In this document: piece after piece, positions 1 through 64,000 of the stretch
Layout of the letters: every line of letters starts with the position of its first letter
Position numbering within the stretch: position 1 is the first letter of the stretch
Virus record (IMG/VR): IMGVR_UViG_3300018022_000004
Origin: a virus
DNA: 64,000 nucleotides
Reading direction: 5' to 3' (one strand)
The notes under the pieces: model-generated
Databases searched by the model: none
What the model was told of the DNA's origin: nothing
What the model saw: the letters and a program-made list of their open reading frames with translations, nothing else
Translations under genes and position numbers: made by a program

Positions 1-53
1 TACTTTCAGGCCGTAGTGCTGGAAGTAGACGAGAACCTGGGGGAGCCAACACC

Positions 54-590
54 ATGAAGCGGTTGCAGGACAAGGACTACGAGAACTACGACTACGACTC
101 CAGGCTCGAAGGCAGGGGGCCGGAGAGGCTCAGGCCGAAGGATATAGACTGCCTTGCCCCCTACGAGTACATGTGTGACGGCTTCCTGACCTGGGAGTGC
201 GGCAGGTGCGGCAAGGAGCACTCCACCCGCATGTTCAAGACGGCAGGGGTGGTGATACGGTGCGGGCGGGAAGCATTCACCTACGATGCCCGCCTGGAGA
301 AGACCGGCGTGCGCTACGAGGACGGCTGCGGGGCCAGGAACCTGCTGGTCCGCACCAACTGCCTGGAGATAAACGAGATGCTCCAGGGCAAGTGGAGGCA
401 GGACGAGGCGATAAGGGAGAACGAGCGCCTCAGGGGGATAGTGAGGTACAACGAGGAGGTCCTCGCCAGGATTACGAGATTCCTCCAGACGGACCTGGAG
501 AAGGCCCTGAAGGACTCCCTCTACCGCCTCAAGACCTCTATCGAGACGGAGATGAAGAAGGCCGCCGGTCCGGACGGGGAGAAGGCATAA
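54..590 (+). CDS. hypothetical protein with CxxC pairs and coiled-coil C-terminus
   Basis: 178-aa ORF; CGRC motif; genome-typical codon usage. Confidence 0.7.
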   Translation: MKRLQDKDYENYDYDSRLEGRGPERLRPKDIDCLAPYEYMCDGFLTWECGRCGKEHSTRMFKTAGVVIRCGREAFTYDARLEKTGVRYEDGCGARNLLVRTNCLEINEMLQGKWRQDEAIRENERLRGIVRYNEEVLARITRFLQTDLEKALKDSLYRLKTSIETEMKKAAGPDGEKA

Positions 591-760
591 TGGCCAGGAA
601 GGGCAGGTACGAGGCAGCGATGAAGGCCATCAGGGCGGTGTTCAGCGACACCGGCCAGAGCCTCAGCGCCACCCGCACGGACCTGAAGGCCCTCAGGGAC
701 GAGATTGACGTGCTGCTCGACGCCATAAAGAACGACATCAGGCAGGAGGAGGGGGAATGA
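590..760 (+). CDS. small hypothetical protein (56 aa)
   Basis: ATG overlaps the upstream TAA; its TGA overlaps the next ATG. Confidence 0.65.
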   Translation: MARKGRYEAAMKAIRAVFSDTGQSLSATRTDLKALRDEIDVLLDAIKNDIRQEEGE

Positions 761-2016
761 GGATAGAGAGCCTCCTGGACACAGGCAGGCTGGCCCGCCT
801 TGTAGAGGAGGGGTACATCGTCCAGAACCCCCACCCCACCCTGCCCCTGCGCATCCTCAACTACAGCCACAAGTGCATGTTCGAGAACAAGTGGCCCTAC
901 GAGGCGTGCGTCTGCCGGGGGCTTATCGTGGACACGGAGGGCAACGTCGTGTCCCGGCCGTTCCCCAAGTTCTTCAACATCGGCCAGAAGGGGCCGTACA
1001 TCTACCGGGACGGCGACCAGAGGCTAGTCAGGGACGAGGTCTACGACGCCGCCTTCCTGCTCAGGAAGTCCGAGGCATGGAAGTCCCCTATCACCATAAC
1101 CCGCAAGCTGGACGGCTGGCTGGGCATCTTGTGGCACTACGGCGGCCAGTGGGGCATCGCCAGCCGTGGGTCCTTCGAGTCCCCCGGCGCAGCCTACGCC
1201 ACGCAGAGGTTCCAGAAGTTCGTCAAGTACACGGCAGTGGACGACATACCGCCCGGCATCACCCTGCTCTTCGAGATAATCTCCAGGGAGACCAAGGTAG
1301 TGGTCCCCTATGCCTTCGAGGGGCTGGTAATGCTCGCCGCCGTGGACAACGGCACGGGGGAGGAGTACCCCTACGACGACCTCCAGGCCCTCTACCGCAG
1401 GCTGAACCAGTACGCCGTAGACCACCCCTGGTGCAGGCTGGTGGAGAGGTTCGACAAGACGGTCGAGGAGTGCATGGTGGACGACGACATGGAGCAGGAG
1501 GGCTATGTCGCCGCCGTCTACCGCAAGGGGCTGCCGCCGGTGAGGGCCAAGGTCAAGCTGGCGGAGTACTGCCGCCTGCACCGGATACTCACGCACGTGA
1601 CGCCGCAGAAGATATGGGCGGAGCTTGCCTACCCCATGGCCCCGTGGACGCACCACAACAGCCGGAGGGACTGGGAGAAGGACGAGATAAAGCACGACAT
1701 GCTCCTACCCAAGGACTTCACGGCATGGGTCAGGCGGTGGCACGGCGAGCTTGCCCGGCAGTTCCACGGCAGGCTCCTCCTGGCGCTGGACGCCCTCACG
1801 GCGGTAGGGGCGCTCGTAGGCGATACCGGGAGCAAGGAGAAGGAGGAGGCCGCCTGGAAGGCGGTACGGGGGTCGGGGAGGTACGACGCCGACACCCTGC
1901 GGGCGGCAGGACGCCTTGCCCACAGCAAGACGGCCGAGGCATACGAGGGGCTGTGGGACCTCGTCCGGCCGCACGGCAGGCAGGACTCGTTCTATGCGGA
2001 CGGGAAGGGGGAGTAG
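757..2016 (+). CDS. T4 Rnl1-like ATP-dependent RNA ligase
   Basis: Adenylation motif RKLDG; ILNYS, CRGLIVD, RPFPKFFN, LLFEII, EGYV, KVK motifs. Confidence 0.85.
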   Translation: MRIESLLDTGRLARLVEEGYIVQNPHPTLPLRILNYSHKCMFENKWPYEACVCRGLIVDTEGNVVSRPFPKFFNIGQKGPYIYRDGDQRLVRDEVYDAAFLLRKSEAWKSPITITRKLDGWLGILWHYGGQWGIASRGSFESPGAAYATQRFQKFVKYTAVDDIPPGITLLFEIISRETKVVVPYAFEGLVMLAAVDNGTGEEYPYDDLQALYRRLNQYAVDHPWCRLVERFDKTVEECMVDDDMEQEGYVAAVYRKGLPPVRAKVKLAEYCRLHRILTHVTPQKIWAELAYPMAPWTHHNSRRDWEKDEIKHDMLLPKDFTAWVRRWHGELARQFHGRLLLALDALTAVGALVGDTGSKEKEEAAWKAVRGSGRYDADTLRAAGRLAHSKTAEAYEGLWDLVRPHGRQDSFYADGKGE

Positions 2017-2634
2017 ATGAACACCGGACTGGTAGTCTTTCTCTTCGTGCTCAACTTTGCAATCTCGTGGTTCAACGCCTGGGCAGTCGGCAGGTCATGG
2101 CTGGAGTCGAAGGCCGCCGGGGGGTTCGTCCACCTCGTCACATGGTGCGGGGCGGTGATGTCCGCCTCCGGCTTCACATGGTGCTACAGCATCCTCCTGG
2201 CCCTCGGGGCCGCCAACCTGCCGTACAAGGGGCATATGCTCCTGCCGCCCAGGTACGCCATGGCGGTGCTGGAGCTGGGGTACCTCGTCGTCATCCTGCC
2301 CGTCATCGGCTCGGGCATCGGGATACTCATATCTAGCTGGCAGAACTTCATGCGGAGCCGCAGCCTGTTCCACGGGGGGGTGGCGGGGTACAACACCTTC
2401 GCCAACGTCTACAACATCTACAACGCCAGCCGGGCGGTCCCGATGGTGCTCAAGGACATCGTCGGGCTGCTCGGCAAGGGGGACAAGGACAAGAACTGGC
2501 TGGTCATCCTCCTGGTCGCCCTGGCTGTCCTGGGCGGGGCGGTGACCACCTTCGCCATCGTCCGGGCGTCGGCCCGTGCGAAGGCCTACAAGGTCAGCTA
2601 CGAGCTGAACCGTGGCAATGCAAGAGCATACTGA
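2017..2634 (+). CDS. multi-pass membrane protein
   Basis: Several hydrophobic segments in a 205-aa ORF. Confidence 0.75.
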   Translation: MNTGLVVFLFVLNFAISWFNAWAVGRSWLESKAAGGFVHLVTWCGAVMSASGFTWCYSILLALGAANLPYKGHMLLPPRYAMAVLELGYLVVILPVIGSGIGILISSWQNFMRSRSLFHGGVAGYNTFANVYNIYNASRAVPMVLKDIVGLLGKGDKDKNWLVILLVALAVLGGAVTTFAIVRASARAKAYKVSYELNRGNARAY

Positions 2635-2645
2635 TGGAGGGATAA

Positions 2646-3830
2646 ATGTCGCATTTCTCTGTTCTGGTCATAGGCAGCAGCGTCGAGGAGCAGCTTGCCC
2701 CGTACCATGAGTTCGAGTGTACCGGGAAGGACAACGAGTTCGTACAGGAGGTCGATGTCACGGAAGAGGCGAGGGCCGAGTACGCCGCCCACGAGTCCAC
2801 CTACTACCAGGACCCGGAGGGGGTCCTGCACCCCCGGTTCACCCCCGAGGGCGAGTGGGACCAGCGGTTCTGGCGTGACCCTACCCCTGAGGAAGTAGAG
2901 AAGTACAAGCTAGGGAAGGCAGGCATCCTTGACCAGAGGAGCGGCGGGGAGGGCGGGGTCGAGTGGTACACGACCGACTGGAAGGACGGCAGGGGGTACC
3001 GGGCGAAGGTCAAGTGCCTGCCGGAGGGCTGGAAGGAGGTCGAGGCCAAGGATAGCCTCGTGGAGGGCTTCGCCGAGTTCGCCAAGGACTGGTACGGGAG
3101 CCAGGTCGTGCCGTTCGGGGAGGAGCCGGACCTCTCGGAGAAGCACAAGTACGGCTACATCCTGGTGGACGTGGCCGGGAACGTCGTCAGGGTCATCGAC
3201 CGTACCAACCCCAACAAGCACTGGGACTGGTGGCAGGTAGGCGGCAGGTGGAACGGCTTCTTCAAGCTCAGGCCGGGGGCCAAGGGAACGACGGGGGAGC
3301 CGGGGATACAACGCCTCGACCCCGGCTATAGGCCCCCGCCCTGCGGCCGGGCCGACCAGTGCCTCAAGGGGGACATAGACATCGAGGGGATGAAGGACGA
3401 GGCAGGCCTGAGGGCCGCCAAGGAGTACGACAAGTACTCCGCCCTGACTGCCGGGTGCCCGAAGCCCATCACATGGGAAGAGGTGCAGAGGAAGCACACC
3501 AAGGACGGCGAGACCGACTGGGAGAAGGCCCGCAACGAGTACGGCGAGCAGCCGGCCGTAAAGGCCCTCCGCAGCGACCACGACGCCTTCTGGTGGGACC
3601 TCGATGACTTCCAGTGCAGCCGTGGCGAGTATATCGACCGTGCCCGTGCCAACGCCATCAGGACGTTTGCGGTCGTGAAGGACAGCCAGTGGTTCGAGCG
3701 GGGGAGCATGGGCTGGTGGGGATGCGTGTCCGACGAGAAGGACGAGGGCGAGTGGAGCAAGCAGTTCTCCGGGCTTGTTGACTCGCTGCCGGACGACACC
3801 CTGCTCACCGTGGTGGACTGCCATATCTGA
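2646..3830 (+). CDS. phage hypothetical protein (MSHFxVLV...WDWWQVGGRW...VDCH type)
   Basis: 394-aa ORF with GGAGG SD; motif pattern recalled from large-phage hypotheticals. Confidence 0.75.
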   Translation: MSHFSVLVIGSSVEEQLAPYHEFECTGKDNEFVQEVDVTEEARAEYAAHESTYYQDPEGVLHPRFTPEGEWDQRFWRDPTPEEVEKYKLGKAGILDQRSGGEGGVEWYTTDWKDGRGYRAKVKCLPEGWKEVEAKDSLVEGFAEFAKDWYGSQVVPFGEEPDLSEKHKYGYILVDVAGNVVRVIDRTNPNKHWDWWQVGGRWNGFFKLRPGAKGTTGEPGIQRLDPGYRPPPCGRADQCLKGDIDIEGMKDEAGLRAAKEYDKYSALTAGCPKPITWEEVQRKHTKDGETDWEKARNEYGEQPAVKALRSDHDAFWWDLDDFQCSRGEYIDRARANAIRTFAVVKDSQWFERGSMGWWGCVSDEKDEGEWSKQFSGLVDSLPDDTLLTVVDCHI

Positions 3831-3964
3831 GGAGTGCCATGTGCCAGCTCTGACCCCAGGCAGCGGCGACGGTCGTTGCCACTATCGGGACAGCATCGGT
3901 GTGGTGGCGGTACTACGGACACCGAGTGGCTCGGGCGCTGCCGTTCAGGAGAGGTGTGCATAGC

Positions 3965-4351
3965 ATGAGCAAGGAACCGTGCAAGTCCTGCCTTGGGGAA
4001 CACGAGCCTGCCCCGCCCGGCATATACTTCGACTTCAAGGGCTGGAGGTTCACGCCGCCCTTCCACTGCATGTGCTGCGGGGCGGAAACCTGCTACAAGC
4101 AGTGGGCCTACGGGCGTAGCTGCGGAACCTGCGACACAGGGGCATGCCAGGCCCGCCGTCTGCACAGCCGCCTGCACGAAGGGAAGGTCTACTACGGCAA
4201 TGCCGTACTAATCAACGAGGAAGAGGCCAGCAGGTTCGGCCTTACGCCGGACCGCATGGCGAGGGTAGGGGAGGTAGCGCCAGAAGAGTGGGTACATGAT
4301 ACATGGCCGTTCCTCCAGGAGAAAGCAGCCGAGGAGAGAGATGAGTCGTAG
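3965..4351 (+). CDS. Cys-rich hypothetical protein
   Basis: Several CxxC motifs. Confidence 0.6.
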   Translation: MSKEPCKSCLGEHEPAPPGIYFDFKGWRFTPPFHCMCCGAETCYKQWAYGRSCGTCDTGACQARRLHSRLHEGKVYYGNAVLINEEEASRFGLTPDRMARVGEVAPEEWVHDTWPFLQEKAAEERDES

Positions 4352-4886
4352 CCGGTTTTGGCTCCACTACGTGTTCCACGATGTACATGACGCCGGGCAG
4401 GTCTTCTGCGGGAAGCTCATGGGAATCCTCAAGGAGAGGTTCCCGGAGGAGGCCCTCCTGGAGGTCCCGATACCCTACAGGAAGGGGGAGGATGCCCCCC
4501 CTGACGCCCTGCTGGAGACAGAGGCGTCCCTGGCCCCCCGTACTCTGCTCATAGGCATCGGAACGGGGGGGATGGTCGCCTACAATACCCAGCGCAGGGA
4601 GAGCTTCCACGGCTCGTCCCTCATAGCCTTCTGCCCCCCTCCCGGCATAGCCTGCGACTCCTCGGACGGCCCCAGGGCCATATTCTACGGCTCCAAGAAC
4701 GGGGTATACGGCACCTCCCTGCTCCAGAGGTCCGTCAAGGGGTGCCGTCCCCCCGCCCAGATGTACGGCCTGCCGTCGCTCATGCACGGCCCCAGGCTGG
4801 CCCTCTACGCCATCGCCTACCTGGTCGGGGAGTACATGGGGGCAGAGGACCTCTCCAGGGCTGCGACAGGGGTGAGCGGGAGGTAG
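4341..4886 (+). CDS. hypothetical protein, possibly degenerate alpha/beta hydrolase fold
   Basis: LLIGIGTGGMVA resembles GxSxG without the Ser. Confidence 0.45.
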   Translation: MSRSRFWLHYVFHDVHDAGQVFCGKLMGILKERFPEEALLEVPIPYRKGEDAPPDALLETEASLAPRTLLIGIGTGGMVAYNTQRRESFHGSSLIAFCPPPGIACDSSDGPRAIFYGSKNGVYGTSLLQRSVKGCRPPAQMYGLPSLMHGPRLALYAIAYLVGEYMGAEDLSRAATGVSGR

Positions 4887-4944
4887 CCCGCTGGCCTATC
4901 CCCAAATCCACATTATTAGTATCTTTAGTAGGACGGAGGCCCCT

Positions 4945-5238
4945 ATGGCAAGGGTGTTCCTGAGGGTCAATGGCATCGGCATATCCAGGGCATGGGTAAG
5001 GAACCGCCTGGAGGACGGCTCCCCGTTCGGCAGGCCGGAGGTGGTGATAGAGGTGCCCTCTACCGAGAACCTGCCGGGCCTGGGGGAGATTACCCTCGTG
5101 GACCGGCGAAGTTCTGGACTACCTGACTTCAAGGTAGAGATAAGGCGCAGCGGGGAGAAGGAGTGGAAGGACATCACCCCTGGGGAGCTTGCCTCCCTCC
5201 TCGCCGGGAGCCCCCATGGCCAAGAGACGGGACCCTGA
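4945..5238 (+). CDS. hypothetical protein
   Basis: 97-aa ORF with SD. Confidence 0.6.
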   Translation: MARVFLRVNGIGISRAWVRNRLEDGSPFGRPEVVIEVPSTENLPGLGEITLVDRRSSGLPDFKVEIRRSGEKEWKDITPGELASLLAGSPHGQETGP

Positions 5239-5467
5239 CAGCATCGACGAGCTTCTGTTCCACGACGGCTTCCCCGAGGAGGAGGAAGAGGGGGGGGACT
5301 ACCTCCTGGACGAGCCTAAGGAGGCCTCGGAGGAAGAGGACGAGGACGACCTCCTGCCCGAGCTGGAGATAGGGGAGGACGGCCATATAGTCCCCCGGCA
5401 CCGCAAGAGGGGGAGCAGGGAGGAGGACGAGGAGGAAAGCCCTATCGTCCTGGACTGGGACGAATAA
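5216..5467 (+). CDS. small highly acidic protein
   Basis: E/D-rich 83-aa ORF. Confidence 0.6.
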   Translation: MAKRRDPDSIDELLFHDGFPEEEEEGGDYLLDEPKEASEEEDEDDLLPELEIGEDGHIVPRHRKRGSREEDEEESPIVLDWDE

Positions 5468-5477
5468 GGAGACGGAC

Positions 5478-5702
5478 ATGGAAGACATACGCCTGGAGAG
5501 GGACAGCCCGCCGGTGAAGATTGTCCTGAGGGAGGGGACGCTGGTGGTACACCCCACGAGCAGCGTCCAGAGGAACACCAACCGGGCGGTGGTCTACTTC
5601 ATCCCCAACCCCGGCTACAGCCTTGAGCCTGAGGACACGGGGCACGGCCTGCACGTCTACTTCAGGCCCCCCAGGGAAGAGGCACGCCTCATCCAGTGGT
5701 AA
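5478..5702 (+). CDS. hypothetical protein
   Basis: 74-aa ORF with GGAG SD. Confidence 0.6.
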   Translation: MEDIRLERDSPPVKIVLREGTLVVHPTSSVQRNTNRAVVYFIPNPGYSLEPEDTGHGLHVYFRPPREEARLIQW

Positions 5703-5728
5703 CGGCCTACCGCCGGTATTAGCCTGTA

Positions 5729-7735
5729 ATGAGCAACGAGCAGGCATGCCCGCTGGTCACGGACTACACCCGCCTGGTAGGCATACCCGACGACCTCCTG
5801 GAGCGCCTGTACCTCGTCAGGAGGTGGGACCTCCAGCTAGACGACGAGGGCAACTCCCGCAACCCCATCCCCTTCAAGTGGCCCTCCCTCTTCCGCACCC
5901 GCATACTCAACCTTAACACAGGGCAGGAGGACGAGGACAACCCCCTTGTCCTCAAGCAGTACCAGGTACAGATAGTCCACCACCTGGTCAGGATGCACAG
6001 GTTCATGGTCGGGGACGCCGTGGGCCTCAAGAAGACCTGCGACGTCATAGCCGCCGTCTGCTGGCTCAAGGAGCGCATCCCGGACGTCAAGGCGCTGGTC
6101 GTCACCACCAAGTCCACGACCTGGCAGTGGCACGACGAGGTACGCCGCTTCAGCAGGCTGCGCCCCTTCGTCATGGTGGACTCCTACAAGGGGGAGACCT
6201 CCTACGCTGCCCGGCACCAGCAGCTCAGGGACTTCCTGGCGGGGGGCAAGAAGGACATCCTTATCGGCAAGTACAGCAGCATGATAGGGGCCAGGAGGAG
6301 GGTAGGGGGGCAGTTCGACGAGGACGGCAGGCCAGCCCCGGACAAGCTGGAGGCGGTATCCTCCGAGATAAGGGAGTTCGCAAGGATACTCAGGCAGTAC
6401 GGGAGCCGGGTGGTCCTGGTCTTCGACGAGGCGCACAGGTTCAAGACCCCCGGCTCCCAGACCAGGGCGCTGGTCACCAACCTCCAGAGGCCCTGCAAGT
6501 GGGTATGGGCGCTTACCGGGACGGCGTTCAAGAACTCCGCCGACGAGTTCTACTCCTCCATGAGCGCCCTGGGCGTAAAGCCCTTCGGGAGCATGTGGGA
6601 CTTCGGGGAGGAGTTCTGCATCTACCACAAGCAGTACGTCGGCAGGGGCATCCACAAGCGGGTCCTGGACGGCTACAAGAACATGGAGGGGTTCAAGAGG
6701 GGGATGCGCCCCTTCTACCTAGGGAGGTCGCAGGCCCAGGTCAAGGAGCCTCTGCCCAAGCTCCAGACCACCTACCACCCCGTTGACCTGGACGAGAGGC
6801 AGACCAAGCTGCTGCTGGAGGACATCCCGAGCGGCACCTTCGTGCTCCCCCCCACCCTGGTGAACGTGGCGGGGGAGATATTCGAGAAGGAGCGTGACCC
6901 CAGCAACGCCATGACCATGCTGAGCGTCCAGCAGCTCGTGGCCAACCACTGGGGCCTCCTGGACAGGGAGGACGAGAGGTCCTTCTACTCCCCCGTGCTC
7001 TCGCCCAAGGAGGAGGCGCTCCTGGACCTGCTGGACGGCGACCTGAAGGGCGAGAAGGTCATCGTATTCACCAAGTTCCTCAGGCACATAGACCGCCTGG
7101 ACCGCCTGACCAGGACGGGGAAGTTCACCTCCCGGCGCTTCCTGCGCATTACCGGCAACGAGGACGAGAGGCAGAGGAACGCCGCCAAGCGGCTGTTCCA
7201 GGAGTCGCCGGACCACGACCTGATATTCATCAACGCCGCTGGCATCGAGGGGCTGAACCTCCAGCAGGCGGCCCACATGGTATGCCTGGACCTGCCCTGG
7301 TCCTGGGGCGACCTCATCCAGCTCGTCGGCAGGATGGTCAGGTCCGCCTCCCCCCACTCCCTCTGCACCCTGCACGTCGTCATAGCCAGGGGGACGGTGG
7401 ACGAGTACACCATAGACGTCCTGCTCGGCAAGAAGGGGGTGTTCGAGGTCATCCTCGGGGAGGGCTACTCCGCTGGCCTGCTCGGGGGCAAGGAGGAGCT
7501 GAACCTGGAGTCCGGCATGGACTGCGGGACCGACGAGGAGTTCAAGCTGGAGCTGCTCAGGCACGCCCACCGCAGGGGTTCCTCCCTTAGGAAGTTCCTC
7601 CTGGGGGACAATATAGAGGCAGCCAGGGGGGACGAGGACTACACCATGATTTTCGAGAAGAAACAAGGGAAAACAGGCACGGCGAGTAATAGCAGATGGG
7701 GCTTGGCCATGCAGGAGGAGGAGCCGCTCGGGTAG
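5729..7735 (+). CDS. SNF2-like superfamily 2 helicase/ATPase
   Basis: GDAVGLKKT (motif I variant), DEAH, TGT, GIEGLNLQQA, QLVGRMVR. Confidence 0.85.
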   Translation: MSNEQACPLVTDYTRLVGIPDDLLERLYLVRRWDLQLDDEGNSRNPIPFKWPSLFRTRILNLNTGQEDEDNPLVLKQYQVQIVHHLVRMHRFMVGDAVGLKKTCDVIAAVCWLKERIPDVKALVVTTKSTTWQWHDEVRRFSRLRPFVMVDSYKGETSYAARHQQLRDFLAGGKKDILIGKYSSMIGARRRVGGQFDEDGRPAPDKLEAVSSEIREFARILRQYGSRVVLVFDEAHRFKTPGSQTRALVTNLQRPCKWVWALTGTAFKNSADEFYSSMSALGVKPFGSMWDFGEEFCIYHKQYVGRGIHKRVLDGYKNMEGFKRGMRPFYLGRSQAQVKEPLPKLQTTYHPVDLDERQTKLLLEDIPSGTFVLPPTLVNVAGEIFEKERDPSNAMTMLSVQQLVANHWGLLDREDERSFYSPVLSPKEEALLDLLDGDLKGEKVIVFTKFLRHIDRLDRLTRTGKFTSRRFLRITGNEDERQRNAAKRLFQESPDHDLIFINAAGIEGLNLQQAAHMVCLDLPWSWGDLIQLVGRMVRSASPHSLCTLHVVIARGTVDEYTIDVLLGKKGVFEVILGEGYSAGLLGGKEELNLESGMDCGTDEEFKLELLRHAHRRGSSLRKFLLGDNIEAARGDEDYTMIFEKKQGKTGTASNSRWGLAMQEEEPLG

Positions 7736-7752
7736 CCTAACCCGGCAGAGAC

Positions 7753-8085
7753 ATGGGCGACCTTTCCATAACATCGGTGACGGTAAGCGTAGAGGCGGCC
7801 GACAAGGAGTATGGCAAGGGAGAGGCCCGGTTCATGAACCTGAAGGGCACCTACAGGGACGAGGGAGTGCCCCTGGCGGACATGGACACCGTGGTAGAGG
7901 ACAGCCTCGACCTGTTCCTGGCGGCATGGAGGTCCCTGCTCTTCGCCAAGTACGCCCAGGGCAGCATGAAGGGGACGGACCTGAAGGCCGCCCTGGACAG
8001 GGCGGCCGAGAAGACGGAGAAGGTCAGGGCATACCTGAGGAAGGAGGCGGATGGGCAGCAGCATCCTGGAGACGCTCAGGGCTGA
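7753..8085 (+). CDS. hypothetical protein
   Basis: 110-aa ORF. Confidence 0.6.
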   Translation: MGDLSITSVTVSVEAADKEYGKGEARFMNLKGTYRDEGVPLADMDTVVEDSLDLFLAAWRSLLFAKYAQGSMKGTDLKAALDRAAEKTEKVRAYLRKEADGQQHPGDAQG

Positions 8086-8815
8086 GGGCCTCCTGGGGGA
8101 CTCGTATATCCTTGAGTGCATCGGGGAGCTTGCCAACAGGCTGTCCTATGCCTCCGAGGGCGAGGCGGTGTCCTACGAGGACATGTATGCAAGGCTGGCC
8201 CGGGAGGTGGACGAGCTTCCCAAGCTCTCCCTGGACCTGGACATCTCGCCGGGCACCGAGTCCAGGTACAGCATCCAGCTAACCCAGGCCATGGAGCAGG
8301 TAGTGGACAGGTGCGACCAGGTGGTCAGAAAGACCATACTGTTCGAGTCCAGGGTCAAGGATGCAGCCAGCAGGCTCAGGAAGGTGCATGGCGAGTTCGG
8401 AGCCTGGTACTGCCTGGCGGCGGCGGAGCGCCTGGCCCAGGCGGAGGCGCACCTTCCCGCTTTGCAGGTCAAGCAGCTAGCCGACTCGGAGTTCTCCCGC
8501 CTCTCCAGGGGGCTGGACGTATCCATGGACAGCCTGCTGAGCGCCGTCAAGGCCCTCAAGGCGGAGATTACGGAGCACAAGAAGGCGCAGATGGCCAAGT
8601 ACAACATGGGCAAGGACCAGGTCAACGCCTCCTGGACCAGCCATATGCCCGTCTTTAACAACAGCGGCGACATAACCACGGACAGCCCCGGAAGGCTGCT
8701 GGAGGAGGAAGAGGAGGAGCTGCCCCCCGGCTCCCCCCCCGACGACGGCATAAAGGGGACGTTCAAGAAGTTCGGCACCCCCCGCCCGGCACGGGTCGTG
8801 GAGGAGCAGTCATGA
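8051..8815 (+). CDS. coiled-coil hypothetical protein
   Basis: 254-aa helical ORF with SD. Confidence 0.7.
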   Translation: MGSSILETLRAEGLLGDSYILECIGELANRLSYASEGEAVSYEDMYARLAREVDELPKLSLDLDISPGTESRYSIQLTQAMEQVVDRCDQVVRKTILFESRVKDAASRLRKVHGEFGAWYCLAAAERLAQAEAHLPALQVKQLADSEFSRLSRGLDVSMDSLLSAVKALKAEITEHKKAQMAKYNMGKDQVNASWTSHMPVFNNSGDITTDSPGRLLEEEEEELPPGSPPDDGIKGTFKKFGTPRPARVVEEQS

Positions 8816-9012
8816 GAGTCCGGCCCTGTCCTAGCAACCACCTGTCGGTGCTCGGCATACAGGACTATATCGTCGTGGCCAAGGACGGATGGCCGCTGGA
8901 GCTGGTCAAGGGCCGCCCGCTCCTGAACTGGCTGCGCAGGGTGAGGCTGGGGGACCATGCCGAGTGCCGTGCGTGCTTTGAGCAGCGTACGGGCATCAAG
9001 GTGGGCACATAA
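8812..9012 (+). CDS. small hypothetical protein
   Basis: ATGA overlap; CxxC. Confidence 0.55.
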   Translation: MRVRPCPSNHLSVLGIQDYIVVAKDGWPLELVKGRPLLNWLRRVRLGDHAECRACFEQRTGIKVGT

Positions 9013-9470
9013 TGGAAGTAAGGGTCGAGGTAGACCCTACCTTCTGCGGCCCTACACTGGCAGAGCTTGGGGGCACAGTGCAGGACATCCCCGACGACCC
9101 CCTGCCGGTAAGGTGGGAGGGCACCAGGGAGGAGGCAAGGCTGGTAGGGAACCTCCGTGGGTCCCGTAATGTAGTGGTATACGTCCCCTGCCTTGCGGAC
9201 ATGGCTACGGCGGCCTGCGCCCTGGGCGCTCCCCTCCAGGTGGAGGGCAAGAAGGCCATGGAGGCAAGGGACGCCCTGGCAAGCCGCAAGCTATATGACT
9301 GGAAGAGGTACTCGGGCGAGGCAGGGCCGGCAGCGTCGAAGGCCCTGGTGGTCAGGCTGGCGGCCGACGCCGTCCGGCAGGGCATGAGGCCAAAGCTGGC
9401 TCGGATAGCCACGGACGTCCTCCAGGGGAGGGCAAACCCCATGGACGCCGACGTGCTTATGCGCATCTAG
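9012..9470 (+). CDS. hypothetical protein
   Basis: TAATG coupling; 152 aa. Confidence 0.6.
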   Translation: MEVRVEVDPTFCGPTLAELGGTVQDIPDDPLPVRWEGTREEARLVGNLRGSRNVVVYVPCLADMATAACALGAPLQVEGKKAMEARDALASRKLYDWKRYSGEAGPAASKALVVRLAADAVRQGMRPKLARIATDVLQGRANPMDADVLMRI

Positions 9471-9478
9471 GAGGAACC

Positions 9479-9667
9479 ATGTATACCATACTCTCGCTCC
9501 TGTGCCTTGCCGCCCTGTTCGGGCTGATGAGCGGCAGGCTGCACCTTATCACCAGCGGGATAGGGGGGATGGGATGGGAGGACACCGTGCTGGCGGCGAA
9601 GCTCCTCCTCGGATGGCTGAGCATGGCCCTCCTGGCCGAGCATGCCAGGACCAAGAGGCCCTGGTGA
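9479..9667 (+). CDS. small two-TM membrane protein
   Basis: Hydrophobic; GGAGG SD. Confidence 0.6.
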   Translation: MYTILSLLCLAALFGLMSGRLHLITSGIGGMGWEDTVLAAKLLLGWLSMALLAEHARTKRPW

Positions 9668-9706
9668 CCTGAAAGCAGGGCATATGCCCTGGAAGGAGAG
9701 CAGGCT

Positions 9707-10068
9707 ATGGCAAGCTACTGCGACCCGGGAGAGATAAAGGCTGCGGTGGAGATGTGCGCCCCAGGGGCTAAGGCGACCGCTGCCGGGGTGGCCAGCGAGT
9801 GCCAGGCGGCATACACCCCTCCCCCGAAGGCCAACGCCGACCAGGAGTCAAGGCCCGCATCAAGACGGCGGTAAGGGCGGCCCTGTTCCTGAGCTGGGCG
9901 CAGGAGGTCAGGGCAGACCAGGACATAGTCATGTGCGGCATCGACGGCATCGCCAACGGGGCGGCGGTGGAGATAATCCGCACCCTCGGCATGGACCCCT
10001 CCTACGTCAACCTGAGGAAGCCGCCTGTCAGCGACAACATCGGGCACGGCATGCTTATCAACCCGTGA
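9707..10068 (+). pseudogene. hypothetical gene possibly split by a frameshift near 9840
   Basis: SD-led ORF 9707-9874 overlaps a coding-like frame ending at 10068 that has no good start of its own. Confidence 0.35.
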
Positions 10069-10076
10069 GGGGGACA

Positions 10077-10478
10077 ATGGCAGGGGGATGCGACGAGAGG
10101 GTGTTCGACCACGAGAACTACCAGGAGAACCTCGCCATCTGGAACATGTACGGCTCCGAGCTGGCGGGGGACTTCGGTACCAAGCGCTGCGGCAGGCCCG
10201 TGGCCTGGGGCGGCAAGTGCGAGGAGCACAAGGTAGAGCGGAGGAAGGGCGGCCGGGGGCGGAGGAGGGGCGACCGAGAACCCCAGGGACCGCTGGTCAG
10301 CCCCACATGGACCAAGGGGAGACACGTCTGCCGGGGCCTGCACGGCGACCAGCCGCCGAAGGTCAGGGACTACTGCTCCATGTACTGCTCAATCTGCGGG
10401 GGCAACTTTGCCGTAGAGCTTCCATGGGACAGCCCTGGGGAGGGCAAGGATGGAGAGCAAGCAGACACACGAGCATAG
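10077..10478 (+). CDS. Cys-rich hypothetical protein
   Basis: 133 aa; SD upstream. Confidence 0.55.
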   Translation: MAGGCDERVFDHENYQENLAIWNMYGSELAGDFGTKRCGRPVAWGGKCEEHKVERRKGGRGRRRGDREPQGPLVSPTWTKGRHVCRGLHGDQPPKVRDYCSMYCSICGGNFAVELPWDSPGEGKDGEQADTRA

Positions 10479-10598
10479 CTTCGTGCCGACCAGGTACGAC
10501 ACGAGCCTGCTGCGCATCCTCACACTGAGGGACAGCAGGATAGCGGAAGAGACATGCAAGTACTGCGGGGAGAAGCGGGAGCCACAGGAGAACACGGA

Positions 10599-11159
10599 AT
10601 GAGGAAGCCTACCCTGCTGGACAGGGCCGCCTCGTTTGCGGAGAACGCCCTGCACTGGGCCGGAAAGAAGGCCAGGTTCCGGGTACGGCGCTGGAACACG
10701 GCCATGAAGGGCTGGAAGGGGGAGGACGTCCGGGTCATCGTGGACTGCTCCGACGACGTATGGTACTGGGCGCTCCTCGACTGGCTGTGGGAGTGGCAGG
10801 GATGGCTGTGCCATGGCCTCGGTTACGTCCCGCTCCCCAGGCTCGTCACCCGCATCAAGGGGCACTGGGACAAGGACGACCCCAAGTACTATGCCCCCAT
10901 AAGCGACTGGTTCGGGGACGACGTAGGGGCGTTCTGGCATATCTGGGTATGCGACCCCGTGTTCCATTGGATATGGCCGCACCTCGACAGGCACCAGCTA
11001 CAGCTTGAGCTTACGGTGGAGGAGGCCGGCAAGAGGCTCTACCACGACAGGTACGAGTGGGTAGAGGAGGAGATAAGGCAGCACGAGAGGTACGATGCCG
11101 AGCACCCCGACAGGGATGCATGGGAGAAGGATGGCCAACAGGACACTGACAACGATTAA
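10599..11159 (+). CDS. Trp-rich hypothetical protein
   Basis: 186-aa ORF; ATGA overlap with a 50-aa ORF at 10450-10602. Confidence 0.65.
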   Translation: MRKPTLLDRAASFAENALHWAGKKARFRVRRWNTAMKGWKGEDVRVIVDCSDDVWYWALLDWLWEWQGWLCHGLGYVPLPRLVTRIKGHWDKDDPKYYAPISDWFGDDVGAFWHIWVCDPVFHWIWPHLDRHQLQLELTVEEAGKRLYHDRYEWVEEEIRQHERYDAEHPDRDAWEKDGQQDTDND

Positions 11160-11613
11160 CGACCAGAGCAACCTGGACTTCCACGAGGGGATGGTGGCCC
11201 GCATGGAGGCAGCGTACCACTCCTACGGGGACTACCGCAGCAACTTCAGGGGAAGGTACAGGAAGGCCTTCCTGAAGGACGTGGGCGAGCACCTCGGGGC
11301 GATAGTGGACAGGTGGAAGACCAGCGTGCCGGATACCACCAACGCCAACTGCAACGCCGTGCTGTCGGCCATAGAGAGGCTGAAGCTGTACGTCGCAGGG
11401 GGCACCACGAGGGGAGGGGAGGTAGGGCCGGGCAACACCGAGTACCTGATGGACTCCTCCAACTTCGAGATGATTGAGTACTCCTTCCCGCAGGTCCCCA
11501 AGGCAAGGTTCGAGGCCACGGACTACCTCGGCTCCCCGGGGTCATGCGGCGAGGGGGAGGGCGAGATAGCGATAGCGGCTGCCTGTACCTACGGCGACAG
11601 GAGGGGAGACTAG
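11131..11613 (+). CDS. phage hypothetical protein (RM..xYG...NTEYLxDxxNF type)
   Basis: Motif recalled from small all-alpha phage proteins; function unknown. Confidence 0.6.
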   Translation: MANRTLTTINDQSNLDFHEGMVARMEAAYHSYGDYRSNFRGRYRKAFLKDVGEHLGAIVDRWKTSVPDTTNANCNAVLSAIERLKLYVAGGTTRGGEVGPGNTEYLMDSSNFEMIEYSFPQVPKARFEATDYLGSPGSCGEGEGEIAIAAACTYGDRRGD

Positions 11614-11617
11614 CGCA

Positions 11618-12052
11618 ATGGCAGCTACAGTACCGGTATTCATCAACCGTGCCCCGTGGAACGAGCTTGTCCTGCGGGGCAGGAGGCACGTCAAGACGCT
11701 CTCCTTCCCGTGGAAGTACCGTGGCCCTATCCTCCTGTATACCTCCAAGGACAGGGAGGATGCCGAGGGATGGGACATCTACGGCCTCCCGCAGGAGGCC
11801 AGGGTCCTCAAGGGCGCAATCGTGGGGACGGCGGTCGTCACCAACGTGGTGCCCACCGAGAAGGCCCCGGACGAGTGGTACATCGAGGACCCGCACCTCC
11901 TCGGCACGGACGGGCAGGCCTACCTGGCCCGGGTAGAGAACGTGAGGAGGCTCAGGAAGCCCATCTCGTGGAGGCTGAAGAGGGGGGTTATCAGGATAGG
12001 GAAGGCACCGGCAGGGCTGTTCAGAAGGACCAAATGCTCAGCGTCCCGGTAG
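11618..12052 (+). CDS. ASCH (PUA-like) domain protein
   Basis: INRAPWNELVLRGRR...WKYRGPILL...GAIVG follows the ASCH pattern; GxKxxExR is degenerate. Confidence 0.7.
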   Translation: MAATVPVFINRAPWNELVLRGRRHVKTLSFPWKYRGPILLYTSKDREDAEGWDIYGLPQEARVLKGAIVGTAVVTNVVPTEKAPDEWYIEDPHLLGTDGQAYLARVENVRRLRKPISWRLKRGVIRIGKAPAGLFRRTKCSASR

Positions 12053-13044
12053 GCATAGAGCGTATCAACCTGGTCTGGAGCACGGACTGGCACCTCAGCG
12101 CCGTGCCTCCAGGCCGGCGTGCCGACGACTACCTGGCAGCCATCCTGGCGAAGCTGGAGTTCGTCCGGCAGGTGACCGAGAAAGTGCAGGGCGTGGCGCT
12201 CTGCGGGGGCGACGTGTTCCATATCAAGAGCGCACGGCACCCCGCCAACTCGCTGTCCATGCTGGCCCTCGTGACCAGGGCCCTCAGGCTGTTCCAGACG
12301 GGCAGGGTCTACGGGGCGGTCGGTAACCACGACCTGGCATGGGGGGAGAGGATGGACTCCCTCCCCGGCCAGCCCCTCGGGGTGCTGCTGGCGGCAGGGG
12401 CATACTATCCTCTCTGGGAGGACCCGGTTCTGGTCCGCAACGGGCCGTCGGGGCTGGGGCTGGCGGCACAGGTCGAGTCCTTCCCCTACGGGCATGCGGA
12501 GGAGACGCTGGGGAGGATAATGGCCTCCCGCAGGCACCCGGACGCCCGATGGCACGTGGGCATAGTCCATGCCTACGGCGGGCCGGAGGGGGGGTCGTAC
12601 TGGGGGGAGAGGGTCATCGGCTACGACCAGGTGGCCGGGTCGGACTTCGACTTCCTGCTCTGGGGGCACGACCACGGGCGCAAGGGGATAGAGAAGGTAG
12701 GCAGCACGGTCCACGTCCAGCTAGGGAGCCTCGCCAGGGCCGCCCTGGACACGGACCAGGAGGAGCGCCCCGTGGCGATAGCGGTAGTCTCCCTGGCAAA
12801 GGAAGAGAAGGACAACAAGGTCAGGGAGATAGCCGTGCCCGTAAAGCCCCTGGAGGAGGTGTTCACGGTGGCCGACCGGGGGGTCAGGAAGGTGGAGAAG
12901 AGCGACGAGATGAAGCGGTTCTTCGCCGGGCTGGAGGAGAAGGTCGGGGGCATAGAGGCCGCCGACCCTACGGAGGCCCTGAAGGAGCTGTGCAGGGACG
13001 ACCCCAGGCTCCTGGCCCTGGTGCGGGAGCTTTGCGGGCTATAG
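12034..13044 (+). CDS. Mre11/SbcD-like metallophosphoesterase nuclease
   Basis: TDWH, GGDVF, GNHD, H, GHDH motifs; GSLAR. Confidence 0.8.
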   Translation: MLSVPVGIERINLVWSTDWHLSAVPPGRRADDYLAAILAKLEFVRQVTEKVQGVALCGGDVFHIKSARHPANSLSMLALVTRALRLFQTGRVYGAVGNHDLAWGERMDSLPGQPLGVLLAAGAYYPLWEDPVLVRNGPSGLGLAAQVESFPYGHAEETLGRIMASRRHPDARWHVGIVHAYGGPEGGSYWGERVIGYDQVAGSDFDFLLWGHDHGRKGIEKVGSTVHVQLGSLARAALDTDQEERPVAIAVVSLAKEEKDNKVREIAVPVKPLEEVFTVADRGVRKVEKSDEMKRFFAGLEEKVGGIEAADPTEALKELCRDDPRLLALVRELCGL

Positions 13045-13058
13045 GAGTATCTACCCAT

Positions 13059-13292
13059 ATGGCAGAAGCGGACGACGAGAGGAAGCAGAGGCGCACGAAC
13101 AGGGGGCTTGCGACGGCCCTGCTGGTGATGGTGTTCACGGCGGGGTCTGCACTCAGCGCAGCCACGGCCGCCTATTTCGTGAACCAGCCCATATACCCCA
13201 ACTTCCCGATAGGGTGCGGTTTTGCGGCAGTGGTCCTCGGGCTAGCCGCCGTCATCACGGCAGGGGTATCGGCCTCCATGGAGGAGCGGTGA
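13059..13292 (+). CDS. small two-TM membrane protein
   Basis: Two hydrophobic helices. Confidence 0.55.
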   Translation: MAEADDERKQRRTNRGLATALLVMVFTAGSALSAATAAYFVNQPIYPNFPIGCGFAAVVLGLAAVITAGVSASMEER

Positions 13293-13738
13293 GCGACGCA
13301 TTCTCGGACATAGCCAAGGACGGGCACAGGGCGGCGGCGGTCAGCAACTACTACGACGCCCTGCTGGAGTGGCTCGGGGACCGGACGCCGGAGAAGGAAG
13401 AGAGGGTCAGGAAGCTGGCCGCCTATGCCGACGCCATGGGGGGATACGGGTACTGGTCCTCCCCTACCGCCCTCAAGAAGAGGCTGGACGACAGGCTCAG
13501 GGGGCTGGCCTCCGGCGACGAGCAGGAGTGGGTGGCGGTCATCGCCGGGCTGGAGTCATGGAGCGCCGGGGACTTCCTGGAGGCATCCCCCTTCAAGGGC
13601 ATGACCCTCGTCATGCACAAGGGCGTCTGGAACCCCACCGTGGTAGGCATGGGAAGAGAGTGCAGGCACTTCAGGTGGGTGTGGAACGACGAAAAATACC
13701 GGATAGGGGACAACGGCAGGTGGGAGGCCTGCAAGTAG
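13289..13738 (+). CDS. hypothetical protein
   Basis: GTGA overlap; 149 aa. Confidence 0.6.
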   Translation: MSDAFSDIAKDGHRAAAVSNYYDALLEWLGDRTPEKEERVRKLAAYADAMGGYGYWSSPTALKKRLDDRLRGLASGDEQEWVAVIAGLESWSAGDFLEASPFKGMTLVMHKGVWNPTVVGMGRECRHFRWVWNDEKYRIGDNGRWEACK

Positions 13739-13760
13739 TTATGCCGCAGAAGGGGGCTGA

Positions 13761-14180
13761 ATGGTCACTATATACCTGTCGGGGGGCATAAAGGACCTCA
13801 CCGACGAGCAGGCCTATGGGTGGAGGAAGGGGGTCGTAGAACACTACAAGGGCTACGACGTGAGGATACTCGTCCCCACGAGGCTACAGTACAGGCCGGA
13901 CATGGACATCCATGCCGCCTGCCTATGGCTTACCAAGCGTGACAAGGTGGCCATCCTCGACTCGGACATCGTGCTTGCCTACTGCCCCAGGCCTAGCTGG
14001 GGCACCGCCATGGAGATAATCTACGCCCAGGAGCACGGCAAGTGGGTCATCACGGTATGCGACGACCCGGAGCCTAGCCCCTGGCTCGTGGCCCACTCCG
14101 ACGCCATAGTCGGCACCTTCAAGGAGGCATACTCGGAGGTCAAGAAGGTCATCAAGGACATGGAGGTCCTGCTGGGGTAA
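13761..14180 (+). CDS. nucleoside 2-deoxyribosyltransferase-like protein
   Basis: IYLSGGI...WR...D...SDIVLA...SWGTAMEI. Confidence 0.8.
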   Translation: MVTIYLSGGIKDLTDEQAYGWRKGVVEHYKGYDVRILVPTRLQYRPDMDIHAACLWLTKRDKVAILDSDIVLAYCPRPSWGTAMEIIYAQEHGKWVITVCDDPEPSPWLVAHSDAIVGTFKEAYSEVKKVIKDMEVLLG

Positions 14181-14262
14181 GCCCGGAGGCTCTCCCAGGC
14201 GAGGTATACTACCTGAAGGGCGTGGGCGGAAGGCCCCACGAGAAGGAACCCCTGTCCGGAAA

Positions 14263-14886
14263 ATGCCTACAGCAAAGGGACAACCGAACCTGTTCTTCAC
14301 CGCCGACTGGCACTTCAACCATGACTTCATAGCCAGGAAGAGGGGCTTCGCCAGCACGCAGGAGATGAACGAGGCCATCATGGCCGCCTACAACGCCGTA
14401 GTCAGGCCGGGGGACCTCGTGTACGTGCTCGGGGACCTCTTCGTCAAGGGCACGGCCGAGCAGGCGATGGAAATCCGCAAGCGCCTGAACGGCAACATCT
14501 ACGCCATAGAGGGCAACCACGACAGCATAGCCAGGAGGCTGGCGAGGCAGGGGGCCTTCGTGTGGCTGCGGCACTACGAGGAGCTGAGGATAGGCCCCCC
14601 GTGGTTCGAGGGGGAGAAGCAGCTCATCGTCCTCTCCCACTATGCCTTCAGGACATGGAGGAACGCCGGGCACGGCTCCTGGATGCTCTACGGCCACTCC
14701 CACACCAACCTGCCGGAGATTCCCCACTACCTGTCCTTCGACGTAGGGGTGGACGGCCAGGGGATGGCCCCCGTGTCCTTGGAGGAGGTCATCGGCAAGA
14801 TGCGCCTTAGGCGTCCCGCCTTCGACTCCTGGAGGGCCAGCCTCGGCCCCGGCGACCCGCTGGAGTTCACGGACGAGGGGGATTGA
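14263..14886 (+). CDS. calcineurin-like metallophosphoesterase (phage type)
   Basis: TADWHFNH, LGD, GNHD, LSHY, YGHSH, DVGVD. Confidence 0.85.
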   Translation: MPTAKGQPNLFFTADWHFNHDFIARKRGFASTQEMNEAIMAAYNAVVRPGDLVYVLGDLFVKGTAEQAMEIRKRLNGNIYAIEGNHDSIARRLARQGAFVWLRHYEELRIGPPWFEGEKQLIVLSHYAFRTWRNAGHGSWMLYGHSHTNLPEIPHYLSFDVGVDGQGMAPVSLEEVIGKMRLRRPAFDSWRASLGPGDPLEFTDEGD

Positions 14887-14902
14887 GGTAGTATTAGGCT
14901 GC

Positions 14903-15253
14903 ATGGAGCCTGAGGTCACGCTTGTGCAGCCCCGGCCGACAGGGGAGGAGACGGAGGAGACGGACGTAGGGAGGAGGGCCATCGAGTTCCTCACCTACAT
15001 AGGCCACCCGGAGATAGCCAGGGACCACGAGAGGCGCATCGACTGGGGGGAGAAGAAGTACGGGCAGCGCCTCAGGACGTTCAACGGCAGGGACAGCGTC
15101 CTGGACTGCTACCAGGAGTGCCTGGACGGGATATCCTACTCTACCCAGGCATGGATGGAGGGCAGGGACCCCTACGGGGTGGCCATGTCCCTGTTCGGCG
15201 CAGCGGCGGTCGTGCTGCGGGAGATAATGGACAGGCAGAAAGACCAGAGATGA
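14903..15253 (+). CDS. phage all-alpha protein, possible NTP pyrophosphohydrolase-like
   Basis: KKYG..L.TFNGRD..LD.YQE.LD pattern. Confidence 0.5.
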   Translation: MEPEVTLVQPRPTGEETEETDVGRRAIEFLTYIGHPEIARDHERRIDWGEKKYGQRLRTFNGRDSVLDCYQECLDGISYSTQAWMEGRDPYGVAMSLFGAAAVVLREIMDRQKDQR

Positions 15254-15810
15254 TAGGCAGGCAAAGGGGGTACAACAGCATGGAGGTCAGGGGAGCATCG
15301 GCACTATTCTTCGTCTTGGCCCTGGCGGCCACCGTATGGTTCTTCGGGCTGATAGCCGACGCAGTGTTCGCAGACTACAACTACTCCAACAGCATCGGGT
15401 CGTACTGGGAGCTGGGGGTGAAGGCCAGCACCCTGGAGAAGAAGGCAGACTACCTGGACAGGTTCGTGGGGGCCCTGGAGAAGGGGAACCTGGCGGACAG
15501 CTCCGCCCTATGGCTCAAGACGCCGGACAACTCCACGGAGCAGAACTTCGTGGCCCTCAGGAGCCTCCAGAAGCGCATGCACGAGATACAGGCCATGGAC
15601 GTCAAGAGCTTCGAGTACCAGCAGGCCATGGCGCAGATTACCGGACAGGAGCAGGACGAGGCCAAGAACATGCTCGGCGTCTTCAAGGAGGCGTGGTACA
15701 TGAACCACCACTTCTTCCTCTGGGACTGGATGGCGCTCATCAGCTTCATAGGGATACTCATCCTGGCCGTGGTGTTCTGGGCCCTGTTCGGGGCCTCGGT
15801 ATCCGACTGA
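15250..15810 (+). CDS. membrane protein with N- and C-terminal TM helices
   Basis: Hydrophobic ends; 186 aa. Confidence 0.65.
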   Translation: MIGRQRGYNSMEVRGASALFFVLALAATVWFFGLIADAVFADYNYSNSIGSYWELGVKASTLEKKADYLDRFVGALEKGNLADSSALWLKTPDNSTEQNFVALRSLQKRMHEIQAMDVKSFEYQQAMAQITGQEQDEAKNMLGVFKEAWYMNHHFFLWDWMALISFIGILILAVVFWALFGASVSD

Positions 15811-16028
15811 TGCGCAGCGGGGCCAAGGACGAGGTAAGGGCGGACCCCAGGAGGTTCGCCGACCATGGCAAGCCGTGCCCGGAGTGCGGCGGGCCGGGGA
15901 TACAGGTGTGCGCAGGGTGCAGGCAGCCCTCCAGGAGCACCACGGACTGCGGGTGCCCCTGCGGCACCTACTACCTATGCATGGCAGCCTTCCTAGGGGA
16001 GGGATGCCCTGCGGAGAGGAGGCACTAA
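15810..16028 (+). CDS. small Cys-rich protein
   Basis: CPEC, CAGC, CGCPCG. Confidence 0.55.
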   Translation: MRSGAKDEVRADPRRFADHGKPCPECGGPGIQVCAGCRQPSRSTTDCGCPCGTYYLCMAAFLGEGCPAERRH

Positions 16029-16231
16029 TGGGCATGAACTGCCTAAGATGTGCAACAGAGGTGAAGGAGTTCTACACGGTCAAGCTGACCAGGGTACGGA
16101 GGCTGGGGGGGTTCACCGAGAAGATGTACGCCCTGGCCGAGTGCCCCGGATGCGGGCACTGCGAGCTTCTGGCCAACGGAAGCCCGCTGCTCGACGGCAT
16201 GAAGCCCTCCACAAAAGTCCAGGAGGAGTAG
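16028..16231 (+). CDS. small zinc-ribbon protein
   Basis: CLRC...CPGC; TAATG coupling. Confidence 0.55.
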   Translation: MGMNCLRCATEVKEFYTVKLTRVRRLGGFTEKMYALAECPGCGHCELLANGSPLLDGMKPSTKVQEE

Positions 16232-16432
16232 GCGTCCGATGGTTGACCTTTCTAGGCTCTGCCGGGCAGTCCAGCCTGTCCCCCTCGTTGCACTTCCCGG
16301 CCATGCCGGGGTGGTTACTACCCACCGGAGGGAGGGGGCACCGCATGTATGCACCCTGGAGAAAGGCCACAAGGGGAAGCACCGTTGCGGGATGCTGACG
16401 AACGAGGCGTGGGAGCAGTACTGCCATAGGGA

Positions 16433-16681
16433 GTGGTGATGACAGACAAGAAGCTGGTGTTCCTGTTGGCGGTCTTGGCGGGGGCCGCTGTCCGGGCGGT
16501 ACAGGAGGGCAGGCCCGGTGCGGTCGCTGCCCAGACGGTCGCCTACGCAGGCACCGTGCCCGACAGGAACCTAGAGAGGCTCGACATAAGCGAGGCCGCC
16601 GAGGAGTACCTGGACTACTGCCTCCAGCTTAGGCTCAGTACGCCGGACAGCATCCCCGAGCCTGCCTGGTGTAGGGGGTAA
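16433..16681 (+). CDS. small hypothetical protein
   Basis: 82 aa; hydrophobic N-terminus. Confidence 0.5.
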   Translation: MVMTDKKLVFLLAVLAGAAVRAVQEGRPGAVAAQTVAYAGTVPDRNLERLDISEAAEEYLDYCLQLRLSTPDSIPEPAWCRG

Positions 16682-16705
16682 GAAGGACAAGGAAGGCATA
16701 TAGCT

Positions 16706-17683
16706 ATGGACGAGATTTACCAGAGAGTAGCAGAGTGCCTGGGGCAGGAGGTGGACGCCCTGTTCGCCTCCGAGGAGTCCCTCAGGGCGAGGTTCGAGGC
16801 CCTGTTCCCCAAGCTGCCCTTCGACCGCACGAGCCACTGGGCGGGCATCATGTGGAAGGCCTTCCGGGACGCATGGCTGGAGGCAGGGCCCGAGGTCAAG
16901 GGGGAGCCTACCGGCTACGACCGCAACTGCGTGCTCAAGAGGCTTGCCCCACTGCTGGACTACAGCCTGTTCACCCAGGTCATGCTCAACCTCCAGAGCT
17001 ATGCCGGGATGGCATACCAGGCAAGGGACGCCGAGGCGGATATCAGGAGGCTCCAGGACGAGTGGCCAAAGAACTCTAAGCTGAGGCCTTTCGAGCCGAA
17101 GGCCAAGATGGCCAAGGATGCTTCCACCGAGGAGGAGAAGAGGTACAACCTCGTCCTCAGCACCCTCCGCTCCCTCAGGACAATCTCCGGCTTCACGCCG
17201 CAGATATCCTTTCGGGTCAGCCCCAAGGGCAGCACCCCGGCCCTGGTGGACAGCAACAACATCAGCAGCCTCGGCATAGGGGCGGACAGGTACCTGAGGG
17301 TCCTGCCGGGGCTGAGGGCGTTCTATATCTCCTGGGCACCCGGCATGGGTCCGGCGATGGCGACCCCCTACCAGTTCGGGGCAGAGGTGAGGTTCCAGGC
17401 AGAGGGCATCCCCTACATGTTCCAGTCCAAGTCGGGGGGGGAGGTCCTCCAGCAGGTGCTCTTCGCCAGGAAGGTCGCCTACGAGGTGTTCCTGGCCCAC
17501 GACGTGGTCACGGAGGCGTGCATCATCCTGCCCAGGATGAGTTCCGTCCTGACCGTGTCGGAGGAGAACGGGACAAGCGTCAGGAGGGCGTTCGAGGGGC
17601 TGAAGGCAAGGTATGCCTGCCTGGAGTTCTCGGAGGGGGTCAGGGACAAGGCAGGGGAGAGGGCCACAGGCCCCCTCCTATAG
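16706..17683 (+). CDS. hypothetical protein (325 aa)
   Basis: Long ORF with SD. Confidence 0.75.
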   Translation: MDEIYQRVAECLGQEVDALFASEESLRARFEALFPKLPFDRTSHWAGIMWKAFRDAWLEAGPEVKGEPTGYDRNCVLKRLAPLLDYSLFTQVMLNLQSYAGMAYQARDAEADIRRLQDEWPKNSKLRPFEPKAKMAKDASTEEEKRYNLVLSTLRSLRTISGFTPQISFRVSPKGSTPALVDSNNISSLGIGADRYLRVLPGLRAFYISWAPGMGPAMATPYQFGAEVRFQAEGIPYMFQSKSGGEVLQQVLFARKVAYEVFLAHDVVTEACIILPRMSSVLTVSEENGTSVRRAFEGLKARYACLEFSEGVRDKAGERATGPLL

Positions 17684-17724
17684 CATTTTGGCCCCTGCGG
17701 GGCAGGAAGGGCATACAGACCAAT

Positions 17725-18573
17725 CTAGGACCAGACAGGCCCCAGGTGGCACATGTGGCTGTCGCTGACGTAAGGCCCGTTGCCGCTGGGGTCCACGCCG
17801 CCCAGGTACCCATAGGGCATGAAGAAGTTCCCGTTGTTCCCCCACGAGAATCCCCAGCTATTCCTGGCGCACAGAGCGCCGGCCGGCAGGCCCGGGAAGG
17901 TGAACGTGTCGTTGTACCCCCAGACGCATACGGCATGCCCGCCGAGGAGCTGCTCCTTGGCCTTCGGCATGGTCATGATGCCTGTGGCTGTGGTGGCGCT
18001 GGACTCGAATGACTCGTATACCAGGAACCCCAGCTCGAACACCCAGCCCGCCGCAAGGGCGTTCTTCATGTCCGCCAGGGTATTGAGGGCATAGGTCCTG
18101 CCGACCTTCCAGTGGGCGGCGTCGGCGAAGTCCTTCTTGGACGGCTTCTGGGAGAAGGGCGTGGCGTAAGGCTCGTCGGCGTCCGGGCAGATGCCGAACG
18201 TCCGCATGGATGCCATGGCAGTCGAGACGCTGGACCCGGCATCGTCCGGCACGTCCCCGTTCAGGAGCCTCTCGCAGTAGTACTGGAACTGGGCGCTCAG
18301 GGCCCTGTACCTGCCAGGGTACCTGGTGCTCAGCCACTCTCTGACCTCCTTCGCCCCGAAGGCGGTGCAGGAGCCTTCCTGCCCCTGGTCGTACACGGGC
18401 GGCATCCACTGGAGCTGGCTGACCACGGCAGGCAGCCTCTCGTGGGGAAGGACTACGTGGTCCAGGGAGTAGGCCCGGTGTACCACCCTTGCCTTGGACG
18501 GGACATGGCCATAGGCCCTCCCGGTCCTGTCAGATACGGGGACTAGCACCCTCATTGTCCTGGCCCTCCTCAC
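17725..18573 (-). CDS. papain-like C1A cysteine peptidase
   Basis: DQGQEGSCTAF (oxyanion Q, catalytic C), GGHAV (H), RNSWG (N). Confidence 0.9.
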   Translation of the reverse strand: MRRARTMRVLVPVSDRTGRAYGHVPSKARVVHRAYSLDHVVLPHERLPAVVSQLQWMPPVYDQGQEGSCTAFGAKEVREWLSTRYPGRYRALSAQFQYYCERLLNGDVPDDAGSSVSTAMASMRTFGICPDADEPYATPFSQKPSKKDFADAAHWKVGRTYALNTLADMKNALAAGWVFELGFLVYESFESSATTATGIMTMPKAKEQLLGGHAVCVWGYNDTFTFPGLPAGALCARNSWGFSWGNNGNFFMPYGYLGGVDPSGNGPYVSDSHMCHLGPVWS

Positions 18574-18593
18574 TTAGGAGGCCCGTAGCGGCC

Positions 18594-18640
18594 AAAAAAA
18601 GCCGAGGGCGGGGAGCACGACTACGGTATTCTATAGATGT
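18594..18640 (+). promoter_or_regulatory. putative phage promoter (A-tract, GACTAC, GGTATTCTATAG)
   Basis: Variant of the motif upstream of both tRNA operons. Confidence 0.55.
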
Positions 18641-18867
18641 AGGCAGTTAGGACGTTTCCGGGGGCCACGGACGCAAAACCCCGGTGGTGGACGTGACACG
18701 GTACCTACCGTGGCGCACCCCTGCAAGTCGGGGCCTGACAACCCCGAGCAAGGCCCGCTCCCGGCTGCGGGCGAAGGAGCCGGGTGGTGGACCGGACGGG
18801 ACGGCGTACCGCCGTTACCCGCTGGGCCCGGGGAGGGGGCACTGTCGCAGGTGCCCCGTCCTCTTTT
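18640..18867 (+). ncRNA. putative structured ncRNA (~230 nt), unassigned
   Basis: Lies between a promoter motif and a hairpin+T4; several stems; no convincing ORF. Confidence 0.45.
18831..18867 (+). terminator. putative intrinsic terminator
   Basis: GGGGCAC...GTGCCCC stem, extendable by GAG/CTC, followed by TTTT. Confidence 0.5.
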
Positions 18868-18984
18868 CCTGTCAGGGACAGGAGGTGGGACATGTAGAGC
18901 ATAGCCCTTACTTAACCTGACTTTTCACAAGCGCCTAGATAAGCAGTGAGCAGCAGGGGGAGGCCGTCCCTCCCCCTGCGCTAG

Positions 18985-19030
18985 AAAAAAAGTTCCCGAG
19001 AATCTCGACTACCGGTGGTATTATATAGGT
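18985..19030 (+). promoter_or_regulatory. promoter of tRNA operon 1
   Basis: A7 tract, then CGACTACCGGTGGTATTATATAG; near-identical motif at 41809-41834. Confidence 0.7.
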
Positions 19031-19043
19031 GGAGAAAGCGGCC

Positions 19044-19136
19044 ATGAACAGCCTATCGTACAACTCGTCGTCCTTGAGCTATAGCAGCTCCCTGCTTAGC
19101 AGCTCCCTCGTGTTGTCCGATGGCTGGAACGGGTAA
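19044..19136 (+). CDS. attenuator leader peptide 1, MNSLSYNSSSLSYSSSLLSSSLVLSDGWNG
   Basis: GGAG SD at 19031-19034; 13 Ser, 6 Leu, 2 Tyr in 30 codons; precedes a Tyr/Leu/Ser-only tRNA operon. Confidence 0.85.
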   Translation: MNSLSYNSSSLSYSSSLLSSSLVLSDGWNG

Positions 19137-19168
19137 AGGCCAGCAAAATCGGGCAAGACGAGGCGGCT
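19098..19168 (+). promoter_or_regulatory. antiterminator helix of attenuator 1
   Basis: 19106-19121 pairs with 19148-19163 (15/16 incl. one G-U); inner GCTGG/CCAGC hairpin; overlaps the terminator 5' arm. Confidence 0.75.
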
Positions 19169-19190
19169 GAGAAGCCGCCGTTTTTGTTTT
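19162..19190 (+). terminator. attenuator terminator 1
   Basis: GGCGGCT-GAGA-AGCCGCC then GTTTTTGTTTT. Confidence 0.9.
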
Positions 19191-19201
19191 ATGGGGTTTT
19201 T

Positions 19202-19290
19202 GCCAGTGTGGGCGAGAGGCTAATGCCAGCAGACTGTAAATCTGCCGCCCCTTGCGGGCTTCGCAGGTTCAAATCCTGCCGCTGGCACCA
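19202..19290 (+). tRNA. tRNA-Tyr(GTA)
   Basis: Loop CTGTAAA; long V arm; CCA. Confidence 0.95.
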
Positions 19291-19329
19291 AGTTTCAGGG
19301 CACGGGAGATGCGTGCCCGGATAGGATTA

Positions 19330-19417
19330 GCCGGGCTGGCGGAACGGGAGACGCAGGGCACTTAAAACGCCTGGGCCTTCAAAAGCCATGGGGGTTCGAT
19401 TCCCTCGCCCGGTACCA
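19330..19417 (+). tRNA. tRNA-Leu(TAA)
   Basis: Loop CTTAAAA; long V arm; CCA. Confidence 0.92.
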
Positions 19418-19423
19418 AGGTCT

Positions 19424-19510
19424 GCGGTCGTGTCGGAATAGGCAGACGAGCAAGGTTGAGAGCCTTGTGCCTGCAAGGGCGTGGGGGTTCGATTCCCCCC
19501 GACCGCACCA
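19424..19510 (+). tRNA. tRNA-Leu(GAG)
   Basis: Loop TTGAGAG; CCA. Confidence 0.93.
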
Positions 19511-19515
19511 AGACT

Positions 19516-19602
19516 GCGAGGGTGTCGTAACTGGCAGCCGAGCGGGTCTGAGAGGCCCGTGGGGGAGACCCCGTGAGGGTTCGAGTCCCTCCCTTCGCAC
19601 CA
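19516..19602 (+). tRNA. tRNA-Leu(GAG), second
   Basis: Loop CTGAGAG; CCA. Confidence 0.92.
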
Positions 19603-19609
19603 GGTCTAT

Positions 19610-19698
19610 GCCGGGATGGCGGAACAGGCAGACGCACTGGGCTTAGAACCCAGCACCCCGCAAGGGGCATGGGGGTCCGAGTCCCCCTCCCGGTACCA
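19610..19698 (+). tRNA. tRNA-Leu(TAG)
   Basis: Loop CTTAGAA; T loop TCCGAGT; CCA. Confidence 0.93.
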
Positions 19699-19708
19699 AG
19701 TTCGTCCT

Positions 19709-19795
19709 GCGGATGTGTCGGAACTGGCAGACGAGCAGCGCTCAGAACGCTGTGTGGGCAACCATGTGGAGGTTCGAGTCCTCTCATCCGCACCA
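19709..19795 (+). tRNA. tRNA-Leu(CAG)
   Basis: Loop CTCAGAA; CCA. Confidence 0.94.
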
Positions 19796-19801
19796 GGCTT
19801 T

Positions 19802-19888
19802 GCGGTCGTGCTGGAAATGGCAGACGGGCGGGCCTCAGAAGCCCGTGTGGGAGACCACGTGGAGGTTCGATGCCTCTCGGCCGCACCA
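19802..19888 (+). tRNA. tRNA-Leu(CAG), second
   Basis: Loop CTCAGAA; CCA. Confidence 0.93.
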
Positions 19889-19894
19889 AGACTT

Positions 19895-19981
19895 GCCGCA
19901 GTGGCGGAACAGGCAGACGCACACGGCCCAAACCCGTATGCCGTCAAAGGCGTGGGGGTTCGACTCCCCCCTGCGGCACCA
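19895..19981 (+). tRNA. tRNA-Leu(CAA) with C33
   Basis: Loop CCCAAAC; Leu-type D and V arms; CCA. Confidence 0.85.
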
Positions 19982-20032
19982 GGCTCGCAACCGACTGTCC
20001 GATTTTCGGACATGCCGGTCGCACAGGTTCAA

Positions 20033-20126
20033 GGAGAGGTGGCCGAGCGGCCTAAGGCGCTGGTTTGCTAAACCAGAGTACGGGCTAAACCCCGTACCGT
20101 GGGTCCGAATCCCACCCTCTCCGCCA
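20033..20126 (+). tRNA. tRNA-Ser(GCT)
   Basis: Loop TTGCTAA; G73; CCA. Confidence 0.95.
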
Positions 20127-20132
20127 TTTCAG

Positions 20133-20220
20133 GGAAGGACCCGCTGCGTGGGCGGCAACTGGCTTTGAACCCCAGGGCACGGGTGACACCGTGGGCGTTC
20201 GACTCGTCGTCCTTCCGCCA
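20133..20220 (+). tRNA. tRNA-Ser(TGA), 8/4 fold
   Basis: GGAAGGAC/GTCCTTCC acceptor; 4-bp T stem; loop TTTGAAC; G73 CCA. Confidence 0.82.
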
Positions 20221-20267
20221 ACCTTTACAGGCAGGGGCATATTTACACCTGCTGTAAAGAATGCTTT

Positions 20268-20358
20268 GGAGAGGTGCCCGAGCGGCCTAAGGGGCACGCC
20301 TGGAAAGCGTGTAGTCCTCAAAAAGGACTCGTGGGTCCGAATCCCACCCTCTCCGCCA
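20268..20358 (+). tRNA. tRNA-Ser(GGA)
   Basis: Loop CTGGAAA; G73 CCA. Confidence 0.95.
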
Positions 20359-20365
20359 TTCCCCC

Positions 20366-20451
20366 GGAGGGTACTGCCGAACGGCCGGCAACTGGCCTCG
20401 AAAGCCAGGGCAGGGCAAAACCTGGGGGTTCGATTCCTCTGCCCTCCGCCA
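20366..20451 (+). tRNA. tRNA-Ser(CGA), 8/4 fold
   Basis: GGAGGGTA/TGCCCTCC acceptor; 4-bp T stem; loop CTCGAAA. Confidence 0.85.
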
Positions 20452-20463
20452 AGCTAACCTAAC

Positions 20464-20496
20464 GGGCCCTCCTGCGGGAGGGCCTTTCTATTTTTA
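20464..20496 (+). terminator. terminator closing tRNA operon 1
   Basis: GGCCCTCC-TGCG-GGAGGGCC then TTTCTATTTTT. Confidence 0.85.
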
Positions 20497-20518
20497 AGAG
20501 TATACCATCCCCTTAAGC

Positions 20519-20770
20519 ATGAGGATAGCTCTTGGCATAGCGGCCTCGTGCATCAACCTGCTTGCCATGTTTATCCTGGGCCGGAGGGGCAAGAGGAGAC
20601 GCCTGGAGGGATGGTGTATCTATATCCTTAGCCAGGCCTGCTGGATAGCGTACGCCCTGGTCGGGCACCTCTACGAGATACTGCTGCTGAACCTGGGGGC
20701 GACCGCTATAGCCGTGGACAACCTGTGGTCCCTGAGGCACAGGATGAACGGGCATGACAACGGCCGGTGA
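20519..20770 (+). CDS. small membrane protein, PnuC-like fragment
   Basis: Three hydrophobic segments; GW...W..Y pattern. Confidence 0.5.
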   Translation: MRIALGIAASCINLLAMFILGRRGKRRRLEGWCIYILSQACWIAYALVGHLYEILLLNLGATAIAVDNLWSLRHRMNGHDNGR

Positions 20771-20979
20771 GGTATTATAGGGATATGGTACCCACACAGG
20801 AAGACGTGAACTCCTACCTGGAAACCCTGGCCCACCTGGGCAGGGACGTGCTCTCCGAGGATTCCGAGGTCCTGGCCATGGAGTTCCTGCTGGGCACCAC
20901 GGACGGGGGGTACCTCCCCTGGACGTTCGTCCCCTACATAGACGAGTGGAAGTCCCACGCCCAGGCCCCCTGCTGCTAG
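20767..20979 (+). CDS. small hypothetical protein
   Basis: 70-aa ORF. Confidence 0.45.
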   Translation: MRYYRDMVPTQEDVNSYLETLAHLGRDVLSEDSEVLAMEFLLGTTDGGYLPWTFVPYIDEWKSHAQAPCC

Positions 20980-21026
20980 CCCGCCCGCCACTATAACGCA
21001 TATACATACCCTAATCAGGAGAGCAT

Positions 21027-21503
21027 ATGGCTACCGAGGTCAAGGCACCGGGGGAGTACAACAAGCTCCTGGCCCCCAAGATATTCCTGGGCGGGGCGAT
21101 AGACCAGGGGGAGGCCGAGGACTGGCAGTCGAAGGTCGTCAGGGGCCTAGAGGGCATAGACTGCCTCGTCCTCAACCCCCGCAGGGCGGACTGGGACCCC
21201 GACTGGGAGCAGTCCATCGACAGCCCGGAGTTCAGGGAGCAGGTCGAGTGGGAGCTTAAGGCGCAGGAGGAGGCGGACCTCAACGTCTACGTCCTCCTGG
21301 AGGACAGCAAGGGCCCCGTGACCATGCTGGAGATAGGGCTGTTCGCCGGGAAGGAGAGCGTCCTCTGCATCGAGGAGGGCTTCTACCGCAGGGGCAACCT
21401 CGAAATCGTGGCCCAGCGCTACAACATCCCCATCTACAGGAAGCTGGACGACATGCTGGCCGACCTCCGCACGGCGCTGGGGAAGCGGGCCAGGGAGGGC
21501 TAG
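21027..21503 (+). CDS. nucleoside 2-deoxyribosyltransferase-like domain protein
   Basis: IFLGGAI...DWQ...LNPRR.DWD...QVEWEL...TMLEIGL. Confidence 0.85.
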   Translation: MATEVKAPGEYNKLLAPKIFLGGAIDQGEAEDWQSKVVRGLEGIDCLVLNPRRADWDPDWEQSIDSPEFREQVEWELKAQEEADLNVYVLLEDSKGPVTMLEIGLFAGKESVLCIEEGFYRRGNLEIVAQRYNIPIYRKLDDMLADLRTALGKRAREG

Positions 21504-22547
21504 GTGCTCTTCCGCCTCACCTCGGGGTTCCTCGTCACGGCCAGGCTGCCCAGGCGGCCCGGCCTGGTCGGCCCCCTCTACCACGGCACCACATACACCT
21601 TCGACGAGTTCAAGCTGCCGGAGGACACCGGGATGGGGCATACGGGGCTGGGGATACACTTCGGCACCGCCCAGCAGGCGGGTGCGAGGGCCATGGGGTA
21701 CTTCGGCAGGGAGGAGGAGGGGGCCAGCATCCACCCTGTCTACCTAAGCGTAGGGAAGCCCCTCCGCATGCGGGACCTCTACAACTGGGGCCCTGTCGCC
21801 GTCTCCAACGAGCTTTACCTCGAACACATAATCAGCCACGACCAGCACAGGCATATCCTGGCCCTCGGATACGGGCCAGAGGGGTATGCCAGGGCCTACT
21901 CCCTCCTCCGCCAGTGGCTCGACGAGGCAGGGTACGACGCCATAGTCTACCGCAACAGGACAGAGGGGCCGGGGGACAGCTATATCGTATGGCATACGAA
22001 GCAGATAGTCCCTGCCCTCTCGAAGGCCGCCGCCCTGCGCAAGCGCCCGGGCCTCATCGGCCCCGTGTACCACGGCACCAGGAGCATGTTCGACAGGTTC
22101 TCCCTGCCCGAGGAACTCAGTGACGAAGGGGACCTGGGGATACACTTCGGAAACCCGAGGCAGGCCGGGCACAGGGCGCTGTACGACTGGGACCCGTCGA
22201 AGGGGGATGTCCTGACCGCCGAGCCAGGAGCGAACATTCGCCCTGTCTACCTGGACGTCAAAAAGCCCCTGCGCATGTACGACGCCGTCGTCTGGACCCC
22301 CAGGAGGGTGGCGCTCGGCCTCTTCGAGCGGAGGCTGATGACCCGTGACGAGATGCAGAAGTTTACCAGGTCGAGGGCGGTCCCCACGAAGGAGTGGTAC
22401 CACAGCAGCCACAGGCTCCTCCGCAAGTGGATAGAGGACAGGGGTTACGACTCCGTCGTCTACCGCAACGAGTACGAGGGGGGAGGCGACAGCTATATCG
22501 TCTGGCACCCGGAGCAGATAGTCCCTGCCCTGGAGGCACGGCAATGA
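21504..22547 (+). CDS. tandem ADP-ribosyltransferase-like (ART-PolyVal type) domains
   Basis: Two copies of YHGT...GIHFG...PVYL..KPL...GYD.IVYRN..EG.GDSYIVWH..QI. Confidence 0.7.
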   Translation: MLFRLTSGFLVTARLPRRPGLVGPLYHGTTYTFDEFKLPEDTGMGHTGLGIHFGTAQQAGARAMGYFGREEEGASIHPVYLSVGKPLRMRDLYNWGPVAVSNELYLEHIISHDQHRHILALGYGPEGYARAYSLLRQWLDEAGYDAIVYRNRTEGPGDSYIVWHTKQIVPALSKAAALRKRPGLIGPVYHGTRSMFDRFSLPEELSDEGDLGIHFGNPRQAGHRALYDWDPSKGDVLTAEPGANIRPVYLDVKKPLRMYDAVVWTPRRVALGLFERRLMTRDEMQKFTRSRAVPTKEWYHSSHRLLRKWIEDRGYDSVVYRNEYEGGGDSYIVWHPEQIVPALEARQ

Positions 22548-22954
22548 GCCTCTACATGCTGTCCTGGGAGGAGCTGGGGGAGGAGTACCTCTACCACGGC
22601 ACCACCCGCAGGGCGCTGGAGGCCGCCCTTGCCTCGGGGGGCACCCTGAAGGGCCCTAGCTGGTGGGGGACGGAGAGGGTGGCGGACTACTATGCGGAGG
22701 TGGCGGCAGAGGAGGAGGGGCCGGAGGGGGAGGAGGCCATCGTCAGGGTCCCCCTGTCTAGGTTCAACCGAAGGCTCCTGAAGCCGGACCATAACTCCAT
22801 AGCCGAACCCCTGACCTACACGCTGGGTGCCGACGAGAAGGACCTGTGGAGGCAGTGGCAGAAGGCCAGGGGGACCTGGCGGGACTGCCTGGGGATATAC
22901 GAGTCGGTAAGGTACGAGGCCCCCCTGCGGATAGCCGAGGAAGACGCCCTGTAA
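22544..22954 (+). CDS. small ART-fold-like protein
   Basis: LYHGT N-terminal motif; ATGA overlap. Confidence 0.45.
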   Translation: MSLYMLSWEELGEEYLYHGTTRRALEAALASGGTLKGPSWWGTERVADYYAEVAAEEEGPEGEEAIVRVPLSRFNRRLLKPDHNSIAEPLTYTLGADEKDLWRQWQKARGTWRDCLGIYESVRYEAPLRIAEEDAL

Positions 22955-22987
22955 AGAGGAATCTTCCGACTTCCAGTATTATTAGCG
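22955..22987 (+). promoter_or_regulatory. putative promoter
   Basis: TTCCGACTTCCAGTATTATTAG resembles the tRNA-operon promoter motif. Confidence 0.45.
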
Positions 22988-23081
22988 GGGAAGAGCGTAT
23001 TCCCCAGCGTGGCCCCCAGCCAGGCCATCCAACCGGCTTTAAGCTAAGGCAAGCCCTTAGCCGGTGGGCTTGGAGGTAACA

Positions 23082-24065
23082 ATGGTGTATTCCCACCAGT
23101 TCGTCGCAGCAGTCAAGGTAAACGGCAGCATCCTGAGGGAGGCAGCGGGCAAGGTGGCCGTACCGTTCGGCTCCGAGTACGCAGTCTACCTGAAGAACCT
23201 GGCCTCCGTGCGGGCCATGGCAAGGGTCGAGATAGACGGCACGGACGCAACCGAGGGGACGTGGCTCGTGCTCGCCCCCAACAGCAGCATAGACCTGGAG
23301 AGGTTCATCCGCAACGGGAACCTCCAGGGCGGCAACCGCTTCAAGTTCATCAAGAGGACCCCGAAGATTGAGGAGGCGAGGGGGATAAAGGGGGAGGACG
23401 GGCTTGTGCGCATCGAGTACAAGTTCGAGAAGCTCCCTGACCCCGAGGTCCACACCCACCACTACCACCACCACCACGACTACCCCTACTACTACCCCTA
23501 CTACTACTACCCTTACTGGCCCTGGTGGAGCTACCCGAACTACCCCTACACGACCTGGACCGCCAACAGCAGCAGCCTGAGCAACAACGTCAGCTTCAGC
23601 GCCAACAACAGCGGCCTGAACGGTGCCTCGGGCGGCAGCGGTCATGGGCACGGCGTGCTGCGGAGCAAGGGCCTCTCCGGCTCGGCGATGATGGCCTCGT
23701 TCACGAAGTCCGCCGACTCCACCCCCACCGTCAACGTCAACACCACGGAGAGCCTCCAGGCCAAGGGGCTGGAGCCGTCCGTACACTGCTTCGCCATGCA
23801 GGAGGTACGGGAGGCGTCGGCGGAGGAGCCGGGCATCACCGTGCCGGGAAGCCAGAGCAACCAGTCGTTCTACTCGGCCGGCTGGTTCCAGACCGAGGAG
23901 CAGACGCACGTCCTCGTGCTCAGGCTGGTCGGGGCCGTAGGCGGGAAGGCGGTCACCAGGGCCGTCACCGTCAAGACCAAGGCGAAGTGCCAGACGTGCG
24001 GCACCAGCAACAAGTCCGGGGTGAAGTTCTGCAAGGAGTGCGGCACCTCCCTGGAGATAATCTAG
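23082..24065 (+). CDS. phage protein with His/Tyr/Pro tract and C-terminal zinc ribbon
   Basis: GGAGG SD; VPFGSEY.VYLKN...VEIDG; C-terminal CxxC...CxxC. Confidence 0.8.
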   Translation: MVYSHQFVAAVKVNGSILREAAGKVAVPFGSEYAVYLKNLASVRAMARVEIDGTDATEGTWLVLAPNSSIDLERFIRNGNLQGGNRFKFIKRTPKIEEARGIKGEDGLVRIEYKFEKLPDPEVHTHHYHHHHDYPYYYPYYYYPYWPWWSYPNYPYTTWTANSSSLSNNVSFSANNSGLNGASGGSGHGHGVLRSKGLSGSAMMASFTKSADSTPTVNVNTTESLQAKGLEPSVHCFAMQEVREASAEEPGITVPGSQSNQSFYSAGWFQTEEQTHVLVLRLVGAVGGKAVTRAVTVKTKAKCQTCGTSNKSGVKFCKECGTSLEII

Positions 24066-24185
24066 GCAAGACAGGCTTGGCGGGCCTGCGCTAGCGGCAG
24101 ATGGTAAGCTGCCAGGCTAGAGTACCGGTAACGCTCGACTCTGCTGGAAACAGGCCCGCCAGGACCACCTTCCGAGGAGGAAGCC

Positions 24186-24518
24186 ATGACAATGTTCCTA
24201 TGGCCCCCGCCAGGGGTACCGTACCCGTGGCCGGAGCCGCCATACCCGTACCCGCCTTGCCCCAGGCCTCCCAGGCCAATCCCTATAGTCCCGAAGCCCA
24301 TCCTTCCGCCCCGCAGGCCCCGTCCCCCCAGGCCCGTGCGCCCGTGCCCATGGTGCCCGCCCAGGCACCCCCGGCACCCCTGGCCGGACGACGACCCCTA
24401 CGGGCAGTGTACCCTCGGCAAGCCGCTCTGGATGGTCATCCCGCCCGAGGGGGCGCACATATCCTGCCCCGTCCACCCCGAGGGCCACCATGTCTTCGGC
24501 CCCAGCGCAAGATGGTAG
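24186..24518 (+). CDS. Pro-rich small protein
   Basis: GAGGA SD; 110 aa. Confidence 0.5.
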   Translation: MTMFLWPPPGVPYPWPEPPYPYPPCPRPPRPIPIVPKPILPPRRPRPPRPVRPCPWCPPRHPRHPWPDDDPYGQCTLGKPLWMVIPPEGAHISCPVHPEGHHVFGPSARW

Positions 24519-24529
24519 TATTAGGATGC

Positions 24530-25006
24530 ATGAGAGACGCCTGGACGTACGACAGCGTGCCCTGGGACGCATGCCCCGAGGGCAAGGAGCGCTACTGCGT
24601 CGGCTTCATGTTCAGCCCCTACATGGAGGTAGTGGCCCTCATCCGCAAGAAGCGCCCCGAGTGGCAGGCAGGCCTGCTCAACGGCGTGGGCGGCAGGCTC
24701 CGGGAGGGGGAGACCCCCCTGGAGGGCATGCGGCGTGAGTTCAGGGAGGAGGCGGGGGTGGCATGGGACGAGTGGATGCCCCTGGCCCGCCTGGACTTCC
24801 CCGAGGCCACGGTATGGTTCTTCTGGGCCAGGGGGGGCTGCGTGTGGGAGTGCCGCACCCAGACGGACGAGGCGGTATCCATACACAGGACCAGGGACGT
24901 GCAGGACCTCGACCTGGTGCCCAACGCCCGCTGGCTCATACCCATGGCCACATCCTTCACCAGGGGGGAGGGGGCGAGGTGCTTCACGGTGCAGGAGGTT
25001 TACTGA
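24530..25006 (+). CDS. NUDIX hydrolase
   Basis: GGRLREGETPLEGMRREFREEAGV Nudix box. Confidence 0.9.
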   Translation: MRDAWTYDSVPWDACPEGKERYCVGFMFSPYMEVVALIRKKRPEWQAGLLNGVGGRLREGETPLEGMRREFREEAGVAWDEWMPLARLDFPEATVWFFWARGGCVWECRTQTDEAVSIHRTRDVQDLDLVPNARWLIPMATSFTRGEGARCFTVQEVY

Positions 25007-25785
25007 TGGAGCAGCAGGGGCTAGACCCGGCCAGCAAGACATGGCCGGGCAGGTACGGCAGGCCGGTGTGCATCCCGGCAGAGATAGTATTCCACAGGCT
25101 CAAGCGCCTCGACATGTCAACACAGGAGGCAGACCCCCTCTACGGGCGGGCAGCCAGGGAGCTTGCCATGGTCCCCGGCCTCAGGAACAGCCTGGAGCTG
25201 TACCGTGACTACAGCTACGTCCTGGGGAAGATGGTGCTGAGGCTTACAGGGTGGGTGCTGAGGGACGAGCACCAGCACGAGGTAGTGACCAAGACCATGG
25301 CCATAAGGGTCCCCGCCTCCTGGTGGCAGATGCTCAAGCGGGACTGCCTCCCCGCCTGGCTCGTAAGGAGGTTCCCCGTAAGGACCAGGGGCATCACGGA
25401 TACCTTTGCCTTCGAGCAGGAGGTAAGGGTCTGCCCGCACGCCGACGTGGCCTTCAGCGACCCGGCGCACATAGAGTTTATGACCTTCAGGCCGGGGCCG
25501 TGCGGCTCACCGGAGGACGGGGTGCTGTACGCCATCGAGGGGGAGTCGGACTCCTACCAGAGGCATATGCTACGGAACTTCTGCGGAGCGATAGACCGCA
25601 GGCGGCCGGACTATATCGAGGCACGGGTGCCCTTCGGCCAGACGGCTGGATTCCTAGACTGGCTGTCCTACCAGAAGGGCCTTGTATTCAGGAGGATAGA
25701 TGAGCGAGACAATGACGCTGGACACGGTGAGGGACACGCTGCTGGGGTGGCTCAAGGAGATAGCGACCCGCCACGGCAGCCTTGA
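25006..25785 (+). CDS. hypothetical protein
   Basis: TGATG coupling. Confidence 0.55.
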   Translation: MEQQGLDPASKTWPGRYGRPVCIPAEIVFHRLKRLDMSTQEADPLYGRAARELAMVPGLRNSLELYRDYSYVLGKMVLRLTGWVLRDEHQHEVVTKTMAIRVPASWWQMLKRDCLPAWLVRRFPVRTRGITDTFAFEQEVRVCPHADVAFSDPAHIEFMTFRPGPCGSPEDGVLYAIEGESDSYQRHMLRNFCGAIDRRRPDYIEARVPFGQTAGFLDWLSYQKGLVFRRIDERDNDAGHGEGHAAGVAQGDSDPPRQP

Positions 25786-26245
25786 GGAGCATGTCAGGGA
25801 GGACGGCAGGCCGGGGACGGGGCACCTGCGCTACATCTTCTGCACCGGCGACAACACCTACTACATCCATGCCACCCCGACCTACCTGGGGTGCGGGGCG
25901 AACAGCAGGAGGACGAGGGCCGGCGAGGACTGGCACCGGGGCAGCGACCTGCCGGACGGCCCGTTCAGCCGTAAGACATGGGAGGCCATCAAGGACGCCG
26001 TCATCGCCTACGAGCTGGTGAGGCTGGAGCCTGCCTACAAGCCGGGGAGAGAGCCATGCGGAGTGCCGTCCGGGAGGCTCCTGGCCACATGCCCGACCTG
26101 CGGCCTGGGCATCGACGACGACGGGGACGGCAACTGCGCCGTGTGCGGCCCGCAGCCCACAGCCACCGTGGCGACGCCAGCCCGGCCCGAGGGGCCGTTC
26201 GACGAGGGAGTGGCCGCCGAGGAAGTGGCCGGAGCGCCTGTCTAA
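25700..26245 (+). CDS. hypothetical protein with C-terminal CxxC
   Basis: 181-aa ORF. Confidence 0.6.
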   Translation: MSETMTLDTVRDTLLGWLKEIATRHGSLEEHVREDGRPGTGHLRYIFCTGDNTYYIHATPTYLGCGANSRRTRAGEDWHRGSDLPDGPFSRKTWEAIKDAVIAYELVRLEPAYKPGREPCGVPSGRLLATCPTCGLGIDDDGDGNCAVCGPQPTATVATPARPEGPFDEGVAAEEVAGAPV

Positions 26246-26253
26246 GGAGGACC

Positions 26254-26895
26254 ATGATTCTCCGCAAGGCAGAGGCCCATATCGAGAACGACTACGACGG
26301 CGGCCTCATCCTGCGCCAGATAGAGAGGTACGCCCGCAACTGCTACAAGTCCGAGGGAAAGACGGGGGACATGGAGGCCACCAAGGCCTTCGTGCGCAGG
26401 CTCCTGCATACCCTCAAGCACGAGGGCATCGCCGACCACCACACCATCACAGCCAGGATGGTATGCGACCGGGGCGTGAGCCACGAGATAGTCCGGCACC
26501 GCATCGCCGCCTACCTCCAGGAGTCCACCCGCTACTGCGACTACACCAGGGCAGGCAGCATAGAGGTCATCGACATCCGGGAGCACATGACGCCGGAGCA
26601 GTTCGACGAGTGGCTCCTGGCCATGGCGGACGCCGAGCGGCACTACAACACCCTGCGTGCCAGGGGGGCCAGGCCGGAGATTGCCCGCTCCGTCCTCCCC
26701 AACAGCCTGAAGACCGAGATTATCATGAGCTTGAACCTGACGAGCTGGAGGAACTTCTTCAGGAAGAGGGCGTGCAACCCCGGGGCGCACCCCCAGATGA
26801 AGGAGGTGGCGGTGCCGCTGCTGCTGGAGTTCCAGAGGGCCATACCGGTAATCTTCGACGACCTGGAGCCGGTGGCCCTGCCGGGGAAGGAGTAG
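26254..26895 (+). CDS. thyX: flavin-dependent thymidylate synthase
   Basis: RGVSHEIVRHRIAAYLQESTRY; ARSVLPNSLKTEI; AHPQM. Confidence 0.92.
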   Translation: MILRKAEAHIENDYDGGLILRQIERYARNCYKSEGKTGDMEATKAFVRRLLHTLKHEGIADHHTITARMVCDRGVSHEIVRHRIAAYLQESTRYCDYTRAGSIEVIDIREHMTPEQFDEWLLAMADAERHYNTLRARGARPEIARSVLPNSLKTEIIMSLNLTSWRNFFRKRACNPGAHPQMKEVAVPLLLEFQRAIPVIFDDLEPVALPGKE

Positions 26896-26896
26896 G

Positions 26897-27358
26897 ATGT
26901 TCAGCGAGAAGTGGGACAGGAGGTTCCTGGAGCTGGCGGCCTTCGTGGCGCAGTGGTCCAAGGACCCCAGCACCAAGACGGGGGCGGCAATAGTACGCCC
27001 GGACAAGACCGTCGCCAGCATAGGGTACAACGGCTTTGCCAAGGGGGCGAGCGACGACCCGGCAATATACGCCGACCGCAAGGTGAAGTACGACCTCATC
27101 ATCCACTGCGAGATGAACGCCCTCATCCACTCCAGGGAGCCGGTGGAGGGCTACGCCCTCTATACCTGGCCCTTCGCCTGCTGCATCCGGTGCGCCGTGG
27201 CGATGCTCCAGGCAGGGATAAGGGACTTCGTGGCCCCCAACCCTACGGAGGACGCCCTGACCAGGTGGGGGGACTCGTTCACGATGACCAGGAAGCATAT
27301 CCTGGACTGCGGCGGGAAGGTGACGGAGATAGGGAAGCCGGAGGACTACCAGAAATGA
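26897..27358 (+). CDS. dCMP deaminase (cytidine/deoxycytidylate deaminase family)
   Basis: SKDPSTKTGA, GYNG, HCEMNA, ACCIRC. Confidence 0.9.
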   Translation: MFSEKWDRRFLELAAFVAQWSKDPSTKTGAAIVRPDKTVASIGYNGFAKGASDDPAIYADRKVKYDLIIHCEMNALIHSREPVEGYALYTWPFACCIRCAVAMLQAGIRDFVAPNPTEDALTRWGDSFTMTRKHILDCGGKVTEIGKPEDYQK

Positions 27359-27558
27359 CCAAGGCCAGGGTACAGCTAAGCGAGGCGACCATCCAGAGGC
27401 TACTCCGGGGGCATACCGTCCATATAAGGATTGCAGGCGTGGCGGAGGTGGAGGTTTCCAAGGAGCGGCTACGGACCTCCTGGCAGGACATCTTCAATAT
27501 CTTCGGGGAGAGGAAGGGATTCCTGTCCCTATTCAAGAGGCTGTGCTCCCTAGAATAG
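27355..27558 (+). CDS. small hypothetical protein
   Basis: ATGA overlap. Confidence 0.5.
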   Translation: MTKARVQLSEATIQRLLRGHTVHIRIAGVAEVEVSKERLRTSWQDIFNIFGERKGFLSLFKRLCSLE

Positions 27559-27588
27559 GCAATTCTCCCCCCCTTATTAGAGGGGCCA

Positions 27589-28245
27589 ATGGAGTACTTC
27601 CGGGCAAACGAGCAGGAACTCCGCTCCCTGATGGGGGGGCTGGAGATAATCGAGAGGCTCAGCGCCGAGAAGGCGGGGGAGCTTGGCATATTCCTGTACG
27701 GCCTGACCTCCTCCCCAGGGATGCTTGCCGCCGCCAAGGAGGCCATCATAGACCTGGCGGAGGACTACTGGGACGAGGAGGGAAACCCTACCCTTACCGA
27801 GGAGGACGTGTCCCTCTCCGAGATAGCAATGGCCATACCCCTGTCCTCAGACGCCCTCTATGCCCTGCTGGGCTCGGGCATCCACATTGAGGGCCTGGGG
27901 TTCGCCTATGCCTCGGGGGAGGGGGAGGGGATACGGGAGGCCAGCTTCCCCAACACCCGCTGGATGAGGGGCAGGGCCTCGCTGAAGGACCTCTCCAGCC
28001 CGGCCCTGGCCAAGGACGACCTGAGCCTCAGGGACTATATGGCCAGGACGGGCAAGGGGCAGCCGGTGTCCATAAGCAAGAGCGTCAGGAGGACCTCCCC
28101 TGCCCAGCCGCCGGCCCCCAGGCCCCCTGCGTCAGGGGAGCTTCCCCCCCCTACGCCGGGGGACGAGGAGTTCTACCGCCAGATGGGCATAAAGAGCAGC
28201 CTGGAGGAAGTGCTGGATGGGTTCCTCGACAGAAGCAGCAGGTAG
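27589..28245 (+). CDS. hypothetical protein
   Basis: 218 aa; TATTAG motif and SD upstream. Confidence 0.65.
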   Translation: MEYFRANEQELRSLMGGLEIIERLSAEKAGELGIFLYGLTSSPGMLAAAKEAIIDLAEDYWDEEGNPTLTEEDVSLSEIAMAIPLSSDALYALLGSGIHIEGLGFAYASGEGEGIREASFPNTRWMRGRASLKDLSSPALAKDDLSLRDYMARTGKGQPVSISKSVRRTSPAQPPAPRPPASGELPPPTPGDEEFYRQMGIKSSLEEVLDGFLDRSSR

Positions 28246-28597
28246 CAGGGAGAAGGTGCCCAGCAGGGAGAAGATGCCCCTGGCCGCATCCCTGCCGGGC
28301 AGGGTGAAGGTGCGCCTGCGCTACCTTACCTCCCAGCCCCGGCACCTCAGGAGCATGCTCCTGGCGCAGTACGGTGCCCAGCCCCCCTTCATAGAGGAGG
28401 CGTGCGTCCTCCTCCCCCACATGGCGGTGTTCCCCGTCCTGGAGTGCTTCCTGCCGACCTTCGAGGCCCTCAGGGAGGACAGCGCCGTTCCCCCGGACGC
28501 CCGCCTACAGGCGTTCGACATCCTCGACCGTGACGTCCTCACCCTCTCCTACGTCCCCTGAGGTATACTACATACTGACCGAAGGAAGGAGGGACTA

Positions 28598-28795
28598 ATG
28601 TCCATAGAGGCCCACCCAAACATCAATGCGGCAGGGTTCGCTACCGCCATCACCATAGGCCTGGGGGAATACCTGCGGGGTCCCGCAGGGTCCAACAAGG
28701 ACCATGGGGCGGCAGCGCTAGACCTCGTCAAGGACGACATCGTGGACTTTGTAGCCCTGGTATCGTCGAAGCTGGACGGGAGGTTCGGGACATGA
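28598..28795 (+). CDS. small hypothetical protein
   Basis: GGAGG SD; GGTATACT upstream. Confidence 0.55.
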   Translation: MSIEAHPNINAAGFATAITIGLGEYLRGPAGSNKDHGAAALDLVKDDIVDFVALVSSKLDGRFGT

Positions 28796-29091
28796 GCAGG
28801 CCGAGGCCGGGACCGCTCACAACCGACCAGCTCTGGAGCCTTGCCACGCTGCTCAAGCAGTGGCGGGAGCATATAGACCATAGCCTCAGGACGGTAGAGG
28901 GCAGGAGGTGGAGGAGGAAGAGCCTGCTTAACATCTACAAGAACTACAGGGGCATGGTCCGGGACTTCAGCCTTATCAACGCCCTGCGGGTGTCCGTCCT
29001 GGAGGCCCTTGAGATGGCCTACCTTATCAAGAGCATGGAGGAGAAGGATGGAAAAAGAGAAGGGACAGGCGGCCAAGGCAAGGGGCGCTGA
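28792..29091 (+). CDS. hypothetical protein
   Basis: ATGA overlap. Confidence 0.55.
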   Translation: MSRPRPGPLTTDQLWSLATLLKQWREHIDHSLRTVEGRRWRRKSLLNIYKNYRGMVRDFSLINALRVSVLEALEMAYLIKSMEEKDGKREGTGGQGKGR

Positions 29092-29356
29092 CACAGGCAT
29101 GACGCTGGACGAGGTAGGAAGGCTTATAGCCGAGGGGCCGGGCAGCCATGAGGTGCTCAGGAGGGTCACCGAGGAGTTCGGGGAGGATTCTGTGCCCTGG
29201 AACGTCCTGAACGCCGGGAGGGCATACGGGTGGAGCGCCGAGCGCACCCTCGGGGCGCTAGCCCTGTTCCTGTGCTGGCACCAGAGGGAGACCGGGCGGC
29301 TGCTGGACGAAGCCCGCTCCCTGTCGATGCTGCCTGTCATCCCTCCAGGGCAGTAG
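29048..29356 (+). CDS. hypothetical protein
   Basis: 102 aa. Confidence 0.5.
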   Translation: MEKEKGQAAKARGADTGMTLDEVGRLIAEGPGSHEVLRRVTEEFGEDSVPWNVLNAGRAYGWSAERTLGALALFLCWHQRETGRLLDEARSLSMLPVIPPGQ

Positions 29357-29359
29357 GCC

Positions 29360-30715
29360 CTAGTTGTACAGCGGCACCCAGTACGGGAGGCCGAGCACGC
29401 TGGTCTGGCCATACCCGACCAGCGTCATCCCCCCCGTATAGCCAGTGAAGTCCGTAAAGTCCGGCCCGGTGTCCCCCGTATAGCCTGTGTAGCCTGTGTA
29501 GCCTGTGTAGCCGGTATAGCCCGTAAAGTTCCCCGGCCCCGTATATCCGGTGTACCCTGTATAGCCGGTGTAGCCAGAATACCCGGTGTAGCCTGTGTCG
29601 CCCTGCGGACCGTCGCTAGGCCCGGTATACCCAGTAGGCCCCAGGGGGCTGAAGATTACAGCGAGCTGGTCACCGTTGGACGGCAGTGCGCCCGACTGGT
29701 AGGACACGGACACGTGGGCAACGCCAGGCACAGGATAGGTTGCGCCCGTGGTCGTGAAGACCATGAAGGCCGGGTCCGTGTTGGAATTGCCCTCTATCCT
29801 TACTGTCCCAGGGCCCCAACTTAGGATATCGTTGAGGTGGTCAACGCCGTAGACATCGTACTCATCCATGTAGATGTTCGCTGCGGAGGCAGGGTCCGTG
29901 TTGTCCAGGCGCAGCATGCCCGCCGACATCCCTGTATCGACGGTGCCCGTGTCGAAGTAGTACCTCAACCCGCCCTTGTCGCCCTGCGGTCCCGTGTAGC
30001 CCGTGTATCCCGAATAGCCAGTATCCCCGCTATACCCGGTATATCCCGTGTAGCCAGAGTAGCCGGTGAAGTTCCCAGGCCCGGTGTATCCCGTATACCC
30101 TGAGTAGCCTGTGTAGCCGCTATAACCGGAATATCCTGTATCTCCGGCATCCCCCTTCTCTCCAGTATATCCCGTATACCCTGTGTACCCGCTATAGCCG
30201 GTAAAGCTGCCAGGGCCGGTATACCCGGTGTAGCCTGAGTACCCAGAGTACCCGGTGTAGCCGGTGTAGCCTGTGTCCTCGGTATCCCCCTTCTCTCCCG
30301 TATAGCCGGTATATCCAGTGTACCCGCTATAGCCCGTGAAGCTGCCTGGGCCGGTGTACCCTGTGTAGCCGCTGTAGCCCGTGAAGTTCCCAGGGCCAGT
30401 GTACCCGGTGTAGCCCGAGTAACCTGAATAGCCGGTCTCTCCCGTATAGCCGGAATACCCAGTGTAGCCGCTGTAGCCGGTGAAGTTCCCAGGCCCAGTG
30501 TAGCCGGTGTAGCCGGAATAGCCCGAGTAGCCCGAGTAGCCTGTGTAGCCCGTCGAGCCGGTGGAGGAGGCACCCCCGTGGGGACCGGTATACCCCGTAT
30601 ACCCGGTCGGGCCGGGGGTCGAGTCCAATATCTCCTAGTTGGTGTTGTACTCCAGGTGCTCCTGGTCCTCATAGCGGGACAGGACGAGTCCGAGGTTAGG
30701 CGTGGTGTCAGGCAT
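29360..30715 (-). CDS. Gly-Tyr-Thr/Ser collagen-like repeat protein (fibre-like) with in-frame TAG at codon 27
   Basis: ATG 30715: [40 protein letters not shown](YTG)n, all in one frame. Confidence 0.7.
29475..30620 (-). repeat. (GYT/GYS)n triplet repeats with GPGNF/GPGSF/GEKGD spacers
   Basis: Visible 9-nt periodicity; two repeat blocks flank a non-repeat domain. Confidence 0.9.
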
Positions 30716-30773
30716 AGAATCTCTCCCTATGTAAAGGGTGGAAAGTCGTTCTTTCCGGATGGTATTAGGCAGC

Positions 30774-31259
30774 ATGGGCGACGAGAGGACTACCGACACG
30801 GGCTTCAAGAAGATAGAGGCAAAGGACACCGTCTACAAGACGGGGGCCACCAGGGACTCCAGGCGGGGGAAGGGCAGGCTCGTATGGATGCCGTGGGACG
30901 CCCTGTTCTGCATAAGCCGGATATACGAGGAGGGCAACCTCGGGCGGGGGTGGAGGAACTGGGAGGCCGGGATGCCCGTCGAGGACCTGCTCGACAGCAG
31001 CATCCGGCACCTTACCCAGCACGTCTCCGGGCACCGCAGCGAGCCGCACCTCTCCCAGGGGTGCTGGAACGCCATCAACGCCCTCCAGATGTCCATATGG
31101 ATATGGGAGGGGCTGAGGGACCCGGAGCTGGGCAGGCTCCCCGACCACCGGCACCTGTGGAAGCCCGGCGACCCCTATCCCTCCCCGCTGTCGGAGCCTG
31201 AGGAGAAGTGGCTGAGGGCCGTGGGGGTAAGGCCCGTGGGAGAGGCAGGCCAGGCATGA
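30774..31259 (+). CDS. dATP/dGTP diphosphohydrolase-like protein (DUF5664 type)
   Basis: TGATRD...KGR...YEEG...RNWEAG...RH...HL...WN. Confidence 0.8.
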   Translation: MGDERTTDTGFKKIEAKDTVYKTGATRDSRRGKGRLVWMPWDALFCISRIYEEGNLGRGWRNWEAGMPVEDLLDSSIRHLTQHVSGHRSEPHLSQGCWNAINALQMSIWIWEGLRDPELGRLPDHRHLWKPGDPYPSPLSEPEEKWLRAVGVRPVGEAGQA

Positions 31260-31564
31260 TAGAGCTTATCTACCTTGAGGAGGCTGAGCCGCAGGAGCCA
31301 GTCAGGGAGGCCATACTCCAGGAGTTCCCCGGGGCCACCTTCGAGGATGCCTCGGACTTCGTCCATACCAACAGGCTCCAGGTCGAGATTCCAGGAGAGG
31401 GGGGCGAGGAGACAGAGCGTGCGTTCTTCCGGCTGGCAGCACAGGAGGGGTTCGCCCTGTGCTGCCTGGGCATACAGCTCTCCCTCAGGGAGGGCAAGGC
31501 CTGGGTAAAGGAGGAACTCGACTGCCTGAGGGCAGCAAGGCAGCAGGCTCCTGAGGAGAAGTGA
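31256..31564 (+). CDS. hypothetical protein
   Basis: ATGA overlap. Confidence 0.55.
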   Translation: MIELIYLEEAEPQEPVREAILQEFPGATFEDASDFVHTNRLQVEIPGEGGEETERAFFRLAAQEGFALCCLGIQLSLREGKAWVKEELDCLRAARQQAPEEK

Positions 31565-31906
31565 AATGACGGAAGGGCAGGCCGGAAGGGCGGTAGATAG
31601 AATCATAAGCACCCTCCCTGCCTGGGAAGAGGCAGAGACGGACCTGTACAGGGACAGCGTGCAGGCCGGAATCCGGGAGTACTGGAAGAGGGCCATCCTG
31701 GAGGAGGCCGGGAAGGGGGAAGGGTGTCCTGCCGAAACGGGGACAAGAGCAGGTTCGGCCGGCAGCGCAAGCAGCGCCTCGCCCGGCTGCTGAAGGACAG
31801 GAAGGCCAGGAAGAATGCGCTAGCGGCCCCTATTAGTAGAGGTCAGCAATGACGGTCAAGCCAATCGACGGAGGCGTGGGACGATGACATAGGGAGGTAA
31901 AGCCCA

Positions 31907-32260
31907 ATGTCTCGTTCGTACCGCAGGCCCTACTGCGCCGTGTGCGGGGTAGGGACGTCCGCCAAGGAAGACAAGGTACTGGCCCACCGTGGGGTCCGCA
32001 GGGTGCATAACCACCTTGTGCGCCTGATGCTGAAGGACCCGTGCCTCAATATCCCCCTCCCCCACTTCCGTAGCTGCCCCTGGAACAACGTCTATAGCTG
32101 GAGCCGTGACGGCCACCAGCGCCTATGCGTCCCCACCGCCCGTGACTGGGACCGCCACATGAAGGCCGTCCTGGGCATCGGCTACGAGGCGTCCAAGTGG
32201 GGGAGAAGGTTCTACCTCCCCTGGCCCCCGCCCTGGTACGCAGAGTACTGCCGCAAGTAG
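31907..32260 (+). CDS. basic hypothetical protein (MSRSYRRP type)
   Basis: GGAGG SD; Arg/Lys-rich. Confidence 0.6.
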   Translation: MSRSYRRPYCAVCGVGTSAKEDKVLAHRGVRRVHNHLVRLMLKDPCLNIPLPHFRSCPWNNVYSWSRDGHQRLCVPTARDWDRHMKAVLGIGYEASKWGRRFYLPWPPPWYAEYCRK

Positions 32261-32307
32261 GGTATAATGACGACAAGAGGGTATAATAGCAGCAGGAGGG
32301 CATCCAT

Positions 32308-32577
32308 ATGGAGGAGCCTATCGTAGTCCCTGTAGCCAGGGAGCTGTACCTGCCCATCGTCAGGGCCAGGGCATTGCTGGAGGAGGCCAGGAGGACGGTC
32401 ACCGAGGCCGAGAAGAACCTCGGCCTGCAAGAGGCCGCCCTGTTCGGCACGCTTGCCCCCGGCAAGGTCAAGGACTACAACGAGAAGCACCAGTATGGGA
32501 CCTCGTCGAGCCGCTATGTCGGCGAGCTGACCGAGGACGGCAGGTTCATGGTGTTCAGGATTACCTATGACCACTAG
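32308..32577 (+). CDS. hypothetical protein
   Basis: Two GGGTATAAT boxes upstream; SD. Confidence 0.6.
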   Translation: MEEPIVVPVARELYLPIVRARALLEEARRTVTEAEKNLGLQEAALFGTLAPGKVKDYNEKHQYGTSSSRYVGELTEDGRFMVFRITYDH

Positions 32578-32971
32578 GATAGACGAGGAGACGGCCGCCA
32601 GGCAGTGGAGGCTCTGCCCCTGGTGCGGGGGGGACGGCTGCGGCGGCGCTGGCCGCCTGCTCCTCAGGGTGCTCCCCCTCGGGGTATCGTGCCCCGCCTT
32701 CAGGGAGGGGAAGGCCCCCCCGATGGTCCCCAGGGAGCGGCTGGAGCACGGGGCGTACTACCACGGCATATGCCGGAACGCCACCGTAGCTAGGTGGGAC
32801 GCCGAGAGGCAGGAGTTCGTCCACTGGCGGACCAAGTTCCACGACGTGTTCCTGGAGACGATAGGCTACTGGGTGGACGCCCAGCCGGGCGAGCAGCGCT
32901 TCGACGAGTTCCGGCCCTTCGGCAAGGTAGAGGACCCCCCCTTCGAGATTCCCCTGGCCACGAAGGGATAG
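32567..32971 (+). CDS. hypothetical protein
   Basis: 134 aa. Confidence 0.55.
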   Translation: MTTRIDEETAARQWRLCPWCGGDGCGGAGRLLLRVLPLGVSCPAFREGKAPPMVPRERLEHGAYYHGICRNATVARWDAERQEFVHWRTKFHDVFLETIGYWVDAQPGEQRFDEFRPFGKVEDPPFEIPLATKG

Positions 32972-32986
32972 GCCCGAGGAGGAGCA

Positions 32987-33379
32987 ATGGCAGCACATAT
33001 CGACACCCTGACGGTCCTTGCCGTAGCGGGGTGCCTGTTCGTCCTGGTGAGGATGGCCCAGAAGGCGAGGAAGGTGTTCCTCCACGACCCCAGGAAGCCT
33101 GCCAAGTACAGGCTCGTGCCCCGCAGCGTCATCGCCTACCGCTGGCTCGGGCAGGAGACCCCGGACATATGCCACAGCACGGACTGCTTCGGCCTTGCCG
33201 ACCCCCACATACACCAGCCCGACAGCACCTTCAAGGTGGTAGAGGGCGGGCAGTGGGTGTGCCGGGACTGCATCGAGGGCGACGAGGCGGGCAGGCTGAT
33301 GGCAGGGGAGAGCGTCTCCAGGAAGGCGTGGGTGGCGGACGACATATGGTTCGCCGAGAACTACCAGCCAGGCGAATAA
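32987..33379 (+). CDS. hypothetical protein with N-terminal TM helix
   Basis: GGAGG SD. Confidence 0.6.
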   Translation: MAAHIDTLTVLAVAGCLFVLVRMAQKARKVFLHDPRKPAKYRLVPRSVIAYRWLGQETPDICHSTDCFGLADPHIHQPDSTFKVVEGGQWVCRDCIEGDEAGRLMAGESVSRKAWVADDIWFAENYQPGE

Positions 33380-33454
33380 ACCCCCGCAGGGCAGGGGAAT
33401 CCGGTGTATACTCCAGGTGGAGTAGAATAGGTCTGTCCCTGGGAGGATGATACG

Positions 33455-34108
33455 ATGTACAGAATAACATGGTTCGCACTTGGGTTCATTGCCTACGGGC
33501 TGCTGGAGCTTGCCGCAGTGGCCATCATATCCCGCTACTTCCCCGATGCCATCCGGAGGCTGCAACGGATAGGCGACTCCCTCTACCAGGCCTTCCGCCA
33601 GAAGGACGGCCCCGACACCGAGACCGACGACACGGAAGGCAACGGGGAGGGCGAGTACGAGTACGAGGAGGAGGGGCCTGAGGGATGCACCTGCCCCCTC
33701 TGTACCGACGACGCCGACTATGCCCCCGGCACCACGGTAGCATACCAGGACCCCGACCCCGACGCCTACGGGGCGCTGAAAGGCACTGTCCTTGACCCGC
33801 CCCTGGGAGACGTCTACAGCATAGACGACGGCAGCAAGCACACCCGGTCCGTCCTGGCCGACAATATCGCCCCCTGCCCTGACGGCGGAATCATACCCGA
33901 GGGCACCCCTGTGACCTTCTACCCCCCCACCATGGGCCCTGCCGTACAGGAGGGCATCACCTACCGGGCACGGGTGTTCCAGAAGACCCTGTGGTACCTT
34001 GTCGAGTACGGCGTGGACGGCGACGTGAAGCAGGAGTGCGTGGCCGCAAAGGATGTAAAGCCCCTCGTCGGGATTACCGGCACGTCTGCGAAGGCTGACA
34101 AGGCATGA
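33455..34108 (+). CDS. membrane-anchored acidic protein
   Basis: N-terminal TM helix; acidic linker. Confidence 0.65.
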   Translation: MYRITWFALGFIAYGLLELAAVAIISRYFPDAIRRLQRIGDSLYQAFRQKDGPDTETDDTEGNGEGEYEYEEEGPEGCTCPLCTDDADYAPGTTVAYQDPDPDAYGALKGTVLDPPLGDVYSIDDGSKHTRSVLADNIAPCPDGGIIPEGTPVTFYPPTMGPAVQEGITYRARVFQKTLWYLVEYGVDGDVKQECVAAKDVKPLVGITGTSAKADKA

Positions 34109-34248
34109 AGTGCAACTGCGGAATGTGCAAGCCGAGGCTCCCCGTCCTCGGGAAGGAAGGGAAGAGGGCCTACCCAGGCCCCGTAGAGCGGAGCCTGTCC
34201 GTGCAGGGATGGCTCCCCCTTACGTTCAGGAAGTCGAGAGGATGACGC

Positions 34249-35319
34249 ATGCGCTACTACCCGGACATGGAGGACAAGTACGACCGTGAGGAGGTCGAGG
34301 AGATGGGGGCGAAGCGGTGGATGCTGAACGCCCTCAGGTTCAACCCCTCCTACATGGGGTGGGGGCCCTTCGAGGACTACATGGCGCAGCGCCCCGGCGA
34401 GGACCACGGGTGGGCGACCAACACGTTCATAGGGGACTGGCCCTCCTTCAAGTGGCAGCCCAACGACCTCAACGTCATCGCCAACTTCTACTTCCACATA
34501 GACCGAGACAGCAGGCCTTGCGAGGCCTGCGGCGGCAAGGGCATCGGCCCCGACGCACAGTGGGTGTACAATAGCTGGTACAGGCACACCAGCCCCTTCT
34601 ACCAGCGGGGCTACGAGGACCTGAGGGTCAAGGCGTTCATGGAGCGCATCTGCGGCGGCCCCTCCCCGGACGGCATAGTGAAGGCAGGGCAGGCCCTTGC
34701 GCCCCATACCACCCCCGGCCTCTCCAGCAGCAACTACAACGACCCAAAGCTGAAAGCGATGGTTGACAGGTACGGCAAGCCGTTCGAGGACCACGTGTTC
34801 TATACCGTCCAGAACGGCGGCGAGTGGTGTACCGCCCTGACCCAGGACGAGGTCGATGCCCTGTGGGAGGGCAAGCGCCTGGGCCTCCAGTTCACGGAGA
34901 AGCCGACCGCCGAGCAGGTCAACCTCATGGCCAAGAAAGGCCCGATGCTCCACGACGGCATCAACATGTCCATCTGCTGCGAGCAGCGCTGCAAGCGGCT
35001 GGGCATCCCCGTCCCCTGCACGGAGTGCAAGGGCAACGGGTACATCTACACCGTGCCCGAGCCACGCCTGGAGCTTGTCCTGTGGGTGCTCCATCCACGG
35101 AAGGGCTGCGGGCGGGCGGTGGTGGTCAAGAGTATCAAGGAGGAGGAGGTCCGGCTGGCGATGGCCTTCCTCAAGAAGTGCTATGCCAGCTTCACCAAGG
35201 ACATCTGGAAGCGTGTGCTGACATGGCCCAGGCTGCCGAAGCCGAAGGCCGGAAAGAGGACAAAGGATGGGAAGGGGAGGAAGGGCAAGGGGAAGAGGGG
35301 CAGGCCCCCCAAGGCCTGA
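34249..35319 (+). CDS. hypothetical protein with DnaJ-like CxxCxGxG zinc-finger repeats and basic tail
   Basis: CEACGGKG and CTECKGNG. Confidence 0.7.
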   Translation: MRYYPDMEDKYDREEVEEMGAKRWMLNALRFNPSYMGWGPFEDYMAQRPGEDHGWATNTFIGDWPSFKWQPNDLNVIANFYFHIDRDSRPCEACGGKGIGPDAQWVYNSWYRHTSPFYQRGYEDLRVKAFMERICGGPSPDGIVKAGQALAPHTTPGLSSSNYNDPKLKAMVDRYGKPFEDHVFYTVQNGGEWCTALTQDEVDALWEGKRLGLQFTEKPTAEQVNLMAKKGPMLHDGINMSICCEQRCKRLGIPVPCTECKGNGYIYTVPEPRLELVLWVLHPRKGCGRAVVVKSIKEEEVRLAMAFLKKCYASFTKDIWKRVLTWPRLPKPKAGKRTKDGKGRKGKGKRGRPPKA

Positions 35320-35347
35320 GGAGGGCGAGAAGACTATAACCTGCCCT

Positions 35348-35485
35348 ATGTGCGGCTCCACGTACCCGGAAAGGGAGCCGGAGGCACCGTACACGTGCAT
35401 GGAGTGCGGCGGGGAAGGGCTGGACTGCTGCGTGCCGGGCAACAATGCCATATGCGTGAACTGTGAGGAGCGGGGGGATGGATAG
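35348..35485 (+). CDS. small Cys-rich protein, paralog of the N-terminus at 35657
   Basis: TCMECGGEGLDCCVPG...CVNC. Confidence 0.45.
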   Translation: MCGSTYPEREPEAPYTCMECGGEGLDCCVPGNNAICVNCEERGDG

Positions 35486-35656
35486 TAGCCTGCTGGCAGG
35501 ACTTTCGGAGGGGGCCGAGGTCACCGCCGTGACCCCGAACGGGAGTGGGGACTGGGCCTACGTGGAGTACGTGGACAGGGACGGCACCAAGCACTGCCGT
35601 GGGGTATGCACGTGCGGGGGGGCCTGCCCGTGCCACGGGAGGAAGGACTACTACTG

Positions 35657-35947
35657 ATGGAGCGCAAGTCGCCGTGGTGCCCCGCCTGCCTCGACTACAA
35701 AGGCGAGGAGAACGAGCTTCATACCTGCATAGAGTGCGGCATAAGGGGGTTCGCCTGCTGCGTCCCCGGCCCTGGGCAGCTCTGCGTGAACTGCTACGAG
35801 GGGAAGAAAGGGGCAAGGGGGACAGGCATCAGGGTATCGGAGCTTGTCAGGAGGGTAACATTCTTCAGGAGGCAGCGGGCCATGCTCCTGGGGATGGCGG
35901 ACGACCACTCGTCCCCAACACAGGGGAGTTCCTGTCCAAGGCCCTGA
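35657..35947 (+). CDS. Cys-rich small protein
   Basis: TCIECGIRGFACCVPG...CVNC; TGATG coupling. Confidence 0.5.
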   Translation: MERKSPWCPACLDYKGEENELHTCIECGIRGFACCVPGPGQLCVNCYEGKKGARGTGIRVSELVRRVTFFRRQRAMLLGMADDHSSPTQGSSCPRP

Positions 35948-36339
35948 AGGACTCCTTCCTGGGCATGGGGGACAGCCAGTTCCACCGCATGCTGGGGGAG
36001 GGCACCGGCCGGCACGGCATCAGGAGGGCGCAGAGGGAAGAGTTCGGGTACGACGCCAAGGCCGGGATGCACATGATAAGGAGCATGCACGAGTGCCTGG
36101 AGCTTCTCAGGACCGGGCGCATGACCTTCCCACGCCCGGAGAGGCAGCTCCTCATCGACAACATCAGGACAGGGACGGTAGGGCTGAAGGACGTCCTGGA
36201 CCTCTACGGGCAGCTCAGGGCAGAGGTGGCGGGGGCCGCCGAGGCCTCCCCCCTCCCCCCGAGGTGCGACCGTGAGGCGGTAAGCCGCATCGTGGCGGAC
36301 GCCATGCTCAAGCACTGGAAGCAGAAGGGGTGGGTATAA
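35930..36339 (+). pseudogene. C-terminal remnant of a phage Pol-beta-like nucleotidyltransferase
   Basis: GYDAKAGMHMIR...ELLRTG.MTFPRPE tail present; catalytic GS..YG/DxD N-domain absent. Confidence 0.55.
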
Positions 36340-36569
36340 TGCCAGAGACGGAGAAGGGCAAGAAGGCAGCGCTGGCCGCCCTGGGGCAGCGTAGGAAGCA
36401 TAGGCCGGAGCGGGTTGACAACTCCAGCCTGTACGCAGGTTCGCCGATGTACTTCTACTGCATATCCTGCGGCGGGCTTGCGGACGTGCTGCCGGAGAGC
36501 TATATCGGCAGACCGAGTAGGCTCTGCAAGGAGTGCCAGACCCTCAAGGACCTGGGATGGCTGGAGTAG
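36330..36569 (+). CDS. small zinc-binding protein
   Basis: CISC...CKEC. Confidence 0.55.
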   Translation: MGIMPETEKGKKAALAALGQRRKHRPERVDNSSLYAGSPMYFYCISCGGLADVLPESYIGRPSRLCKECQTLKDLGWLE

Positions 36570-36582
36570 GGAGGGAAGCAGA

Positions 36583-38105
36583 ATGAGAGTCCACAACGTA
36601 AGGGTAACAACTCCTCCTCGACGCACTCCATAGTCCTGATGCCTCCAGGAAAGCTGCCCGAGATACAGACGGACGAGTACTGGGACTTCGGCTGGCAGCA
36701 CTTCACTGCGGCCGACCGTACCTCCAAGGAGAACTACCTGGGGTACCTCATCCACGGCACCCTCGTAGACCTCATCGGGGAGTCCAATGCCAACATCGTG
36801 ACCGACGCCCTGTTCGCCTCCTCCAGGGGCACTGGGGGAAGGTTCTCCGAGGCCCTGAGGCTCAACGGCTACGGCATAGACCACCAGAGCCGCCTCATAC
36901 TGCCGGCCAACTGGGACGGCAGGGGGGCGAACCTGGAGTTCTTCGAGGACTTCAGGAGGTACTTCCTGGAGAACCCTGTCGTCGTCCTGGGGGGCAACGA
37001 CAACGACGGCGACGAGCACCCCCTGGCAGGGGAGGGGAGGGGCATAGACTTTGGCCTCCCCGAGGACGGCTTCGCCACGCCAGACCTGGTGGCCAGGAAG
37101 GACACGGTGGACGGTACGGCCCACTGGGTCCTGTTCAACCGCAGGACAGGGGCCAAGGTCAGGCTGACCTTCGACAGCTACCCTGCCGAGAAGGTATCCC
37201 GCAACCCTGCCAACAAGGCGGCCGTGCAGGCGAGCAGGTTCATGCAGGGGCCACAGAAGCCCGTCCCCAAGGCAGAGGTGCCGGAGCTGGTGGACGTCAA
37301 GATAACCGGCTTCTGTCCGGCAGGGTGCAAGTTCTGCTACCAGGGGAGCGGTCCCAACGGGGTGCATGCCAAGACCCAGGACCTCTACTCCCTGGTATAC
37401 CGCCTGGCAGAGATGAGGGTATTTGAGGCGGCCCTGGGCGGCGGCGAGCCTACCCTCCACCCGGACTTCTCCGACATCCTCAAGAGCCTCAGGGGCCATG
37501 GCATCGTGCCCAACTTCTCTACCCGCAGCCTCGTGTGGCTGAGGCACAAGAACGCCGGGCAGATAGCAGAGACATGCGGCTCCTTCGCCTACTCCGTCAG
37601 CACGGGGAAGGACGTCAAGGCGCTGGAGAGGGCGCTGCACAGGGCCGGGCTGGACAGCCTCCTGGACGACCACGACAAGGTGGCGGTCCAGTATGTCCTG
37701 AACACGGGGGGGGACCTCTACGGCGTCCTGGAGGAGGCCAGGAAGAGCCTCAACTACACCAGGGTGACCATCCTGGGGTTCAAGCGTGCCGGCCTGGGAA
37801 AGGACTTCCAGGAAGTCCCCGAGGACTGGGTATCTACGGTAAGGAAGGTGCGCAAGGAGCATAGCTGCGTGCCCATCGGCGTGGACACGCTGGTGGTACA
37901 GCAGCACGGGGAGGAACTGAGGGGCAAGCTGGGCGTACAGGAGGCCCTGATGACCAGGGAGGAAGGCAAGTTCTCCATGTACATCGACGCCGTCAGCGGC
38001 ACGATGGGGCCGTCCTCCTACTGCGACCCATCCCTCATGGTCCCCCTGGTGGAGAAGGGCACCACGGAGGCCGACAGGATAAGGAGGGAGTTCCAGAAGT
38101 GGTGA
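36583..38105 (+). CDS. radical SAM protein with apparent 5' frameshift near 36604
   Basis: CPAGCKFC, GGGEPTLHP; MRVHNVR and NNSSSTHS lie in different frames. Confidence 0.8.
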
Positions 38106-39115
38106 AGAGGATACTCATAACCGGGGGGGCAGGGTTCATCGCCCACCACCTTATCGACCACCTCATCCGCAACACAGGGTGGGAGGTGGTGGTCCTCGAC
38201 AAGCTGACCTATGCCGCCAACGGCCTGGACAGGCTGCGGGAGATAGAGGCCTACGGGCACCCGAGGGTCACCGTCCACCCCGTGGACCTGTGCTACCGCA
38301 TCGGGGAGGGGCTGGAGAGGGAGCTGGGGCGCATAGACTACTTCGTCCACATGGCGGCGGAGACGCACGTGGACAACTCCATCGCCAGCCCACGCACCTT
38401 CGTGGAGTCCAACGTCGTAGGCACCTTCGAGATGCTGGAGCTTGCCCGCAGGATGCCCGGCCTCCAGAGGTTCGTGTACTTCTCGACCGACGAGGTGTTC
38501 GGGCCAGCGCCGGAGGGCACTGCCTTCAAGGAGTGGGACAGGTACAACTCCACCAACCCCTACTCCGCCACCAAGGCGGGAGGGGAGGAGCTTGCCCTTG
38601 CCTGGGCCAACACCTACAGGGTGCCGGTCCTTGTCACCCATACCATGAACGCCTTCGGCGAGAGGCAGCACTCGGAGAAGTTCATCCCCAAGTGCGTGGC
38701 CTCGCTGATGCGGGGCGACACCATACCCATCCATGCCTCACCGGACAGGAAGAGGTCCGGCAGCCGCTTCTATATCCACTGCCGCAACATAGCCGACGCC
38801 GTGCTCTTCCTTCTGGAGAAGGGGGAGTTCCGTGAGAAGTACAACGTGGTAGGCGAGCAGGAGGTATCCAACCTCGTGCTGGCCACGGACATCGCCCGCA
38901 TCATGGGCAGGCCCCTCCGCTACGAGATGGTGGACTTCCACTCCTCCAGGCCAGGGCACGACCTCAGGTACGGGCTGGACGGCTCCAGGATGGCGGGGAT
39001 GGGGTGGAAGGTGCCCATGAGCTTCGAGGAGAGCCTGAGGAAGACCATCGTATGGATGACCCGGCCGGAGCACTACAACTGGCTGAGGCTGGGGACGCAT
39101 GGACCTGTGGGTTGA
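38099..39115 (+). CDS. rmlB: dTDP-glucose 4,6-dehydratase (extended SDR)
   Basis: ITGGAGFI, DKLTYA, AAETHVDNSI, STDEVFG, YSATKA, RPGHDLRY. Confidence 0.88.
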   Translation: MVKRILITGGAGFIAHHLIDHLIRNTGWEVVVLDKLTYAANGLDRLREIEAYGHPRVTVHPVDLCYRIGEGLERELGRIDYFVHMAAETHVDNSIASPRTFVESNVVGTFEMLELARRMPGLQRFVYFSTDEVFGPAPEGTAFKEWDRYNSTNPYSATKAGGEELALAWANTYRVPVLVTHTMNAFGERQHSEKFIPKCVASLMRGDTIPIHASPDRKRSGSRFYIHCRNIADAVLFLLEKGEFREKYNVVGEQEVSNLVLATDIARIMGRPLRYEMVDFHSSRPGHDLRYGLDGSRMAGMGWKVPMSFEESLRKTIVWMTRPEHYNWLRLGTHGPVG

Positions 39116-39392
39116 CGACAAGAGGCCCCCGGAGGCATACGGCTTCGAGGGGTTCACATGGGCCAGGACGTCGGAGGAGGCCATAGCCCTGCTGAGGACA
39201 GGGGAGGTAAGGTTCGCATCCCTGGACCACGACCTGGGGCTGGAGAGCGGGACCGGCTACGACATCGTATGCTGGATGGAGGAGCACAACACCTGGCCGC
39301 CTGACGGCGTGAGGGTCCACTCCATGAACCCCGTGGGCAGGAAGCGCATGGAGACGGTAATAGAAAGGCAGTACGGGAGGACGGTACCATGA
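39099..39392 (+). CDS. cyclic-phosphate processing receiver domain protein
   Basis: LWVDDKR, SLDHDLG, TGYD...W, VHSMNPVGR..M. Confidence 0.8.
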   Translation: MDLWVDDKRPPEAYGFEGFTWARTSEEAIALLRTGEVRFASLDHDLGLESGTGYDIVCWMEEHNTWPPDGVRVHSMNPVGRKRMETVIERQYGRTVP

Positions 39393-39847
39393 GGACGACA
39401 AGGCGGGGCTTCCTGGGGGCACTGCTGGCGGCCCCGCTGGCCGCTGCGGCGGCAAAACTGAAGGCGGGAAAGCCGGGTATAGGCGACGACTACGTGGGGT
39501 ACTTCCCCGAGTATGTCCTTGTTTCGACGATGCCCCTCTACTCATGCCCTGTCATTCCCCTGGACGCCTTCAAGGATAGGAAGGCCCTGGCGGCCAAGTG
39601 GTACCATATCGAGGACGATGGCCGCCTGACCGAACTTGACAAGGAATGGCAGCATACCGTTGCCCAGATAGGCAGCGGGCTGGCCGTGCCCCCCGAGGCG
39701 TTCCACGGGGGGGACCTGGCCGGAGGGTACAGGCCGTACAAGACCGACATGGTCGCCCGGATGGCACGGGACTTCGGACGCCCCCTTGCCAGGCAGAGGT
39801 TCCCAAGGGACATCCTGGACAAGATTGTGAAGGTGGAGCCACTATGA
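39389..39847 (+). CDS. hypothetical protein with Tat-like signal
   Basis: TRRGFLGALLAAPLAAAA. Confidence 0.6.
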   Translation: MRTTRRGFLGALLAAPLAAAAAKLKAGKPGIGDDYVGYFPEYVLVSTMPLYSCPVIPLDAFKDRKALAAKWYHIEDDGRLTELDKEWQHTVAQIGSGLAVPPEAFHGGDLAGGYRPYKTDMVARMARDFGRPLARQRFPRDILDKIVKVEPL

Positions 39848-40494
39848 ACAGGCGTGAGCTTCTCTCAGGCATGCTGGCCTTCCCCCTGCTGGGGACGGTG
39901 GCCAGGGGGATAGCAGGCCCCCTATCCTGCTCCTACCGTTTCCAGGACAGCCTGGAGAAGGGATTATTCGACGCCCTGAAGAAGGGCATAGGCCTCAAGG
40001 ACCTCCCCCCGTGGAGGCTGCTGCGGGGCGTGGAGAGCAGGAGGTCGATGGCGGAGGCAATGTCACCTCTGGTGGACCGCCATATGCGAGAATGGAGGAG
40101 GGAGAAGGGGGTAGAGCTGTACCTAGGCCCCCTCCAGGAGGTCCATGAGCGGGCATCCATCACCCTGGAAGAGGTATACAGCCTCAGCCCTGCCGAGCAG
40201 GACGCCCCCCTGCTCATAGTGGCCAGGAAGGTATGGGGGAGGATAAGGGTCATCCAGGCCAGGGAGACGGTGATGCACAGCATCACGGAGGCCAACAGGC
40301 ACTACCTAGGCCGCCCGAGCATACTGCTGCCGAGGAGGCACGAGCCGGTGCCCCTGCGGACCGTCGTGTTCCCGGAGGACCGCCCGGACATGCGGATAAT
40401 AGGGTTCGGCGTGATGACCGTGTCGAGGGACGGGTACAGGGGGCTGGGGGGCAGTGCGTTCCGCTTCTGCCACTTCGACGACCTATGGGCATAA
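39844..40494 (+). CDS. hypothetical protein with Tat-like signal
   Basis: MNRRELLSGMLAFPLLG; ATGA overlap. Confidence 0.6.
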   Translation: MNRRELLSGMLAFPLLGTVARGIAGPLSCSYRFQDSLEKGLFDALKKGIGLKDLPPWRLLRGVESRRSMAEAMSPLVDRHMREWRREKGVELYLGPLQEVHERASITLEEVYSLSPAEQDAPLLIVARKVWGRIRVIQARETVMHSITEANRHYLGRPSILLPRRHEPVPLRTVVFPEDRPDMRIIGFGVMTVSRDGYRGLGGSAFRFCHFDDLWA

Positions 40495-40742
40495 AGGACA
40501 AGCTGCCGAAGACAGGGGACGTCTACTACAGCCGTAGCTGCGTGCTGGGGGAACTCCAGGCCGAGGTGGCCGTGGTCCTGGGCGCAGACAAGAGGAAGAC
40601 CAGGTTCATACGTGTCATCACGACAGGGGAGGACCTGGACTACCTCCAGGCGATGAAGCCCTGGGACACGAAGAGGTTCCTGGAGGAGTACTGGCACGCA
40701 GCATCCTACGAGACGCCGGACAGGGAAAGGGTAAGGTGGTAG
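40485..40742 (+). CDS. hypothetical protein
   Basis: 3' part of track ORF 40233-40742. Confidence 0.45.
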   Translation: MGIKDKLPKTGDVYYSRSCVLGELQAEVAVVLGADKRKTRFIRVITTGEDLDYLQAMKPWDTKRFLEEYWHAASYETPDRERVRW

Positions 40743-40939
40743 GGGAATGCGAAAAACCGTAATAGCCGTCCAGCTAAGGATAGCGGAGGTAGAGACGGGC
40801 TGGGGCAAGCGGCTGGCCCAACTGTGCAAGAGCGTGTGCGAGGGAGCAATCCTGGGGAAGGAGCTGGACATCTACGAGTCCTCGGCCTCGGCCTACGTAG
40901 ACGACAGTGCCCAGAGCCAAGCAAAGGAGGAAGGAAGCC

Positions 40940-41476
40940 ATGGGTCTTAGCAGGGAGCAAGCGTTCGAGGTAATCAAGAGGGAGAGGGAGTACCAGGACA
41001 GGGTGTGGCCGAGGGACGGCCACCCGCTGGTCAAGCAGTACGACTACACTGCCCCGCACCTCCTCATGCTGGAGGACTACTACGACGAGGCCAGAAGGAA
41101 GTGGAGGAAGTCCGTGGACGAGGTGGACGTCCTCAGGACCATCGGCAAGATGGCGACCATAGCCTACCGGGCACTGACGGAGGTTGTGCAGGCAAACGGG
41201 AGCAGGGGCCTTGCCGTGCCCGTGGCCCTGGTCAACGAGGCCAGGGACCGCCAGGACAGGGAGCACCCCAGGACCAAGGACAACGCCGGGCAGTACAAGT
41301 TCGCCGCCCCGCATGTCTACCTCCTGGGCCAGTACTTGGGGCACCTCGGAAACCGCTGGTACAGGGGCGACCGTGACGGGGTGGTAAACGGCCTCGTGGA
41401 AGTCACTGCCATATGCGTCCGGGCGCTAGAGGAGATAGAGGGCCCGGACCTGCTCTTCGTCGGGCTGCGGGACTAG
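40940..41476 (+). CDS. internally duplicated MazG-like all-alpha protein
   Basis: Two repeats of ER.YQD/ARDRQD...APH...KMATIAYRAL/EVTAICVRAL. Confidence 0.55.
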   Translation: MGLSREQAFEVIKREREYQDRVWPRDGHPLVKQYDYTAPHLLMLEDYYDEARRKWRKSVDEVDVLRTIGKMATIAYRALTEVVQANGSRGLAVPVALVNEARDRQDREHPRTKDNAGQYKFAAPHVYLLGQYLGHLGNRWYRGDRDGVVNGLVEVTAICVRALEEIEGPDLLFVGLRD

Positions 41477-41501
41477 AAAAGGCCCCCAGGAGGGGAAAGC
41501 G

Positions 41502-41789
41502 ATGCCGAAGCTGATATGGCCCATGCCCGTGACGGGGAACCCCATGGGGATATGGGGGATAGCCAAGGAGTTCGCCACGGTGGCGGAGGCCCAGGCATGG
41601 GTGAGGGAGTACCGCCTGGACGCTGAGAGAGAGGGAATGCTCCTGGTGTCCGGGGGCATGGTCTACAGGCCTACCGAGGAGGGCTTCGCCTCGGCAAGGC
41701 AGTTCGAGGGGGCAGGGGGGCCGACAGGCCCCACAGGCCCATCCAGACCGGAGCCGCCGAGGAAGCCGCACCTGGACGGTACCTGGTAA
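41502..41789 (+). CDS. hypothetical protein
   Basis: GGAGG SD. Confidence 0.6.
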   Translation: MPKLIWPMPVTGNPMGIWGIAKEFATVAEAQAWVREYRLDAEREGMLLVSGGMVYRPTEEGFASARQFEGAGGPTGPTGPSRPEPPRKPHLDGTW

Positions 41790-41794
41790 GGCAA

Positions 41795-41836
41795 GATTTC
41801 CCCGGGTTTTCCGACTACCGGAGGTATTATATAGAT
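41795..41836 (+). promoter_or_regulatory. promoter of tRNA operon 2
   Basis: TTTTCCGACTACCGGAGGTATTATATAG, near-identical to 19003-19028. Confidence 0.72.
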
Positions 41837-41919
41837 GAAAGGCTGGTCACTCAGGGCCGGCAGGGACGGCTGGGAGCCGGACGCAAGTGTTACCCGGTCA
41901 GCCGCCCGAAGATTGGTGG

Positions 41920-42012
41920 ATGATGCGATTCAGGAACCCCAACCCGCAGATGCATTGGCAGCCTAAGCGGAATACCCGCTCGGGCACCGTTGGGCCTCCT
42001 ATCGCAGGCTAG
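41920..42012 (+). CDS. attenuator leader peptide 2, MMRFRNPNPQMHWQPKRNTRSGTVGPPIAG
   Basis: First 18 codons use only M,R,F,N,P,Q,H,W,K, the operon-2 tRNA set; SD is weak (GGTGG close to ATG). Confidence 0.82.
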   Translation: MMRFRNPNPQMHWQPKRNTRSGTVGPPIAG

Positions 42013-42051
42013 CTGAGATTCCAAGGCGATTGAAGTGAAGAGGCCCACCGG
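41987..42051 (+). promoter_or_regulatory. antiterminator helix of attenuator 2
   Basis: CCGTTGGGCCTC (41987-41998) pairs with GAGGCCCACCGG (42040-42051), 11/12; inner ATCGC/GCGAT; covers most of the terminator 5' arm. Confidence 0.8.
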
Positions 42052-42080
42052 GTGATGAACCTGATGGGCTTTTTGGTTTT
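42041..42080 (+). terminator. attenuator terminator 2
   Basis: GCCCACCGGGT-GATGA-ACCTGATGGGC then TTTTTGGTTTT. Confidence 0.85.
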
Positions 42081-42124
42081 ATGGGGATTAAGTCGTGGCG
42101 TGGGTACCTTCCGCCATGCAGAGT

Positions 42125-42201
42125 GTGGCCGAGGCCGAAGTCGTCGAGGCGCTAGGCTGTGAACCTAGTCTAAGAGGGTCCGAGTCCCTCCGGTCACCCC
42201 A
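42125..42201 (+). tRNA. tRNA-His(GTG), no encoded G-1
   Basis: Loop CTGTGAA; C73; T at -1; atypical D loop. Confidence 0.85.
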
Positions 42202-42281
42202 ATCAAGCTGGCAGACCCGTATGACCGTTCCGGGTACTAAGAGCCAAAGGTCGTTAATCATGGCCGCCAGCAAGGTCTTTT

Positions 42282-42358
42282 GGTCCCGTCGCCCAGCGGA
42301 CTAGGGCGCTGCGCTCCGAACGCAGAGGTCGTGGGTCCGAATCCCACCGGGACTTCCA
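42282..42358 (+). tRNA. tRNA-Arg(CCG)
   Basis: Loop CTCCGAA; CCA. Confidence 0.93.
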
Positions 42359-42439
42359 GATTGCGTGGGTGAATCCCCTTGCAGGGGGAGGGATAGGCGG
42401 CCCCAGGCCCAGGGCACGGCGACCCACGCAGAGAGTTTT

Positions 42440-42518
42440 GGCCCCGTAGCTCAGCCTGGACTAGAGCAGCGGTCTACGAAACCGAAGGTCGAGGGTTCAA
42501 ATCCCTCCGGGGCTTCCA
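42440..42518 (+). tRNA. tRNA-Arg(ACG)
   Basis: Loop CTACGAA; CCA. Confidence 0.95.
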
Positions 42519-42613
42519 TCTTGCGCAGGTAGGGTGGCCACAGGGTGAGCAGCGGGAGGCATCCCGAGGACATCTGCAAGACCCCTTATACCATGCCTGC
42601 ACCAGATTATCAG

Positions 42614-42690
42614 GCCCCCGTGGCCCAGACGGATAGGGTACCGGTCCTCGAAACCGGACGCCGAGGGTTCGACTCCCTCCGGGGGTTCCA
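42614..42690 (+). tRNA. tRNA-Arg(TCG) with C33
   Basis: CCGGT-CCTCGAA-ACCGG. Confidence 0.88.
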
Positions 42691-42774
42691 GGTTTGTGGT
42701 GGGTGGTCACGCCGTTGACAACGCCGATGGGCGGACGAGGCGACTGGCCGGGGCGTCCCGCCCGAACAGATTGC

Positions 42775-42861
42775 TGGGGTGTAGGCGACGTTGGTAAAGC
42801 CACTTGACTGTTAATCAAGCGCCTTGCGGCACCGGGGGTTCGATTCCTCCCGCCCCAGCCA
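42775..42861 (+). tRNA. tRNA-Asn(GTT) with long variable arm
   Basis: Loop CTGTTAA; V arm GCC-TTGC-GGC; G73 CCA. Confidence 0.85.
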
Positions 42862-42962
42862 AAGATTGCCGTCCCGACCGTACAGCGGGAAGACGTGTTG
42901 CCACTACCGAAGCAGGACGTCATTGACTAGGTCATAATGTGGCCGGACGGCAACGGGTTAGG

Positions 42963-43039
42963 CCCGTTTAAGCCGATGCGGTGCATGGCGCTCCCCTGAA
43001 AAGGGAGAGAACCCCGTTCGACTCGGGGAGGCGGGACCA
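42963..43039 (+). tRNA. tRNA-Phe(GAA), atypical
   Basis: Loop CTGAAAA; A8; CCCCG/CGGGG T stem; CCA. Confidence 0.8.
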
Positions 43040-43046
43040 AGTTTAT

Positions 43047-43123
43047 CAGGGTGTAGCTCAGCCTGGCAGAGCGCATGCTTGGGGTGCATGAGGCCGTGGG
43101 TTCAAATCCCTCCATCCTGACCA
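43047..43123 (+). tRNA. tRNA-Pro(GGG)
   Basis: Loop TTGGGGT; CCA. Confidence 0.93.
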
Positions 43124-43131
43124 AGTTCCTG

Positions 43132-43210
43132 GCGTGCCAGAGGGTTCGACTCCCGAGGCCAACGGCGCTGTTAGCAAAGGGTTCGACTCCCGAGGCCACC
43201 GGAGGCACGC
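43132..43210 (+). repeat. double T-arm element: 21-nt direct repeat inside a closing stem
   Basis: AGGGTTCGACTCCCGAGGCCA at 43141 and 43178; GCGTGCC/GGCACGC closing stem. Confidence 0.75.
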
Positions 43211-43213
43211 AGA

Positions 43214-43289
43214 CGGTGTGTAGCTCAGCGGCTAGAGCACTCGGTTTGGGGCCGAGGGGTCGTGGGTCCGAATCCCACCACGCCGACCA
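43214..43289 (+). tRNA. tRNA-Pro(TGG)
   Basis: Loop TTTGGGG; CCA. Confidence 0.93.
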
Positions 43290-43296
43290 AGTTTAT

Positions 43297-43373
43297 CAGG
43301 GTGTAGCTCAGCCTGGCAGAGCGCTGGTTTCGGGAACCAGAGGCCGAGAGTTCAAATCTCTCCATCCTGACCA
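43297..43373 (+). tRNA. tRNA-Pro(CGG)
   Basis: Loop TTCGGGA; near-duplicate of Pro(GGG). Confidence 0.94.
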
Positions 43374-43380
43374 AGGTTGT

Positions 43381-43455
43381 TCCGAGGTCGTCTAACCGGT
43401 AGGACGCATGGCTCTGAACCATGAAATGCGGGTTCGACCCCAGCTCTCGGAACCA
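43381..43455 (+). tRNA. tRNA-Gln(CTG)
   Basis: Loop CTCTGAA; T-stem mismatch; CCA. Confidence 0.85.
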
Positions 43456-43557
43456 AGGCTCGGGGAGGGCGAGTTAGCGTGGCCTATGGGCCACTTTATA
43501 GACAGGATGCCTCCCCACTATGCTAGGAAGCAGCTCGGAAGTGGGATGCTTCAGAGT

Positions 43558-43632
43558 TCAGGAGTAGCTCAACGGTAGAGCGTCCGGCTGTTAACCGGAA
43601 TGTTGGGGGTCCGATTCCCTCCTCCTGAGCCA
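43558..43632 (+). tRNA. tRNA-Asn(GTT)
   Basis: Loop CTGTTAA; short V; G73 CCA. Confidence 0.94.
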
Positions 43633-43639
43633 AGCTCAA

Positions 43640-43717
43640 GGGAGCGTAACTCAAAGGGGCAAGAGAGCCAGCCTTTTAAGCTGGTGCGTGCGGGCACCCA
43701 ATCCGCCGCTCCCACCA
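43640..43717 (+). tRNA. tRNA-Lys(TTT) with aberrant T loop
   Basis: CCAGC-CTTTTAA-GCTGG; T loop CACCCAA instead of TTCRANT. Confidence 0.75.
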
Positions 43718-43724
43718 AGGACTA

Positions 43725-43802
43725 GCCGCCGTGGCGCAACTGGACCAGCGCACCCGGCTCTTACCCGGAGGGTTGGAGGTTCGAGTCCTCTCGGCGGCAC
43801 CA
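43725..43802 (+). tRNA. tRNA-Lys(CTT)
   Basis: Loop CTCTTAC; CCA. Confidence 0.9.
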
Positions 43803-43808
43803 AGATTC

Positions 43809-43885
43809 GGGTCGGTAGCTCAACTAGGCAGAGCAAGGGCCTCTTAAGCCCGAGGTTGAGGGTTCGATTCCCTCCCGGCCTACCA
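43809..43885 (+). tRNA. tRNA-Lys(CTT), second
   Basis: Loop CTCTTAA; CCA. Confidence 0.92.
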
Positions 43886-43891
43886 AGAAAG

Positions 43892-43952
43892 CCCGGCGAT
43901 GTGGGGTTCAAGTCCCCACCTTGAGTGTCGTTCAACTGGCTAGGATACCGGG
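43892..43952 (+). ncRNA. circularly permuted tRNA-like module (T arm, mini-hairpin, D arm)
   Basis: CCCGG...GGGGTTCAAGTCCCC...GTTCAACTGGCTAGGAT-A-CCGGG. Confidence 0.55.
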
Positions 43953-43959
43953 GGCATCG

Positions 43960-44034
43960 GCCGATGGAGCTAGGATGGTATAGCGCCTGCCTGAAGAGCA
44001 GGAGTGACCGGTTCGATTCCGGGCATCGGCACCA
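43960..44034 (+). tRNA. tRNA-Phe(GAA), second
   Basis: Loop CTGAAGA; CCA. Confidence 0.9.
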
Positions 44035-44044
44035 AGTTTGTTGT

Positions 44045-44118
44045 TCCGAGGTCGGCTAACGGTAGGCCGCTGCGCTCTGGACGCAGCTATCGGGGTCCGA
44101 ATCCCTGCCTCGGAACCA
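44045..44118 (+). tRNA. tRNA-Gln(CTG), second
   Basis: Loop CTCTGGA; CCA. Confidence 0.9.
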
Positions 44119-44125
44119 GGACTAC

Positions 44126-44202
44126 AGCGGGGTGGAGCAGCCTGGTAGCTCGTGAGGCTCATAACCTCAAGGTCGCCGGTTCAAATCCGGCCCCCGCAAC
44201 CA
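44126..44202 (+). tRNA. tRNA-Met(CAT), initiator-like
   Basis: xGCGGGGTGGAGCAGCCTGGTAGCTC fMet-type body; 1:72 mismatch. Confidence 0.9.
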
Positions 44203-44294
44203 TTCGGGTCGGGATGCCAGCCGGGAGACCGTGACTGGATGCCAAGGGTATACGGCAAAGCCCGTAGAGAGCAGGAACCGGCCCGCAGCATTGA

Positions 44295-44371
44295 TGCGGG
44301 GTAGAACTCTGGTGAGTTTAGGGGTCTCATAAGCCTCTTACAGGTGGGTCCGATTCCCATTCCCGCTACCA
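44295..44371 (+). tRNA. tRNA-CAT (Met/fMet-like; Ile2 not excluded)
   Basis: Loop CTCATAA; T1.T72 mismatch; CCA. Confidence 0.8.
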
Positions 44372-44376
44372 TCTCA

Positions 44377-44452
44377 GGGGCGCAGGGTAGCTCAGTCTGG
44401 TAGAGCAGCCCGGAAAGGCTGGTCGGAGGTTCAAATCCTCCCCCGAGGCCCC
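44377..44452 (+). ncRNA. tRNA mimic with truncated anticodon arm and extended acceptor, no CCA
   Basis: Canonical D and T arms; only 13 nt between them (AGCC-CGGAAA-GGCT hairpin). Confidence 0.6.
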
Positions 44453-44458
44453 GTAGCA

Positions 44459-44554
44459 GGCACGCCGATTCGGAGAGGACCGCAGGCGGCTAACCCAGGA
44501 GCAGCGTACGCAACCTCCCGGACCCCGCAGGCAAGTCGCTGGACAAGGCGTGCC
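44459..44554 (+). ncRNA. putative ~96-nt structured RNA
   Basis: Perfect GGCACGCC/GGCGTGCC closing stem. Confidence 0.4.
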
Positions 44555-44565
44555 GAGGATTACGT

Positions 44566-44643
44566 GGCGGCGTAGCTCAGTCGGCAGAGCCGGGGTCCCA
44601 TAAGCCCTGTGAGTCGGAGGTTCGAGTCCTCTCGCCGCTACCA
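44566..44643 (+). tRNA. tRNA-Met(CAT), elongator-like, C33
   Basis: GGCGGCGTAGCTCAG body; loop CCCATAA. Confidence 0.85.
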
Positions 44644-44644
44644 G

Positions 44645-44835
44645 GATGCGGAGGGCCGCCGTCCACAGACGGGCGGCTGTGGCTCAGTACCGTAGCCGGG
44701 CCTGCTAGCGGGCGAGGCTACGGGCCACGTCCGGTTAGCTCCGGACCTCTACGAGAGTCGAGGGCCGCAGACAGTTGCACAGCGGCAGCCCGGTACCCAT
44801 CCGGGTGTAGCGAGTCGGCATGCTACGGCCTTCGA
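44645..44835 (+). ncRNA. putative multi-hairpin RNA (~190 nt)
   Basis: Run of hairpins: CCGCCGTC/GACGGGCGG, CGTAGCC/GGCTACG, TCCGG/CCGGA, GCCGC/GCGGC, CCCGG/CCGGG. Confidence 0.4.
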
Positions 44836-44840
44836 GCTTT

Positions 44841-45045
44841 GCCCGTGTATGCGAACAGGCACAGCGGCGTACAACGAAGAGAACGCCTCGGTAGGAGCGA
44901 GTTGCGGAGGAACCGAAAGGGGCGGGACGCCCGGAGGCCAGGGACAATCTGGCCACCCTACGGGGTGTAGGGAATCACGTTATCGCCTACCGAAGCAGTC
45001 CCCGCAAGGGACTGTATGCGGGTTCGATTCCCGCCACGGGCACCA
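44841..45045 (+). ncRNA. 205-nt tRNA-Leu-like RNA with a 106-nt inserted domain
   Basis: GCCCGTG/CACGGGC acceptor, A73, CCA; Leu-type D arm; long V arm; canonical T arm; non-canonical anticodon arm. Confidence 0.7.
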
Positions 45046-45048
45046 AGC

Positions 45049-45121
45049 TGGACGCCAGAGATGCGGGTCCGAATCCCGCAGGCACACCGTGCTGCGTAGC
45101 CTTGATGGTAGCAGTGGCCAG
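45049..45121 (+). ncRNA. second permuted tRNA-like module
   Basis: T arm GCGGG-TCCGAAT-CCCGC, closed hairpin, D-like loop with GG, flanks CTGG..CCA/TGGCCAG. Confidence 0.4.
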
Positions 45122-45179
45122 GCTCCTAGGCACCTGGCCGTGCCTTCGTTCAACAGGAAGGACGCTGGCCCTGTTTCCA

Positions 45180-45254
45180 GGCCTGGTAAGCTAACTGGCA
45201 AACTGCCGGTCTCCAAAACCGGACTTAGGGGTTCAAATCCTCTCCAGGTCGCCA
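45180..45254 (+). tRNA. tRNA-Trp(CCA)
   Basis: Loop CTCCAAA; G73 CCA. Confidence 0.92.
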
Positions 45255-45259
45255 AGTCT

Positions 45260-45463
45260 ATGGAAGAAGGGATGCTAGCAGAAGCGTTCGGGAGAATCCT
45301 GAGGTTCCCCCTCAGCCCGGAGGTCGTGATAGTGGGCAGGGAGGTATGGGACAGGCTGCCCGAGGCCGAGGCCCGGATTGTGGAGTTCGACGGGTTCAGG
45401 CACCTGGCGGCTGAGCATAACGGCACCCTCTTCCTCCACCCCCTCTCGGAGGCGGGCGACTGA
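45260..45463 (+). CDS. small hypothetical protein within the tRNA array
   Basis: 67-aa ORF between the two Trp tRNAs. Confidence 0.45.
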   Translation: MEEGMLAEAFGRILRFPLSPEVVIVGREVWDRLPEAEARIVEFDGFRHLAAEHNGTLFLHPLSEAGD

Positions 45464-45470
45464 CTATTGC

Positions 45471-45557
45471 AGGGGCGTGGCCCAGCGGCAACGGCAGCGG
45501 TCTCCAAAACCGCCACGCTACGGCGTTTCGGGGGTTCGAGTCCCTCCGCCCCTGCCA
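45471..45557 (+). tRNA. tRNA-Trp(CCA) with long variable arm
   Basis: Loop CTCCAAA; V arm ACGC-TACG-GCGT; G73 CCA. Confidence 0.85.
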
Positions 45558-45559
45558 AC

Positions 45560-45582
45560 TTTCTGAGGTATTATATAGGTGA
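45560..45582 (+). promoter_or_regulatory. internal promoter
   Basis: GAGGTATTATATAG, identical to the 41821-41834 core. Confidence 0.6.
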
Positions 45583-45618
45583 GCGGTTTTCTGTGCCCCT
45601 TAGTAGGGGGGACGACCT

Positions 45619-46170
45619 ATGAGCCACGACTGCCTGATACTCGACATGAACTGGACGCCGGTCGGCTTCTGCTCCTGGCAGGAGGCGGTCAGGCTGTGGG
45701 TAAAGGACCGTGCCCGGATAGTCAAGGAGGACGAGGCGGGCAGGGTGCTGCACAGCCCCTCCTTCGAGATGGGCATGCCCAGGGTCATCCGGGTGCGGAA
45801 CGCCTGGGTACGGCGCAGGCGGCAGTCCGTCCCCTGCACGAGGCGCAACCTGTTAGTCCGTGACAACGCCGCCTGCCAGTACTGCGGCAGGACCATCAGG
45901 ACGCACGAGTACACCACGGACCACGTCGTGCCCATCTGCCAGGGCGGAAGGACGACCTGGGAGAACACGGTCACGGCATGTATGAAGTGCAACAAGCACA
46001 AGGGCGGCAGGACGCCGGAGCAGGCGGGCATGGAGCTTCTCAGCACGCCCAAGGCCCCCAAGGCAGCGGACCCCCGCTTCAACTTCAAGCTGCACATCAA
46101 GACCATGCGGCCGGAGTGGAAGGACTGGGAGTCCTGGCTGTACTGGAACGCCGTCTTAGACAAGGAGTAA
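45619..46170 (+). CDS. HNH endonuclease
   Basis: CQYCG...TDHVVP...GG.TTWEN.VTAC.KCN..KG. Confidence 0.9.
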   Translation: MSHDCLILDMNWTPVGFCSWQEAVRLWVKDRARIVKEDEAGRVLHSPSFEMGMPRVIRVRNAWVRRRRQSVPCTRRNLLVRDNAACQYCGRTIRTHEYTTDHVVPICQGGRTTWENTVTACMKCNKHKGGRTPEQAGMELLSTPKAPKAADPRFNFKLHIKTMRPEWKDWESWLYWNAVLDKE

Positions 46171-46221
46171 GGCTCGTGGCCCCGTGGGCCAGCCATATAC
46201 GGGGCACAAGATTAGAGTTCC

Positions 46222-46298
46222 ACCCCTGTAGCTCAGCGGACTAGAGTGCCGGTCCTCTAAACCGGGTGACGTGGGTCCGAATCCCACCAGGGGTACCA
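46222..46298 (+). tRNA. tRNA-Arg(TCT) with C33
   Basis: CCGGT-CCTCTAA-ACCGG; CCA. Confidence 0.88.
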
Positions 46299-46332
46299 AG
46301 ATGCCCTAAAGCCAGGGCGAAGGAGCAAGCCT

Positions 46333-46608
46333 ATGCACATACGGTCCCAAGCGCTGGCAGTAGTGGTAGTCCTTTTCGTGCTGGCAGTCGTGCTCCTGTG
46401 GCCGGTAAAGCGCCCGGCGAGCCACTGCCCAAAGCCAGCAGGCGGATGCAGGACGTCCGTGCAGTCGAAGGGGGGAGACGACGATGTCCCCCTGGCATAC
46501 TGGATAGTGATTACCTCGTCCGCCGAGGAAGAAGCAGTGCAGGAAGAGGAGACGCCATCGGATACCGACGTTGATGCTGGCGACGCCGGGGATGGCGGCG
46601 GAGACTAA
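46333..46608 (+). CDS. small membrane/secreted protein with acidic tail
   Basis: GGAG SD; N-terminal hydrophobic helix. Confidence 0.5.
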   Translation: MHIRSQALAVVVVLFVLAVVLLWPVKRPASHCPKPAGGCRTSVQSKGGDDDVPLAYWIVITSSAEEEAVQEEETPSDTDVDAGDAGDGGGD

Positions 46609-46614
46609 GGTTTT

Positions 46615-46690
46615 GGCCCCGTAGCTCAGCGTATAGAGCGGCCGCCTCCTAAGCGGCAGGTCGTGGGTTAGACTCCCACCGGGGCTTCCA
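46615..46690 (+). tRNA. tRNA-Arg(CCT), T loop TTAGACT
   Basis: Loop CTCCTAA; A56; CCA. Confidence 0.88.
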
Positions 46691-46707
46691 TTTTACCAGG
46701 AGGACAG

Positions 46708-46929
46708 ATGGCGGGGACGGGGACGACTAGCACGGCATGGTTCGGCTTCTGGCTCGGGGCTGGCCTGACAGGAGCGTTCATCCTGCTTATGGCCCTGCTC
46801 CGCTACGGCTGGAAGGGGCTGGAGTGGCTCCTCCGTTCGTCCTCGTACAGGCCCGTCGCCTGCCTGCTCCTGGGGATGCTTTTCCTGGGGGCCTACAGGC
46901 TCCTCAGGAGGAGGCTAGGCCAGCAGTAG
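46708..46929 (+). CDS. small two-TM membrane protein
   Basis: AGGAGG SD; hydrophobic. Confidence 0.6.
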   Translation: MAGTGTTSTAWFGFWLGAGLTGAFILLMALLRYGWKGLEWLLRSSSYRPVACLLLGMLFLGAYRLLRRRLGQQ

Positions 46930-46935
46930 ATGCGT

Positions 46936-47014
46936 GTCCCCGTAGCTCAGCCCGGACTAGAGCAGCGGTTTCCTAAACCGAAGGCCGCAGGTTCAAATCC
47001 TGCCGGGGATACCA
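46936..47014 (+). tRNA. tRNA-Arg(CCT), second
   Basis: Loop TTCCTAA; CCA. Confidence 0.93.
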
Positions 47015-47191
47015 AGACCCAGGGAGGAGACATGCAGCCGCCGGACCCCGAGAGGCTTGCCCGCACCAGGGGCGTCTTCCCTATCGACCCCCGCACGCCA
47101 GTATACCCAGTAGAGTTCGAGTTCGTCTGCCCCAAGGAGGATTCCATGGCATTCATACCCCATGCCGGGTGAAGAGACCGGCATCGGAAGG

Positions 47192-47452
47192 ATGACAGCC
47201 ATGAAGCACCCCCGTTCGAGGGCCGAGCGCAGGCACGTGCGCCTCGGCTGGATGTCCCGCCGCCGCTACATCATAGAGCATGTCTGGAGGAGCCACGGGT
47301 GGAAGCCCCAGTGGGGGAGGTTTGCCAAGTGGAACCTCAACTGCGGCTGCCGGAGCTGCCACTACAGCAAGTACGGGGAGAGGCGAAAGCGCCGTCGCTC
47401 CCTGGACCTGGCAGTGGCCCAGGGCCTCGTGGACTACCTACCGCCTCTGTAG
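47192..47452 (+). CDS. Arg-rich basic small protein with CGCRSC
   Basis: Coding-like; GGAAGG SD. Confidence 0.5.
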   Translation: MTAMKHPRSRAERRHVRLGWMSRRRYIIEHVWRSHGWKPQWGRFAKWNLNCGCRSCHYSKYGERRKRRRSLDLAVAQGLVDYLPPL

Positions 47453-47651
47453 GGCTATCCAGGCCCTCAGCAGGGCTATCTGCACGTGCCTGAGGGCAAT
47501 CCTGGCCTCTGCCCAGTCCACCTGGAGCTTCAGCCATACCATCCTGAGGAACAGCCTTGCATTCTCCATAGCCCATCCTGACATTGCCGTTATCACATCA
47601 GCCTGACAACGGGGCACTCAGCTTCCTGTACCTTGACAGCGCAGCACTCAG

Positions 47652-47951
47652 CTAGAAGGGCCAGTCCCCGGCCTGCCCCAGGGCAGGCATGGGCAGGGCA
47701 GGGGGACGCTTGAGGCGGGCCAGAAGCTCGGCAGCCTGCCTCTCCTGCTCCGCCCTGGCGCTGCACCCGCAAGGCTCGCATATGGCAGGGCGCTCCTTCC
47801 CGTCTTTGCATATCCATACCCAGGTGCGCCCGCCCTTGAACACCGAGGCGTGCTCGCACATGTAGCATCCGCCGCAGCGTGAGCACCTGCGCAGGGGCCA
47901 CCCGCACCCCCAGCACTTCTCGTCGTGCTGGGGGCAGTCAGCCCTTGGCAT
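47652..47951 (-). CDS. Cys-rich small protein
   Basis: Several CxxC motifs. Confidence 0.55.
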   Translation of the reverse strand: MPRADCPQHDEKCWGCGWPLRRCSRCGGCYMCEHASVFKGGRTWVWICKDGKERPAICEPCGCSARAEQERQAAELLARLKRPPALPMPALGQAGDWPF

Positions 47952-48201
47952 GCCTTCCCCCCGCCTTCCTCCACCTCCTGAGCGCCCCCATCACCTGCCG
48001 CCTCTCCATGGCCAGGGCGTCCAGGCACTCCGACCTCTCGGGGGTCCCGGGCACGGTCGAGCCGAGCACGGACTTCCTGCCTGCGCAGTACCCGGCCTCG
48101 AACAGCTTCCCAAGGTCCTTGGCCAGCAGCCGGACGTGCGCCGAGTTGGGCGCACGGCAGTGGCTCAGCACGTCCATGCACGTGCCCAGGAACCAGCTCA
48201 T
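47938..48201 (-). CDS. hypothetical protein
   Basis: MSWFLGTC... 87 aa; overlap coupling. Confidence 0.5.
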   Translation of the reverse strand: MSWFLGTCMDVLSHCRAPNSAHVRLLAKDLGKLFEAGYCAGRKSVLGSTVPGTPERSECLDALAMERRQVMGALRRWRKAGGRHAKG

Positions 48202-48644
48202 GCGCCCTCCCCCTGGCCGCTGCCGCCGCCGAGGGCCCAGGGCCAGTACATCCTCGCTGTCCGGCAGGAGTTCCACCACACGTGCCGGGCGAAGGAGACA
48301 AGCCTCCCCCAGGCCCATGCCCGCAGGGAGAACGGGTAGGGCTGGCGAGGCTCCAGGTAGGTGTCCACGAGCCTGCCGTACTCTGCCGCCCAGTTGCCGC
48401 CGTGGTAGTGGTTGTGCATAGGCCCCTCGGGCTGCTGGTAGAGGGCATGGGCGACCTCGTGCAGGAAGATGGCAGGCCTGCTGCCCGTCCAGACCTTGAC
48501 GGTCTCTATGGGGGTCCAGCAGTAAGGCTCGCCGTCCCGGACCTTCCACTCCTCCAGGCCCTCCTTCTCCAGTATCCCCAGCCTCCACTCCCGGAGGCCG
48601 TCGGTTATCTCTTGACAAGAACTACGACTTCTTGATGCATCCAT
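48198..48644 (-). CDS. HExxH (SprT-like) metallopeptidase; start uncertain
   Basis: FLHEVAHAL...H...W. Confidence 0.55.
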   Translation of the reverse strand: MDASRSRSSCQEITDGLREWRLGILEKEGLEEWKVRDGEPYCWTPIETVKVWTGSRPAIFLHEVAHALYQQPEGPMHNHYHGGNWAAEYGRLVDTYLEPRQPYPFSLRAWAWGRLVSFARHVWWNSCRTARMYWPWALGGGSGQGEGA

Positions 48645-49427
48645 ATGGGAAAGCCAATATACCTGTACAGGTATGCTCACCCTCTATTACCAGGGCAGTG
48701 GGTATATGTAGGGCAAACTAGGTTTCCAAGGAAGCGTGACCTGGACCATCGCACAGGGAGGTCCCACTTCGGAAGAAAGTTCAAGAGGCTATACCCAGGC
48801 CTTATGCTGCCGTGCATGGACACGGGGTGGTGCGAGCCGACCGACAACAAGCAGGAGGCGGATGAGGCGGAGACAGTGGCCATGTTCCAGTTCCATACAT
48901 GGTATGCCTACCCCGGAGGCATGAACAAGACCCTGCCAGGGTTCCAGGATTATGAGAACCCCGGTCGCATAGGCGGTCTAATCGGAGGCCATATAACCAA
49001 GGCCCTGGGGACGGGAATCTTTGGAGTTCCCCCTGGAAGGAGGTTTGAGATAGCGAGCAAGGTAGGTAAGGCAATGAAGGAAAAGAAGATGGGAATCTTC
49101 GGGATACCCTCAGAGGAACACAGCCGGAACAGTCATGTCGGGGGAAGCAGAGCCGCAAAGACCAATAAAAAGAACAAGACTGGAATTTTTGGCATGACTA
49201 TAGCCCAGAGGTCAGAAGCAGGAAAGAAGGGTGGGGCGATAGCTATCCGTAAGATGCCCCAAGAGGCAAGGGTACGAGGAGGAAAGGCTGTAGGTACAAA
49301 GACTGGTCCTATACAAGGCAAGAAGAACGCAGAAAGCGGACTGATGGATGTTGCCAGGTGCATGCGGTGGAATGTGAACCGTGGGAGACCCTGCATATGC
49401 GGCAGACACAGTAATAGAAGCCTATGA
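48645..49427 (+). mobile_element. free-standing GIY-YIG-like homing endonuclease gene
   Basis: IYLY...YVGQT...R...H N-domain; GGK/GG repeats; visibly lower GC than flanks. Confidence 0.7.
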
Positions 49428-49753
49428 GGCTATCCCAGGTCACGGTAAGGAGAAACGATAACAATACCGACGTGCAGATGCACCTCCGCCACGACAGGCT
49501 GGAGGCCTTCTGCGGCATTGTACCCCCGGAGAGGCCTCCGTCCACGGACAGGATGCCGGGGTTCTCGGGCATGGCCGGGCTGGGGCTTAGCACCATCTTC
49601 GCCGACATCCCCTGCAAGTTCCCCATCATCGACCTGGCGAGGTTCCTGGCCAGCCAGGCGGGCACCGGGAGCATAGCGGAGGTAGAGGCCAGGTTGGAGG
49701 CCATGGGGAGGACGGTGCCTGCGATAGACTGCGAGGGCAACGACATCCTATAA
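49424..49753 (+). CDS. hypothetical protein
   Basis: ATGA overlap. Confidence 0.6.
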   Translation: MRLSQVTVRRNDNNTDVQMHLRHDRLEAFCGIVPPERPPSTDRMPGFSGMAGLGLSTIFADIPCKFPIIDLARFLASQAGTGSIAEVEARLEAMGRTVPAIDCEGNDIL

Positions 49754-49791
49754 GGCATGTGTCTAAGGTTGCAGGACACATAGGAGGTTAG

Positions 49792-51411
49792 GTGGACAAG
49801 TCAATAGAGAGACTGCTAGGGATTGCAGGAGATGAAAAGCGCATCTATAGGTTCTTGGGCAGCGAGGTAGAAGAAGAAGAATATCAGTACTGCCAGCTTT
49901 TAGACCAGCTTGTGTTTGGTGAGAAAGGCTATGTGGAGACCCTGGGCCAGACCTGGGACATGATACACGACCCCCGCTTCATGCGCATCGAGAGCGCCTT
50001 CATCGTCAACCGCAAGGCCTACTTCGGGGGGGACGCCCGCCAGGGCAAGCAGTACATGTCCAGCGACGGCGTCTTCGTGAGCACCATCGCCGACCTGGAG
50101 CAGTACTCGGAGGTCCTCGGGGAGGGGCGGCACTTCTGGTGCTGCATCGTCCATCCCGAGGAGGGCTGCCCGGTACGGAAGTGGCACGAGCGCATCTACT
50201 CGGCCGGCAGCGGCGGCCGGCAGCCAAGGCCCGGCGGCCTGTCCTGCACGTGCAAGCCGGGGGGCCTCATCCTGTACCCCAACGACACCGTGCCCGAGCA
50301 GGTGACAGACCCGCACGGGCTCAAGGACGCCTCGGAGGGCCTCCTGTGGGCGCTCGTCAGGAGGGAGTGCCCCAACTACTTCACCCAGAAGGATGCCCCC
50401 AACGCCATGGCGAAGAGGCTGTTCGACCTCTTCCGGGCGGACCTGGTGGGGCTTATCGCCGACTATACCCCCACCCCCCTCGTGGACGCCTACATCGAGC
50501 TGGATTCCGGGGACGTGGTGAAGGGGGCGGAGAGGAAGCAGGATGCCGAGGAGGAGGGGATGGCCCCGGAGCCTCCCCCGCAGGTCTTCCTGGAGGTTGA
50601 CCTGCTGGAGAAGGCCCTGACCTACCGGGCGACCATGCGGGCCACGGCGGCCAGGATACTGGACTCCCTGCACTTCGACAAGATTCTCAAGGGCATGGCG
50701 GGCAGCGACCCGAGGCTGACGGACCTGGAGCGTGACACCCTGCTGCGCATGGTCTACCAGTCGGAGTGGCCCGAGGGCAGGGCTAAGCTGATGACGGACC
50801 TCCTGTCCTACGTCGCCTACGTGACGAGGGAGCCCTACGAGGAGCGCCTGGAGGATCAGCTAGAGGAGGCGTCGGAGGACGCCCTGGACGCCTGCCGTGC
50901 CCTCCAGCAGGGCGAGCTGGAGCCTATCAACTCCTACACGGAGCCGACCGTGGAGGTGCAGCTCGACCAGCACGCCGCCGTGATGGAGGCCATCCTGCGC
51001 AACCCGCTCAAGCAGGAGCTATTCCTGGTGTGGGTGGAGGCGGAGAGGCGGGGCGACATCGGCAACAGGGACGAGACGGACAGGCTCAACATGAGCAGGC
51101 TGTACTCCATCCTTACCCCCGTCTTCACCGACCCGGACTTCGACCTGGACGGGGAGGGGTTCTGGGGGTACATGGACCAGGCAAAGAGGCTGGGGTACTA
51201 CAGCACGCTGGGCGTCAGGGCCCCCGTGGAAGGGAGCTTCGTTACCAGCGAGGAGGACTTCCGGCGCAGCCGGGCGCAGCGGGAGGCCAGGGGGGAGAAG
51301 AGGGTGCCCCTGCCCTCGGAGGAGGAAAAAAGAGATGACACCAGAACAGAGAAAGGCCCTGACCCTGACGGAGGTACGGCAGGAGTTCCTGGAGTGGGTG
51401 AGAAAACGTAA
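49792..51411 (+). CDS. large hypothetical protein (539 aa)
   Basis: GGAGG SD and GTG; Cys cluster; acidic. Confidence 0.75.
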   Translation: MDKSIERLLGIAGDEKRIYRFLGSEVEEEEYQYCQLLDQLVFGEKGYVETLGQTWDMIHDPRFMRIESAFIVNRKAYFGGDARQGKQYMSSDGVFVSTIADLEQYSEVLGEGRHFWCCIVHPEEGCPVRKWHERIYSAGSGGRQPRPGGLSCTCKPGGLILYPNDTVPEQVTDPHGLKDASEGLLWALVRRECPNYFTQKDAPNAMAKRLFDLFRADLVGLIADYTPTPLVDAYIELDSGDVVKGAERKQDAEEEGMAPEPPPQVFLEVDLLEKALTYRATMRATAARILDSLHFDKILKGMAGSDPRLTDLERDTLLRMVYQSEWPEGRAKLMTDLLSYVAYVTREPYEERLEDQLEEASEDALDACRALQQGELEPINSYTEPTVEVQLDQHAAVMEAILRNPLKQELFLVWVEAERRGDIGNRDETDRLNMSRLYSILTPVFTDPDFDLDGEGFWGYMDQAKRLGYYSTLGVRAPVEGSFVTSEEDFRRSRAQREARGEKRVPLPSEEEKRDDTRTEKGPDPDGGTAGVPGVGEKT

Positions 51412-51544
51412 TGAGATGACAGACCTCGTTCCTGTGCTGCAATATGTGGAGTGGCTGGAAAGGCTAGCCGGGTGCCCGCACCTGGATGAACTCAAGGCAG
51501 CGGCCGGAAGGCAGGGGGAGCATTTCTAAGGCCAGGAGGGCAGC

Positions 51545-51739
51545 ATGGCGCTATGCACAGAGCTGGGGTTCGGCTCCTACACGCCCCGGCAGGCGAAGGC
51601 ATACGAGGACAGACTGGACGAGCTGGCCAGGAAGCACGGCAGCAGGCCGGGATGGCTCAGGAGGCTGGTAGGAAAGAGGGTAATCACCGAGGGAGAGTAT
51701 GACCGGCTGGTGGCCTTCATAGACTGGGACAACGCATAG
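51545..51739 (+). CDS. small hypothetical protein
   Basis: AGGAGG SD. Confidence 0.55.
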   Translation: MALCTELGFGSYTPRQAKAYEDRLDELARKHGSRPGWLRRLVGKRVITEGEYDRLVAFIDWDNA

Positions 51740-51749
51740 GGAGGCAGGA

Positions 51750-52055
51750 ATGGCAATCGTGACGTACGAGCACCATGGGGCGACAGTATTCGTGGATGAG
51801 AGGCTGAAGGGGAGGCACCGGGAGCACTGCCTTTGTTTCAGGTGCGAGAGCTTCAGGCCGGGGACGCCGGGCAACTGCCCCAAGGCGCAGAGGCTATACC
51901 AGCTCTGCGTGGAGGAGAACATGACCACGCCGGTGTTCGAGTGCCCGGTGTACATAGGGATGCGGTTCCCGACGATACTCAAGGAGCCGCCCAAGGCACC
52001 ACCGGCAGGGGGGCCGCTGGCGGGCGACATCCACGCCGACTACAACTACGAGTAG
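51750..52055 (+). CDS. Cys-containing hypothetical protein
   Basis: HCLCFRC...CPK...CV...ECP. Confidence 0.6.
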   Translation: MAIVTYEHHGATVFVDERLKGRHREHCLCFRCESFRPGTPGNCPKAQRLYQLCVEENMTTPVFECPVYIGMRFPTILKEPPKAPPAGGPLAGDIHADYNYE

Positions 52056-52061
52056 GGGACC

Positions 52062-52370
52062 ATGGGATACGAGATACCCGAAGGGACGGTAGAGCTGGAC
52101 GGCAGGGTGTACAGGCGGAAGCCCTGGCAGGGGAACAGGAGGTGCTCCGCCCTGATACAGGTAGGCACCCTGGAGAGCGTAGCAGGCCCGGACGGGAAGC
52201 CCACGGGGGAGAGGAAGTTCGTCCCGAGGAGGGACGCCATGACCTCCGACCCCCTGAAGGCATCCAAGGCGAGGGCCAGGGTGAAGAAGCCCAAGGCCGA
52301 GGCCCCCAGACCGGAGGCGAAGAAGAGGCCGGAGAGCAGCAAGCCCTCCCCGACCCCCGGAAGGAGGTAG
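52062..52370 (+). CDS. basic hypothetical protein
   Basis: 102 aa. Confidence 0.55.
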   Translation: MGYEIPEGTVELDGRVYRRKPWQGNRRCSALIQVGTLESVAGPDGKPTGERKFVPRRDAMTSDPLKASKARARVKKPKAEAPRPEAKKRPESSKPSPTPGRR

Positions 52371-52374
52371 GCAG

Positions 52375-52584
52375 ATGGATGCCAGGTACTACGTGGTAGG
52401 GACAGGCGCAGGGGTACCCCTGGTGCTGGAGGAGAGGCTGATAGCCCATACGCTGGAGTGCTACCAGTGCGACGGGCTGGTCGCCTACGCCCGCATGGAG
52501 GAGCACTTCCAGTCCCACCTGTTCGAGAGAAGCTCGGCACGCAATACCGGCATGGCCGTCCGGCTGGGGGAGTTTGTGGCGTAA
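52375..52584 (+). CDS. small hypothetical protein
   Basis: GGAGG SD. Confidence 0.5.
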   Translation: MDARYYVVGTGAGVPLVLEERLIAHTLECYQCDGLVAYARMEEHFQSHLFERSSARNTGMAVRLGEFVA

Positions 52585-52783
52585 AGAGCCGACATGCAGG
52601 TTGGACGACTAGCCTGCGGTGTATCACCTCATAAAAGTCGTCTAGGCACAGCGCCGGAGCCTCCCTGCTGTGGGAGGGGGCGGCGAAGCGGGCAGGGGGG
52701 TGCCGGCCAGTGACCGGAGCAGCGATAACCCCCAGGCCTGCGGGGGTCTGCGGCTCAACCCCGCCACCAGACTGGAGCATACA

Positions 52784-53527
52784 GTGAAGAACCCCAAGCT
52801 CGAAGGGACATGCCTTATAGACTGCATACCCCAGACCGGGGAGTGCCCGGTAGGGTGCGCCGAGTGCTTCTACAACGGGGGCAGGTTCTACCGTACCCTG
52901 GAGGAGCCTCTCCTCCCGAGCCTGGAGGAGGCCATGGGCAAGGTGGTCCGGGTCAACTCCGGGCACGACTCCAACCTCCAGCGTGACAGGGTACTGGAGG
53001 CCACCCTCCGCTACCCCAACAAGTTCTACAACACCTCTATAGCCAGGTTCGACCTCCCAGGCCCCGTGGTGTACACCTGCAACGGGCGCAGGCTAATCCT
53101 GGCGGAGCCGCCGGCCGCAGGCAACCTCATGTTCGTGAGGGTGCGCACCTCCACCTGGAACCTGGACGAGGTGGACAGGGCCGTCGAGTTCTACCAGAGG
53201 CAGAGGGGCATCCCTGTGGTCCTCACCTTCATGCGCTACTACAGCAGGGAGGCGGTACAGAGGCCCGAGGACTACGAGTGGAGGAAGAGCGTCCTCAACG
53301 ACTACTGGTGCATCAGGCCCGAGGCCATGGCAAGGGTCATGGCAAGGTACAAGGGGACGGGGGCAAGGTCCTGCGGCACGCCCTCCAGCTCCCTCTGCAT
53401 CGACTGCCGCAACTGCGAGTTCCTGTACTGGGACTGCCTGGGGAAGATGAAGAAGGCCTCGAAGGAGGCGTACTGGAACAGGCAGCTAAACCTGCACAAG
53501 AAGGAGAGGAGAAATGCCGAAATCTAA
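52784..53527 (+). CDS. radical SAM-like Fe-S protein
   Basis: CPVGCAEC; C-terminal CIDCRNC. Confidence 0.6.
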   Translation: MKNPKLEGTCLIDCIPQTGECPVGCAECFYNGGRFYRTLEEPLLPSLEEAMGKVVRVNSGHDSNLQRDRVLEATLRYPNKFYNTSIARFDLPGPVVYTCNGRRLILAEPPAAGNLMFVRVRTSTWNLDEVDRAVEFYQRQRGIPVVLTFMRYYSREAVQRPEDYEWRKSVLNDYWCIRPEAMARVMARYKGTGARSCGTPSSSLCIDCRNCEFLYWDCLGKMKKASKEAYWNRQLNLHKKERRNAEI

Positions 53528-53735
53528 GATACCGCCTTCCCTCCTGCCGCACTCCCCGGACTACCGGGCAGGAAGCTGGCGGGACTACAGTATATGCGAG
53601 CTGGGGTGGTTCGTCCACCTGCTAGCCAAGAGGGCACAGCACAGGGAGAACCCCGAGAAGAAGAGGAAGGACCTGTATGATGCCCAGAACTACCTCAACA
53701 TAATCCAGGCCAAGCTGGACGCCCTGAAGGAATAG
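53514..53735 (+). CDS. small hypothetical protein
   Basis: GAGGAG SD. Confidence 0.55.
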   Translation: MPKSKIPPSLLPHSPDYRAGSWRDYSICELGWFVHLLAKRAQHRENPEKKRKDLYDAQNYLNIIQAKLDALKE

Positions 53736-53782
53736 GCAAGGGCAGAGAAGCCTCCGAGGTATACTACAACCTAGGAGGACCC

Positions 53783-54103
53783 ATGGTATACGCAACGACC
53801 CCGGACCTGGAAAACATAGACCCGAGGTACGCCAAGTTCCCCCACACCACCCTGCAAGAGTACTTCGAGATGTCCCCCGCCCCAAGCAAGGCCCCAGACC
53901 CGGACAACCCCAACCCGGCAGCCAAGCAGGTAGACAGCGGCAGGGAGCCCTACCTGCTCAACCTGGAGGCCCAGGCCTTGGGCATATGGCCCTGGACGGC
54001 GGTGTACGACCTGTCCCTCGACACGGACGGCGGGCTGATAGGGGTGGAGCTTCCGAACTCCTCCCGCTGGCTGCCGCCCGACACCCTGGTGTTCTGGAGG
54101 TAA
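53783..54103 (+). CDS. hypothetical protein
   Basis: GGTATACT and AGGAGG upstream. Confidence 0.6.
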   Translation: MVYATTPDLENIDPRYAKFPHTTLQEYFEMSPAPSKAPDPDNPNPAAKQVDSGREPYLLNLEAQALGIWPWTAVYDLSLDTDGGLIGVELPNSSRWLPPDTLVFWR

Positions 54104-54156
54104 GGCAGCATGGCGGCCGCCTGTATCCGGACAGACTTCCCCGAGGAGAGCCCTGC

Positions 54157-54927
54157 ATGAGGATAGTGGTCAAGGTGGGGGGAAGGGAGTCGGCCAGCTC
54201 CAGGGCACGGCACGACATAGCCAGGGACGTGGCCGACCTGTCCAAGGACCACTCCGTGGTCCTGGTTCATGGCGGCGGGGAGCCCATCAATGCCATGCTG
54301 GACAGGCTGTGCATCCGCTCGACCTTCCACCAGGGCAGGAGGGTCACATCCCCCGAGGCAAGGGACGTGGCTATGATGGTCCTAGGGCACCTCGGCAAGC
54401 TGTGGGTGAGGGACCTGTGCTTCGTAGGTCAGCATGCTATGGGGATAAGCGGGGCAGACGGGGGCCTCCTGGCTGCCGAGCGGTACAAGGAGCTGGACAT
54501 GGCAGGAAGCCCCAGTGCCGCCAGGACGTGGATACTGGAGGACATCATGCGCTCCGGCATGGTGCCCGTGGTAGCGAGCCTTGCCATCGACCCCGAGGGC
54601 AACGAGATACTGAACGTGAACGCCGACGAGGCGGCGGCCGTCATAGCCATAGCAGGAAGGGCAGACCTCCTGGTTTTCGTGACCGAGGCAGGGGGGATAC
54701 TAGGCCCGTCCATGAAGGTGCTGCCCGTGGTCAGGACGGGGGAGATAGGGAGCCTCGTATCTGGGGGAACCGTAAGGGACGGCATGGCCCTCAAGCTGTG
54801 GTCCTGTGCCAAGGCCCTGGAGCAGGGGATAAGGCAGATAGCCATAGTCCCTCCCCATCCGGGCATACTCCGCATGGTCGCCGAGGGGAAGGATACGCTC
54901 GGCACCCGCATAGTCAGGAGGCAGTGA
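54157..54927 (+). CDS. argB: acetylglutamate kinase-like (amino acid kinase family)
   Basis: VVKVGG, VHGGGEPI, GRRVTS, GISGADG, NVNADEAA, GMALKL. Confidence 0.8.
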   Translation: MRIVVKVGGRESASSRARHDIARDVADLSKDHSVVLVHGGGEPINAMLDRLCIRSTFHQGRRVTSPEARDVAMMVLGHLGKLWVRDLCFVGQHAMGISGADGGLLAAERYKELDMAGSPSAARTWILEDIMRSGMVPVVASLAIDPEGNEILNVNADEAAAVIAIAGRADLLVFVTEAGGILGPSMKVLPVVRTGEIGSLVSGGTVRDGMALKLWSCAKALEQGIRQIAIVPPHPGILRMVAEGKDTLGTRIVRRQ

Positions 54928-55022
54928 CCCAATACCTGAAAAACTGGCCAGCAAAGCGGCCACAGAATCCTGGATAAATCCCTGTACCCTGGTGTATAGT
55001 ATGCCTGGAGGGAAAACCCAGG

Positions 55023-57428
55023 ATGAAATACGGAACCCAGGCCAGCAAGACCACCACCAGCGGCGGGCTTAACGCCCCGCAGCAGTTCTCCATCCAGAAC
55101 TCGCAGATTGCCTTCGAGACGCTCTCCAGCAGGCTCTACACCGACCCCATCCGTGCGGTCATCCGTGAGCTTAGCTGCAACGCCTACGACGCCCATGTGG
55201 CGGCAGGCAAGAAGGACCAGCCCTTCGAGGTGGCCCTTCCCACCAACTTCGACCCCAGCTTCCGCATCCGTGACTACGGCCCCGGCATGAGCCACGAGCA
55301 GGTGCTCTCGCTCTACTGCACCTACTTCGCCAGCGACAAGACCAACGACAACAGCGTCATCGGTGCCTTCGGGCTGGGCAGCAAGTCCCCCTTCGCCTAC
55401 TTCCTGCGCAACGGGAAGGCGGGGGGGTTCGCCGTCATTAGCTGCTACGGCGGGAAGGCCCGCACCTATGCCGCCTTCATCGACAACGGCTTCCCCAAGG
55501 TCGAGCTACAGGACGAGAGGGACACGGTGCCCGGCAACACCGGGCTTGAGGTCATCTTCCCGGTCGAGCAGCGGGACGTGTGGGAGTTCGAGAACAAGGC
55601 CCGCATCGTGTTCGAGTTCTTCGACCCCCCCCCCAAGTTCAACAAGCGCATGGAGGTGTCCCGCCCCGAGTACACCATCGAGACGGAGCGGTGGGGCCTG
55701 CGCAAGAGCGCCGACACCGAGCAGGGGACGGGCGTGCGTGCCGTCATGGGCGGGGTCGCCTACACGGTCGGCAACATCGACGTGAGCCGCCTCACCGAGG
55801 CGCAGCAGCAGGTGCTAGGCATGCCCCTGGACATCTTCTACAGCATCGGCGAGGTCAACCCCGCCGTCAGCCGTGAGAACCTCCAGCTAGACGCCAGCAC
55901 CATCGACGCCATCAAGAAGTCCCTGGACGAGGTATACGGGGAGATACTGGAGCAGGTGAAGAAGAAGGTCGATGCCGCCCCCAACATGTGGGAAGGCAAA
56001 ATGATTATCTGGAACATGCTCCAGCACGACGCCATCGCCGGGATAGTCAACGCCGCCTACAACAAGGGGCAGCTATCCGGGCAGTATGCCAACTTCACCC
56101 TGACCGGCACGGGCAAGGACCTTGCCGTAAACGAGCTTGACTTCACGTCCATACAGGTCTACCGCTACGAGCGCTCCTGGAGGCGCAGGGGGAGCCAGAG
56201 GGAGGAGATGTTCACCCTCAAGCCCGAGGAGCGCAGCGCTGCCCTAAAGAGCACCGAGTCGGGGGTAGTGGAGCGGAAGGACTACGACTGCGACTTCAAG
56301 GTGGACCCCGAGGTCGCCTTCGTCCTGGACGACATGAAGCCGGGGCGTGCCAACAAGTTCGTGTACGCCTACGTCCAGAACCGGGCATCGGACAACTCCG
56401 AGAAGCGGGTGGTCTACCTGATATCGCCCCTCAAGGACGCCGACCAGAAGGCCGCCCTGGCAGAGGCGGACGGGCTGCTGGCAGCGCTCGGCAACCCTCC
56501 CATAACCGCAGCCAGCGCCTTGCAGGCCAAGTACGACTACCTGTTCCCCAAGCGTGAGTACGTGCCCAGGGAGCGTGGGGTGCTGAGGTTCGAGAAACCC
56601 TACGGCAGCCGCTCCTGGCGAAACGCCTGGAAGGCTGCGACGGCAGAGCAGGTGAACGGCGGCGGGACCAAGCTCTACGTGGTCATCGAGGGGAGGAACC
56701 GGGAGCCGCAGGACGCCCTGGCCGCCAGCTCCCCCCGCAGCTTCGCCTCCCTGGTAGAGCACATGAAGGAGTCGGGGCTGTTCGGGATGGACACCGGCAC
56801 CCCCGTGTTCGGGCTGCGCAAGAACGCCAAGCTGCGCAGGGAGCACGGCTGGACCGAGTTCAGGGGGTACGTGGAGAAGGCGATAAGCCAGGAGATGACC
56901 CCCGTGCGTGAGGCATCCCTCAGCCTCAAGGTCCACCCCTTCCAGACGGACTGGGAGTTCGCCCTGGACTATATCGCCAAGCACCACCCGCTGGACGGGG
57001 GCAGCCCCTTGCAGCAGTTCGCCGACGACCTTGCCGCCGCCAAGAGGGCGCTCGGCAAGTCGGGGGAGCACTTCGCCGCAGTCCTGAACCTGATGGGCAG
57101 GAAGGCGACCGCCGTGGACCTGAACGAGGCCTGGGCAAAGGTGAAGGCGCAGTACCCCGTCATCGACATGTTCGGGCGGCGTGGCTACGGCAGCGGGAAC
57201 GTCAGGGAGACGGACGCCTTCGTGGGCTATGCCCGGATGATAGAGCAGGCGGCCCAGAAGCCCCAGGGGCCTACCAAGGACGAGCTTCGTCGGGCACGCA
57301 AGGCACGCAACCAGAAGGCCTACTACGAGCGCAAGAGGCAGGCGGGGCTGGCAGCCCTGGCCAGCCACCAGGGGAACGATAAGTTCCTTATGGTGAACGG
57401 CGTGCCCGTCCTGGACGGCGCAGTGTAA
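55023..57428 (+). CDS. rIIA: rIIA-like protein (N-terminal GHKL ATPase)
   Basis: LSSRLYTDPIRAVIRELSCNAYDAH, IRDYGPGM, GAFGLGSKSPFAY; rIIB adjacent. Confidence 0.88.
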   Translation: MKYGTQASKTTTSGGLNAPQQFSIQNSQIAFETLSSRLYTDPIRAVIRELSCNAYDAHVAAGKKDQPFEVALPTNFDPSFRIRDYGPGMSHEQVLSLYCTYFASDKTNDNSVIGAFGLGSKSPFAYFLRNGKAGGFAVISCYGGKARTYAAFIDNGFPKVELQDERDTVPGNTGLEVIFPVEQRDVWEFENKARIVFEFFDPPPKFNKRMEVSRPEYTIETERWGLRKSADTEQGTGVRAVMGGVAYTVGNIDVSRLTEAQQQVLGMPLDIFYSIGEVNPAVSRENLQLDASTIDAIKKSLDEVYGEILEQVKKKVDAAPNMWEGKMIIWNMLQHDAIAGIVNAAYNKGQLSGQYANFTLTGTGKDLAVNELDFTSIQVYRYERSWRRRGSQREEMFTLKPEERSAALKSTESGVVERKDYDCDFKVDPEVAFVLDDMKPGRANKFVYAYVQNRASDNSEKRVVYLISPLKDADQKAALAEADGLLAALGNPPITAASALQAKYDYLFPKREYVPRERGVLRFEKPYGSRSWRNAWKAATAEQVNGGGTKLYVVIEGRNREPQDALAASSPRSFASLVEHMKESGLFGMDTGTPVFGLRKNAKLRREHGWTEFRGYVEKAISQEMTPVREASLSLKVHPFQTDWEFALDYIAKHHPLDGGSPLQQFADDLAAAKRALGKSGEHFAAVLNLMGRKATAVDLNEAWAKVKAQYPVIDMFGRRGYGSGNVRETDAFVGYARMIEQAAQKPQGPTKDELRRARKARNQKAYYERKRQAGLAALASHQGNDKFLMVNGVPVLDGAV

Positions 57429-57484
57429 AATCCTCCGGGGATTACCCCCCGGCAAGGTATAATAGAGTAGAAGGAGACAACCGT

Positions 57485-58732
57485 ATGGCAAAGGCAGCAG
57501 CAATCCCCTATGTAATGCAGGACAACTTCGTGTCGGTACTGGTAGGCGGAAGGCCGTTCCAGCTACTCGCCAGCCACCCGACGTTCAGACGCATGGTGCG
57601 TGCCCTGAAGGGAAGGAAGTGGGACAGGGTCCCCGACCTGGTGAACCTTGCGCAGTCCATCTCCAACCGCAGCCACGGCAACGTGGAGGTGCGTGAGGGC
57701 AAGGTGTTCTACAAGGGTTCCGAGGTGGACTCCTCCCTGACCCGCATGATGGTGTCCCTCGTCGAGCACGAGCAGCCTGTCACCCACATGCTGCGGTTCA
57801 TGGACAACCTGTACGAGAACCCCAACCCCCGTGCCATCCAGGGCCTCTACGACTTCCTACAGCGCTACAGCATGCCGATAACGGACGACGGGTGCTTCGT
57901 CGCCTACAAACGGGTGGACGGGGGTTACAAGGACTGCCACTCGCACACCATCGACAACAGTGTCGGCACGGTGAACGTCATGCCCCGCAAGGACGTTGAC
58001 AAGGACTCCGCCAACGTCTGCTCCAGGGGCTACCACTTCTGCTCCAGGGCCTACCTCACCAGCTTCTCCGGCGAGCACCTGATGGCAATCAAGGTCAATC
58101 CCGCCGACGTGGACGAGATTCCCGAGGTGGACTGCGGGAAGGGGCGCACGTGGCGCTACGAGGTCATCGACGAGGTCCCCAACCAGAACTACGAGAAGGA
58201 GGACGCCGAGTACTTCCAGCGCCCGCTCATCGCCGTGGGCAGGGACCGCAAGGCGCTCATCAAGAGGCTCCTGGCGCTGTCCTCGGTGGCACGCCTCGTG
58301 GCACGGACAGAGCGTGACCGTGCGAGGTACCGCCGCACCCGCAAGAGGCTCGGCGACAACCACCCGCAGGTCCAGGTCGCAGGGCTGACCAGGCAGGCCC
58401 TCGGCAAGGCGTCCCTGGGACGCCTCCGGCAGTGGTACGAGCGGTTCGCCGCAGACAACCCGCCTGCCCCGGCAGGCAGGCCCGCCGTGTTCGCCAACCC
58501 CACCCGCCCGGCACGCATCGCAGCGGGCCTGAACATTGTGGCGGTGGCGAACGAGATGAAGGTACGCCCCTCCGACGTGTACAAGCAGGAGAAGGCCGAG
58601 AGGCCCACGCAGCGGTTCATCGACAACTACATCGCCGCCGTGCAGAGGCTCTCGGACGCCGGGTACGGGGTAGGCTTCGAGTCGGCAAAGGCACAGGAGA
58701 AGCGGGGACGGCCGTCCGTCCTCGCCTCCTAG
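57485..58732 (+). CDS. rIIB: rIIB-like protein with C-terminal HTH-like extension
   Basis: ITDDGCFVAYKRV, MPRKDVD, CSRGYHFCS, KVNPADV..IP. Confidence 0.85.
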   Translation: MAKAAAIPYVMQDNFVSVLVGGRPFQLLASHPTFRRMVRALKGRKWDRVPDLVNLAQSISNRSHGNVEVREGKVFYKGSEVDSSLTRMMVSLVEHEQPVTHMLRFMDNLYENPNPRAIQGLYDFLQRYSMPITDDGCFVAYKRVDGGYKDCHSHTIDNSVGTVNVMPRKDVDKDSANVCSRGYHFCSRAYLTSFSGEHLMAIKVNPADVDEIPEVDCGKGRTWRYEVIDEVPNQNYEKEDAEYFQRPLIAVGRDRKALIKRLLALSSVARLVARTERDRARYRRTRKRLGDNHPQVQVAGLTRQALGKASLGRLRQWYERFAADNPPAPAGRPAVFANPTRPARIAAGLNIVAVANEMKVRPSDVYKQEKAERPTQRFIDNYIAAVQRLSDAGYGVGFESAKAQEKRGRPSVLAS

Positions 58733-58743
58733 ACCGAGGGGCC

Positions 58744-58926
58744 ATGTCTCAGACCAGCAAGGAAAAGTGGCTGTTCGTCGGGCTGCTCGCCTTCTTCCTG
58801 GCCATCGCCCTGGGCCTCACCCTGGTGGTAGGAGGAGCATCCCCCTACCTCTACCTCCTGATTTCGATGGCATGGACGTTCACCGCCCTGTGCGCCTGGA
58901 AGCTTGGCAGACTTATGGGGGAATGA
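58744..58926 (+). CDS. small two-TM membrane protein
   Basis: Hydrophobic; SD. Confidence 0.55.
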   Translation: MSQTSKEKWLFVGLLAFFLAIALGLTLVVGGASPYLYLLISMAWTFTALCAWKLGRLMGE

Positions 58927-59282
58927 CCGTGGGAGACAGCAAGGAACCAGGCACTATCGAGGAGCTATCCGACCTCCTGAGGCAGACGGTGGAGGAGGGG
59001 AGGGGAATCCTCGGCGAGGTGGCCGACGCCAACCGGCAGCTCGGCCAGTCCGCAAGGGAGCTATGCGACAGCCTCAACCGGCTCGTGTCTCCCCCGCCGA
59101 TGCTCCCGCCGAGACGGAGGGGACGATGGCTGTAATAGCAGGCGTCAGGGGGGCAATCGAGAGATGGAGGGAGAGACGACGCCTCCGCAGGGAGGCCCGC
59201 CGCCTCATAAGGTTCTACAGGGGCTACCTGAGGCTACTGAGGCAGGTCCAGCGGGAGGCAGAGGAGCTGGGCCTGGCCAGCC

Positions 59283-59843
59283 ATGATTAGGCTATTCAAC
59301 CACACCCGGCACCCGGACGCCCCTATCAGGAAGGTCCTGGCGTTCGCTGCCAGAGCGATAGGGGTAGGGGGGGACGTGTACGTCAAGGTCACCCCCTCGC
59401 TGCGGCTCCGGCCCAGCGCCTACGCAAAGCGTGGGTTCCCCTACCTAGGGTTCATGCGGTGCGCCTCCGACCGGAAGGGCAGGAACGGGAAGCTGCTGGG
59501 GGACAAGCCAGGGTTCGCCGTCCTGTCCCTGACCGGCAGGAGGGGGAAGGTGGACTGGCTGGAGGCATGCTGGTGGTTCATGCATACCGCCCTGCACGAG
59601 ATGGCGCATATCCGGCAGTTCCGTGAGAACAGGTACGGTATACTGAGGCTCAGGGAGGCCGAGATGTCCAGGGGGGCCAAGAGGAGGCTGAGGCACAATG
59701 CCCGCCCGTGCGAGGTAGATGCCTGGGACCAGGTCGAGGACGTGAAGAAGGACAAGAGGAGGTACCTGCGGCAGCAGGACCTCACCATCGACCTTGCCGT
59801 GGCCATCGAGGAGGCAGAGAGTGGGGGTATTCGGCCCAGGTAA
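59283..59843 (+). CDS. HExxH putative metallopeptidase
   Basis: TALHEMAHIRQ...E.DA. Confidence 0.65.
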   Translation: MIRLFNHTRHPDAPIRKVLAFAARAIGVGGDVYVKVTPSLRLRPSAYAKRGFPYLGFMRCASDRKGRNGKLLGDKPGFAVLSLTGRRGKVDWLEACWWFMHTALHEMAHIRQFRENRYGILRLREAEMSRGAKRRLRHNARPCEVDAWDQVEDVKKDKRRYLRQQDLTIDLAVAIEEAESGGIRPR

Positions 59844-60107
59844 GCCGAGGCACGAGCACGCATTCAGGGTGAAGAGCGTGGCGCTGGTAAGGCCGGACGG
59901 AGAGGCGCTGAGGAGGCTGGCCGACCCTGCCGTGTTCTCCCAGGCCATAGGCATATACCTGGACGAGGACGACTATACCAGCATAGCAGAGGCGCTGCTG
60001 GAGCGCTCCGTCCCCAGGACCTCGGTGCTGAGGGAGTGCTCCTGCGGGGCGCTGGAGGAGAGGATGTACAGCGGCGACCACACGCAGGCGTTCAAGTAGG
60101 GGGGGCC

Positions 60108-60446
60108 ATGAAGAGGCTGGAAACGATACCGAGCGAAAGGCTCAGGAAGTGCTTCGACGCAGGGAGCGTAGCGGCCCTGTTCCCGCTCCTCAAGGGGTGG
60201 ACGGGGGAGGAGCTTACGGCGCTCCTGGGCGACGTCGATACCTTCTACGGGGTAAGCCTGGAGAAGATAGGGGCAAGGGCCCGGGAGATGAGGAAGGGGA
60301 TCAAGAGGGGGAAGGCCGGCACGGCGGTGCGGGCGGTCCTCGCCAGGGCCCAGGGCAAGGTAGAGATGCACCTCGTGGCCATATGCTCCGAGATATCCTC
60401 CGTGGCGCAGTACTACCTGCACGGGGAGGACGGGGGAGCAGCATGA
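60108..60446 (+). CDS. hypothetical protein
   Basis: MKRLETIP...; ATGA overlap with the next gene. Confidence 0.5.
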   Translation: MKRLETIPSERLRKCFDAGSVAALFPLLKGWTGEELTALLGDVDTFYGVSLEKIGARAREMRKGIKRGKAGTAVRAVLARAQGKVEMHLVAICSEISSVAQYYLHGEDGGAA

Positions 60447-61021
60447 AGAGGAAAAAGGCAGAGATATGCCTGGCGGTAGGGGACCTGATGCGCCTGGCAG
60501 AGGCAGCGACGGACACCAGCCTGGACCAGCGCATCTACGTGGTGGTTGCCGAGACGGTGCAGACCCCGATGGGCCTGGACCTGGAGGGCGGGGGGGAGAG
60601 GCTGTTCAGGCCCCCCGAGTCCGTGACCGTGCGCCAGCCGCACGGCAGGGTTGCCGCCCAGGTAGCGCACGTGGTCAGCCTCGTCCGGCTGGGGATGGCA
60701 CAGCATACCATGATGGGCAGCGGCCTGACCAAGCTGCCCTCCAGCACGGACCTCTACGAGTACCTGACCAGGGTGTGGCTGAGGCTCTCGGTGCCGATAA
60801 CCACCGTGGTCCTGTCGGCAAGGGACAGCTACGAGCTGCACCACGTGTACAGGCTCCTGGAGCAGGTGCCACGTGCCCGTGTGCAGGCGTTCTACGACGA
60901 GAACGCAGAGGCGTACGGGCCAGGGAAGATAATGACCGCCATCGCCACGGAGCCTGTCGTACCGTCGGCCACGGCAGGCATCCTCGACTACCTGCCCCTG
61001 TGGACGCCGAGGGAGAAATAG
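60443..61021 (+). CDS. peptidyl-tRNA hydrolase 2 (Pth2)-like protein
   Basis: GRVAAQVAH, TTVVL...EL, FYDEN, MTAIATEP follow the Pth2 motif order. Confidence 0.65.
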   Translation: MKRKKAEICLAVGDLMRLAEAATDTSLDQRIYVVVAETVQTPMGLDLEGGGERLFRPPESVTVRQPHGRVAAQVAHVVSLVRLGMAQHTMMGSGLTKLPSSTDLYEYLTRVWLRLSVPITTVVLSARDSYELHHVYRLLEQVPRARVQAFYDENAEAYGPGKIMTAIATEPVVPSATAGILDYLPLWTPREK

Positions 61022-61203
61022 GGGGGCACGCACATGGCAAGGCTGACGCTGACGCTTACGGAGGGCGACCTGGTGAGCCTCCTGCGGGGGGAGCCTGTCC
61101 AGATATTCCACGAGGCCCCGGTCAGGGAGGTCGTCCTGGAGAAGGGGGCCAACCTCCACCATATCCTGGAGACGGCCGAGGAAGAGCTGAGGAAGAGGGC
61201 ATA

Positions 61204-61638
61204 ATGGACACCGTGACGATGACCAGGATAGGGCTTAAGGACTGCCACGGCACGCTGTACGAGTGCCCGTGCGGAGGCGAGTTCGCCGTCCTGGAGGAGG
61301 CGTGGGAGCCGAAGGCGTGCCCCCGCTGCGGCGGGAGGGTAGAAAAGGTAGTCCTGCCGGAGGATGACTCGGCGTCCTGGGAGCAGATAGGGGCCTACGG
61401 GGAGCAGCGCAGGGCGGACGACAGGGACGGGACCAGGGAGCGGCTTAAGGCCCCCAGGGGGATGTTCCGGGTCGTCGGCGTGGACACCTTCGAGGGGCCG
61501 AGGGAGGACTACCTCGTAGGGGACTACGGCAGCAAGGCCAAGGCCCTCAAGGTGGCCAAGAGGCACGGGGGGCAGATGAACCCCGTGCATGTCTACGACG
61601 ACCAGGGGAACAGCCTGGCGATGTACGGGAGCGTATGA
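61204..61638 (+). CDS. zinc-ribbon hypothetical protein
   Basis: CPCG...CPRC. Confidence 0.55.
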   Translation: MDTVTMTRIGLKDCHGTLYECPCGGEFAVLEEAWEPKACPRCGGRVEKVVLPEDDSASWEQIGAYGEQRRADDRDGTRERLKAPRGMFRVVGVDTFEGPREDYLVGDYGSKAKALKVAKRHGGQMNPVHVYDDQGNSLAMYGSV

Positions 61639-61804
61639 TGGGCGACGTCGGCGAAGGGGCTTACCGCACAGGGGACGGCATAAAGCACTACCCCCCAGGC
61701 ACCTGGGAGCTTGACAGGCCCCTGCCGACCATCGGCGACTGGTACGTGGACGGCCAGTTCCTTATCAGGCAGAACGGGGACGGCTCCCTCGACGAGGTGC
61801 TAAC

Positions 61805-62092
61805 ATGAGGGCAGGAAGGCTCCTCTCCGCCCTCCTCGGAGGGGCCATGGCAGCGATGGCCTCCCAGGGGGTAAGCGACAAGGTCAAGTACGAGCGGCTG
61901 ATGGACAGGGCAGGGTACGTGCTGGGGCATGCCGAGGGAGACCCTGGGAAGTGCGAGGAGGCGGCCCTGCTGTACCACGAGGCCCTGGAGACCAGGCCGA
62001 GGTCGGCCGAGGCGAAGGCAGGGGAGAAGAGGGCAGAGGGATGCGCCAGAAGGAAAAGCTCGCAAGGGGCAAGGCCTACGCCGCCACGGTGA
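61805..62092 (+). CDS. TPR-like small protein with hydrophobic N-terminus
   Basis: YHEALETRPRSAEA. Confidence 0.45.
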   Translation: MRAGRLLSALLGGAMAAMASQGVSDKVKYERLMDRAGYVLGHAEGDPGKCEEAALLYHEALETRPRSAEAKAGEKRAEGCARRKSSQGARPTPPR

Positions 62093-62435
62093 GGAGCATC
62101 GACAGGGAGTACGGCGAGGATGCCCTCCTGGACTATCCTGCCGACTTCCAGGAGGGGCTTTTCAACGCCGGGTGGAGGGAGGGGAAGAGGTATGCCAGAA
62201 AGCAGGGGAGAGACCGTGGTGCTGCTCATCGACAACGGGCCGAAAAAGGCAGATAGGCCATCCTGGAACAGCTTCGAGGGAACCCCCCTCTCCGAGGGCA
62301 GCGACCCCAGGGTGGAGAGGGCAGTGTCGGAGATAGCCTCTATCGCCGTAGCGGGCAGCCGGCCGGGCAACGGGTACATCTTCAACGCCTACGCTGTCAG
62401 GAGGGTCCTGCTGGGCCTGCTCAAGGAGGAGTCCG

Positions 62436-62759
62436 ATGCCGGATAGCCCGGAGAGCCTGGACGACGGCTGCTACATCCACTGCCCCAAGCACGGCCCCCG
62501 CAGGAGGGCCTACATCGTGTGCAGGCACCTGCTGGAGGAGGCCCCCGGCGGCCCTATAGCCATGGCCCTGGCCATAGGCTTCCACGAGCCTTGGAGAAAG
62601 AGGCTCCCCGGCGAGGGGGAGACCGGAGGGATGGGGCAGCTCTGCTGCAAGAGGCCCCCCGAAGGGCACACGGTAGACGAGCTTGTGCTGGCGTGCGTGG
62701 ACTCGCTCGTCGAGGCGGGCCTGCTGTGCCGGGCCTTCGGCGAGGTAGTCCAGGGCTGA
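62436..62759 (+). CDS. Cys-rich hypothetical protein
   Basis: CPKHG...VCRHL. Confidence 0.55.
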   Translation: MPDSPESLDDGCYIHCPKHGPRRRAYIVCRHLLEEAPGGPIAMALAIGFHEPWRKRLPGEGETGGMGQLCCKRPPEGHTVDELVLACVDSLVEAGLLCRAFGEVVQG

Positions 62760-62771
62760 CTAGGGGGCGGA

Positions 62772-63170
62772 TTGGCAGAGGACAGGGTAAGGGTAGAGGG
62801 GCTGACCAGGGAGCTGCCCCCCGAGGACGAGGGCAGGAGGGAGGGGCGGAGGGGCCTGTACGGGGCCGTCCGCATAGGCACCCCCGTAGTCCCAGGGTGG
62901 ACCGAGAGGTACATCCTCTCCCGCATGGCCAGGGTGCTGCCGGAGGAGCTGGCCAGGCTGGACGCCGAGATTGAGAGGCTGGAGGATGCTGGTCTGGACA
63001 TCACCCTCTCCGCCTTCCTGGAGATGCTTGAGCCTCCTGTGCCCAAGCCAGCGCCCGAGCCAGAAGCGGTGCCCGAGCTGCCGGTAGTGGCTACAGCGCC
63101 GCCAGCCAGGCCTACCCTGTGGGGAAGGCTGAGAGGATGGCTCTCAAGGATATGGGACCTAGCCTCCTAA
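62772..63170 (+). CDS. hypothetical protein
   Basis: 132 aa. Confidence 0.55.
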   Translation: MAEDRVRVEGLTRELPPEDEGRREGRRGLYGAVRIGTPVVPGWTERYILSRMARVLPEELARLDAEIERLEDAGLDITLSAFLEMLEPPVPKPAPEPEAVPELPVVATAPPARPTLWGRLRGWLSRIWDLAS

Positions 63171-64000
63171 CCCGTGAGGAGTTCCGTGCAGGCGTGTTCG
63201 CCCGTGACGGCGGCCTGTGTGTGCTCTGCGGGGAGCCGGGCGTCGATGCCCACCATATCATGGACCGGAAGCTCTTCCCGGACGGGGGCTACTACCTCGA
63301 CAACGGGGCGACCCTCTGCGGGGAGTGCCACTTGCAGGCGGAGACCGCCCCCGAGCCGGAGTTCCTGCCGTCCTCCATCCGGGAGAGGGCGGGAATCGCC
63401 AGCGCCGTCCTCCCGCCGCAGCTAGGGCAGGGGCAGGAGTACGACAAGTGGGGAAGGGTGGTGGACTACGGCCTTGTGAAGTACCCCCACACGCCCCACC
63501 TGCCGTGGAGTCCTGGGTACGACGCCGAGGAGGACATGATTCTGGAGCCGGAGGCCCTCGAAGGCTGGTACGGCCGCCACGTGGTCATCACGGAGAAGAT
63601 GGACGGGGAGGGCACGACCCTCTACAACAACGCCTACCACGCCCGCTCCACGACGTACACGGGGCACCCCTCACGGACACGGGGGAGGGCGATATGGGGA
63701 GGCATAAGGCACGACATCCCCAAGGGATGGAGGGTATGCGCCGAGAACGTGTCGGCGGTCCACTCCATCCGCTACGGCAGCCTGCCGGGCTACCTGATGG
63801 TGTTCTCCGTGTGGGAGGGCATGAAGGCCTTCTCATGGGAGGAGACGGAGGAGTGGGCCGGGCTGCTCGGCCTGCCGACCGTGCCTGTCCTGTGGCGGGG
63901 GCAGTGGCTAGGGCCCGAGAGGTGCCATGAGGTAATCGCCGGGCTGGACCTGGAGCGCCAGGAGGGCATCGTGGTGCGCCCGGCGGGGGCGTTCAGGTTC
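63152..64000 (+). CDS. HNH-RNA ligase (Rnl2-like family) fusion, runs off the window end
   Basis: Absent from the track. ARDGGLCVLCG..DAHHI..NGATLCGECH, then KYPHTPHLPWS, TEKMDGE, CAEN, EGIVVR. Confidence 0.85.
   Translation, partial: MGPSLLTREEFRAGVFARDGGLCVLCGEPGVDAHHIMDRKLFPDGGYYLDNGATLCGECHLQAETAPEPEFLPSSIRERAGIASAVLPPQLGQGQEYDKWGRVVDYGLVKYPHTPHLPWSPGYDAEEDMILEPEALEGWYGRHVVITEKMDGEGTTLYNNAYHARSTTYTGHPSRTRGRAIWGGIRHDIPKGWRVCAENVSAVHSIRYGSLPGYLMVFSVWEGMKAFSWEETEEWAGLLGLPTVPVLWRGQWLGPERCHEVIAGLDLERQEGIVVRPAGAFRF

Follow-up and report, generated by a model that had tools for sequence, protein, structure and literature searches.

Why would a phage place a short open reading frame (ORF) made up largely of Ser, Leu and Tyr codons, with an intrinsic terminator behind it, directly in front of a block of tRNA genes for just these three amino acids? 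The question is raised by positions 18,985 to 19,201 of a 64,000-nucleotide stretch of IMGVR_UViG_3300018022_000004 (the whole stretch that was analysed, hereafter the window). The window, from a giant phage of peat soil, is phage-like DNA with a G+C content of 64%, and the DNA is represented in metagenomes from about 20 studies of peat and wetland. It contains 35 tRNA genes, split over two arrays. Array 1 (19202-20451; plus strand, as are all features described below) consists of 12 tRNA genes according to ARAGORN, namely Tyr-GTA, Leu-TAA, Leu-GAG (two copies), Leu-TAG, Leu-CAG (two copies), Leu-CAA, Ser-GCT, Ser-TGA, Ser-GGA and Ser-CGA, and is closed by a terminator found in a terminator scan (20464-20485). 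Its restriction to Tyr, Leu and Ser agrees with an earlier, sequence-only reading of this DNA. The 23 tRNAs of array 2 (42131-47014) are specific for His, Arg, Asn, Phe, Pro, Gln, Lys, Met and Trp. An Rnl1-type RNA ligase is also encoded in the window, and fits a theme of tRNA maintenance.

Anatomy of the leader region

The leader ORF (19044-19136) has 30 codons followed by TAA, and encodes the peptide MNSLSYNSSSLSYSSSLLSSSLVLSDGWNG. Codons 3-22 are nearly all Ser, Leu or Tyr. The whole ORF contains 13 Ser codons (AGC, TCG and TCC), both Tyr codons once each (TAC and TAT) and six Leu codons of five different kinds (CTA, TTG twice, CTG, CTT and CTC); counts made by reading and with a script gave the numbers that had been claimed before. 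A Shine-Dalgarno sequence, GGAG (19031-19034), is located 9 nt 5' of the ATG and is identical in the close relative L161. With its start codon and ribosome-binding site, the short ORF has the make-up expected of the leader of an attenuator. A start at the upstream GTG (19029), which would give a product of 35 amino acids, was considered and dropped, this codon being located within the promoter/start region.

The composition of the ORF is highly skewed. Met1 and the ten final codons, which take part in RNA helices, were left out of the count of control codons. Of the 19 that remain, 17 encode Ser, Leu or Tyr, compared with a background frequency of 0.17 among the proteins of the phage itself (binomial P = 1.3e-11). 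We also used a blind pipeline. For any array of at least three tRNAs, it searches up to 450 nt upstream, selects the ORF of 14-60 codons that matches best and applies a generic background. It scored this leader at 2.8e-12, and the best of 57 unrelated phage tRNA arrays, retrieved by a tRNA T-arm pattern, at 5e-4. From the composition and the blind score together, a chance origin is excluded.

Upstream of the ORF, a 22-nt box, GACTACCGGNGGTATTATATAG (19007-19028; also written GACTACCGGTGGTATTATATAG), contains an extended -10 element, TGGTATTAT (19016-19024). The window holds two exact copies of the box, each ahead of a leader, with zero expected from shuffled sequences, and the same box is found ahead of tRNA-array leaders in relatives from IMG/VR. 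A generic sigma-70 scan of the leader region found no -35/-10 pair, and the assignment as a probable promoter therefore rests on the conserved box. An A tract (18985-18991) further upstream may be an UP element; the relatives have a comparable A-rich run 5' of the box. Promoter, Shine-Dalgarno sequence and ORF are thus all seen as claimed in the sequence-only reading, the promoter by its conserved box only.

Downstream of the ORF, an independent terminator scan located the intrinsic terminator GGCGGCT-GAGA-AGCCGCC (19162-19179), in agreement with the earlier assignment. It is followed by a T tract (19180-19192), which is part of a conserved trailing motif, GTTTTTGTTTTATGGGG (19180-19196). There are two copies of this motif in the window, both 3' of leader terminators. 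The gene for tRNA-Tyr starts at 19202, 22 nt past the terminator stem, which leaves no space for a second promoter between them.

The terminator shares sequence with a long hairpin. The 5' strand of the predicted antiterminator (region 2, 19100-19127) coincides with leader codons 19-28, the apical loop (19128-19139) holds the stop codon (19134-19136), and the 3' strand (region 3, 19140-19169) overlaps the 5' arm of the terminator at 19162-19169. Antiterminator (2:3) and terminator are mutually exclusive on account of this common stretch. A manual base-by-base count confirmed that 19106-19121 and 19148-19163 pair at 15 of 16 positions, with one G.G mismatch and one G.U pair among the positions, and that AGCAGC (19098-19103) can prolong the helix onto GGCGGCT. 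RNAfold agrees, with the long helix present in the minimum free energy (MFE) and centroid structures alike (z = -2.65). The predicted energies are -42 kcal/mol for the antiterminator and -14 kcal/mol for the terminator.

A further helix, absent from the earlier description, completes the set. Region 1 (19049-19067, codons 3-8), the 5' strand of a predicted anti-antiterminator, pairs with 19109-19126 in region 2. This 1:2 helix overlaps the control codons. It is the MFE structure of the nascent RNA until approximately position 19157 has been made, and the 2:3 helix is more stable afterwards. The conserved 'foreign' Asn codons of the leader are located in region 1, where they pair with GUUGU of region 2. 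The 1:2 pairing is also predicted in lineages B and C, by our own reading of the folds in a shifted register.

We folded the transcript in an equilibrium model with a ribosome footprint of 28 nt masked. With the A site on codons 6-15, the probability of the terminator is predicted to be at most 0.01, and with the A site on codons 18-30 it is 0.5-0.98. The effective sensing window would accordingly span approximately codons 5-16. At equilibrium, the terminator of this leader (type T1) has a probability of 0.05, equivalent to read-through, whether the RNA carries no ribosome or one positioned on the stop codon. Termination under fed conditions would therefore rest on kinetics, with a fast local hairpin and a preformed 1:2 helix. 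Masked folding switches as predicted for leader types T1 and T2. Types T3 and T4, and two leaders of a cultured relative described below (Tunturi_5 A and C), show hardly any switching at equilibrium, and for these leaders we did not count the weak or flat models of terminator probability and 5'-arm sequestration as support.

Leaders and arrays in related phages

A sister element (41813-42086) precedes array 2. It consists of the same box (41813-41834), a leader ORF (41920-42012), a terminator (42041-42071) and the trailing motif. Eighteen of its 19 control codons specify amino acids from the nine of array 2, with all nine present, and the first 18 residues of the peptide are drawn solely from these nine, all of them represented. 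Like the first leader, the sister leader is 30 amino acids long, has a C-terminal Gly and is followed by the trailing motif, as the sequence-only reading had noted in proposing a shared design. This proposal can be extended to 13 leaders of the window's clade, on the basis of terminator spacing and the position of the stop codon in the apical loop.

A search of IMG/VR with the promoter box retrieved contigs in which the box is followed by a short ORF, a terminator and a tRNA array. The contig IMGVR_UViG_3300041809_000571 (G001; 316,945 bp, estimated to be 99% complete) is syntenic with the window, with protein identities of 27-81% across 60 kb. It carries 60 tRNAs in four arrays, each with its own leader enriched in the amino acids of that array. 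The control regions read MKNLSSNSLSSLSYSSSLLS... for array 1 (Tyr/Leu/Ser), MRNRKPNPMQWQPKRHF... for array 2 (His/Arg/Asn/Lys/Phe/Met/Pro/Gln/Trp), MLTITMPHTQTQTTI... for array 3 (Ile/Thr/Gln) and ...VDLIEAVAAVCEGGD... for array 4 (Val/Gly/Ala/Asp/Glu/Cys). In G001 the box is also located 5' of an ordinary ORF (L012/L016). Lineages C, D, E and F show the same pattern of leaders and arrays.

Other searches were less productive. A locus search guided by the neighbouring peptidase protein yielded lineage B only. A metagenome scan with a 16-base leader pattern gave at least 119 matches; among the matches listed, four have the rest of the leader downstream (L161, L225, L241 and L256), and the others are taken as chance. 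When the region was compared by BLASTN with 50,697 phage records, the only matches were to tRNA-Tyr, and no homologue of the leader was among them. The window's lineage is absent from this collection, in which the nearest record, by protein search, is Tunturi_5. A T-arm pattern scan for further Tyr-first arrays revealed no additional relatives.

Tunturiibacter phage Tunturi_5 (PP885688.1, 308,711 bp) is the nearest cultured relative, with a helicase that is 53.5% identical, and infects the acidobacterium Tunturiibacter psychrotolerans X4BP1. The passages on tRNA in its published description report 43 tRNA genes and say nothing about tRNA regulation (PMC11924767). The phage has three arrays, over which the tRNAs are partitioned differently from the window's clade, and the leaders match the new partition. 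Array A (Leu, Cys, Tyr, Ser) has the leader MKTLCLSSYCLSSSLSLSDGW..., array B (Asn, Gln, Gly, Thr, Pro, His, Ala, Phe) the leader MQHVSTFRFAVPATAGNPAGQQGTNA..., and array C (Trp, Asp, Met, Lys, Val, Arg, Glu, Ile, Gly) the leader ...DIRGKRGVVVDTWDITIRGERKW.DVRDMRV..., which is currently annotated as 'hypothetical protein' gp308. The three leader ORFs occupy 231156-231254, 239222-239335 and 251573-251722 of PP885688.1. The position of Cys is a case in point. In the window's clade, tRNA-Cys belongs to the Val/Gly/Ala/Asp/Glu array and the leader of that array contains a Cys codon, whereas in Tunturi_5 tRNA-Cys is found in the Leu/Tyr/Ser array, the leader of which has two TGC codons. We consider this co-variation of cargo and leader to be the strongest argument that the leader reads out the tRNAs downstream of it.

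In all, leader and array match in 13 leaders of the window's clade and in the three of Tunturi_5. Each kind of amino acid of the leader's own array occurs in the control region of the leaders examined, with the single exception of leader C of Tunturi_5, in which Met is located outside the control region, further along the leader. The enrichment of the T4 leader over its whole control region is only moderate (12/22, P = 0.11). All nine arrays of the window, G001 and Tunturi_5 have a blind score of 1.1e-4 or better, although detection of the Ile/Thr/Gln leader of G001 requires a wider upstream span of 800 nt.

What is conserved in the leaders differs along their length. Between lineages, the frame of the leader is kept through in-frame insertions and deletions, and the control codons of L161 differ from those of the window by synonymous Ser changes only. 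The peptides are not conserved between leader types, save where RNA helices constrain them. In each leader type, approximately the last ten codons double as the 5' strand of a long hairpin, and the 3' strand of this hairpin enters the 5' arm of the terminator; this explains why the amino acids of the arrays are not matched in the C-terminal third of each peptide. Leader A of Tunturi_5 and the window's leader have the C-terminal motif L-S-D-G-W in common, the codons of which provide, in both leaders, the strand pairing with the terminator region. The stop codon is also located in the apical loop in the T3 and T4 leaders and, by hand pairing, in leader A of Tunturi_5. In all 13 leaders of the clade, the 5' arm of the terminator begins 22-28 nt past the stop codon; the corresponding distance in Tunturi_5 is 25-31 nt.

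Conservation and covariation in related phages had been suggested as a check on the sequence-only reading, and the comparison bears it out: next to the match of leaders and arrays, there are compensatory pairs in T1 and T4. In the T1 antiterminator, 96% of cells are paired across four sequences, compared with 27-50% in slid controls. It contains one compensatory pair (C-G to G-C; 56/500 shuffles), statistics that are weak with four sequences. The change converts GCUGG/CCAGC in the window into GGUGG/CCACC in lineages B and C, and by our reading of the folds region 1 absorbs the change from GCUGG to GGUGG through a register shift. The T4 leaders have three compensatory pairs in the apical helix of the antiterminator (5/500 shuffles) and four in the terminator (0/500 shuffles), and their 1:2 hairpin is invariant. 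In T1, the terminator stem is retained in the relatives and its loop varies. These compensatory base changes support the reality of the predicted helices.

Whether the leaders discriminate between isoacceptors, as had also been suggested, is answered in part. Among the Leu codons in the window's genes, 52% are CTG and 33% CTC; TTG accounts for 2%, yet is used twice in the leader. Under the codon usage of the phage itself, six draws would yield at least five distinct Leu codons with a probability of P = 0.009. For Gln, leaders ahead of arrays with tRNA-Gln(CUG) use CAG, and those ahead of arrays with tRNA-Gln(UUG) use mostly CAA. Coverage of the array's anticodons by the leader codons exceeds that after synonymous resampling in eight of nine leaders, with P values per leader of 0.02 to 0.75 and the leaders not being independent, and is complete (9/9) in leader 1 of G001. 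On the other side, the CTT, CTC and second TTG codons, and largely also CTG, are located where a stall is predicted not to relieve termination. Because these codons fall outside the sensing window, the view that every isoacceptor is sensed is only partly supported for this leader; the diversity of Leu codons and the split of the Gln codons stand in its favour. Overall, codon choice is suggestive of a design at the level of isoacceptors, but not conclusively so.

A proposed attenuator and its alternatives

We propose that the region is a ribosome-mediated leader-peptide attenuator, by which slow decoding of Tyr, Leu and Ser codons switches on the Tyr/Leu/Ser tRNA array, and consider this reading to be probable. 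The basis is formed by the parts, their conservation and the match between leader and array, from which we infer that the leader is translated, that ribosomes stall on it and that this controls transcription of the array. All the mechanistic features of an attenuator that can be looked for in a sequence appear to be present, and it is in its cargo that the element departs from the usual.

In the proposed mechanism, transcription would start at the extended -10 promoter, and a ribosome would load at GGAG/AUG. Rapid decoding of the Ser, Leu and Tyr codons would bring the ribosome to the stop codon in the apical loop, so that it unwinds and occupies region 2. Region 3 would then be free, allowing the terminator hairpin to form, and RNA polymerase would halt 22 nt before tRNA-Tyr. 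A shortage of any required charged Ser-, Leu- or Tyr-tRNA would stall the ribosome at approximately codons 5-16, which would break the 1:2 helix and leave region 2 free. Pairing of regions 2 and 3 (-42 kcal/mol) would sequester the 5' arm of the terminator, and the polymerase would enter the 12 tRNA genes. Since the products of the array decode the codons that are tested, the circuit would constitute negative feedback on decoding capacity. That stalling leads to antitermination had been put forward in the sequence-only reading; the anatomy, the ribosome-masked folding and, above all, the comparison of relatives are in favour of it.

Several other explanations deserve consideration. Translation of the leader could be sensed with a different output, such as Rho access, RNase processing or stability of the tRNA precursor, or with an inverse logic in which stalling means off. 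Such outputs would fit the ambiguous ribosome-free state of T1, in which the 1:2 helix forms first and 2:3 pairing is thermodynamically favoured, and the conserved motif 3' of the T tract could be a processing site. However, the GC-rich hairpins with T tracts keep a constant spacing from the stop codon, and the control codons are upstream of region 2, so that a stall is expected to free the antiterminator rather than the terminator; we therefore regard a different output as unlikely. It is somewhat less likely still that the terminator is a constitutive, leaky dampener, which sets a fixed low level of tRNA transcription, and that the ORF has no regulatory consequence. Several sister leaders do keep the terminator at any position of the ribosome in equilibrium folding, as a dampener would. 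But a dampener gives no account of 16 leaders in at least six lineages that spell the amino acids of their own arrays, nor of a leader composition that tracks a different partition of the tRNAs, nor of an antiterminator that overlaps the terminator and is kept through compensatory changes.

The physiological signal, rather than the mechanism, is at issue if the leader is a general sensor of amino-acid starvation with no special tie to tRNA loss, the match to the array being a by-product of the grouping of tRNA genes by amino acid. As for any leader-peptide attenuator, a stalled ribosome cannot distinguish a missing tRNA from an uncharged one. Yet extra tRNA would bring no relief of starvation, so that the cargo would make sense only if tRNA supply is the limiting variable, and the split between CAG and CAA for Gln, as well as the use of the rare Leu codon TTG (2%, used twice), points to isoacceptors; a general starvation sensor thus seems very unlikely. 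The remaining proposals are that the RNA is untranslated and binds tRNAs through codon-like triplets in the manner of a T-box, or that the product of the ORF is a functional micropeptide. Sensing of uncharged tRNA ahead of translation-related genes is established for T-box RNAs, but nothing specific at this locus speaks for either proposal. A cmscan with all Rfam 15 families (E <= 10) returned tRNA and chance-level matches only, with no T-box and no cis-regulatory family. The RNA has approximately 20 in-frame cognate codons behind a Shine-Dalgarno sequence and an AUG, and not one specifier. The in-frame indels, the synonymous changes and the lack of peptide conservation between types outside the helix constraint also speak against these proposals. 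On these grounds we have set both proposals aside as extremely improbable.

Beyond the single locus, the attenuator reading can be broadened in a way that is possible, though we hold it with less than even confidence. In the giant phages of Acidobacteriota, and perhaps in many others, tRNA regulons may be gated separately, each by a 'codon test strip' that samples most isoacceptors of the array behind it; the phage may in this way gauge the decoding capacity of its host codon by codon, and switch on precisely the block that fails. The contents of leader and array may then co-evolve as tRNA genes move between arrays, and the circuit could serve as an alarm and repair system against tRNA-cleaving defences or phage-induced decay of host tRNA.

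Relation to known regulators and implications for phage tRNA genes

The closest known systems are the leaders of enterobacterial amino-acid operons that respond to more than one amino acid, namely ilvGMEDA (Ile/Leu/Val), thr (Thr/Ile) and ivbL (Val/Leu). They also have clusters of codons for several amino acids, alternative pairings of regions 1:2, 2:3 and 3:4, an intrinsic terminator and an antiterminator that is freed by a stall. In contrast to those leaders, the cargo here consists of tRNA genes instead of biosynthetic enzymes. The elements described here are also phage-encoded, cover three to nine amino acids per leader (nine at 41920-42012), have the stop codon in the apical loop of the antiterminator, and would provide feedback on decoding capacity, not on amino-acid supply. 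The leaders trpL, hisL, pheL and leuL belong to the same mechanistic class and have the same list of parts, but they are single-amino-acid sensors of host biosynthetic operons, and bear no sequence or Rfam relation to the elements here. A review deals with pheL (PMC3082878).

An attenuator that regulates the translation apparatus through the decoding of cognate codons has a precedent in the synthetase genes pheST of E. coli, which are under the control of a leader-peptide attenuator. Leaders of the pheST type, however, are cellular, test one amino acid and have a synthetase as cargo, whereas the leader described here is viral, precedes tRNA genes and would test several amino acids. T-box elements (RF00230) likewise respond to tRNA status by a choice between terminator and antiterminator ahead of translation-related genes. 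They bind uncharged tRNA directly and without translation, and their stem I, specifier and T-box sequence were not found here by cmscan. A literature search yielded no description of leader-peptide control of tRNA genes. Leader-peptide attenuation of tRNA genes is therefore apparently undescribed in the literature searched, and differs from the attenuators above in cargo, in its phage carrier, in breadth and in the feedback variable.

The role of phage tRNA genes has been debated for decades, with codon compensation, replacement of degraded host tRNAs and evasion of anticodon nucleases as the main proposals. To our knowledge, the regulation of these genes is essentially undescribed. Three recent studies have established that phage tRNAs can counter tRNA-cleaving defences, such as anticodon nucleases, retron effectors and PARIS, by replacing the host tRNAs that have been destroyed (PMC10264068, PMC11555353, PMC11464382). 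A text search of one of them gave no occurrence of 'attenuat', 'leader', 'terminator' or 'promoter' (PMC10264068).

If the proposed mechanism is correct, the supply of phage tRNA would be driven by demand, with each array governed by its own feedback loop, and leader-peptide attenuation would reach from metabolism to the translation machinery itself. The inducer of an array would provide a testable prediction for each of the hypotheses on phage tRNAs. The question is directly testable, because the cultured relative Tunturi_5, which has a known host, carries three such leaders. The sequence of each leader would then be a readable, genome-encoded statement of the decoding failures that the phage expects.

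Promoter box and hairpins around the leaders

The leaders of the tRNA arrays are preceded by a conserved 22-nt box (window 19007-19028 for the first leader, ORF 19044-19136), which we consider a promoter on the grounds of its conservation. In G001 (IMGVR_UViG_3300041809_000571), a 317-kb syntenic relative, a copy of the box with two mismatches is found at 253779 on the minus strand (loci L012/L016), where it lies ahead of an ordinary 70-aa ORF that is not a tRNA leader. Because of this additional location, the box is best regarded as a promoter class and not as part of the attenuator. The Tyr/Leu/Ser leader of lineage C, a further relative, does not have the box directly upstream.

Hairpins were observed near both window leaders. 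The second leader (ORF 41920-42012) has a long 5' UTR with the hairpin GGAGCCGGACG...TTACCCGGTC (window 41873-41905; about 107930-107960 in G001), which by eye is kept between the window and the related lineages B and C, and which may have an additional role in regulation or processing. At the first leader, a GC-rich hairpin, GGGGGAGG-CCGT-CCCTCCCCC (18956-18976, plus strand), lies immediately 5' of the A tract that precedes the promoter box; neither strand has a T tract next to it.

Leaders and additional ORFs in other phages

The cultured Tunturiibacter phage Tunturi_5 (PP885688.1) has three tRNA arrays, and the leaders of the first two are not annotated (857-955 and 8923-9036 in L273, its tRNA-array region). 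On our reading, gp308 (PP885688.1 251573-251722, corresponding to L273 21274-21423), annotated as 'hypothetical protein', is the leader peptide of the third.

Two units in relatives carry an ORF between the attenuator and the tRNAs. One is the Ile/Thr/Gln unit, where the first tRNA is preceded by an ORF of 120 aa (L004 1640-2002; also in L001 and L013); the match of this ORF to DUF6915 is weak and below the cut-off (E = 8e-6), and the ORF would be predicted to be co-regulated with the tRNAs. In lineage C, a 125-aa ORF on the reverse strand (L128 976-1350), inserted between the terminator and the array, ahead of tRNA-His, has a weak HNH_3 match and looks like a homing endonuclease.

Among the unrelated phage contigs screened as controls, a few upstream ORFs resemble possible leaders (L372, minus; L339, plus; L284, minus), with scores of 1e-3 to 2e-2 that are unconvincing taken alone. 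One of them, MKELKTKDISIIMENQKDLVEILVEL..., is located 15 nt upstream of an 18-tRNA array, and 21 of its 25 codons belong to the set of that array.

A related contig and other genes of the window

Contig IMGVR_UViG_3300035490_000323 (78 kb; L002, L135-L138) has a G+C content of 63.8%, matching that of the window, and its promoter and 5' UTR differ very little from those at the first leader of the window. The contig includes a Val/Gly/Ala/Asp/Glu/Cys array with its own leader, and may represent a different segment of the window's own phage genome, or of a very close one.

Directly 3' of the Tyr/Leu/Ser array, window 21027-22547 (plus strand) encodes two proteins: one is nucleoside 2-deoxyribosyltransferase-like (PF15891, E = 4e-28), and the other contains two ADP-ribosyltransferase domains of the ART-PolyVal type (PF18760, E = 3e-23). 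A T4 Rnl1-type RNA ligase is encoded at 757-2016 (plus strand; PF09511, E = 1.8e-11) and is conserved in G001 (55% identity). In T4, the Rnl1 enzyme family repairs tRNA cut by anticodon nuclease, and the presence of the predicted ligase fits a theme of tRNA maintenance.

Follow-up and report, generated by a model that had tools for sequence, protein, structure and literature searches.

Codon-matched leaders ahead of tRNA arrays in a peat-soil jumbo phage: candidate attenuators of tRNA supply

The tRNA genes of phages have been debated for fifty years, with codon compensation set against escape from host defence, and have been treated as constitutively expressed cargo. The 64,000-nucleotide stretch analysed here (the window) comes from a 64% GC jumbo phage of peat soil, a distant relative of the Tunturiibacter phage Tunturi_5, and holds two tRNA arrays, each preceded by a short open reading frame and a terminator. 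The question raised by this locus is whether such arrays are simply transcribed or whether the phage controls their supply. The arrangement of the sequence and the modelled folding of its RNA make it very probable that each array is a separate transcription unit under a ribosome-mediated (leader-peptide) transcription attenuator; the phage would probably then make each tRNA set only when the codons of that set are read slowly.

Two tRNA arrays behind one promoter motif

ARAGORN finds 35 tRNAs in the window, in two arrays with disjoint amino-acid sets. Array 1 (19202–20451, + strand) holds one tRNA-Tyr, seven tRNA-Leu and four tRNA-Ser, which are all of the long-variable-arm, class II tRNAs, and the module is closed by a terminator at 20464–20495 (+). 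Array 2 (42125–47014, +) accounts for the other 23 (His, six Arg, two Asn, two Phe, three Pro, two Gln(CUG), two Lys, three Met and two Trp), to which Rfam adds one at 43640–43714 whose anticodon loop is that of Lys-UUU. The array 2 tRNAs are interspersed with short open reading frames and an HNH endonuclease gene, and a simple scan found no internal terminator in this array. These calls bear out the first-pass annotation, which had described two arrays with non-overlapping sets (Y, L, S versus H, R, N, F, P, Q, K, M, W) and had noted the lack of tRNAs for A, C, D, E, G, T and V and of a clear tRNA-Ile; ARAGORN and Rfam together find no tRNA for Ala, Cys, Asp, Glu, Gly, Thr, Val or Ile in the 64-kb window. 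The window also encodes an RNA ligase of the T4 Rnl1 type. Near and distant nucleotide searches of GenBank phages matched tRNA-sized stretches only.

The same 23-nt motif, CGACTACCGGNGGTATTATATAG, lies ahead of both arrays on the + strand, at 19006–19028 (here CGACTACCGG-N-GGTATTATATAG) and at 41812–41834, the only two matches in 64 kb where none is expected. It also precedes tRNA arrays in IMG/VR and peat contigs. Within it, TGGTATTAT looks like an extended −10 element, and an early idea of a T7-like promoter (CGACT...TATAG) was given up for this putative reading. A 317-kb relative (99% complete, 54% GC) has a weaker copy of the core motif ahead of protein genes, so that the link with tRNA arrays holds for the full 23-nt motif alone. 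A scan of genome contigs with the promoter word gave 79 matches, mostly in Bacteroidota, which we treated as unrelated: no tRNA array lies behind any of them, the lone exception being a single tRNA-Pro (L230) outside the four module types described below.

In both modules the motif is followed by an open reading frame with a ribosome binding site and start codon, codons linked to the products, and a terminator, with no second promoter; this is the anatomy of a leader-peptide attenuator. The terminators end 12 nt (module 1) and about 45 nt (module 2) before the first tRNA. This leaves no room for a second promoter, and the arrays would therefore be made by read-through only.

The leaders and their alternative structures

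Leader 1 (19044–19136, +) has 30 codons and a GGAG 9 nt upstream. Thirteen of its codons specify Ser, six Leu and two Tyr, and 21 of 24 consecutive residues belong to the set {Y, L, S} (P = 3e-13). Array 1 has 10 distinct anticodons, of which 8 find a cognate codon in the leader, and the six Leu codons include five different ones, more than genome usage predicts (P = 0.004). The changes between near relatives are synonymous or Ser to Ser, including TCC to AGC. Leader 2 (41920–42012, +), also of 30 codons, follows a structured 5′ untranslated region (41838–41919, +) whose hairpin is also found in the 54% GC relative, and all lineages share its second ATG, at 41923, as the start. Its first 18 residues are all drawn from the nine amino acids that array 2 serves (M, R, F, N, P, Q, H, W, K), with all nine present (P = 6e-9). 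They are spelled with 15 different codons, above the prediction from genome usage (P = 0.003), and include four different Arg codons and three Pro codons. Each leader ranks top of the 908 open reading frames of the window for its own amino-acid set, and the earlier claim that each array has a matched leader is upheld by these figures.

T-box riboswitches likewise couple tRNA status to terminator read-through ahead of translation-related genes, and the leaders hold many codon-like triplets for the downstream tRNAs, as would be expected if the leader RNA paired directly with tRNA and translation played no part. We regard this as most unlikely. A T-box binds one uncharged tRNA, with a specifier loop and a conserved T-box sequence that takes hold of the acceptor end, and reads one specifier, not 15–20; the triplets of the phage leaders share one frame between the Shine–Dalgarno/ATG and the stop codon, and the leader substitutions are synonymous. 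The phage leaders have no T-box motif, and searches of both against Rfam gave no match to any family, the T-box among them, at the gathering threshold or even at E ≤ 1.

For attenuation, the RNA should offer two exclusive structures whose choice depends on the ribosome. In module 1, the antiterminator (19092–19170, +) contains a hairpin at 19106–19161 that covers the end of the reading frame and its stop codon, and it is lengthened by pairing of 19092–19105 with the 5′ arm of the terminator. The terminator itself (19162–19190, +) consists of a 7-bp GC stem, a GAGA loop and a U tract. Alignment of four distinct variants gives compensatory changes in the hairpin (GCTGG/CCAGC, GGTGG/CCACC and GGGGG/CCCCC), and the antiterminator is kept in all four despite the changes in sequence. 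By folding, the extended form is 1.4–6.1 kcal/mol more stable than any terminator fold in 4/4 variants. In module 2, the attenuator (41938–41998, +) has a region 1 (41938–41943, CCCAAC) and a region 2 (41987–41998); the latter is similar to the terminator's 3′ arm and is able to base-pair with region 3. Region 3 and the terminator lie at 42040–42080 (+), with the stem at 42042–42069 followed by the U tract.

Folding was carried out with a ribosome placed at each codon in turn, in an equilibrium model. The predicted probability of the module 1 terminator is 0.00–0.28 with the ribosome stalled at codons 8–13 and 0.99 from codon 18 to the stop. For module 2 it is 0.97 in the free RNA, 0.00–0.02 with the ribosome at codons 13–15 and 0.98 with the ribosome at the stop. 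Both modules of the 54% GC relative are predicted to behave in the same way. A switch as sharp as that of module 1 was found in 3 of 150 dinucleotide shuffles, and one as sharp as that of module 2 in 1 of 150. Both window modules are thus predicted to form an antiterminator that excludes the terminator according to ribosome position, which is rare in shuffles. Against the attenuator model, a modelled stall at the Ser and Leu codons 15–25 of leader 1 favours termination, some related modules give a weak switch or none and some codon matches are inexact (both described below), and, to our knowledge, transcription–translation coupling is unstudied in the presumed hosts (Acidobacteriota).

In the mechanism that we propose, transcription would begin at the shared phage promoter and a ribosome would start on the 30-codon leader, whose sensing codons are those served by the tRNAs downstream. 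With quick reading of every one of these codons, the ribosome at the leader end would cover or unwind the antiterminator, the terminator hairpin would form and the polymerase would stop before the first tRNA. If any sampled tRNA were scarce or uncharged, the ribosome would stall in the sensing stretch, the antiterminator would form first and the polymerase would read on into the array. Leader translation would in this way control read-through in vivo, and the trigger may be the codon demand of the phage, host tRNA depletion or cleavage. Each module would be a negative-feedback loop on its own share of decoding, since its products are the very tRNAs that it tests. The first-pass annotation had proposed that the phage monitors the charged tRNA of the host through translation speed. 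Its sensing interpretation is supported by every sequence-level test (the arrays of relatives, the leaders of Tunturi_5 and the folding switches); the sensor would, however, read the total pool of host and phage tRNA, which would make it a feedback on supply no less than a monitor of the host.

Matched leaders in related phages

If a further array existed, its leader had been predicted to be rich in A/C/D/E/G/I/T/V. The prediction holds in relatives, which have not one but two additional modules. Near-identical peat contigs from the window's own 63–64% GC lineage carry the identical promoter ahead of a Val/Gly/Ala/Asp/Glu/Cys array, with a leader rich in A, V, G, D, E and C, and ahead of an Ile/Thr/Gln(UUG) array, with a leader rich in T, I and Q; one of these contigs shares its sample with a contig 99.4% identical to the window. 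The 317-kb relative shows the same four-way split and four matched leaders. In these relatives the four arrays together cover 59–60 of the 61 codons, and the family would have four such loops, two of them in the window, together spanning almost the whole genetic code.

A correlation between leader codons and array anticodons in other large phages had been proposed as a check, and the codon-to-array matrices are indeed diagonal in three lineages. The leader codons matching their own array number 21/29, 20/29, 20/30 and 10/30 in the GC63 lineage and 18/29, 22/28, 17/32 and 10/23 in the 317-kb relative. Every leader also holds a few codons that belong to other modules. Gln and Ile are divided between modules by codon, with CAG in the leader of the Gln-CUG array and CAA in that of the Gln-UUG array. 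The co-occurrence of Ile ATA codons with tRNA-Ile(UAU) was rejected as a rule: it is seen in some lineages only, and ATA codons occur in leaders of lineages where this tRNA was not found. Co-variation of Lys AAA with tRNA-Lys(UUU) was also dropped, given the Lys-UUU identity of the Rfam-only tRNA of array 2.

The division by codon bears on a further explanation, that the leaders sense amino-acid starvation as classical attenuators do and that the rise in tRNA is part of a general stress response. A stalled ribosome is blind to the difference between a missing amino acid and a missing tRNA, but extra tRNA gives no relief of an amino-acid shortage. Moreover, isoacceptors are sampled at the level of single codons (four for Arg, five for Leu, CAA versus CAG), which makes the leaders apt for individual tRNAs and pointless for sensing amino acids. 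Starvation sensing is therefore an improbable role.

The cultured phage Tunturi_5 deals its tRNAs out in another way, with three arrays, and there too every leader matches the array behind it. The matches are 14/31, 24/36 and 33/48; for each leader, P is < 5e-4 against its own array and > 0.8 against the others. Its tRNA-Cys is grouped with Leu/Tyr/Ser, and the sensing stretch of that leader alone contains Cys codons, two in number. Two of its three leaders switch in the folding model; for module 1, equilibrium folding gives no switch. Genes for a tRNA ligase and a CCA-adding enzyme lie in or beside the Tunturi_5 tRNA arrays. Further afield, two of three leader-like reading frames of phiCbK-type phages rank first for their own array, barely above the null (10 versus 9 and 9 versus 8), and Caulobacter phage CcrRogue has retained a Ser-rich leader though its Ser tRNAs are gone. 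The generality of codon-matched leaders beyond this phage family is thus a lead. The genome papers on the Tunturi phages (PMC11924767) and phiCbK (PMC3556154) list the tRNAs only.

Such cases could be taken to mean that the terminators are constitutive and leaky, or are processing signals, that the reading frames are incidental or encode peptides with a function of their own, and that tRNA output is independent of decoding speed. The CcrRogue leader agrees with this, as do the modules that do not switch at equilibrium; the Val/Gly/Ala and Ile/Thr/Gln modules of relatives give a weak switch, with a terminator probability of at least 0.6 throughout. Against it, across six lineages the Ile/Thr/Gln leaders hold to their composition with the order of residues shuffled, leaders change with the content of their arrays, and the alternative structures are maintained among relatives and seldom arise in shuffles. 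For these reasons the leaders fit a sensor rather than a peptide, and we consider constitutive output unlikely.

Known attenuators, counter-defence and meaning

The enterobacterial attenuators (trpL, hisL, leuL, pheL; thrL, ilvGMEDA) share with the phage leaders a promoter, a short codon-enriched reading frame, exclusive hairpins and the use of ribosome position as the signal, and the thrL and ilvGMEDA leaders each respond to several amino acids, as those of the phage would. They differ in governing biosynthetic enzymes, whereas the phage leaders govern tRNA genes, sample up to nine amino acids and about 13 isoacceptors per leader, and partition the whole code among several units; the setting is a phage, and there is no sequence or Rfam kinship to the enterobacterial leaders. 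The pheST operon of E. coli (pheM leader) has a leader-peptide attenuator that reads tRNA charging and controls phenylalanyl-tRNA synthetase. That device concerns a synthetase and one amino acid, whereas the phage modules would control the tRNA genes themselves, a direct product feedback. We found no published description of leader-attenuator control of tRNA genes in the literature.

Large tRNA sets that replace or supplement host tRNAs are a feature shared with T5, acting against PARIS and retron effectors, and with mycobacteriophage. It is established both that some defences target tRNA and that phage tRNAs can bring rescue (PMC10264068, PMC11555353, PMC11464382); these papers treat tRNA function, and none describes codon-matched leaders or demand-dependent transcription. 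On this background the modules could serve counter-defence, lying nearly silent until a host tRNA-cutting nuclease or a phage-induced loss of host tRNA depletes one family, when the matching set alone would be induced. Phage tRNAs that stand in for cleaved host tRNAs often have an anticodon loop that resists the nuclease. The RNA ligase in the window and the ligase and CCA-adding enzyme at the Tunturi_5 arrays would suit such a role, and the modular split of the tRNA set makes most sense if shortages are family-specific. We nevertheless regard it as possible but doubtful: these phages are not known to face a host nuclease of this kind, an ordinary loop of supply and demand suffices to account for this anatomy (AGG makes up 50% of the Arg codons of the phage, and the leaders sample rare codons), and the module borders follow tRNA class, with the long-arm tRNAs together, which looks like ancestry and not like matching to nuclease targets.

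Returning to the attenuator reading in its widest form, we suggest tentatively that these phages may carry independent closed-loop circuits that together form a near-complete decoding set, each testing about a dozen isoacceptors codon by codon, topping up that subset alone and answering family-specific tRNA depletion by host immunity, and that the design may be general among tRNA-rich phages of unrelated hosts. The question of control is directly testable, because the cultured Tunturi_5, grown on Tunturiibacter, carries the system. If the reading is correct, phages gauge how fast codons are read and adjust their supply of tRNA to demand, and leader-peptide attenuation extends from metabolism to the translation apparatus. 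It would also give an annotation rule, by which the tRNAs of an array could be read off from its leader, and would provide synthetic biology with natural multi-codon sensors of tRNA availability.

The window arrays and their leaders

The window has a GC content of 64%, carries nearly all its genes on one strand and is found in peat and wetland metagenomes from 23 studies. Its identifiable genes include a T4 Rnl1-type RNA ligase, an SNF2 helicase, ThyX, a radical SAM protein and rIIA/rIIB, because of which we assign it to a large phage. A DNA-level search of GenBank phages found none close to it; its helicase is 53.5% identical to that of the Tunturiibacter phage Tunturi_5, a 309-kb myovirus whose host is an acidobacterium from tundra soil (PMC11924767). 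The T4 Rnl1-type RNA ligase gene and a calcineurin-like phosphoesterase gene (757–2016 and 11656–13044) may form a tRNA repair pair.

ARAGORN located 35 tRNA genes in the window, every one on the plus strand, in two blocks. Block 1 (19202–20451) contains one tRNA-Tyr, seven tRNA-Leu and four tRNA-Ser; in bacteria, a long variable arm is found in precisely these three. Block 2 (42125–47014) contains tRNAs for His, Arg, Asn, Phe, Pro, Gln(CUG), Lys, Met and Trp. An extra tRNA at 43640–43714, with the anticodon loop of Lys-UUU and an unusual T arm, was found by Rfam only (39.5 bits) and was missed by ARAGORN, relaxed settings included. Both ARAGORN and Rfam agree with the first-pass annotation that the window has no tRNA for Ala, Cys, Asp, Glu, Gly, Thr or Val, and neither found one for Ile. 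An HNH endonuclease gene (45619–46170) lies within array 2, and the Tunturi_5 arrays likewise contain HNH genes. Directly 3' of array 1 (21027–22547) are a nucleoside 2-deoxyribosyltransferase-like gene and an ART-PolyVal ADP-ribosyltransferase gene.

A 23-nt promoter motif is present in exactly two copies in the window (19006 and 41812; expected 0). Each is followed by a Shine-Dalgarno sequence, a 30-codon ORF (leader 1, 19044–19136; leader 2, 41920–42012), a hairpin with a U tract (19162–19190 and 42042–42080) and the first tRNA, which starts 12 nt from the hairpin and U tract in block 1 and about 45 nt from it in block 2. A simple scan found no other promoter, so the arrays would be transcribed only by read-through of the leader hairpins. 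The same scan independently recovered the putative attenuator hairpin of module 1, as well as a closing terminator directly after block 1. Both attenuator terminators share the tail TTTT-A-TGGGG (19186–19197 and 42076–42087), and tails like it are seen after the terminators of the relatives' fourth module and of Tunturi_5 module 3. Immediately 5' of module 1, a truncated copy of the motif (CGACTACGGTATTCTATAG) precedes ~ 230 nt of GC-rich structured RNA, at the end of which lies a terminator (18836–18857); this region (18610–18870), whose structured RNA has no Rfam match at E ≤ 1, is probably a previously undescribed small RNA gene, and the 317-kb relative has a comparable promoter and structured RNA upstream of its third module. 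In the 5' UTR of leader 2, a hairpin at 41875–41903 (GAGCCGGACG...UGUUACCCGGUC) that is nearly unchanged in the same relative, of 54% GC, could be a pause or processing signal.

The two blocks are disjoint in their amino acids and each is preceded by a leader of matching composition, as had been claimed from the sequence at first pass. In leader 1, Ser, Leu and Tyr make up 21 of 24 consecutive residues (binomial P = 3e-13; background, the window's own proteins), and leader 2 opens with 18 residues that all belong to the amino-acid set of block 2, each of the nine being represented (P = 6e-9). Among the 908 ORFs of at least 15 codons in the six frames of the window, both rank first for their own amino-acid set. 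The agreement also holds at codon level: five of the six Leu codons and the two Tyr codons occur in leader 1, and four different Arg and three Pro codons in leader 2, a variety above that predicted from the strongly biased usage of the phage (P = 0.004 and P = 0.003, respectively). Cognate codons are found in the leader for 8 of the 10 distinct anticodons of array 1 and for 13 of the 15–16 of array 2. Among near relatives, the substitutions that set module-1 leaders apart are synonymous or exchange one Ser codon for another, TCC to AGC among them.

Folding of the putative attenuators

With a ribosome positioned at each codon in turn, we folded the RNA on its 3' side in an equilibrium model to obtain the probability of the terminator stem. 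In module 1, this is 0.00–0.28 for stalls at codons 8–13 and 0.99 for positions between codon 18 and the stop codon. A conserved hairpin that spans the end of the ORF would serve as antiterminator; its upper stem exists in three compensatory versions, and its 5' extension pairs with the 5' arm of the terminator. As long as this extension is free, the antiterminator is more stable than every other fold in each of the four module-1 variants, and its synthesis is finished before that of the terminator's 3' arm. Module 2 shows the four regions of a textbook attenuator, of which region 2 is similar to the terminator's 3' arm; terminator probabilities are 0.97 in the free RNA, 0.00–0.02 for stalls at codons 13–15 and 0.98 at the stop codon. 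Both modules of the 54% GC relative behave in the same way as those of the window. Switches this sharp arose in 3 of 150 leader shuffles for module 1 and 1 of 150 for module 2. Two of the three Tunturi_5 leaders also switch; the first Tunturi_5 leader and the third and fourth modules of the relatives give no clear switch in the equilibrium model. By eye, the third module of the relatives shows a canonical 1:2, 2:3, 3:4 arrangement, in which the terminator stem takes three wholly unlike forms in different lineages.

Further modules in related phages

Scans of IMG/VR and metagenomes for the promoter word located dozens of contigs with the motif ahead of a tRNA array, and the arrays are of four types: the two of the window, a third with Val/Gly/Ala/Asp/Glu/Cys (and Ile-UAU in some) and a fourth with Ile(GAU)/Thr/Gln(UUG). 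In a peat lineage of 63–64% GC, which includes contigs 99% identical to the window, an identical promoter precedes all four, and a third-type contig shares its sample of origin with one of the 99% identical contigs. Third-type leaders are rich in Ala, Val, Gly, Asp, Glu and Cys, and fourth-type leaders in Thr, Ile and Gln. The first-pass prediction of a third array with a leader rich in A/C/D/E/G/I/T/V therefore holds in the relatives as to composition; the residues are divided over two additional modules, where one had been expected. The relative of 316,945 bp and 54% GC (99% complete) has 60 tRNAs in these same four arrays, every array with its matched leader. The comparison of codon with anticodon content proposed at first pass gives diagonal leader-to-array matrices in both lineages. 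Together, the four arrays cover 59–60 of the 61 sense codons, with codon sets that scarcely overlap. Gln itself is split by codon, CAG being used in the leader before Gln-CUG and mostly CAA in those before Gln-UUG. In six lineages, the Ile/Thr/Gln leader keeps its composition with the order of T, Q and I permuted. A conserved 120-aa DUF6915 gene (L009:1854–2216, with homologues L251–L259) lies between the Ile/Thr/Gln attenuator and the first tRNA-Ile, a position that would place it under the control of this module.

In genome contigs, the 18-nt promoter word gave 79 matches (loci L172–L250), mostly in Bacteroidota and none with a tRNA array behind it, and may there be a chance match or an unrelated conserved element. 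One of the 79, L230, has a single tRNA-Pro behind the word.

Judged on sequence, Tunturi_5 is the strongest test of leader–array co-variation. Its roughly 40 tRNAs are partitioned unlike those of the window lineage, into three arrays (Leu/Cys/Tyr/Ser; Asn/Gln/Gly/Thr/Pro/His/Ala/Phe; Trp/Asp/Met/Lys/Val/Arg/Glu/Ile/Gly), each with a short ORF and a terminator ahead of it. The three leaders are enriched for their own array (P = 4e-4, 3e-4 and 5e-4; with the first leader limited to its opening 17 codons, P = 2e-7), and none of them is enriched for any other. The tRNA-Cys is grouped with the long-arm tRNAs, and the leader of that array is the only one whose sensing residues include two Cys codons. 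The published description lists 43 tRNAs and does not mention leaders (PMC11924767).

In the Caulobacter phages phiCbK and CcrRogue, conserved short ORFs also precede tRNA groups (phiCbK, L262:5541–5770 and 7342–7503; CcrRogue, L264:3246–3383 and 5150–5245), each followed by a terminator that is annotated in phiCbK and was read from the sequence in CcrRogue. One ORF is rich in Ser/Leu/Pro/Lys, ahead of Pro, Lys, Leu and Ser tRNAs, and the other reads Q-F-V-Q-I-Q-V-V, ahead of Phe, Val, Ile and Gln tRNAs. These matches are partial, ranking first by a narrow margin with weak statistics, and CcrRogue provides a counter-example in which the Ser-rich leader is kept and the Ser tRNAs are gone. Neither attenuation nor leaders are mentioned in the phiCbK genome paper (PMC3556154).

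Known attenuators and the possible role of the modules

From sequence and folding, the window modules follow the same logic as trp, his, leu, thr and ilv attenuation. The multivalent thr and ilv leaders are the closest likeness, and the pheST leader is akin in spirit. The difference is that the genes under control here encode tRNAs, and each product would thus act back on the sensor that governs it. The leaders match no Rfam leader or T-box family even at E ≤ 1, and full-text literature searches retrieved no account of tRNA arrays controlled by leader peptides.

As to the purpose of the modules, which we infer, two explanations fit. One is supply feedback that meets an unusual codon demand of the phage: AGG makes up 50% of the Arg codons in the protein genes of this 64% GC window, and the phage tRNA-Arg set includes two tRNA-Arg(CCU) and one tRNA-Arg(UCU), which points to a demand that the host may not meet. 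The other is an inducible reply to host immunity that cuts tRNAs (PMC10264068, PMC11555353, PMC11464382), at which the RNA ligase of the window and the tRNA repair genes beside the Tunturi_5 arrays hint.

Follow-up and report, generated by a model that had tools for sequence, protein, structure and literature searches.

Introduction

What decides whether a phage transcribes its tRNA genes? The question is raised by a 64-kb stretch of DNA of a giant peat-soil phage, from the IMG/VR record IMGVR_UViG_3300018022_000004, referred to here in its whole length as the window, in which the element of interest lies ahead of a tRNA array at positions 42125-47014. The purpose of phage tRNAs has been under debate for 50 years; they may provide codon compensation, replace host tRNAs that have been degraded, or help to evade tRNA-cleaving immunity (PMC10264068, PMC11555353). 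Phage tRNAs act against tRNA-cleaving defence systems (PMC10264068, PMC11555353). Little attention has been paid to their regulation.

In the present study, we show by sequence and computation that a short ORF precedes the array, that its codons match the tRNAs of the array, that the leader RNA has three alternative helices, and that these features are conserved. We consider it likely that the element is a ribosome-mediated (leader-peptide) transcription attenuator gating the phage tRNA operon, a reading inferred from sequence alone, as neither RNA nor ribosome nor reporter data exist for it; a search of public sequencing runs listed none of RNA. From the neighbouring genes (rIIA-like, SNF2 helicase, radical SAM and HNH) no more than a large tailed phage can be inferred, and they do not identify the host.

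Results

Organization of the Leader Region

The order of elements in the window is the promoter-like motif (41813-41834), an 85-nt structured stretch, GGTGG, the ORF, a hairpin with a T-tract, and tRNA-His. The features of this nine-amino-acid operon, designated op2, are as follows.

41813-41834, + strand: promoter-like motif of 22 nt (GACTACCGGNGGTATTATATAG; GACTACCGGAGGTATTATATAG) with an AT-rich, -10-like core
41842-41907, + strand: structured 5' leader, with hairpin P1 (41842-41861) and long hairpin P2 (41863-41907), from minimum free energy (MFE) folds
41915-41919, + strand: Shine-Dalgarno-like GGTGG, 3 nt before the ATG at 41923, read from the sequence
41920-42012, + strand: leader ORF, 30 codons from 41920 or 29 from 41923, stop codon TAG at 42010-42012
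41923-41973, + strand: sensing segment of 17 codons, encoding only M, R, F, N, P, Q, H, W and K, all nine of which occur
41924-41943, + strand: region 1, over codons 2-8; pairs with region 2 as an anti-antiterminator, like the trp 1:2 helix, in the MFE fold of the full leader
41984-42006, + strand: region 2, the non-sensing ORF tail; pairs with region 1 or with the terminator 5' arm
42042-42080, + strand: intrinsic terminator, stem 42042-42053/42059-42070, loop GATGA, T-tract 42070-42080
42076-42086, + strand: conserved GTTTTATGGGG directly after the terminator stem, with only two copies in the window (19186 and 42076)
42125-47014, + strand: tRNA array of 24 genes (ARAGORN, Rfam), interrupted by an HNH endonuclease ORF (Pfam)

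The upstream gene ends at 41789, and the promoter motif sits between that gene and the terminator. Exactly two copies of the 22-nt motif occur in the window (19007 and 41813) against an expectation of 0. Motif pattern searches of IMG/VR contigs and peat/wetland metagenome contigs found it heading tRNA-array leaders at 7 IMG/VR and 28 peat metagenome loci. When close relatives were sought among GenBank phages, only tRNA-level matches were obtained, and no relative of the protein encoded upstream of the leader was found in IMG/VR. The HNH gene and the final three Arg tRNAs could possibly be transcribed on their own from a partial copy of the promoter at 45565-45578. Downstream of the array come protein-coding ORFs, and no terminator is obvious between the two.

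The structured 5' leader (41842-41907) is the most variable part of the region across natural populations. The apical stem of P2 (CCGGAC...GTTACCCGG) is conserved, and the P1 and P2 stems are kept with different sequence in three relatives (L049, L050 and G001). This stretch matched no Rfam family.

For the leader ORF, the original prediction had proposed 30 codons at 41920-42012 after the promoter motif. The ORF held, and its start was corrected: translation probably begins at the second ATG, at 41923, which gives 29 codons, 17 of them sensing. We favor this start because the first ATG (41920-41922) is ACG in the L050 lineage, where the rest of the ORF is unchanged, because the distant relative G001 has a single ATG, and because the spacing from GGTGG is better. 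A T>C change at 41921, with no other change in the ORF, was also present in contigs of three other sequencing runs. The corresponding Shine-Dalgarno-like stretches are GGTGGACG-ATG in L050 and GGAGAGAC-ATG in G001. The choice of start does not affect the nine-residue composition, and the length (29-31 codons) and frame of the ORF are conserved in five lineages. A competing ORF at 41835-41966 was discarded, as it is not conserved and stops after 5 codons in L049.

Codon Match between the Leader ORF and the tRNA Array

ARAGORN called 23 tRNAs at 42131-47014, the first of which is tRNA-His, and Rfam added a 24th at 43640-43714, whose anticodon loop CTTTTAA corresponds to Lys-UUU and whose T-loop is unusual. 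The array thus contains His, Arg (6), Asn (2), Phe (2), Pro (3), Gln-CUG (2), Lys-CUU (2), a Lys-UUU-like tRNA, Met-CAU (3) and Trp (2), that is, exactly nine amino acids (H, R, N, F, P, Q, K, M and W). The original prediction had stated that the first 18 residues of the ORF use only these nine and include them all, and that they are exactly the amino acids of the 24 downstream tRNAs. Both statements held (23 tRNAs by ARAGORN and one by Rfam), the former being recast as 17 codons from 41923. The predicted codon usage was confirmed as well: the ORF uses Arg CGA, AGG, CGG and CGC, Pro CCC, CCG and CCT, Gln only as CAG and Lys only as AAG, and the array has only CTG anticodons for Gln.

Under standard wobble rules, all 17 codons after the start are readable by the leader's own array, as compared with 0-2 of 17 by the other arrays of the window and its relatives. 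We tested this composition against the genes of the window, using 68 greedy gene calls, in which 33.5% of codons are readable by the array; at this background (0.335), the probability of 17/17 is P = 8.6e-9, and the presence of all nine residues contributes a further factor of 0.065. In a scan of all six frames of the 64-kb window, the longest array-readable run was the leader itself (20 codons), and the next longest was 11 codons. A chance match or an artefact of codon bias is excluded by this run scan together with the background test.

Four Operon Types and Their Leaders

A sister attenuator precedes a Tyr/Leu/Ser array (op1) elsewhere in the window.

19007-19200, + strand: sister attenuator of op1, with promoter at 19007-19028 and leader ORF at 19045-19137

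The op1 leader ORF has 30 codons, among them 13 Ser, 6 Leu and 2 Tyr, and is preceded by GGAG. Its antiterminator is formed by 19105-19121 with 19148-19165, and its terminator by 19162-19179 with a T-tract; it lacks a 1:2 helix. Our model predicts that op1 is a simpler two-state version of the switch, in which the antiterminator would form by default and termination would require a ribosome to arrive at the tail.

Across more than 50 loci in the window and related peat contigs, four operon types were recognized, each with its own leader. Besides op1 (Y, L and S) and op2, these are op3 (Val, Gly, Ala, Asp, Glu, Cys and Ile-UAU), whose leader core reads like ITEVDVIAAVAAGCEGD, and op4 (Ile-GAU, Thr and Gln-UUG), whose leader reads like TIT..TQTQTTI, with Gln as CAA. 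The number of leader codons 2-18 readable by the leader's own array is 15 for op1, 17 for op2, 13 for op3 and 10 for op4, out of 17 in each case, as compared with 0-3 of 17 for the other arrays (0-2 of 17 for the op1 leader). The leader-by-array matching is therefore strongly diagonal. The codons left unmatched include conserved Asn codons in the op1 leader, in addition to those of op3 and op4. The four arrays overlap in two codons only and, with the Lys-UUU-like tRNA counted, cover all 61 sense codons; the four sensors together partition the sense codons.

All four operons are carried by G001, an IMG/VR contig of 316,945 bp that is 99% complete. Its op2 leader begins MRNRKPNPMQWQPKRHF and is built from the same nine residues, each of which occurs, but arranged differently; 16 of 16 codons are readable by its own array, and the same 1:2, 2:3 and 3:4 helices are formed from different sequence.

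As to whether leader codons change with tRNA content, the choice of Gln codon tracks the isoacceptor, with CAG in leaders of arrays carrying tRNA-Gln(CUG) and CAA in those of arrays carrying tRNA-Gln(UUG). The AAA codon and tRNA-Lys(UUU) do not show such a clean co-variation: G001 has both, L067 has AAA with no tRNA-Lys(UUU) detected, and the window has the Lys-UUU-like tRNA without AAA in the leader. An apparent Lys-to-Asn anticodon switch between G001 and L067 was discarded, since the tRNAs concerned are not homologous.

These matches bear on one alternative explanation, namely that the switch is real and that the translated ORF reports general translation or ribosome-polymerase coupling, the codon match being a by-product, for example of the phage making its leader readable by its own tRNAs. 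In its favor, any translated leader before a terminator gives coupling-dependent termination, several leaders contain unmatched codons, and AAA and Lys-UUU do not co-vary. However, this explanation does not account for four leaders that are each limited to the codons of their own array and avoid those of the other three, for the nine-residue set kept in G001 despite its reshuffled order, or for the free use of other amino acids in the RNA-pairing tails. We therefore regard it as unlikely and prefer codon-specific sensing.

Alternative Helices in the Leader RNA

The MFE structure of the full op2 leader consists of the 1:2 helix (41924-41943 with 41989-42006) together with the terminator. The antiterminator is formed by 41984-41998 with 42040-42053, extended by 42002-42005 with 42035-42038; the original prediction had paired the 3' end of the ORF (41987-41998) with the terminator 5' arm (terminator at 42041-42080), which held with these slightly wider limits. 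The terminator hairpin has an energy of -17.3 kcal/mol in the window and -21.4 kcal/mol in L049, where the C.A mismatch of the window is U.G, and 45 nt separate the end of its T-tract from tRNA-His. A simple terminator scan missed 42042-42080 owing to this one internal C.A mismatch. Each of the two attenuator terminators of the window is followed by the conserved GTTTTATGGGG, as are those of op3 and op4 in relatives; the L050 lineage carries a TG>CA change in it.

We examined by folding how the position of a ribosome affects these structures, and all three states, namely the 1:2 helix, antiterminator and terminator, were recovered. The antiterminator formed when a ribosome was placed on codon 6, 12 or 17, or when the terminator 3' arm was withheld. 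When the RNA was masked through 12 nt past the stop codon, the terminator alone remained. The footprint of a ribosome at the stop codon would extend over about 41995-42022, and the 5' strand of the antiterminator lies just before the stop codon, where it is masked by a ribosome at the stop and not by one on the sensed codons. All eight leaders that were folded gave the antiterminator in the absence of the 3' arm (8/8), and the terminator when the ribosome was at the stop codon.

The probability of region 3 pairing as a function of ribosome position does not discriminate, since in RNA this rich in GC some partner is always at hand; it was replaced by explicit state energies and shuffle controls. 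The terminator state (-61.7 kcal/mol) is more stable than the antiterminator state (-49.1 kcal/mol), which means that, as in known attenuators, the choice between them has to be made kinetically. With a stall at codon 18, the gain in energy from the op2 antiterminator was -15.5 kcal/mol, as compared with -6.8 +/- 2.4 kcal/mol in 500 dinucleotide shuffles of the free upstream part (z = -3.6; 3/500). For untranslated op2 RNA, the gain was no better than in shuffles (74/200), owing to competition from region 1, which leaves it uncertain what would happen in the absence of translation.

A second alternative is that the switch has reversed polarity or is of the Rho type, a stalled ribosome uncoupling and causing termination, with tRNAs made only when decoding is fast. 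That a ribosome stall can be followed by Rho-dependent polarity is well established for bacteria, and no experiment fixes the direction here. Against this, the 5' strand of the antiterminator is located downstream of the sensing codons, where only a ribosome close to the stop masks it, a canonical hairpin with a U-tract terminator is found in every cassette, and such a positive feedback would have no obvious benefit. We consider this explanation very unlikely, and retain antitermination by a stalled ribosome as the preferred reading.

An Rfam cmscan (E <= 0.1-1) of 41700-47300 and of the op4 leader returned only tRNAs. No known RNA family (T-box or riboswitch) was thus recognized in the op2 and op4 leaders by Rfam, and the hallmarks of a T-box, a stem I specifier loop and a conserved T-box sequence (RF00230), were not detected. 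In contrast, the anatomical criteria of a trp/his/ilv-type attenuator, the layout that had been predicted, are all met at the sequence level. A short ORF with a start codon and a ribosome-binding site lies between the promoter and the first regulated gene, and is enriched in codons cognate to the supply of the operon (17/17, diagonal matrix). An intrinsic terminator is located between the ORF and the first regulated gene, an antiterminator shares its 5' arm, and, in op2, a 1:2 helix overlaps the regulatory codons. Promoter, Shine-Dalgarno-like GGTGG, cognate-codon ORF and the 1:2, 2:3 and 3:4 helices are thus all present.

Conservation in Relatives and Natural Populations

Across four sequences, among them that of the divergent G001, the 1:2 helix (41924-41943 with 41989-42006) is 96.9% paired and shows one compensatory change. 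Pairing in the named helices amounts to 85-92%, as compared with 27-50% for slid partners, with 2-5 compensatory pairs. This covariation is supportive, yet it is shallow and statistically modest, resting on alignments of 4-5 sequences.

In L049, the 51-nt sensing part differs from that of the window by one change, which is synonymous, and both the tail and the spacer change. A fifth lineage (L066-L070) has the same sensing part, and differs in the end of the tail and in the terminator. In the op1 leader of L044, the tail peptide is changed from VLSDGWNG to VSVEEGD with the pairing kept (GGCUGG/CCAGC to GGGGG/CCCCC), and one Ser codon switches family from TCC to AGC. Since the op1 tail peptide of L044 changes while the helix is kept, and the sensing change in L049 is synonymous, we conclude that the front of the ORF is conserved as codons and its back as RNA.

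Population variants were taken from DNA contigs. A haplotype present in contigs of three independent metagenome runs carries about 8 substitutions and 7 indels in 41835-41921, none in 41923-42081, and two changes at 42082-42083. By our own arithmetic, the probability that all of about 15 changes fall in the 87-nt upstream part is about 2e-7 if they are evenly spread. The original prediction would have been refuted if related arrays kept the RNA structure without the ORF and codon match; the related arrays keep both.

According to a third alternative, the match in composition has no regulatory significance: the ORFs would code for small peptides with a function of their own, or the hairpin would merely terminate the upstream gene. 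A comparable ORF of Caulobacter phage phiCbK, gp335, is annotated as a hypothetical protein, and small phage proteins are common. However, a promoter aimed at a terminator some 250 nt downstream would be pointless unless termination were conditional, the peptide tails diverge while the RNA pairing is conserved, and neither Pfam nor Rfam gave a match. Chance is excluded at about 1e-8 as the source of the codon match, which recurs four times. We consider this explanation highly unlikely, and the attenuator remains our preferred interpretation.

Discussion

Proposed Mechanism

Translation of the leader, ribosome stalling, the direction of the switch and its physiological trigger are inferred, no experiment having been carried out. 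In the attenuation model, transcription would start just past the conserved promoter motif, and a ribosome would translate the 29-codon leader behind the moving RNA polymerase. When the 17 sensing codons are decoded fast, the ribosome would reach the tail or stop codon and cover region 2, so that the terminator (42042-42070 with the U-tract) would form and transcription would stop before tRNA-His. When a cognate aminoacyl-tRNA is scarce, the ribosome would stall within 41923-41973, occupying region 1 and leaving region 2 free; region 2 would then pair with the terminator 5' arm, and the polymerase would continue through to the 24 tRNA genes. The stall would be relieved by the new tRNAs, which read the codons of the leader itself, and decoding capacity for nine amino acids would thus be under negative feedback.

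The original prediction had likewise held that a stall causes antitermination and full translation causes termination, for which our support is computational only. Its claim that a stall on any sensed codon would suffice is partly upheld. Such an effect is plausible, and it may not be equally strong along the ORF: stalls at codons 2-13 would mask region 1 directly, and those at codons 14-18 would act indirectly, relying on steric exclusion or queued ribosomes, as we infer. Host tRNA loss during infection, a tRNA-cleaving defence and a mismatch in codon demand are possible triggers. It counts against the attenuator that the host's RNA polymerase and its coupling behaviour are not established.

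A bolder reading, for which we find the case no stronger than the case against, is that the phage monitors the decoding speed of essentially every sense codon through four leader peptides, each controlling the supply of precisely those tRNAs that read its own codons. In other words, the system may or may not prove to be a modular, codon-resolved tRNA homeostat in which only the affected module is turned on when host tRNAs are lost. Such loss could possibly stem from anticodon-nuclease defences or from host shut-off.

Comparison with Known Systems

Like the classical attenuators of E. coli and Salmonella (trpL, hisL, leuL, thrL, pheL, ilvGMEDA and ilvBN; see PMC1262725 for a comparative treatment), the phage element has a short translated ORF rich in regulatory codons, mutually exclusive 1:2, 2:3 and 3:4 helices and an intrinsic terminator, and would sense the supply of charged tRNA through ribosome position. 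It differs from them in several respects. The cargo consists of tRNA genes rather than biosynthetic enzymes, and the product would therefore feed back directly on the decoding of the leader. The leader covers nine amino acids, mostly once or twice each, instead of single-residue runs. The multivalent thr and ilv leaders, which respond to two or three amino acids, are among the described systems closest to it, together with the synthetase attenuators considered next. Furthermore, its codon choice matches the cargo at the level of isoacceptors (CAG versus CAA), and it is phage-borne, within a set of four that partitions the code.

Attenuators of synthetase genes have been described for pheST (leader pheM) in gamma-proteobacteria, with candidates for trpS and leuS in Streptomyces (PMC1262725). 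In these, as in the phage system, a leader peptide controls a translation component for the sensed amino acid (PMC1262725). They are cellular, respond to a single amino acid and control a protein gene, whereas the phage system would regulate the tRNAs themselves. T-box riboswitches, which regulate translation-related genes downstream, likewise report tRNA status by a choice between terminator and antiterminator; unlike the sensor proposed here, which is a translated ORF, they bind uncharged tRNA directly and need no translation.

In Caulobacter phage phiCbK, checked by eye, short ORFs and annotated rho-independent terminators stand directly before tRNA blocks. The ORF gp335, rich in S, L, P and K, precedes Pro/Lys/Leu/Ser tRNAs, and an ORF containing QFVRQIQVV precedes Phe/Val/Ile/Gln tRNAs. 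The phiCbK arrangement differs from the present one in having no sequence homology, another promoter and a looser match with many Ala and Thr.

A search of the full-text literature found no leader-peptide control of tRNA genes, which is not proof of novelty, and the words attenuat-, leader and terminator are absent from a 2026 survey of phage tRNAs. Nor did the literature searched contain the nine-amino-acid attenuator on a phage tRNA array that the original prediction had thought undescribed. With no published case found, leader-peptide attenuation of tRNA genes, covering nine amino acids with a codon-resolved match and forming one of four modules, appears to be new.

Significance for Phage tRNA Biology

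If the attenuator reading is correct, leader-peptide attenuation would be extended from enzymes and synthetases to tRNA genes, with nine amino acids per sensor, and the leader would represent a compact natural sensor of isoacceptor availability. The arrangement of a short ORF, a terminator and a tRNA block may also serve as an annotation rule for the tRNA arrays of large phages. A leader spelled in the codons of its own cargo implies a phage that gauges decoding capacity and produces tRNAs when they are needed, and the debate over phage tRNAs would thereby become testable, by asking which perturbation opens the switch. Should the bolder reading prove true, the four leaders would constitute an undescribed sensing layer in the phage-host tRNA arms race.

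Conserved RNA Elements Around the Proposed Attenuators

Between the conserved 22-nt promoter-like motif and the leader ORF of op2, the 24-tRNA array of the window, we found a long hairpin (window 41863-41907), which was also present at three related loci (L049, L050 and L064). Its lower stem covaries, and its apical stem-loop (CCGGAC..GTTACCCGG) is kept even in the distant 317-kb relative G001. The hairpin had no match in Rfam. Its role is unknown; a pause site, a stability element and a protein-binding site are all possible. A second element, GTTTTATGGGG, follows both attenuator terminators of the window in identical form (19186-19196 and 42076-42086), with no other copy in the window, and was likewise found 3' of the terminators of the op3 (Val/Gly/Ala/Asp/Glu/Cys) and op4 (Ile/Thr/Gln) arrays in relatives. 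The L050 lineage carries GTTTTACAGGG in its place.

Variant Layouts in Relatives and in Phage phiCbK

The arrangement of promoter, leader and tRNAs varied among the relatives. In one lineage (L017, ~9000-9290), a distance of 1.7 kb, occupied by inserted coding sequence, separates the promoter of op1, the Tyr/Leu/Ser array, from the leader downstream of it; the ORF of this leader is shorter by two codons and nonetheless rich in Ser, Leu and Tyr. The Val/Gly/Ala operon of G001 has two tandem promoter-like motifs (locus L065, minus strand, ~400 nt upstream of tRNA-Val(UAC)), separated by ~200 nt of GC-rich, apparently structured RNA. The Ile/Thr/Gln operon at locus L004 has a structured region, ~190 nt in length, ahead of the leader ORF, together with an additional coding sequence:

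L004 1640-2002, + strand: 120-aa ORF, 3' of the attenuator terminator and 5' of the first tRNA

Because of this placement, the ORF would be co-regulated with the tRNAs. It showed only a weak match to DUF6915 (26.4 bits, slightly below the cut-off of 27).

Two leader-like regions precede tRNA genes in the cultured Caulobacter phage phiCbK (NC_019405.1):

5541-5770: gp335 and an annotated terminator, ahead of Pro, Pro, Lys, Lys, Leu x3 and Ser x2
7340-7503: unannotated ORF containing QFVRQIQVV and a terminator, ahead of Phe, Val, Ile, Ile, Val, Gln, Gln and Gly

The gene gp335 is annotated as hypothetical; its product is 45 aa long, with a high content of S, L, P, K, A and T. It is possible that phiCbK could be used as an experimental model.

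Additional Genes Within the op2 Array

A partial copy of the promoter motif, comprising its 3' half (GAGGTATTATATAG), directly follows tRNA-Trp, from window position 45565 on, and precedes a protein-coding gene:

45619-46170: HNH endonuclease ORF (Pfam HNH_5, 4.7e-16) within the tRNA array, 3' of the partial promoter copy

The region 45565-46170 may be a mobile insertion carrying its own promoter, and this partial promoter might also drive the last three Arg tRNAs. Elsewhere in the window, an 801-aa ORF (55023-57428) has no Pfam match; over its N-terminal half it is similar to the rIIA protein of Aeromonas phages of the T4-like type (33% identity, E = 6e-41).

The array also contains less canonical tRNA-like sequences. 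A weak Rfam match (33.7 bits, truncated model) lies between two Met tRNAs at 44385-44444. A long stretch, 44643-45180, which includes 44841-45045, has no called tRNA; a tRNA-Leu-like RNA in this gap rests on the original prediction only. One further gene was matched by Rfam (39.5 bits) and not called by ARAGORN:

43640-43714: tRNA-like gene, Lys-UUU

It has a 7-bp acceptor stem, CCA and an anticodon loop, CTTTTAA, corresponding to Lys-UUU, with a non-canonical T-loop (CACCCAA). AAA, the sole sense codon that no other tRNA in the four arrays reads, would be covered by this gene.
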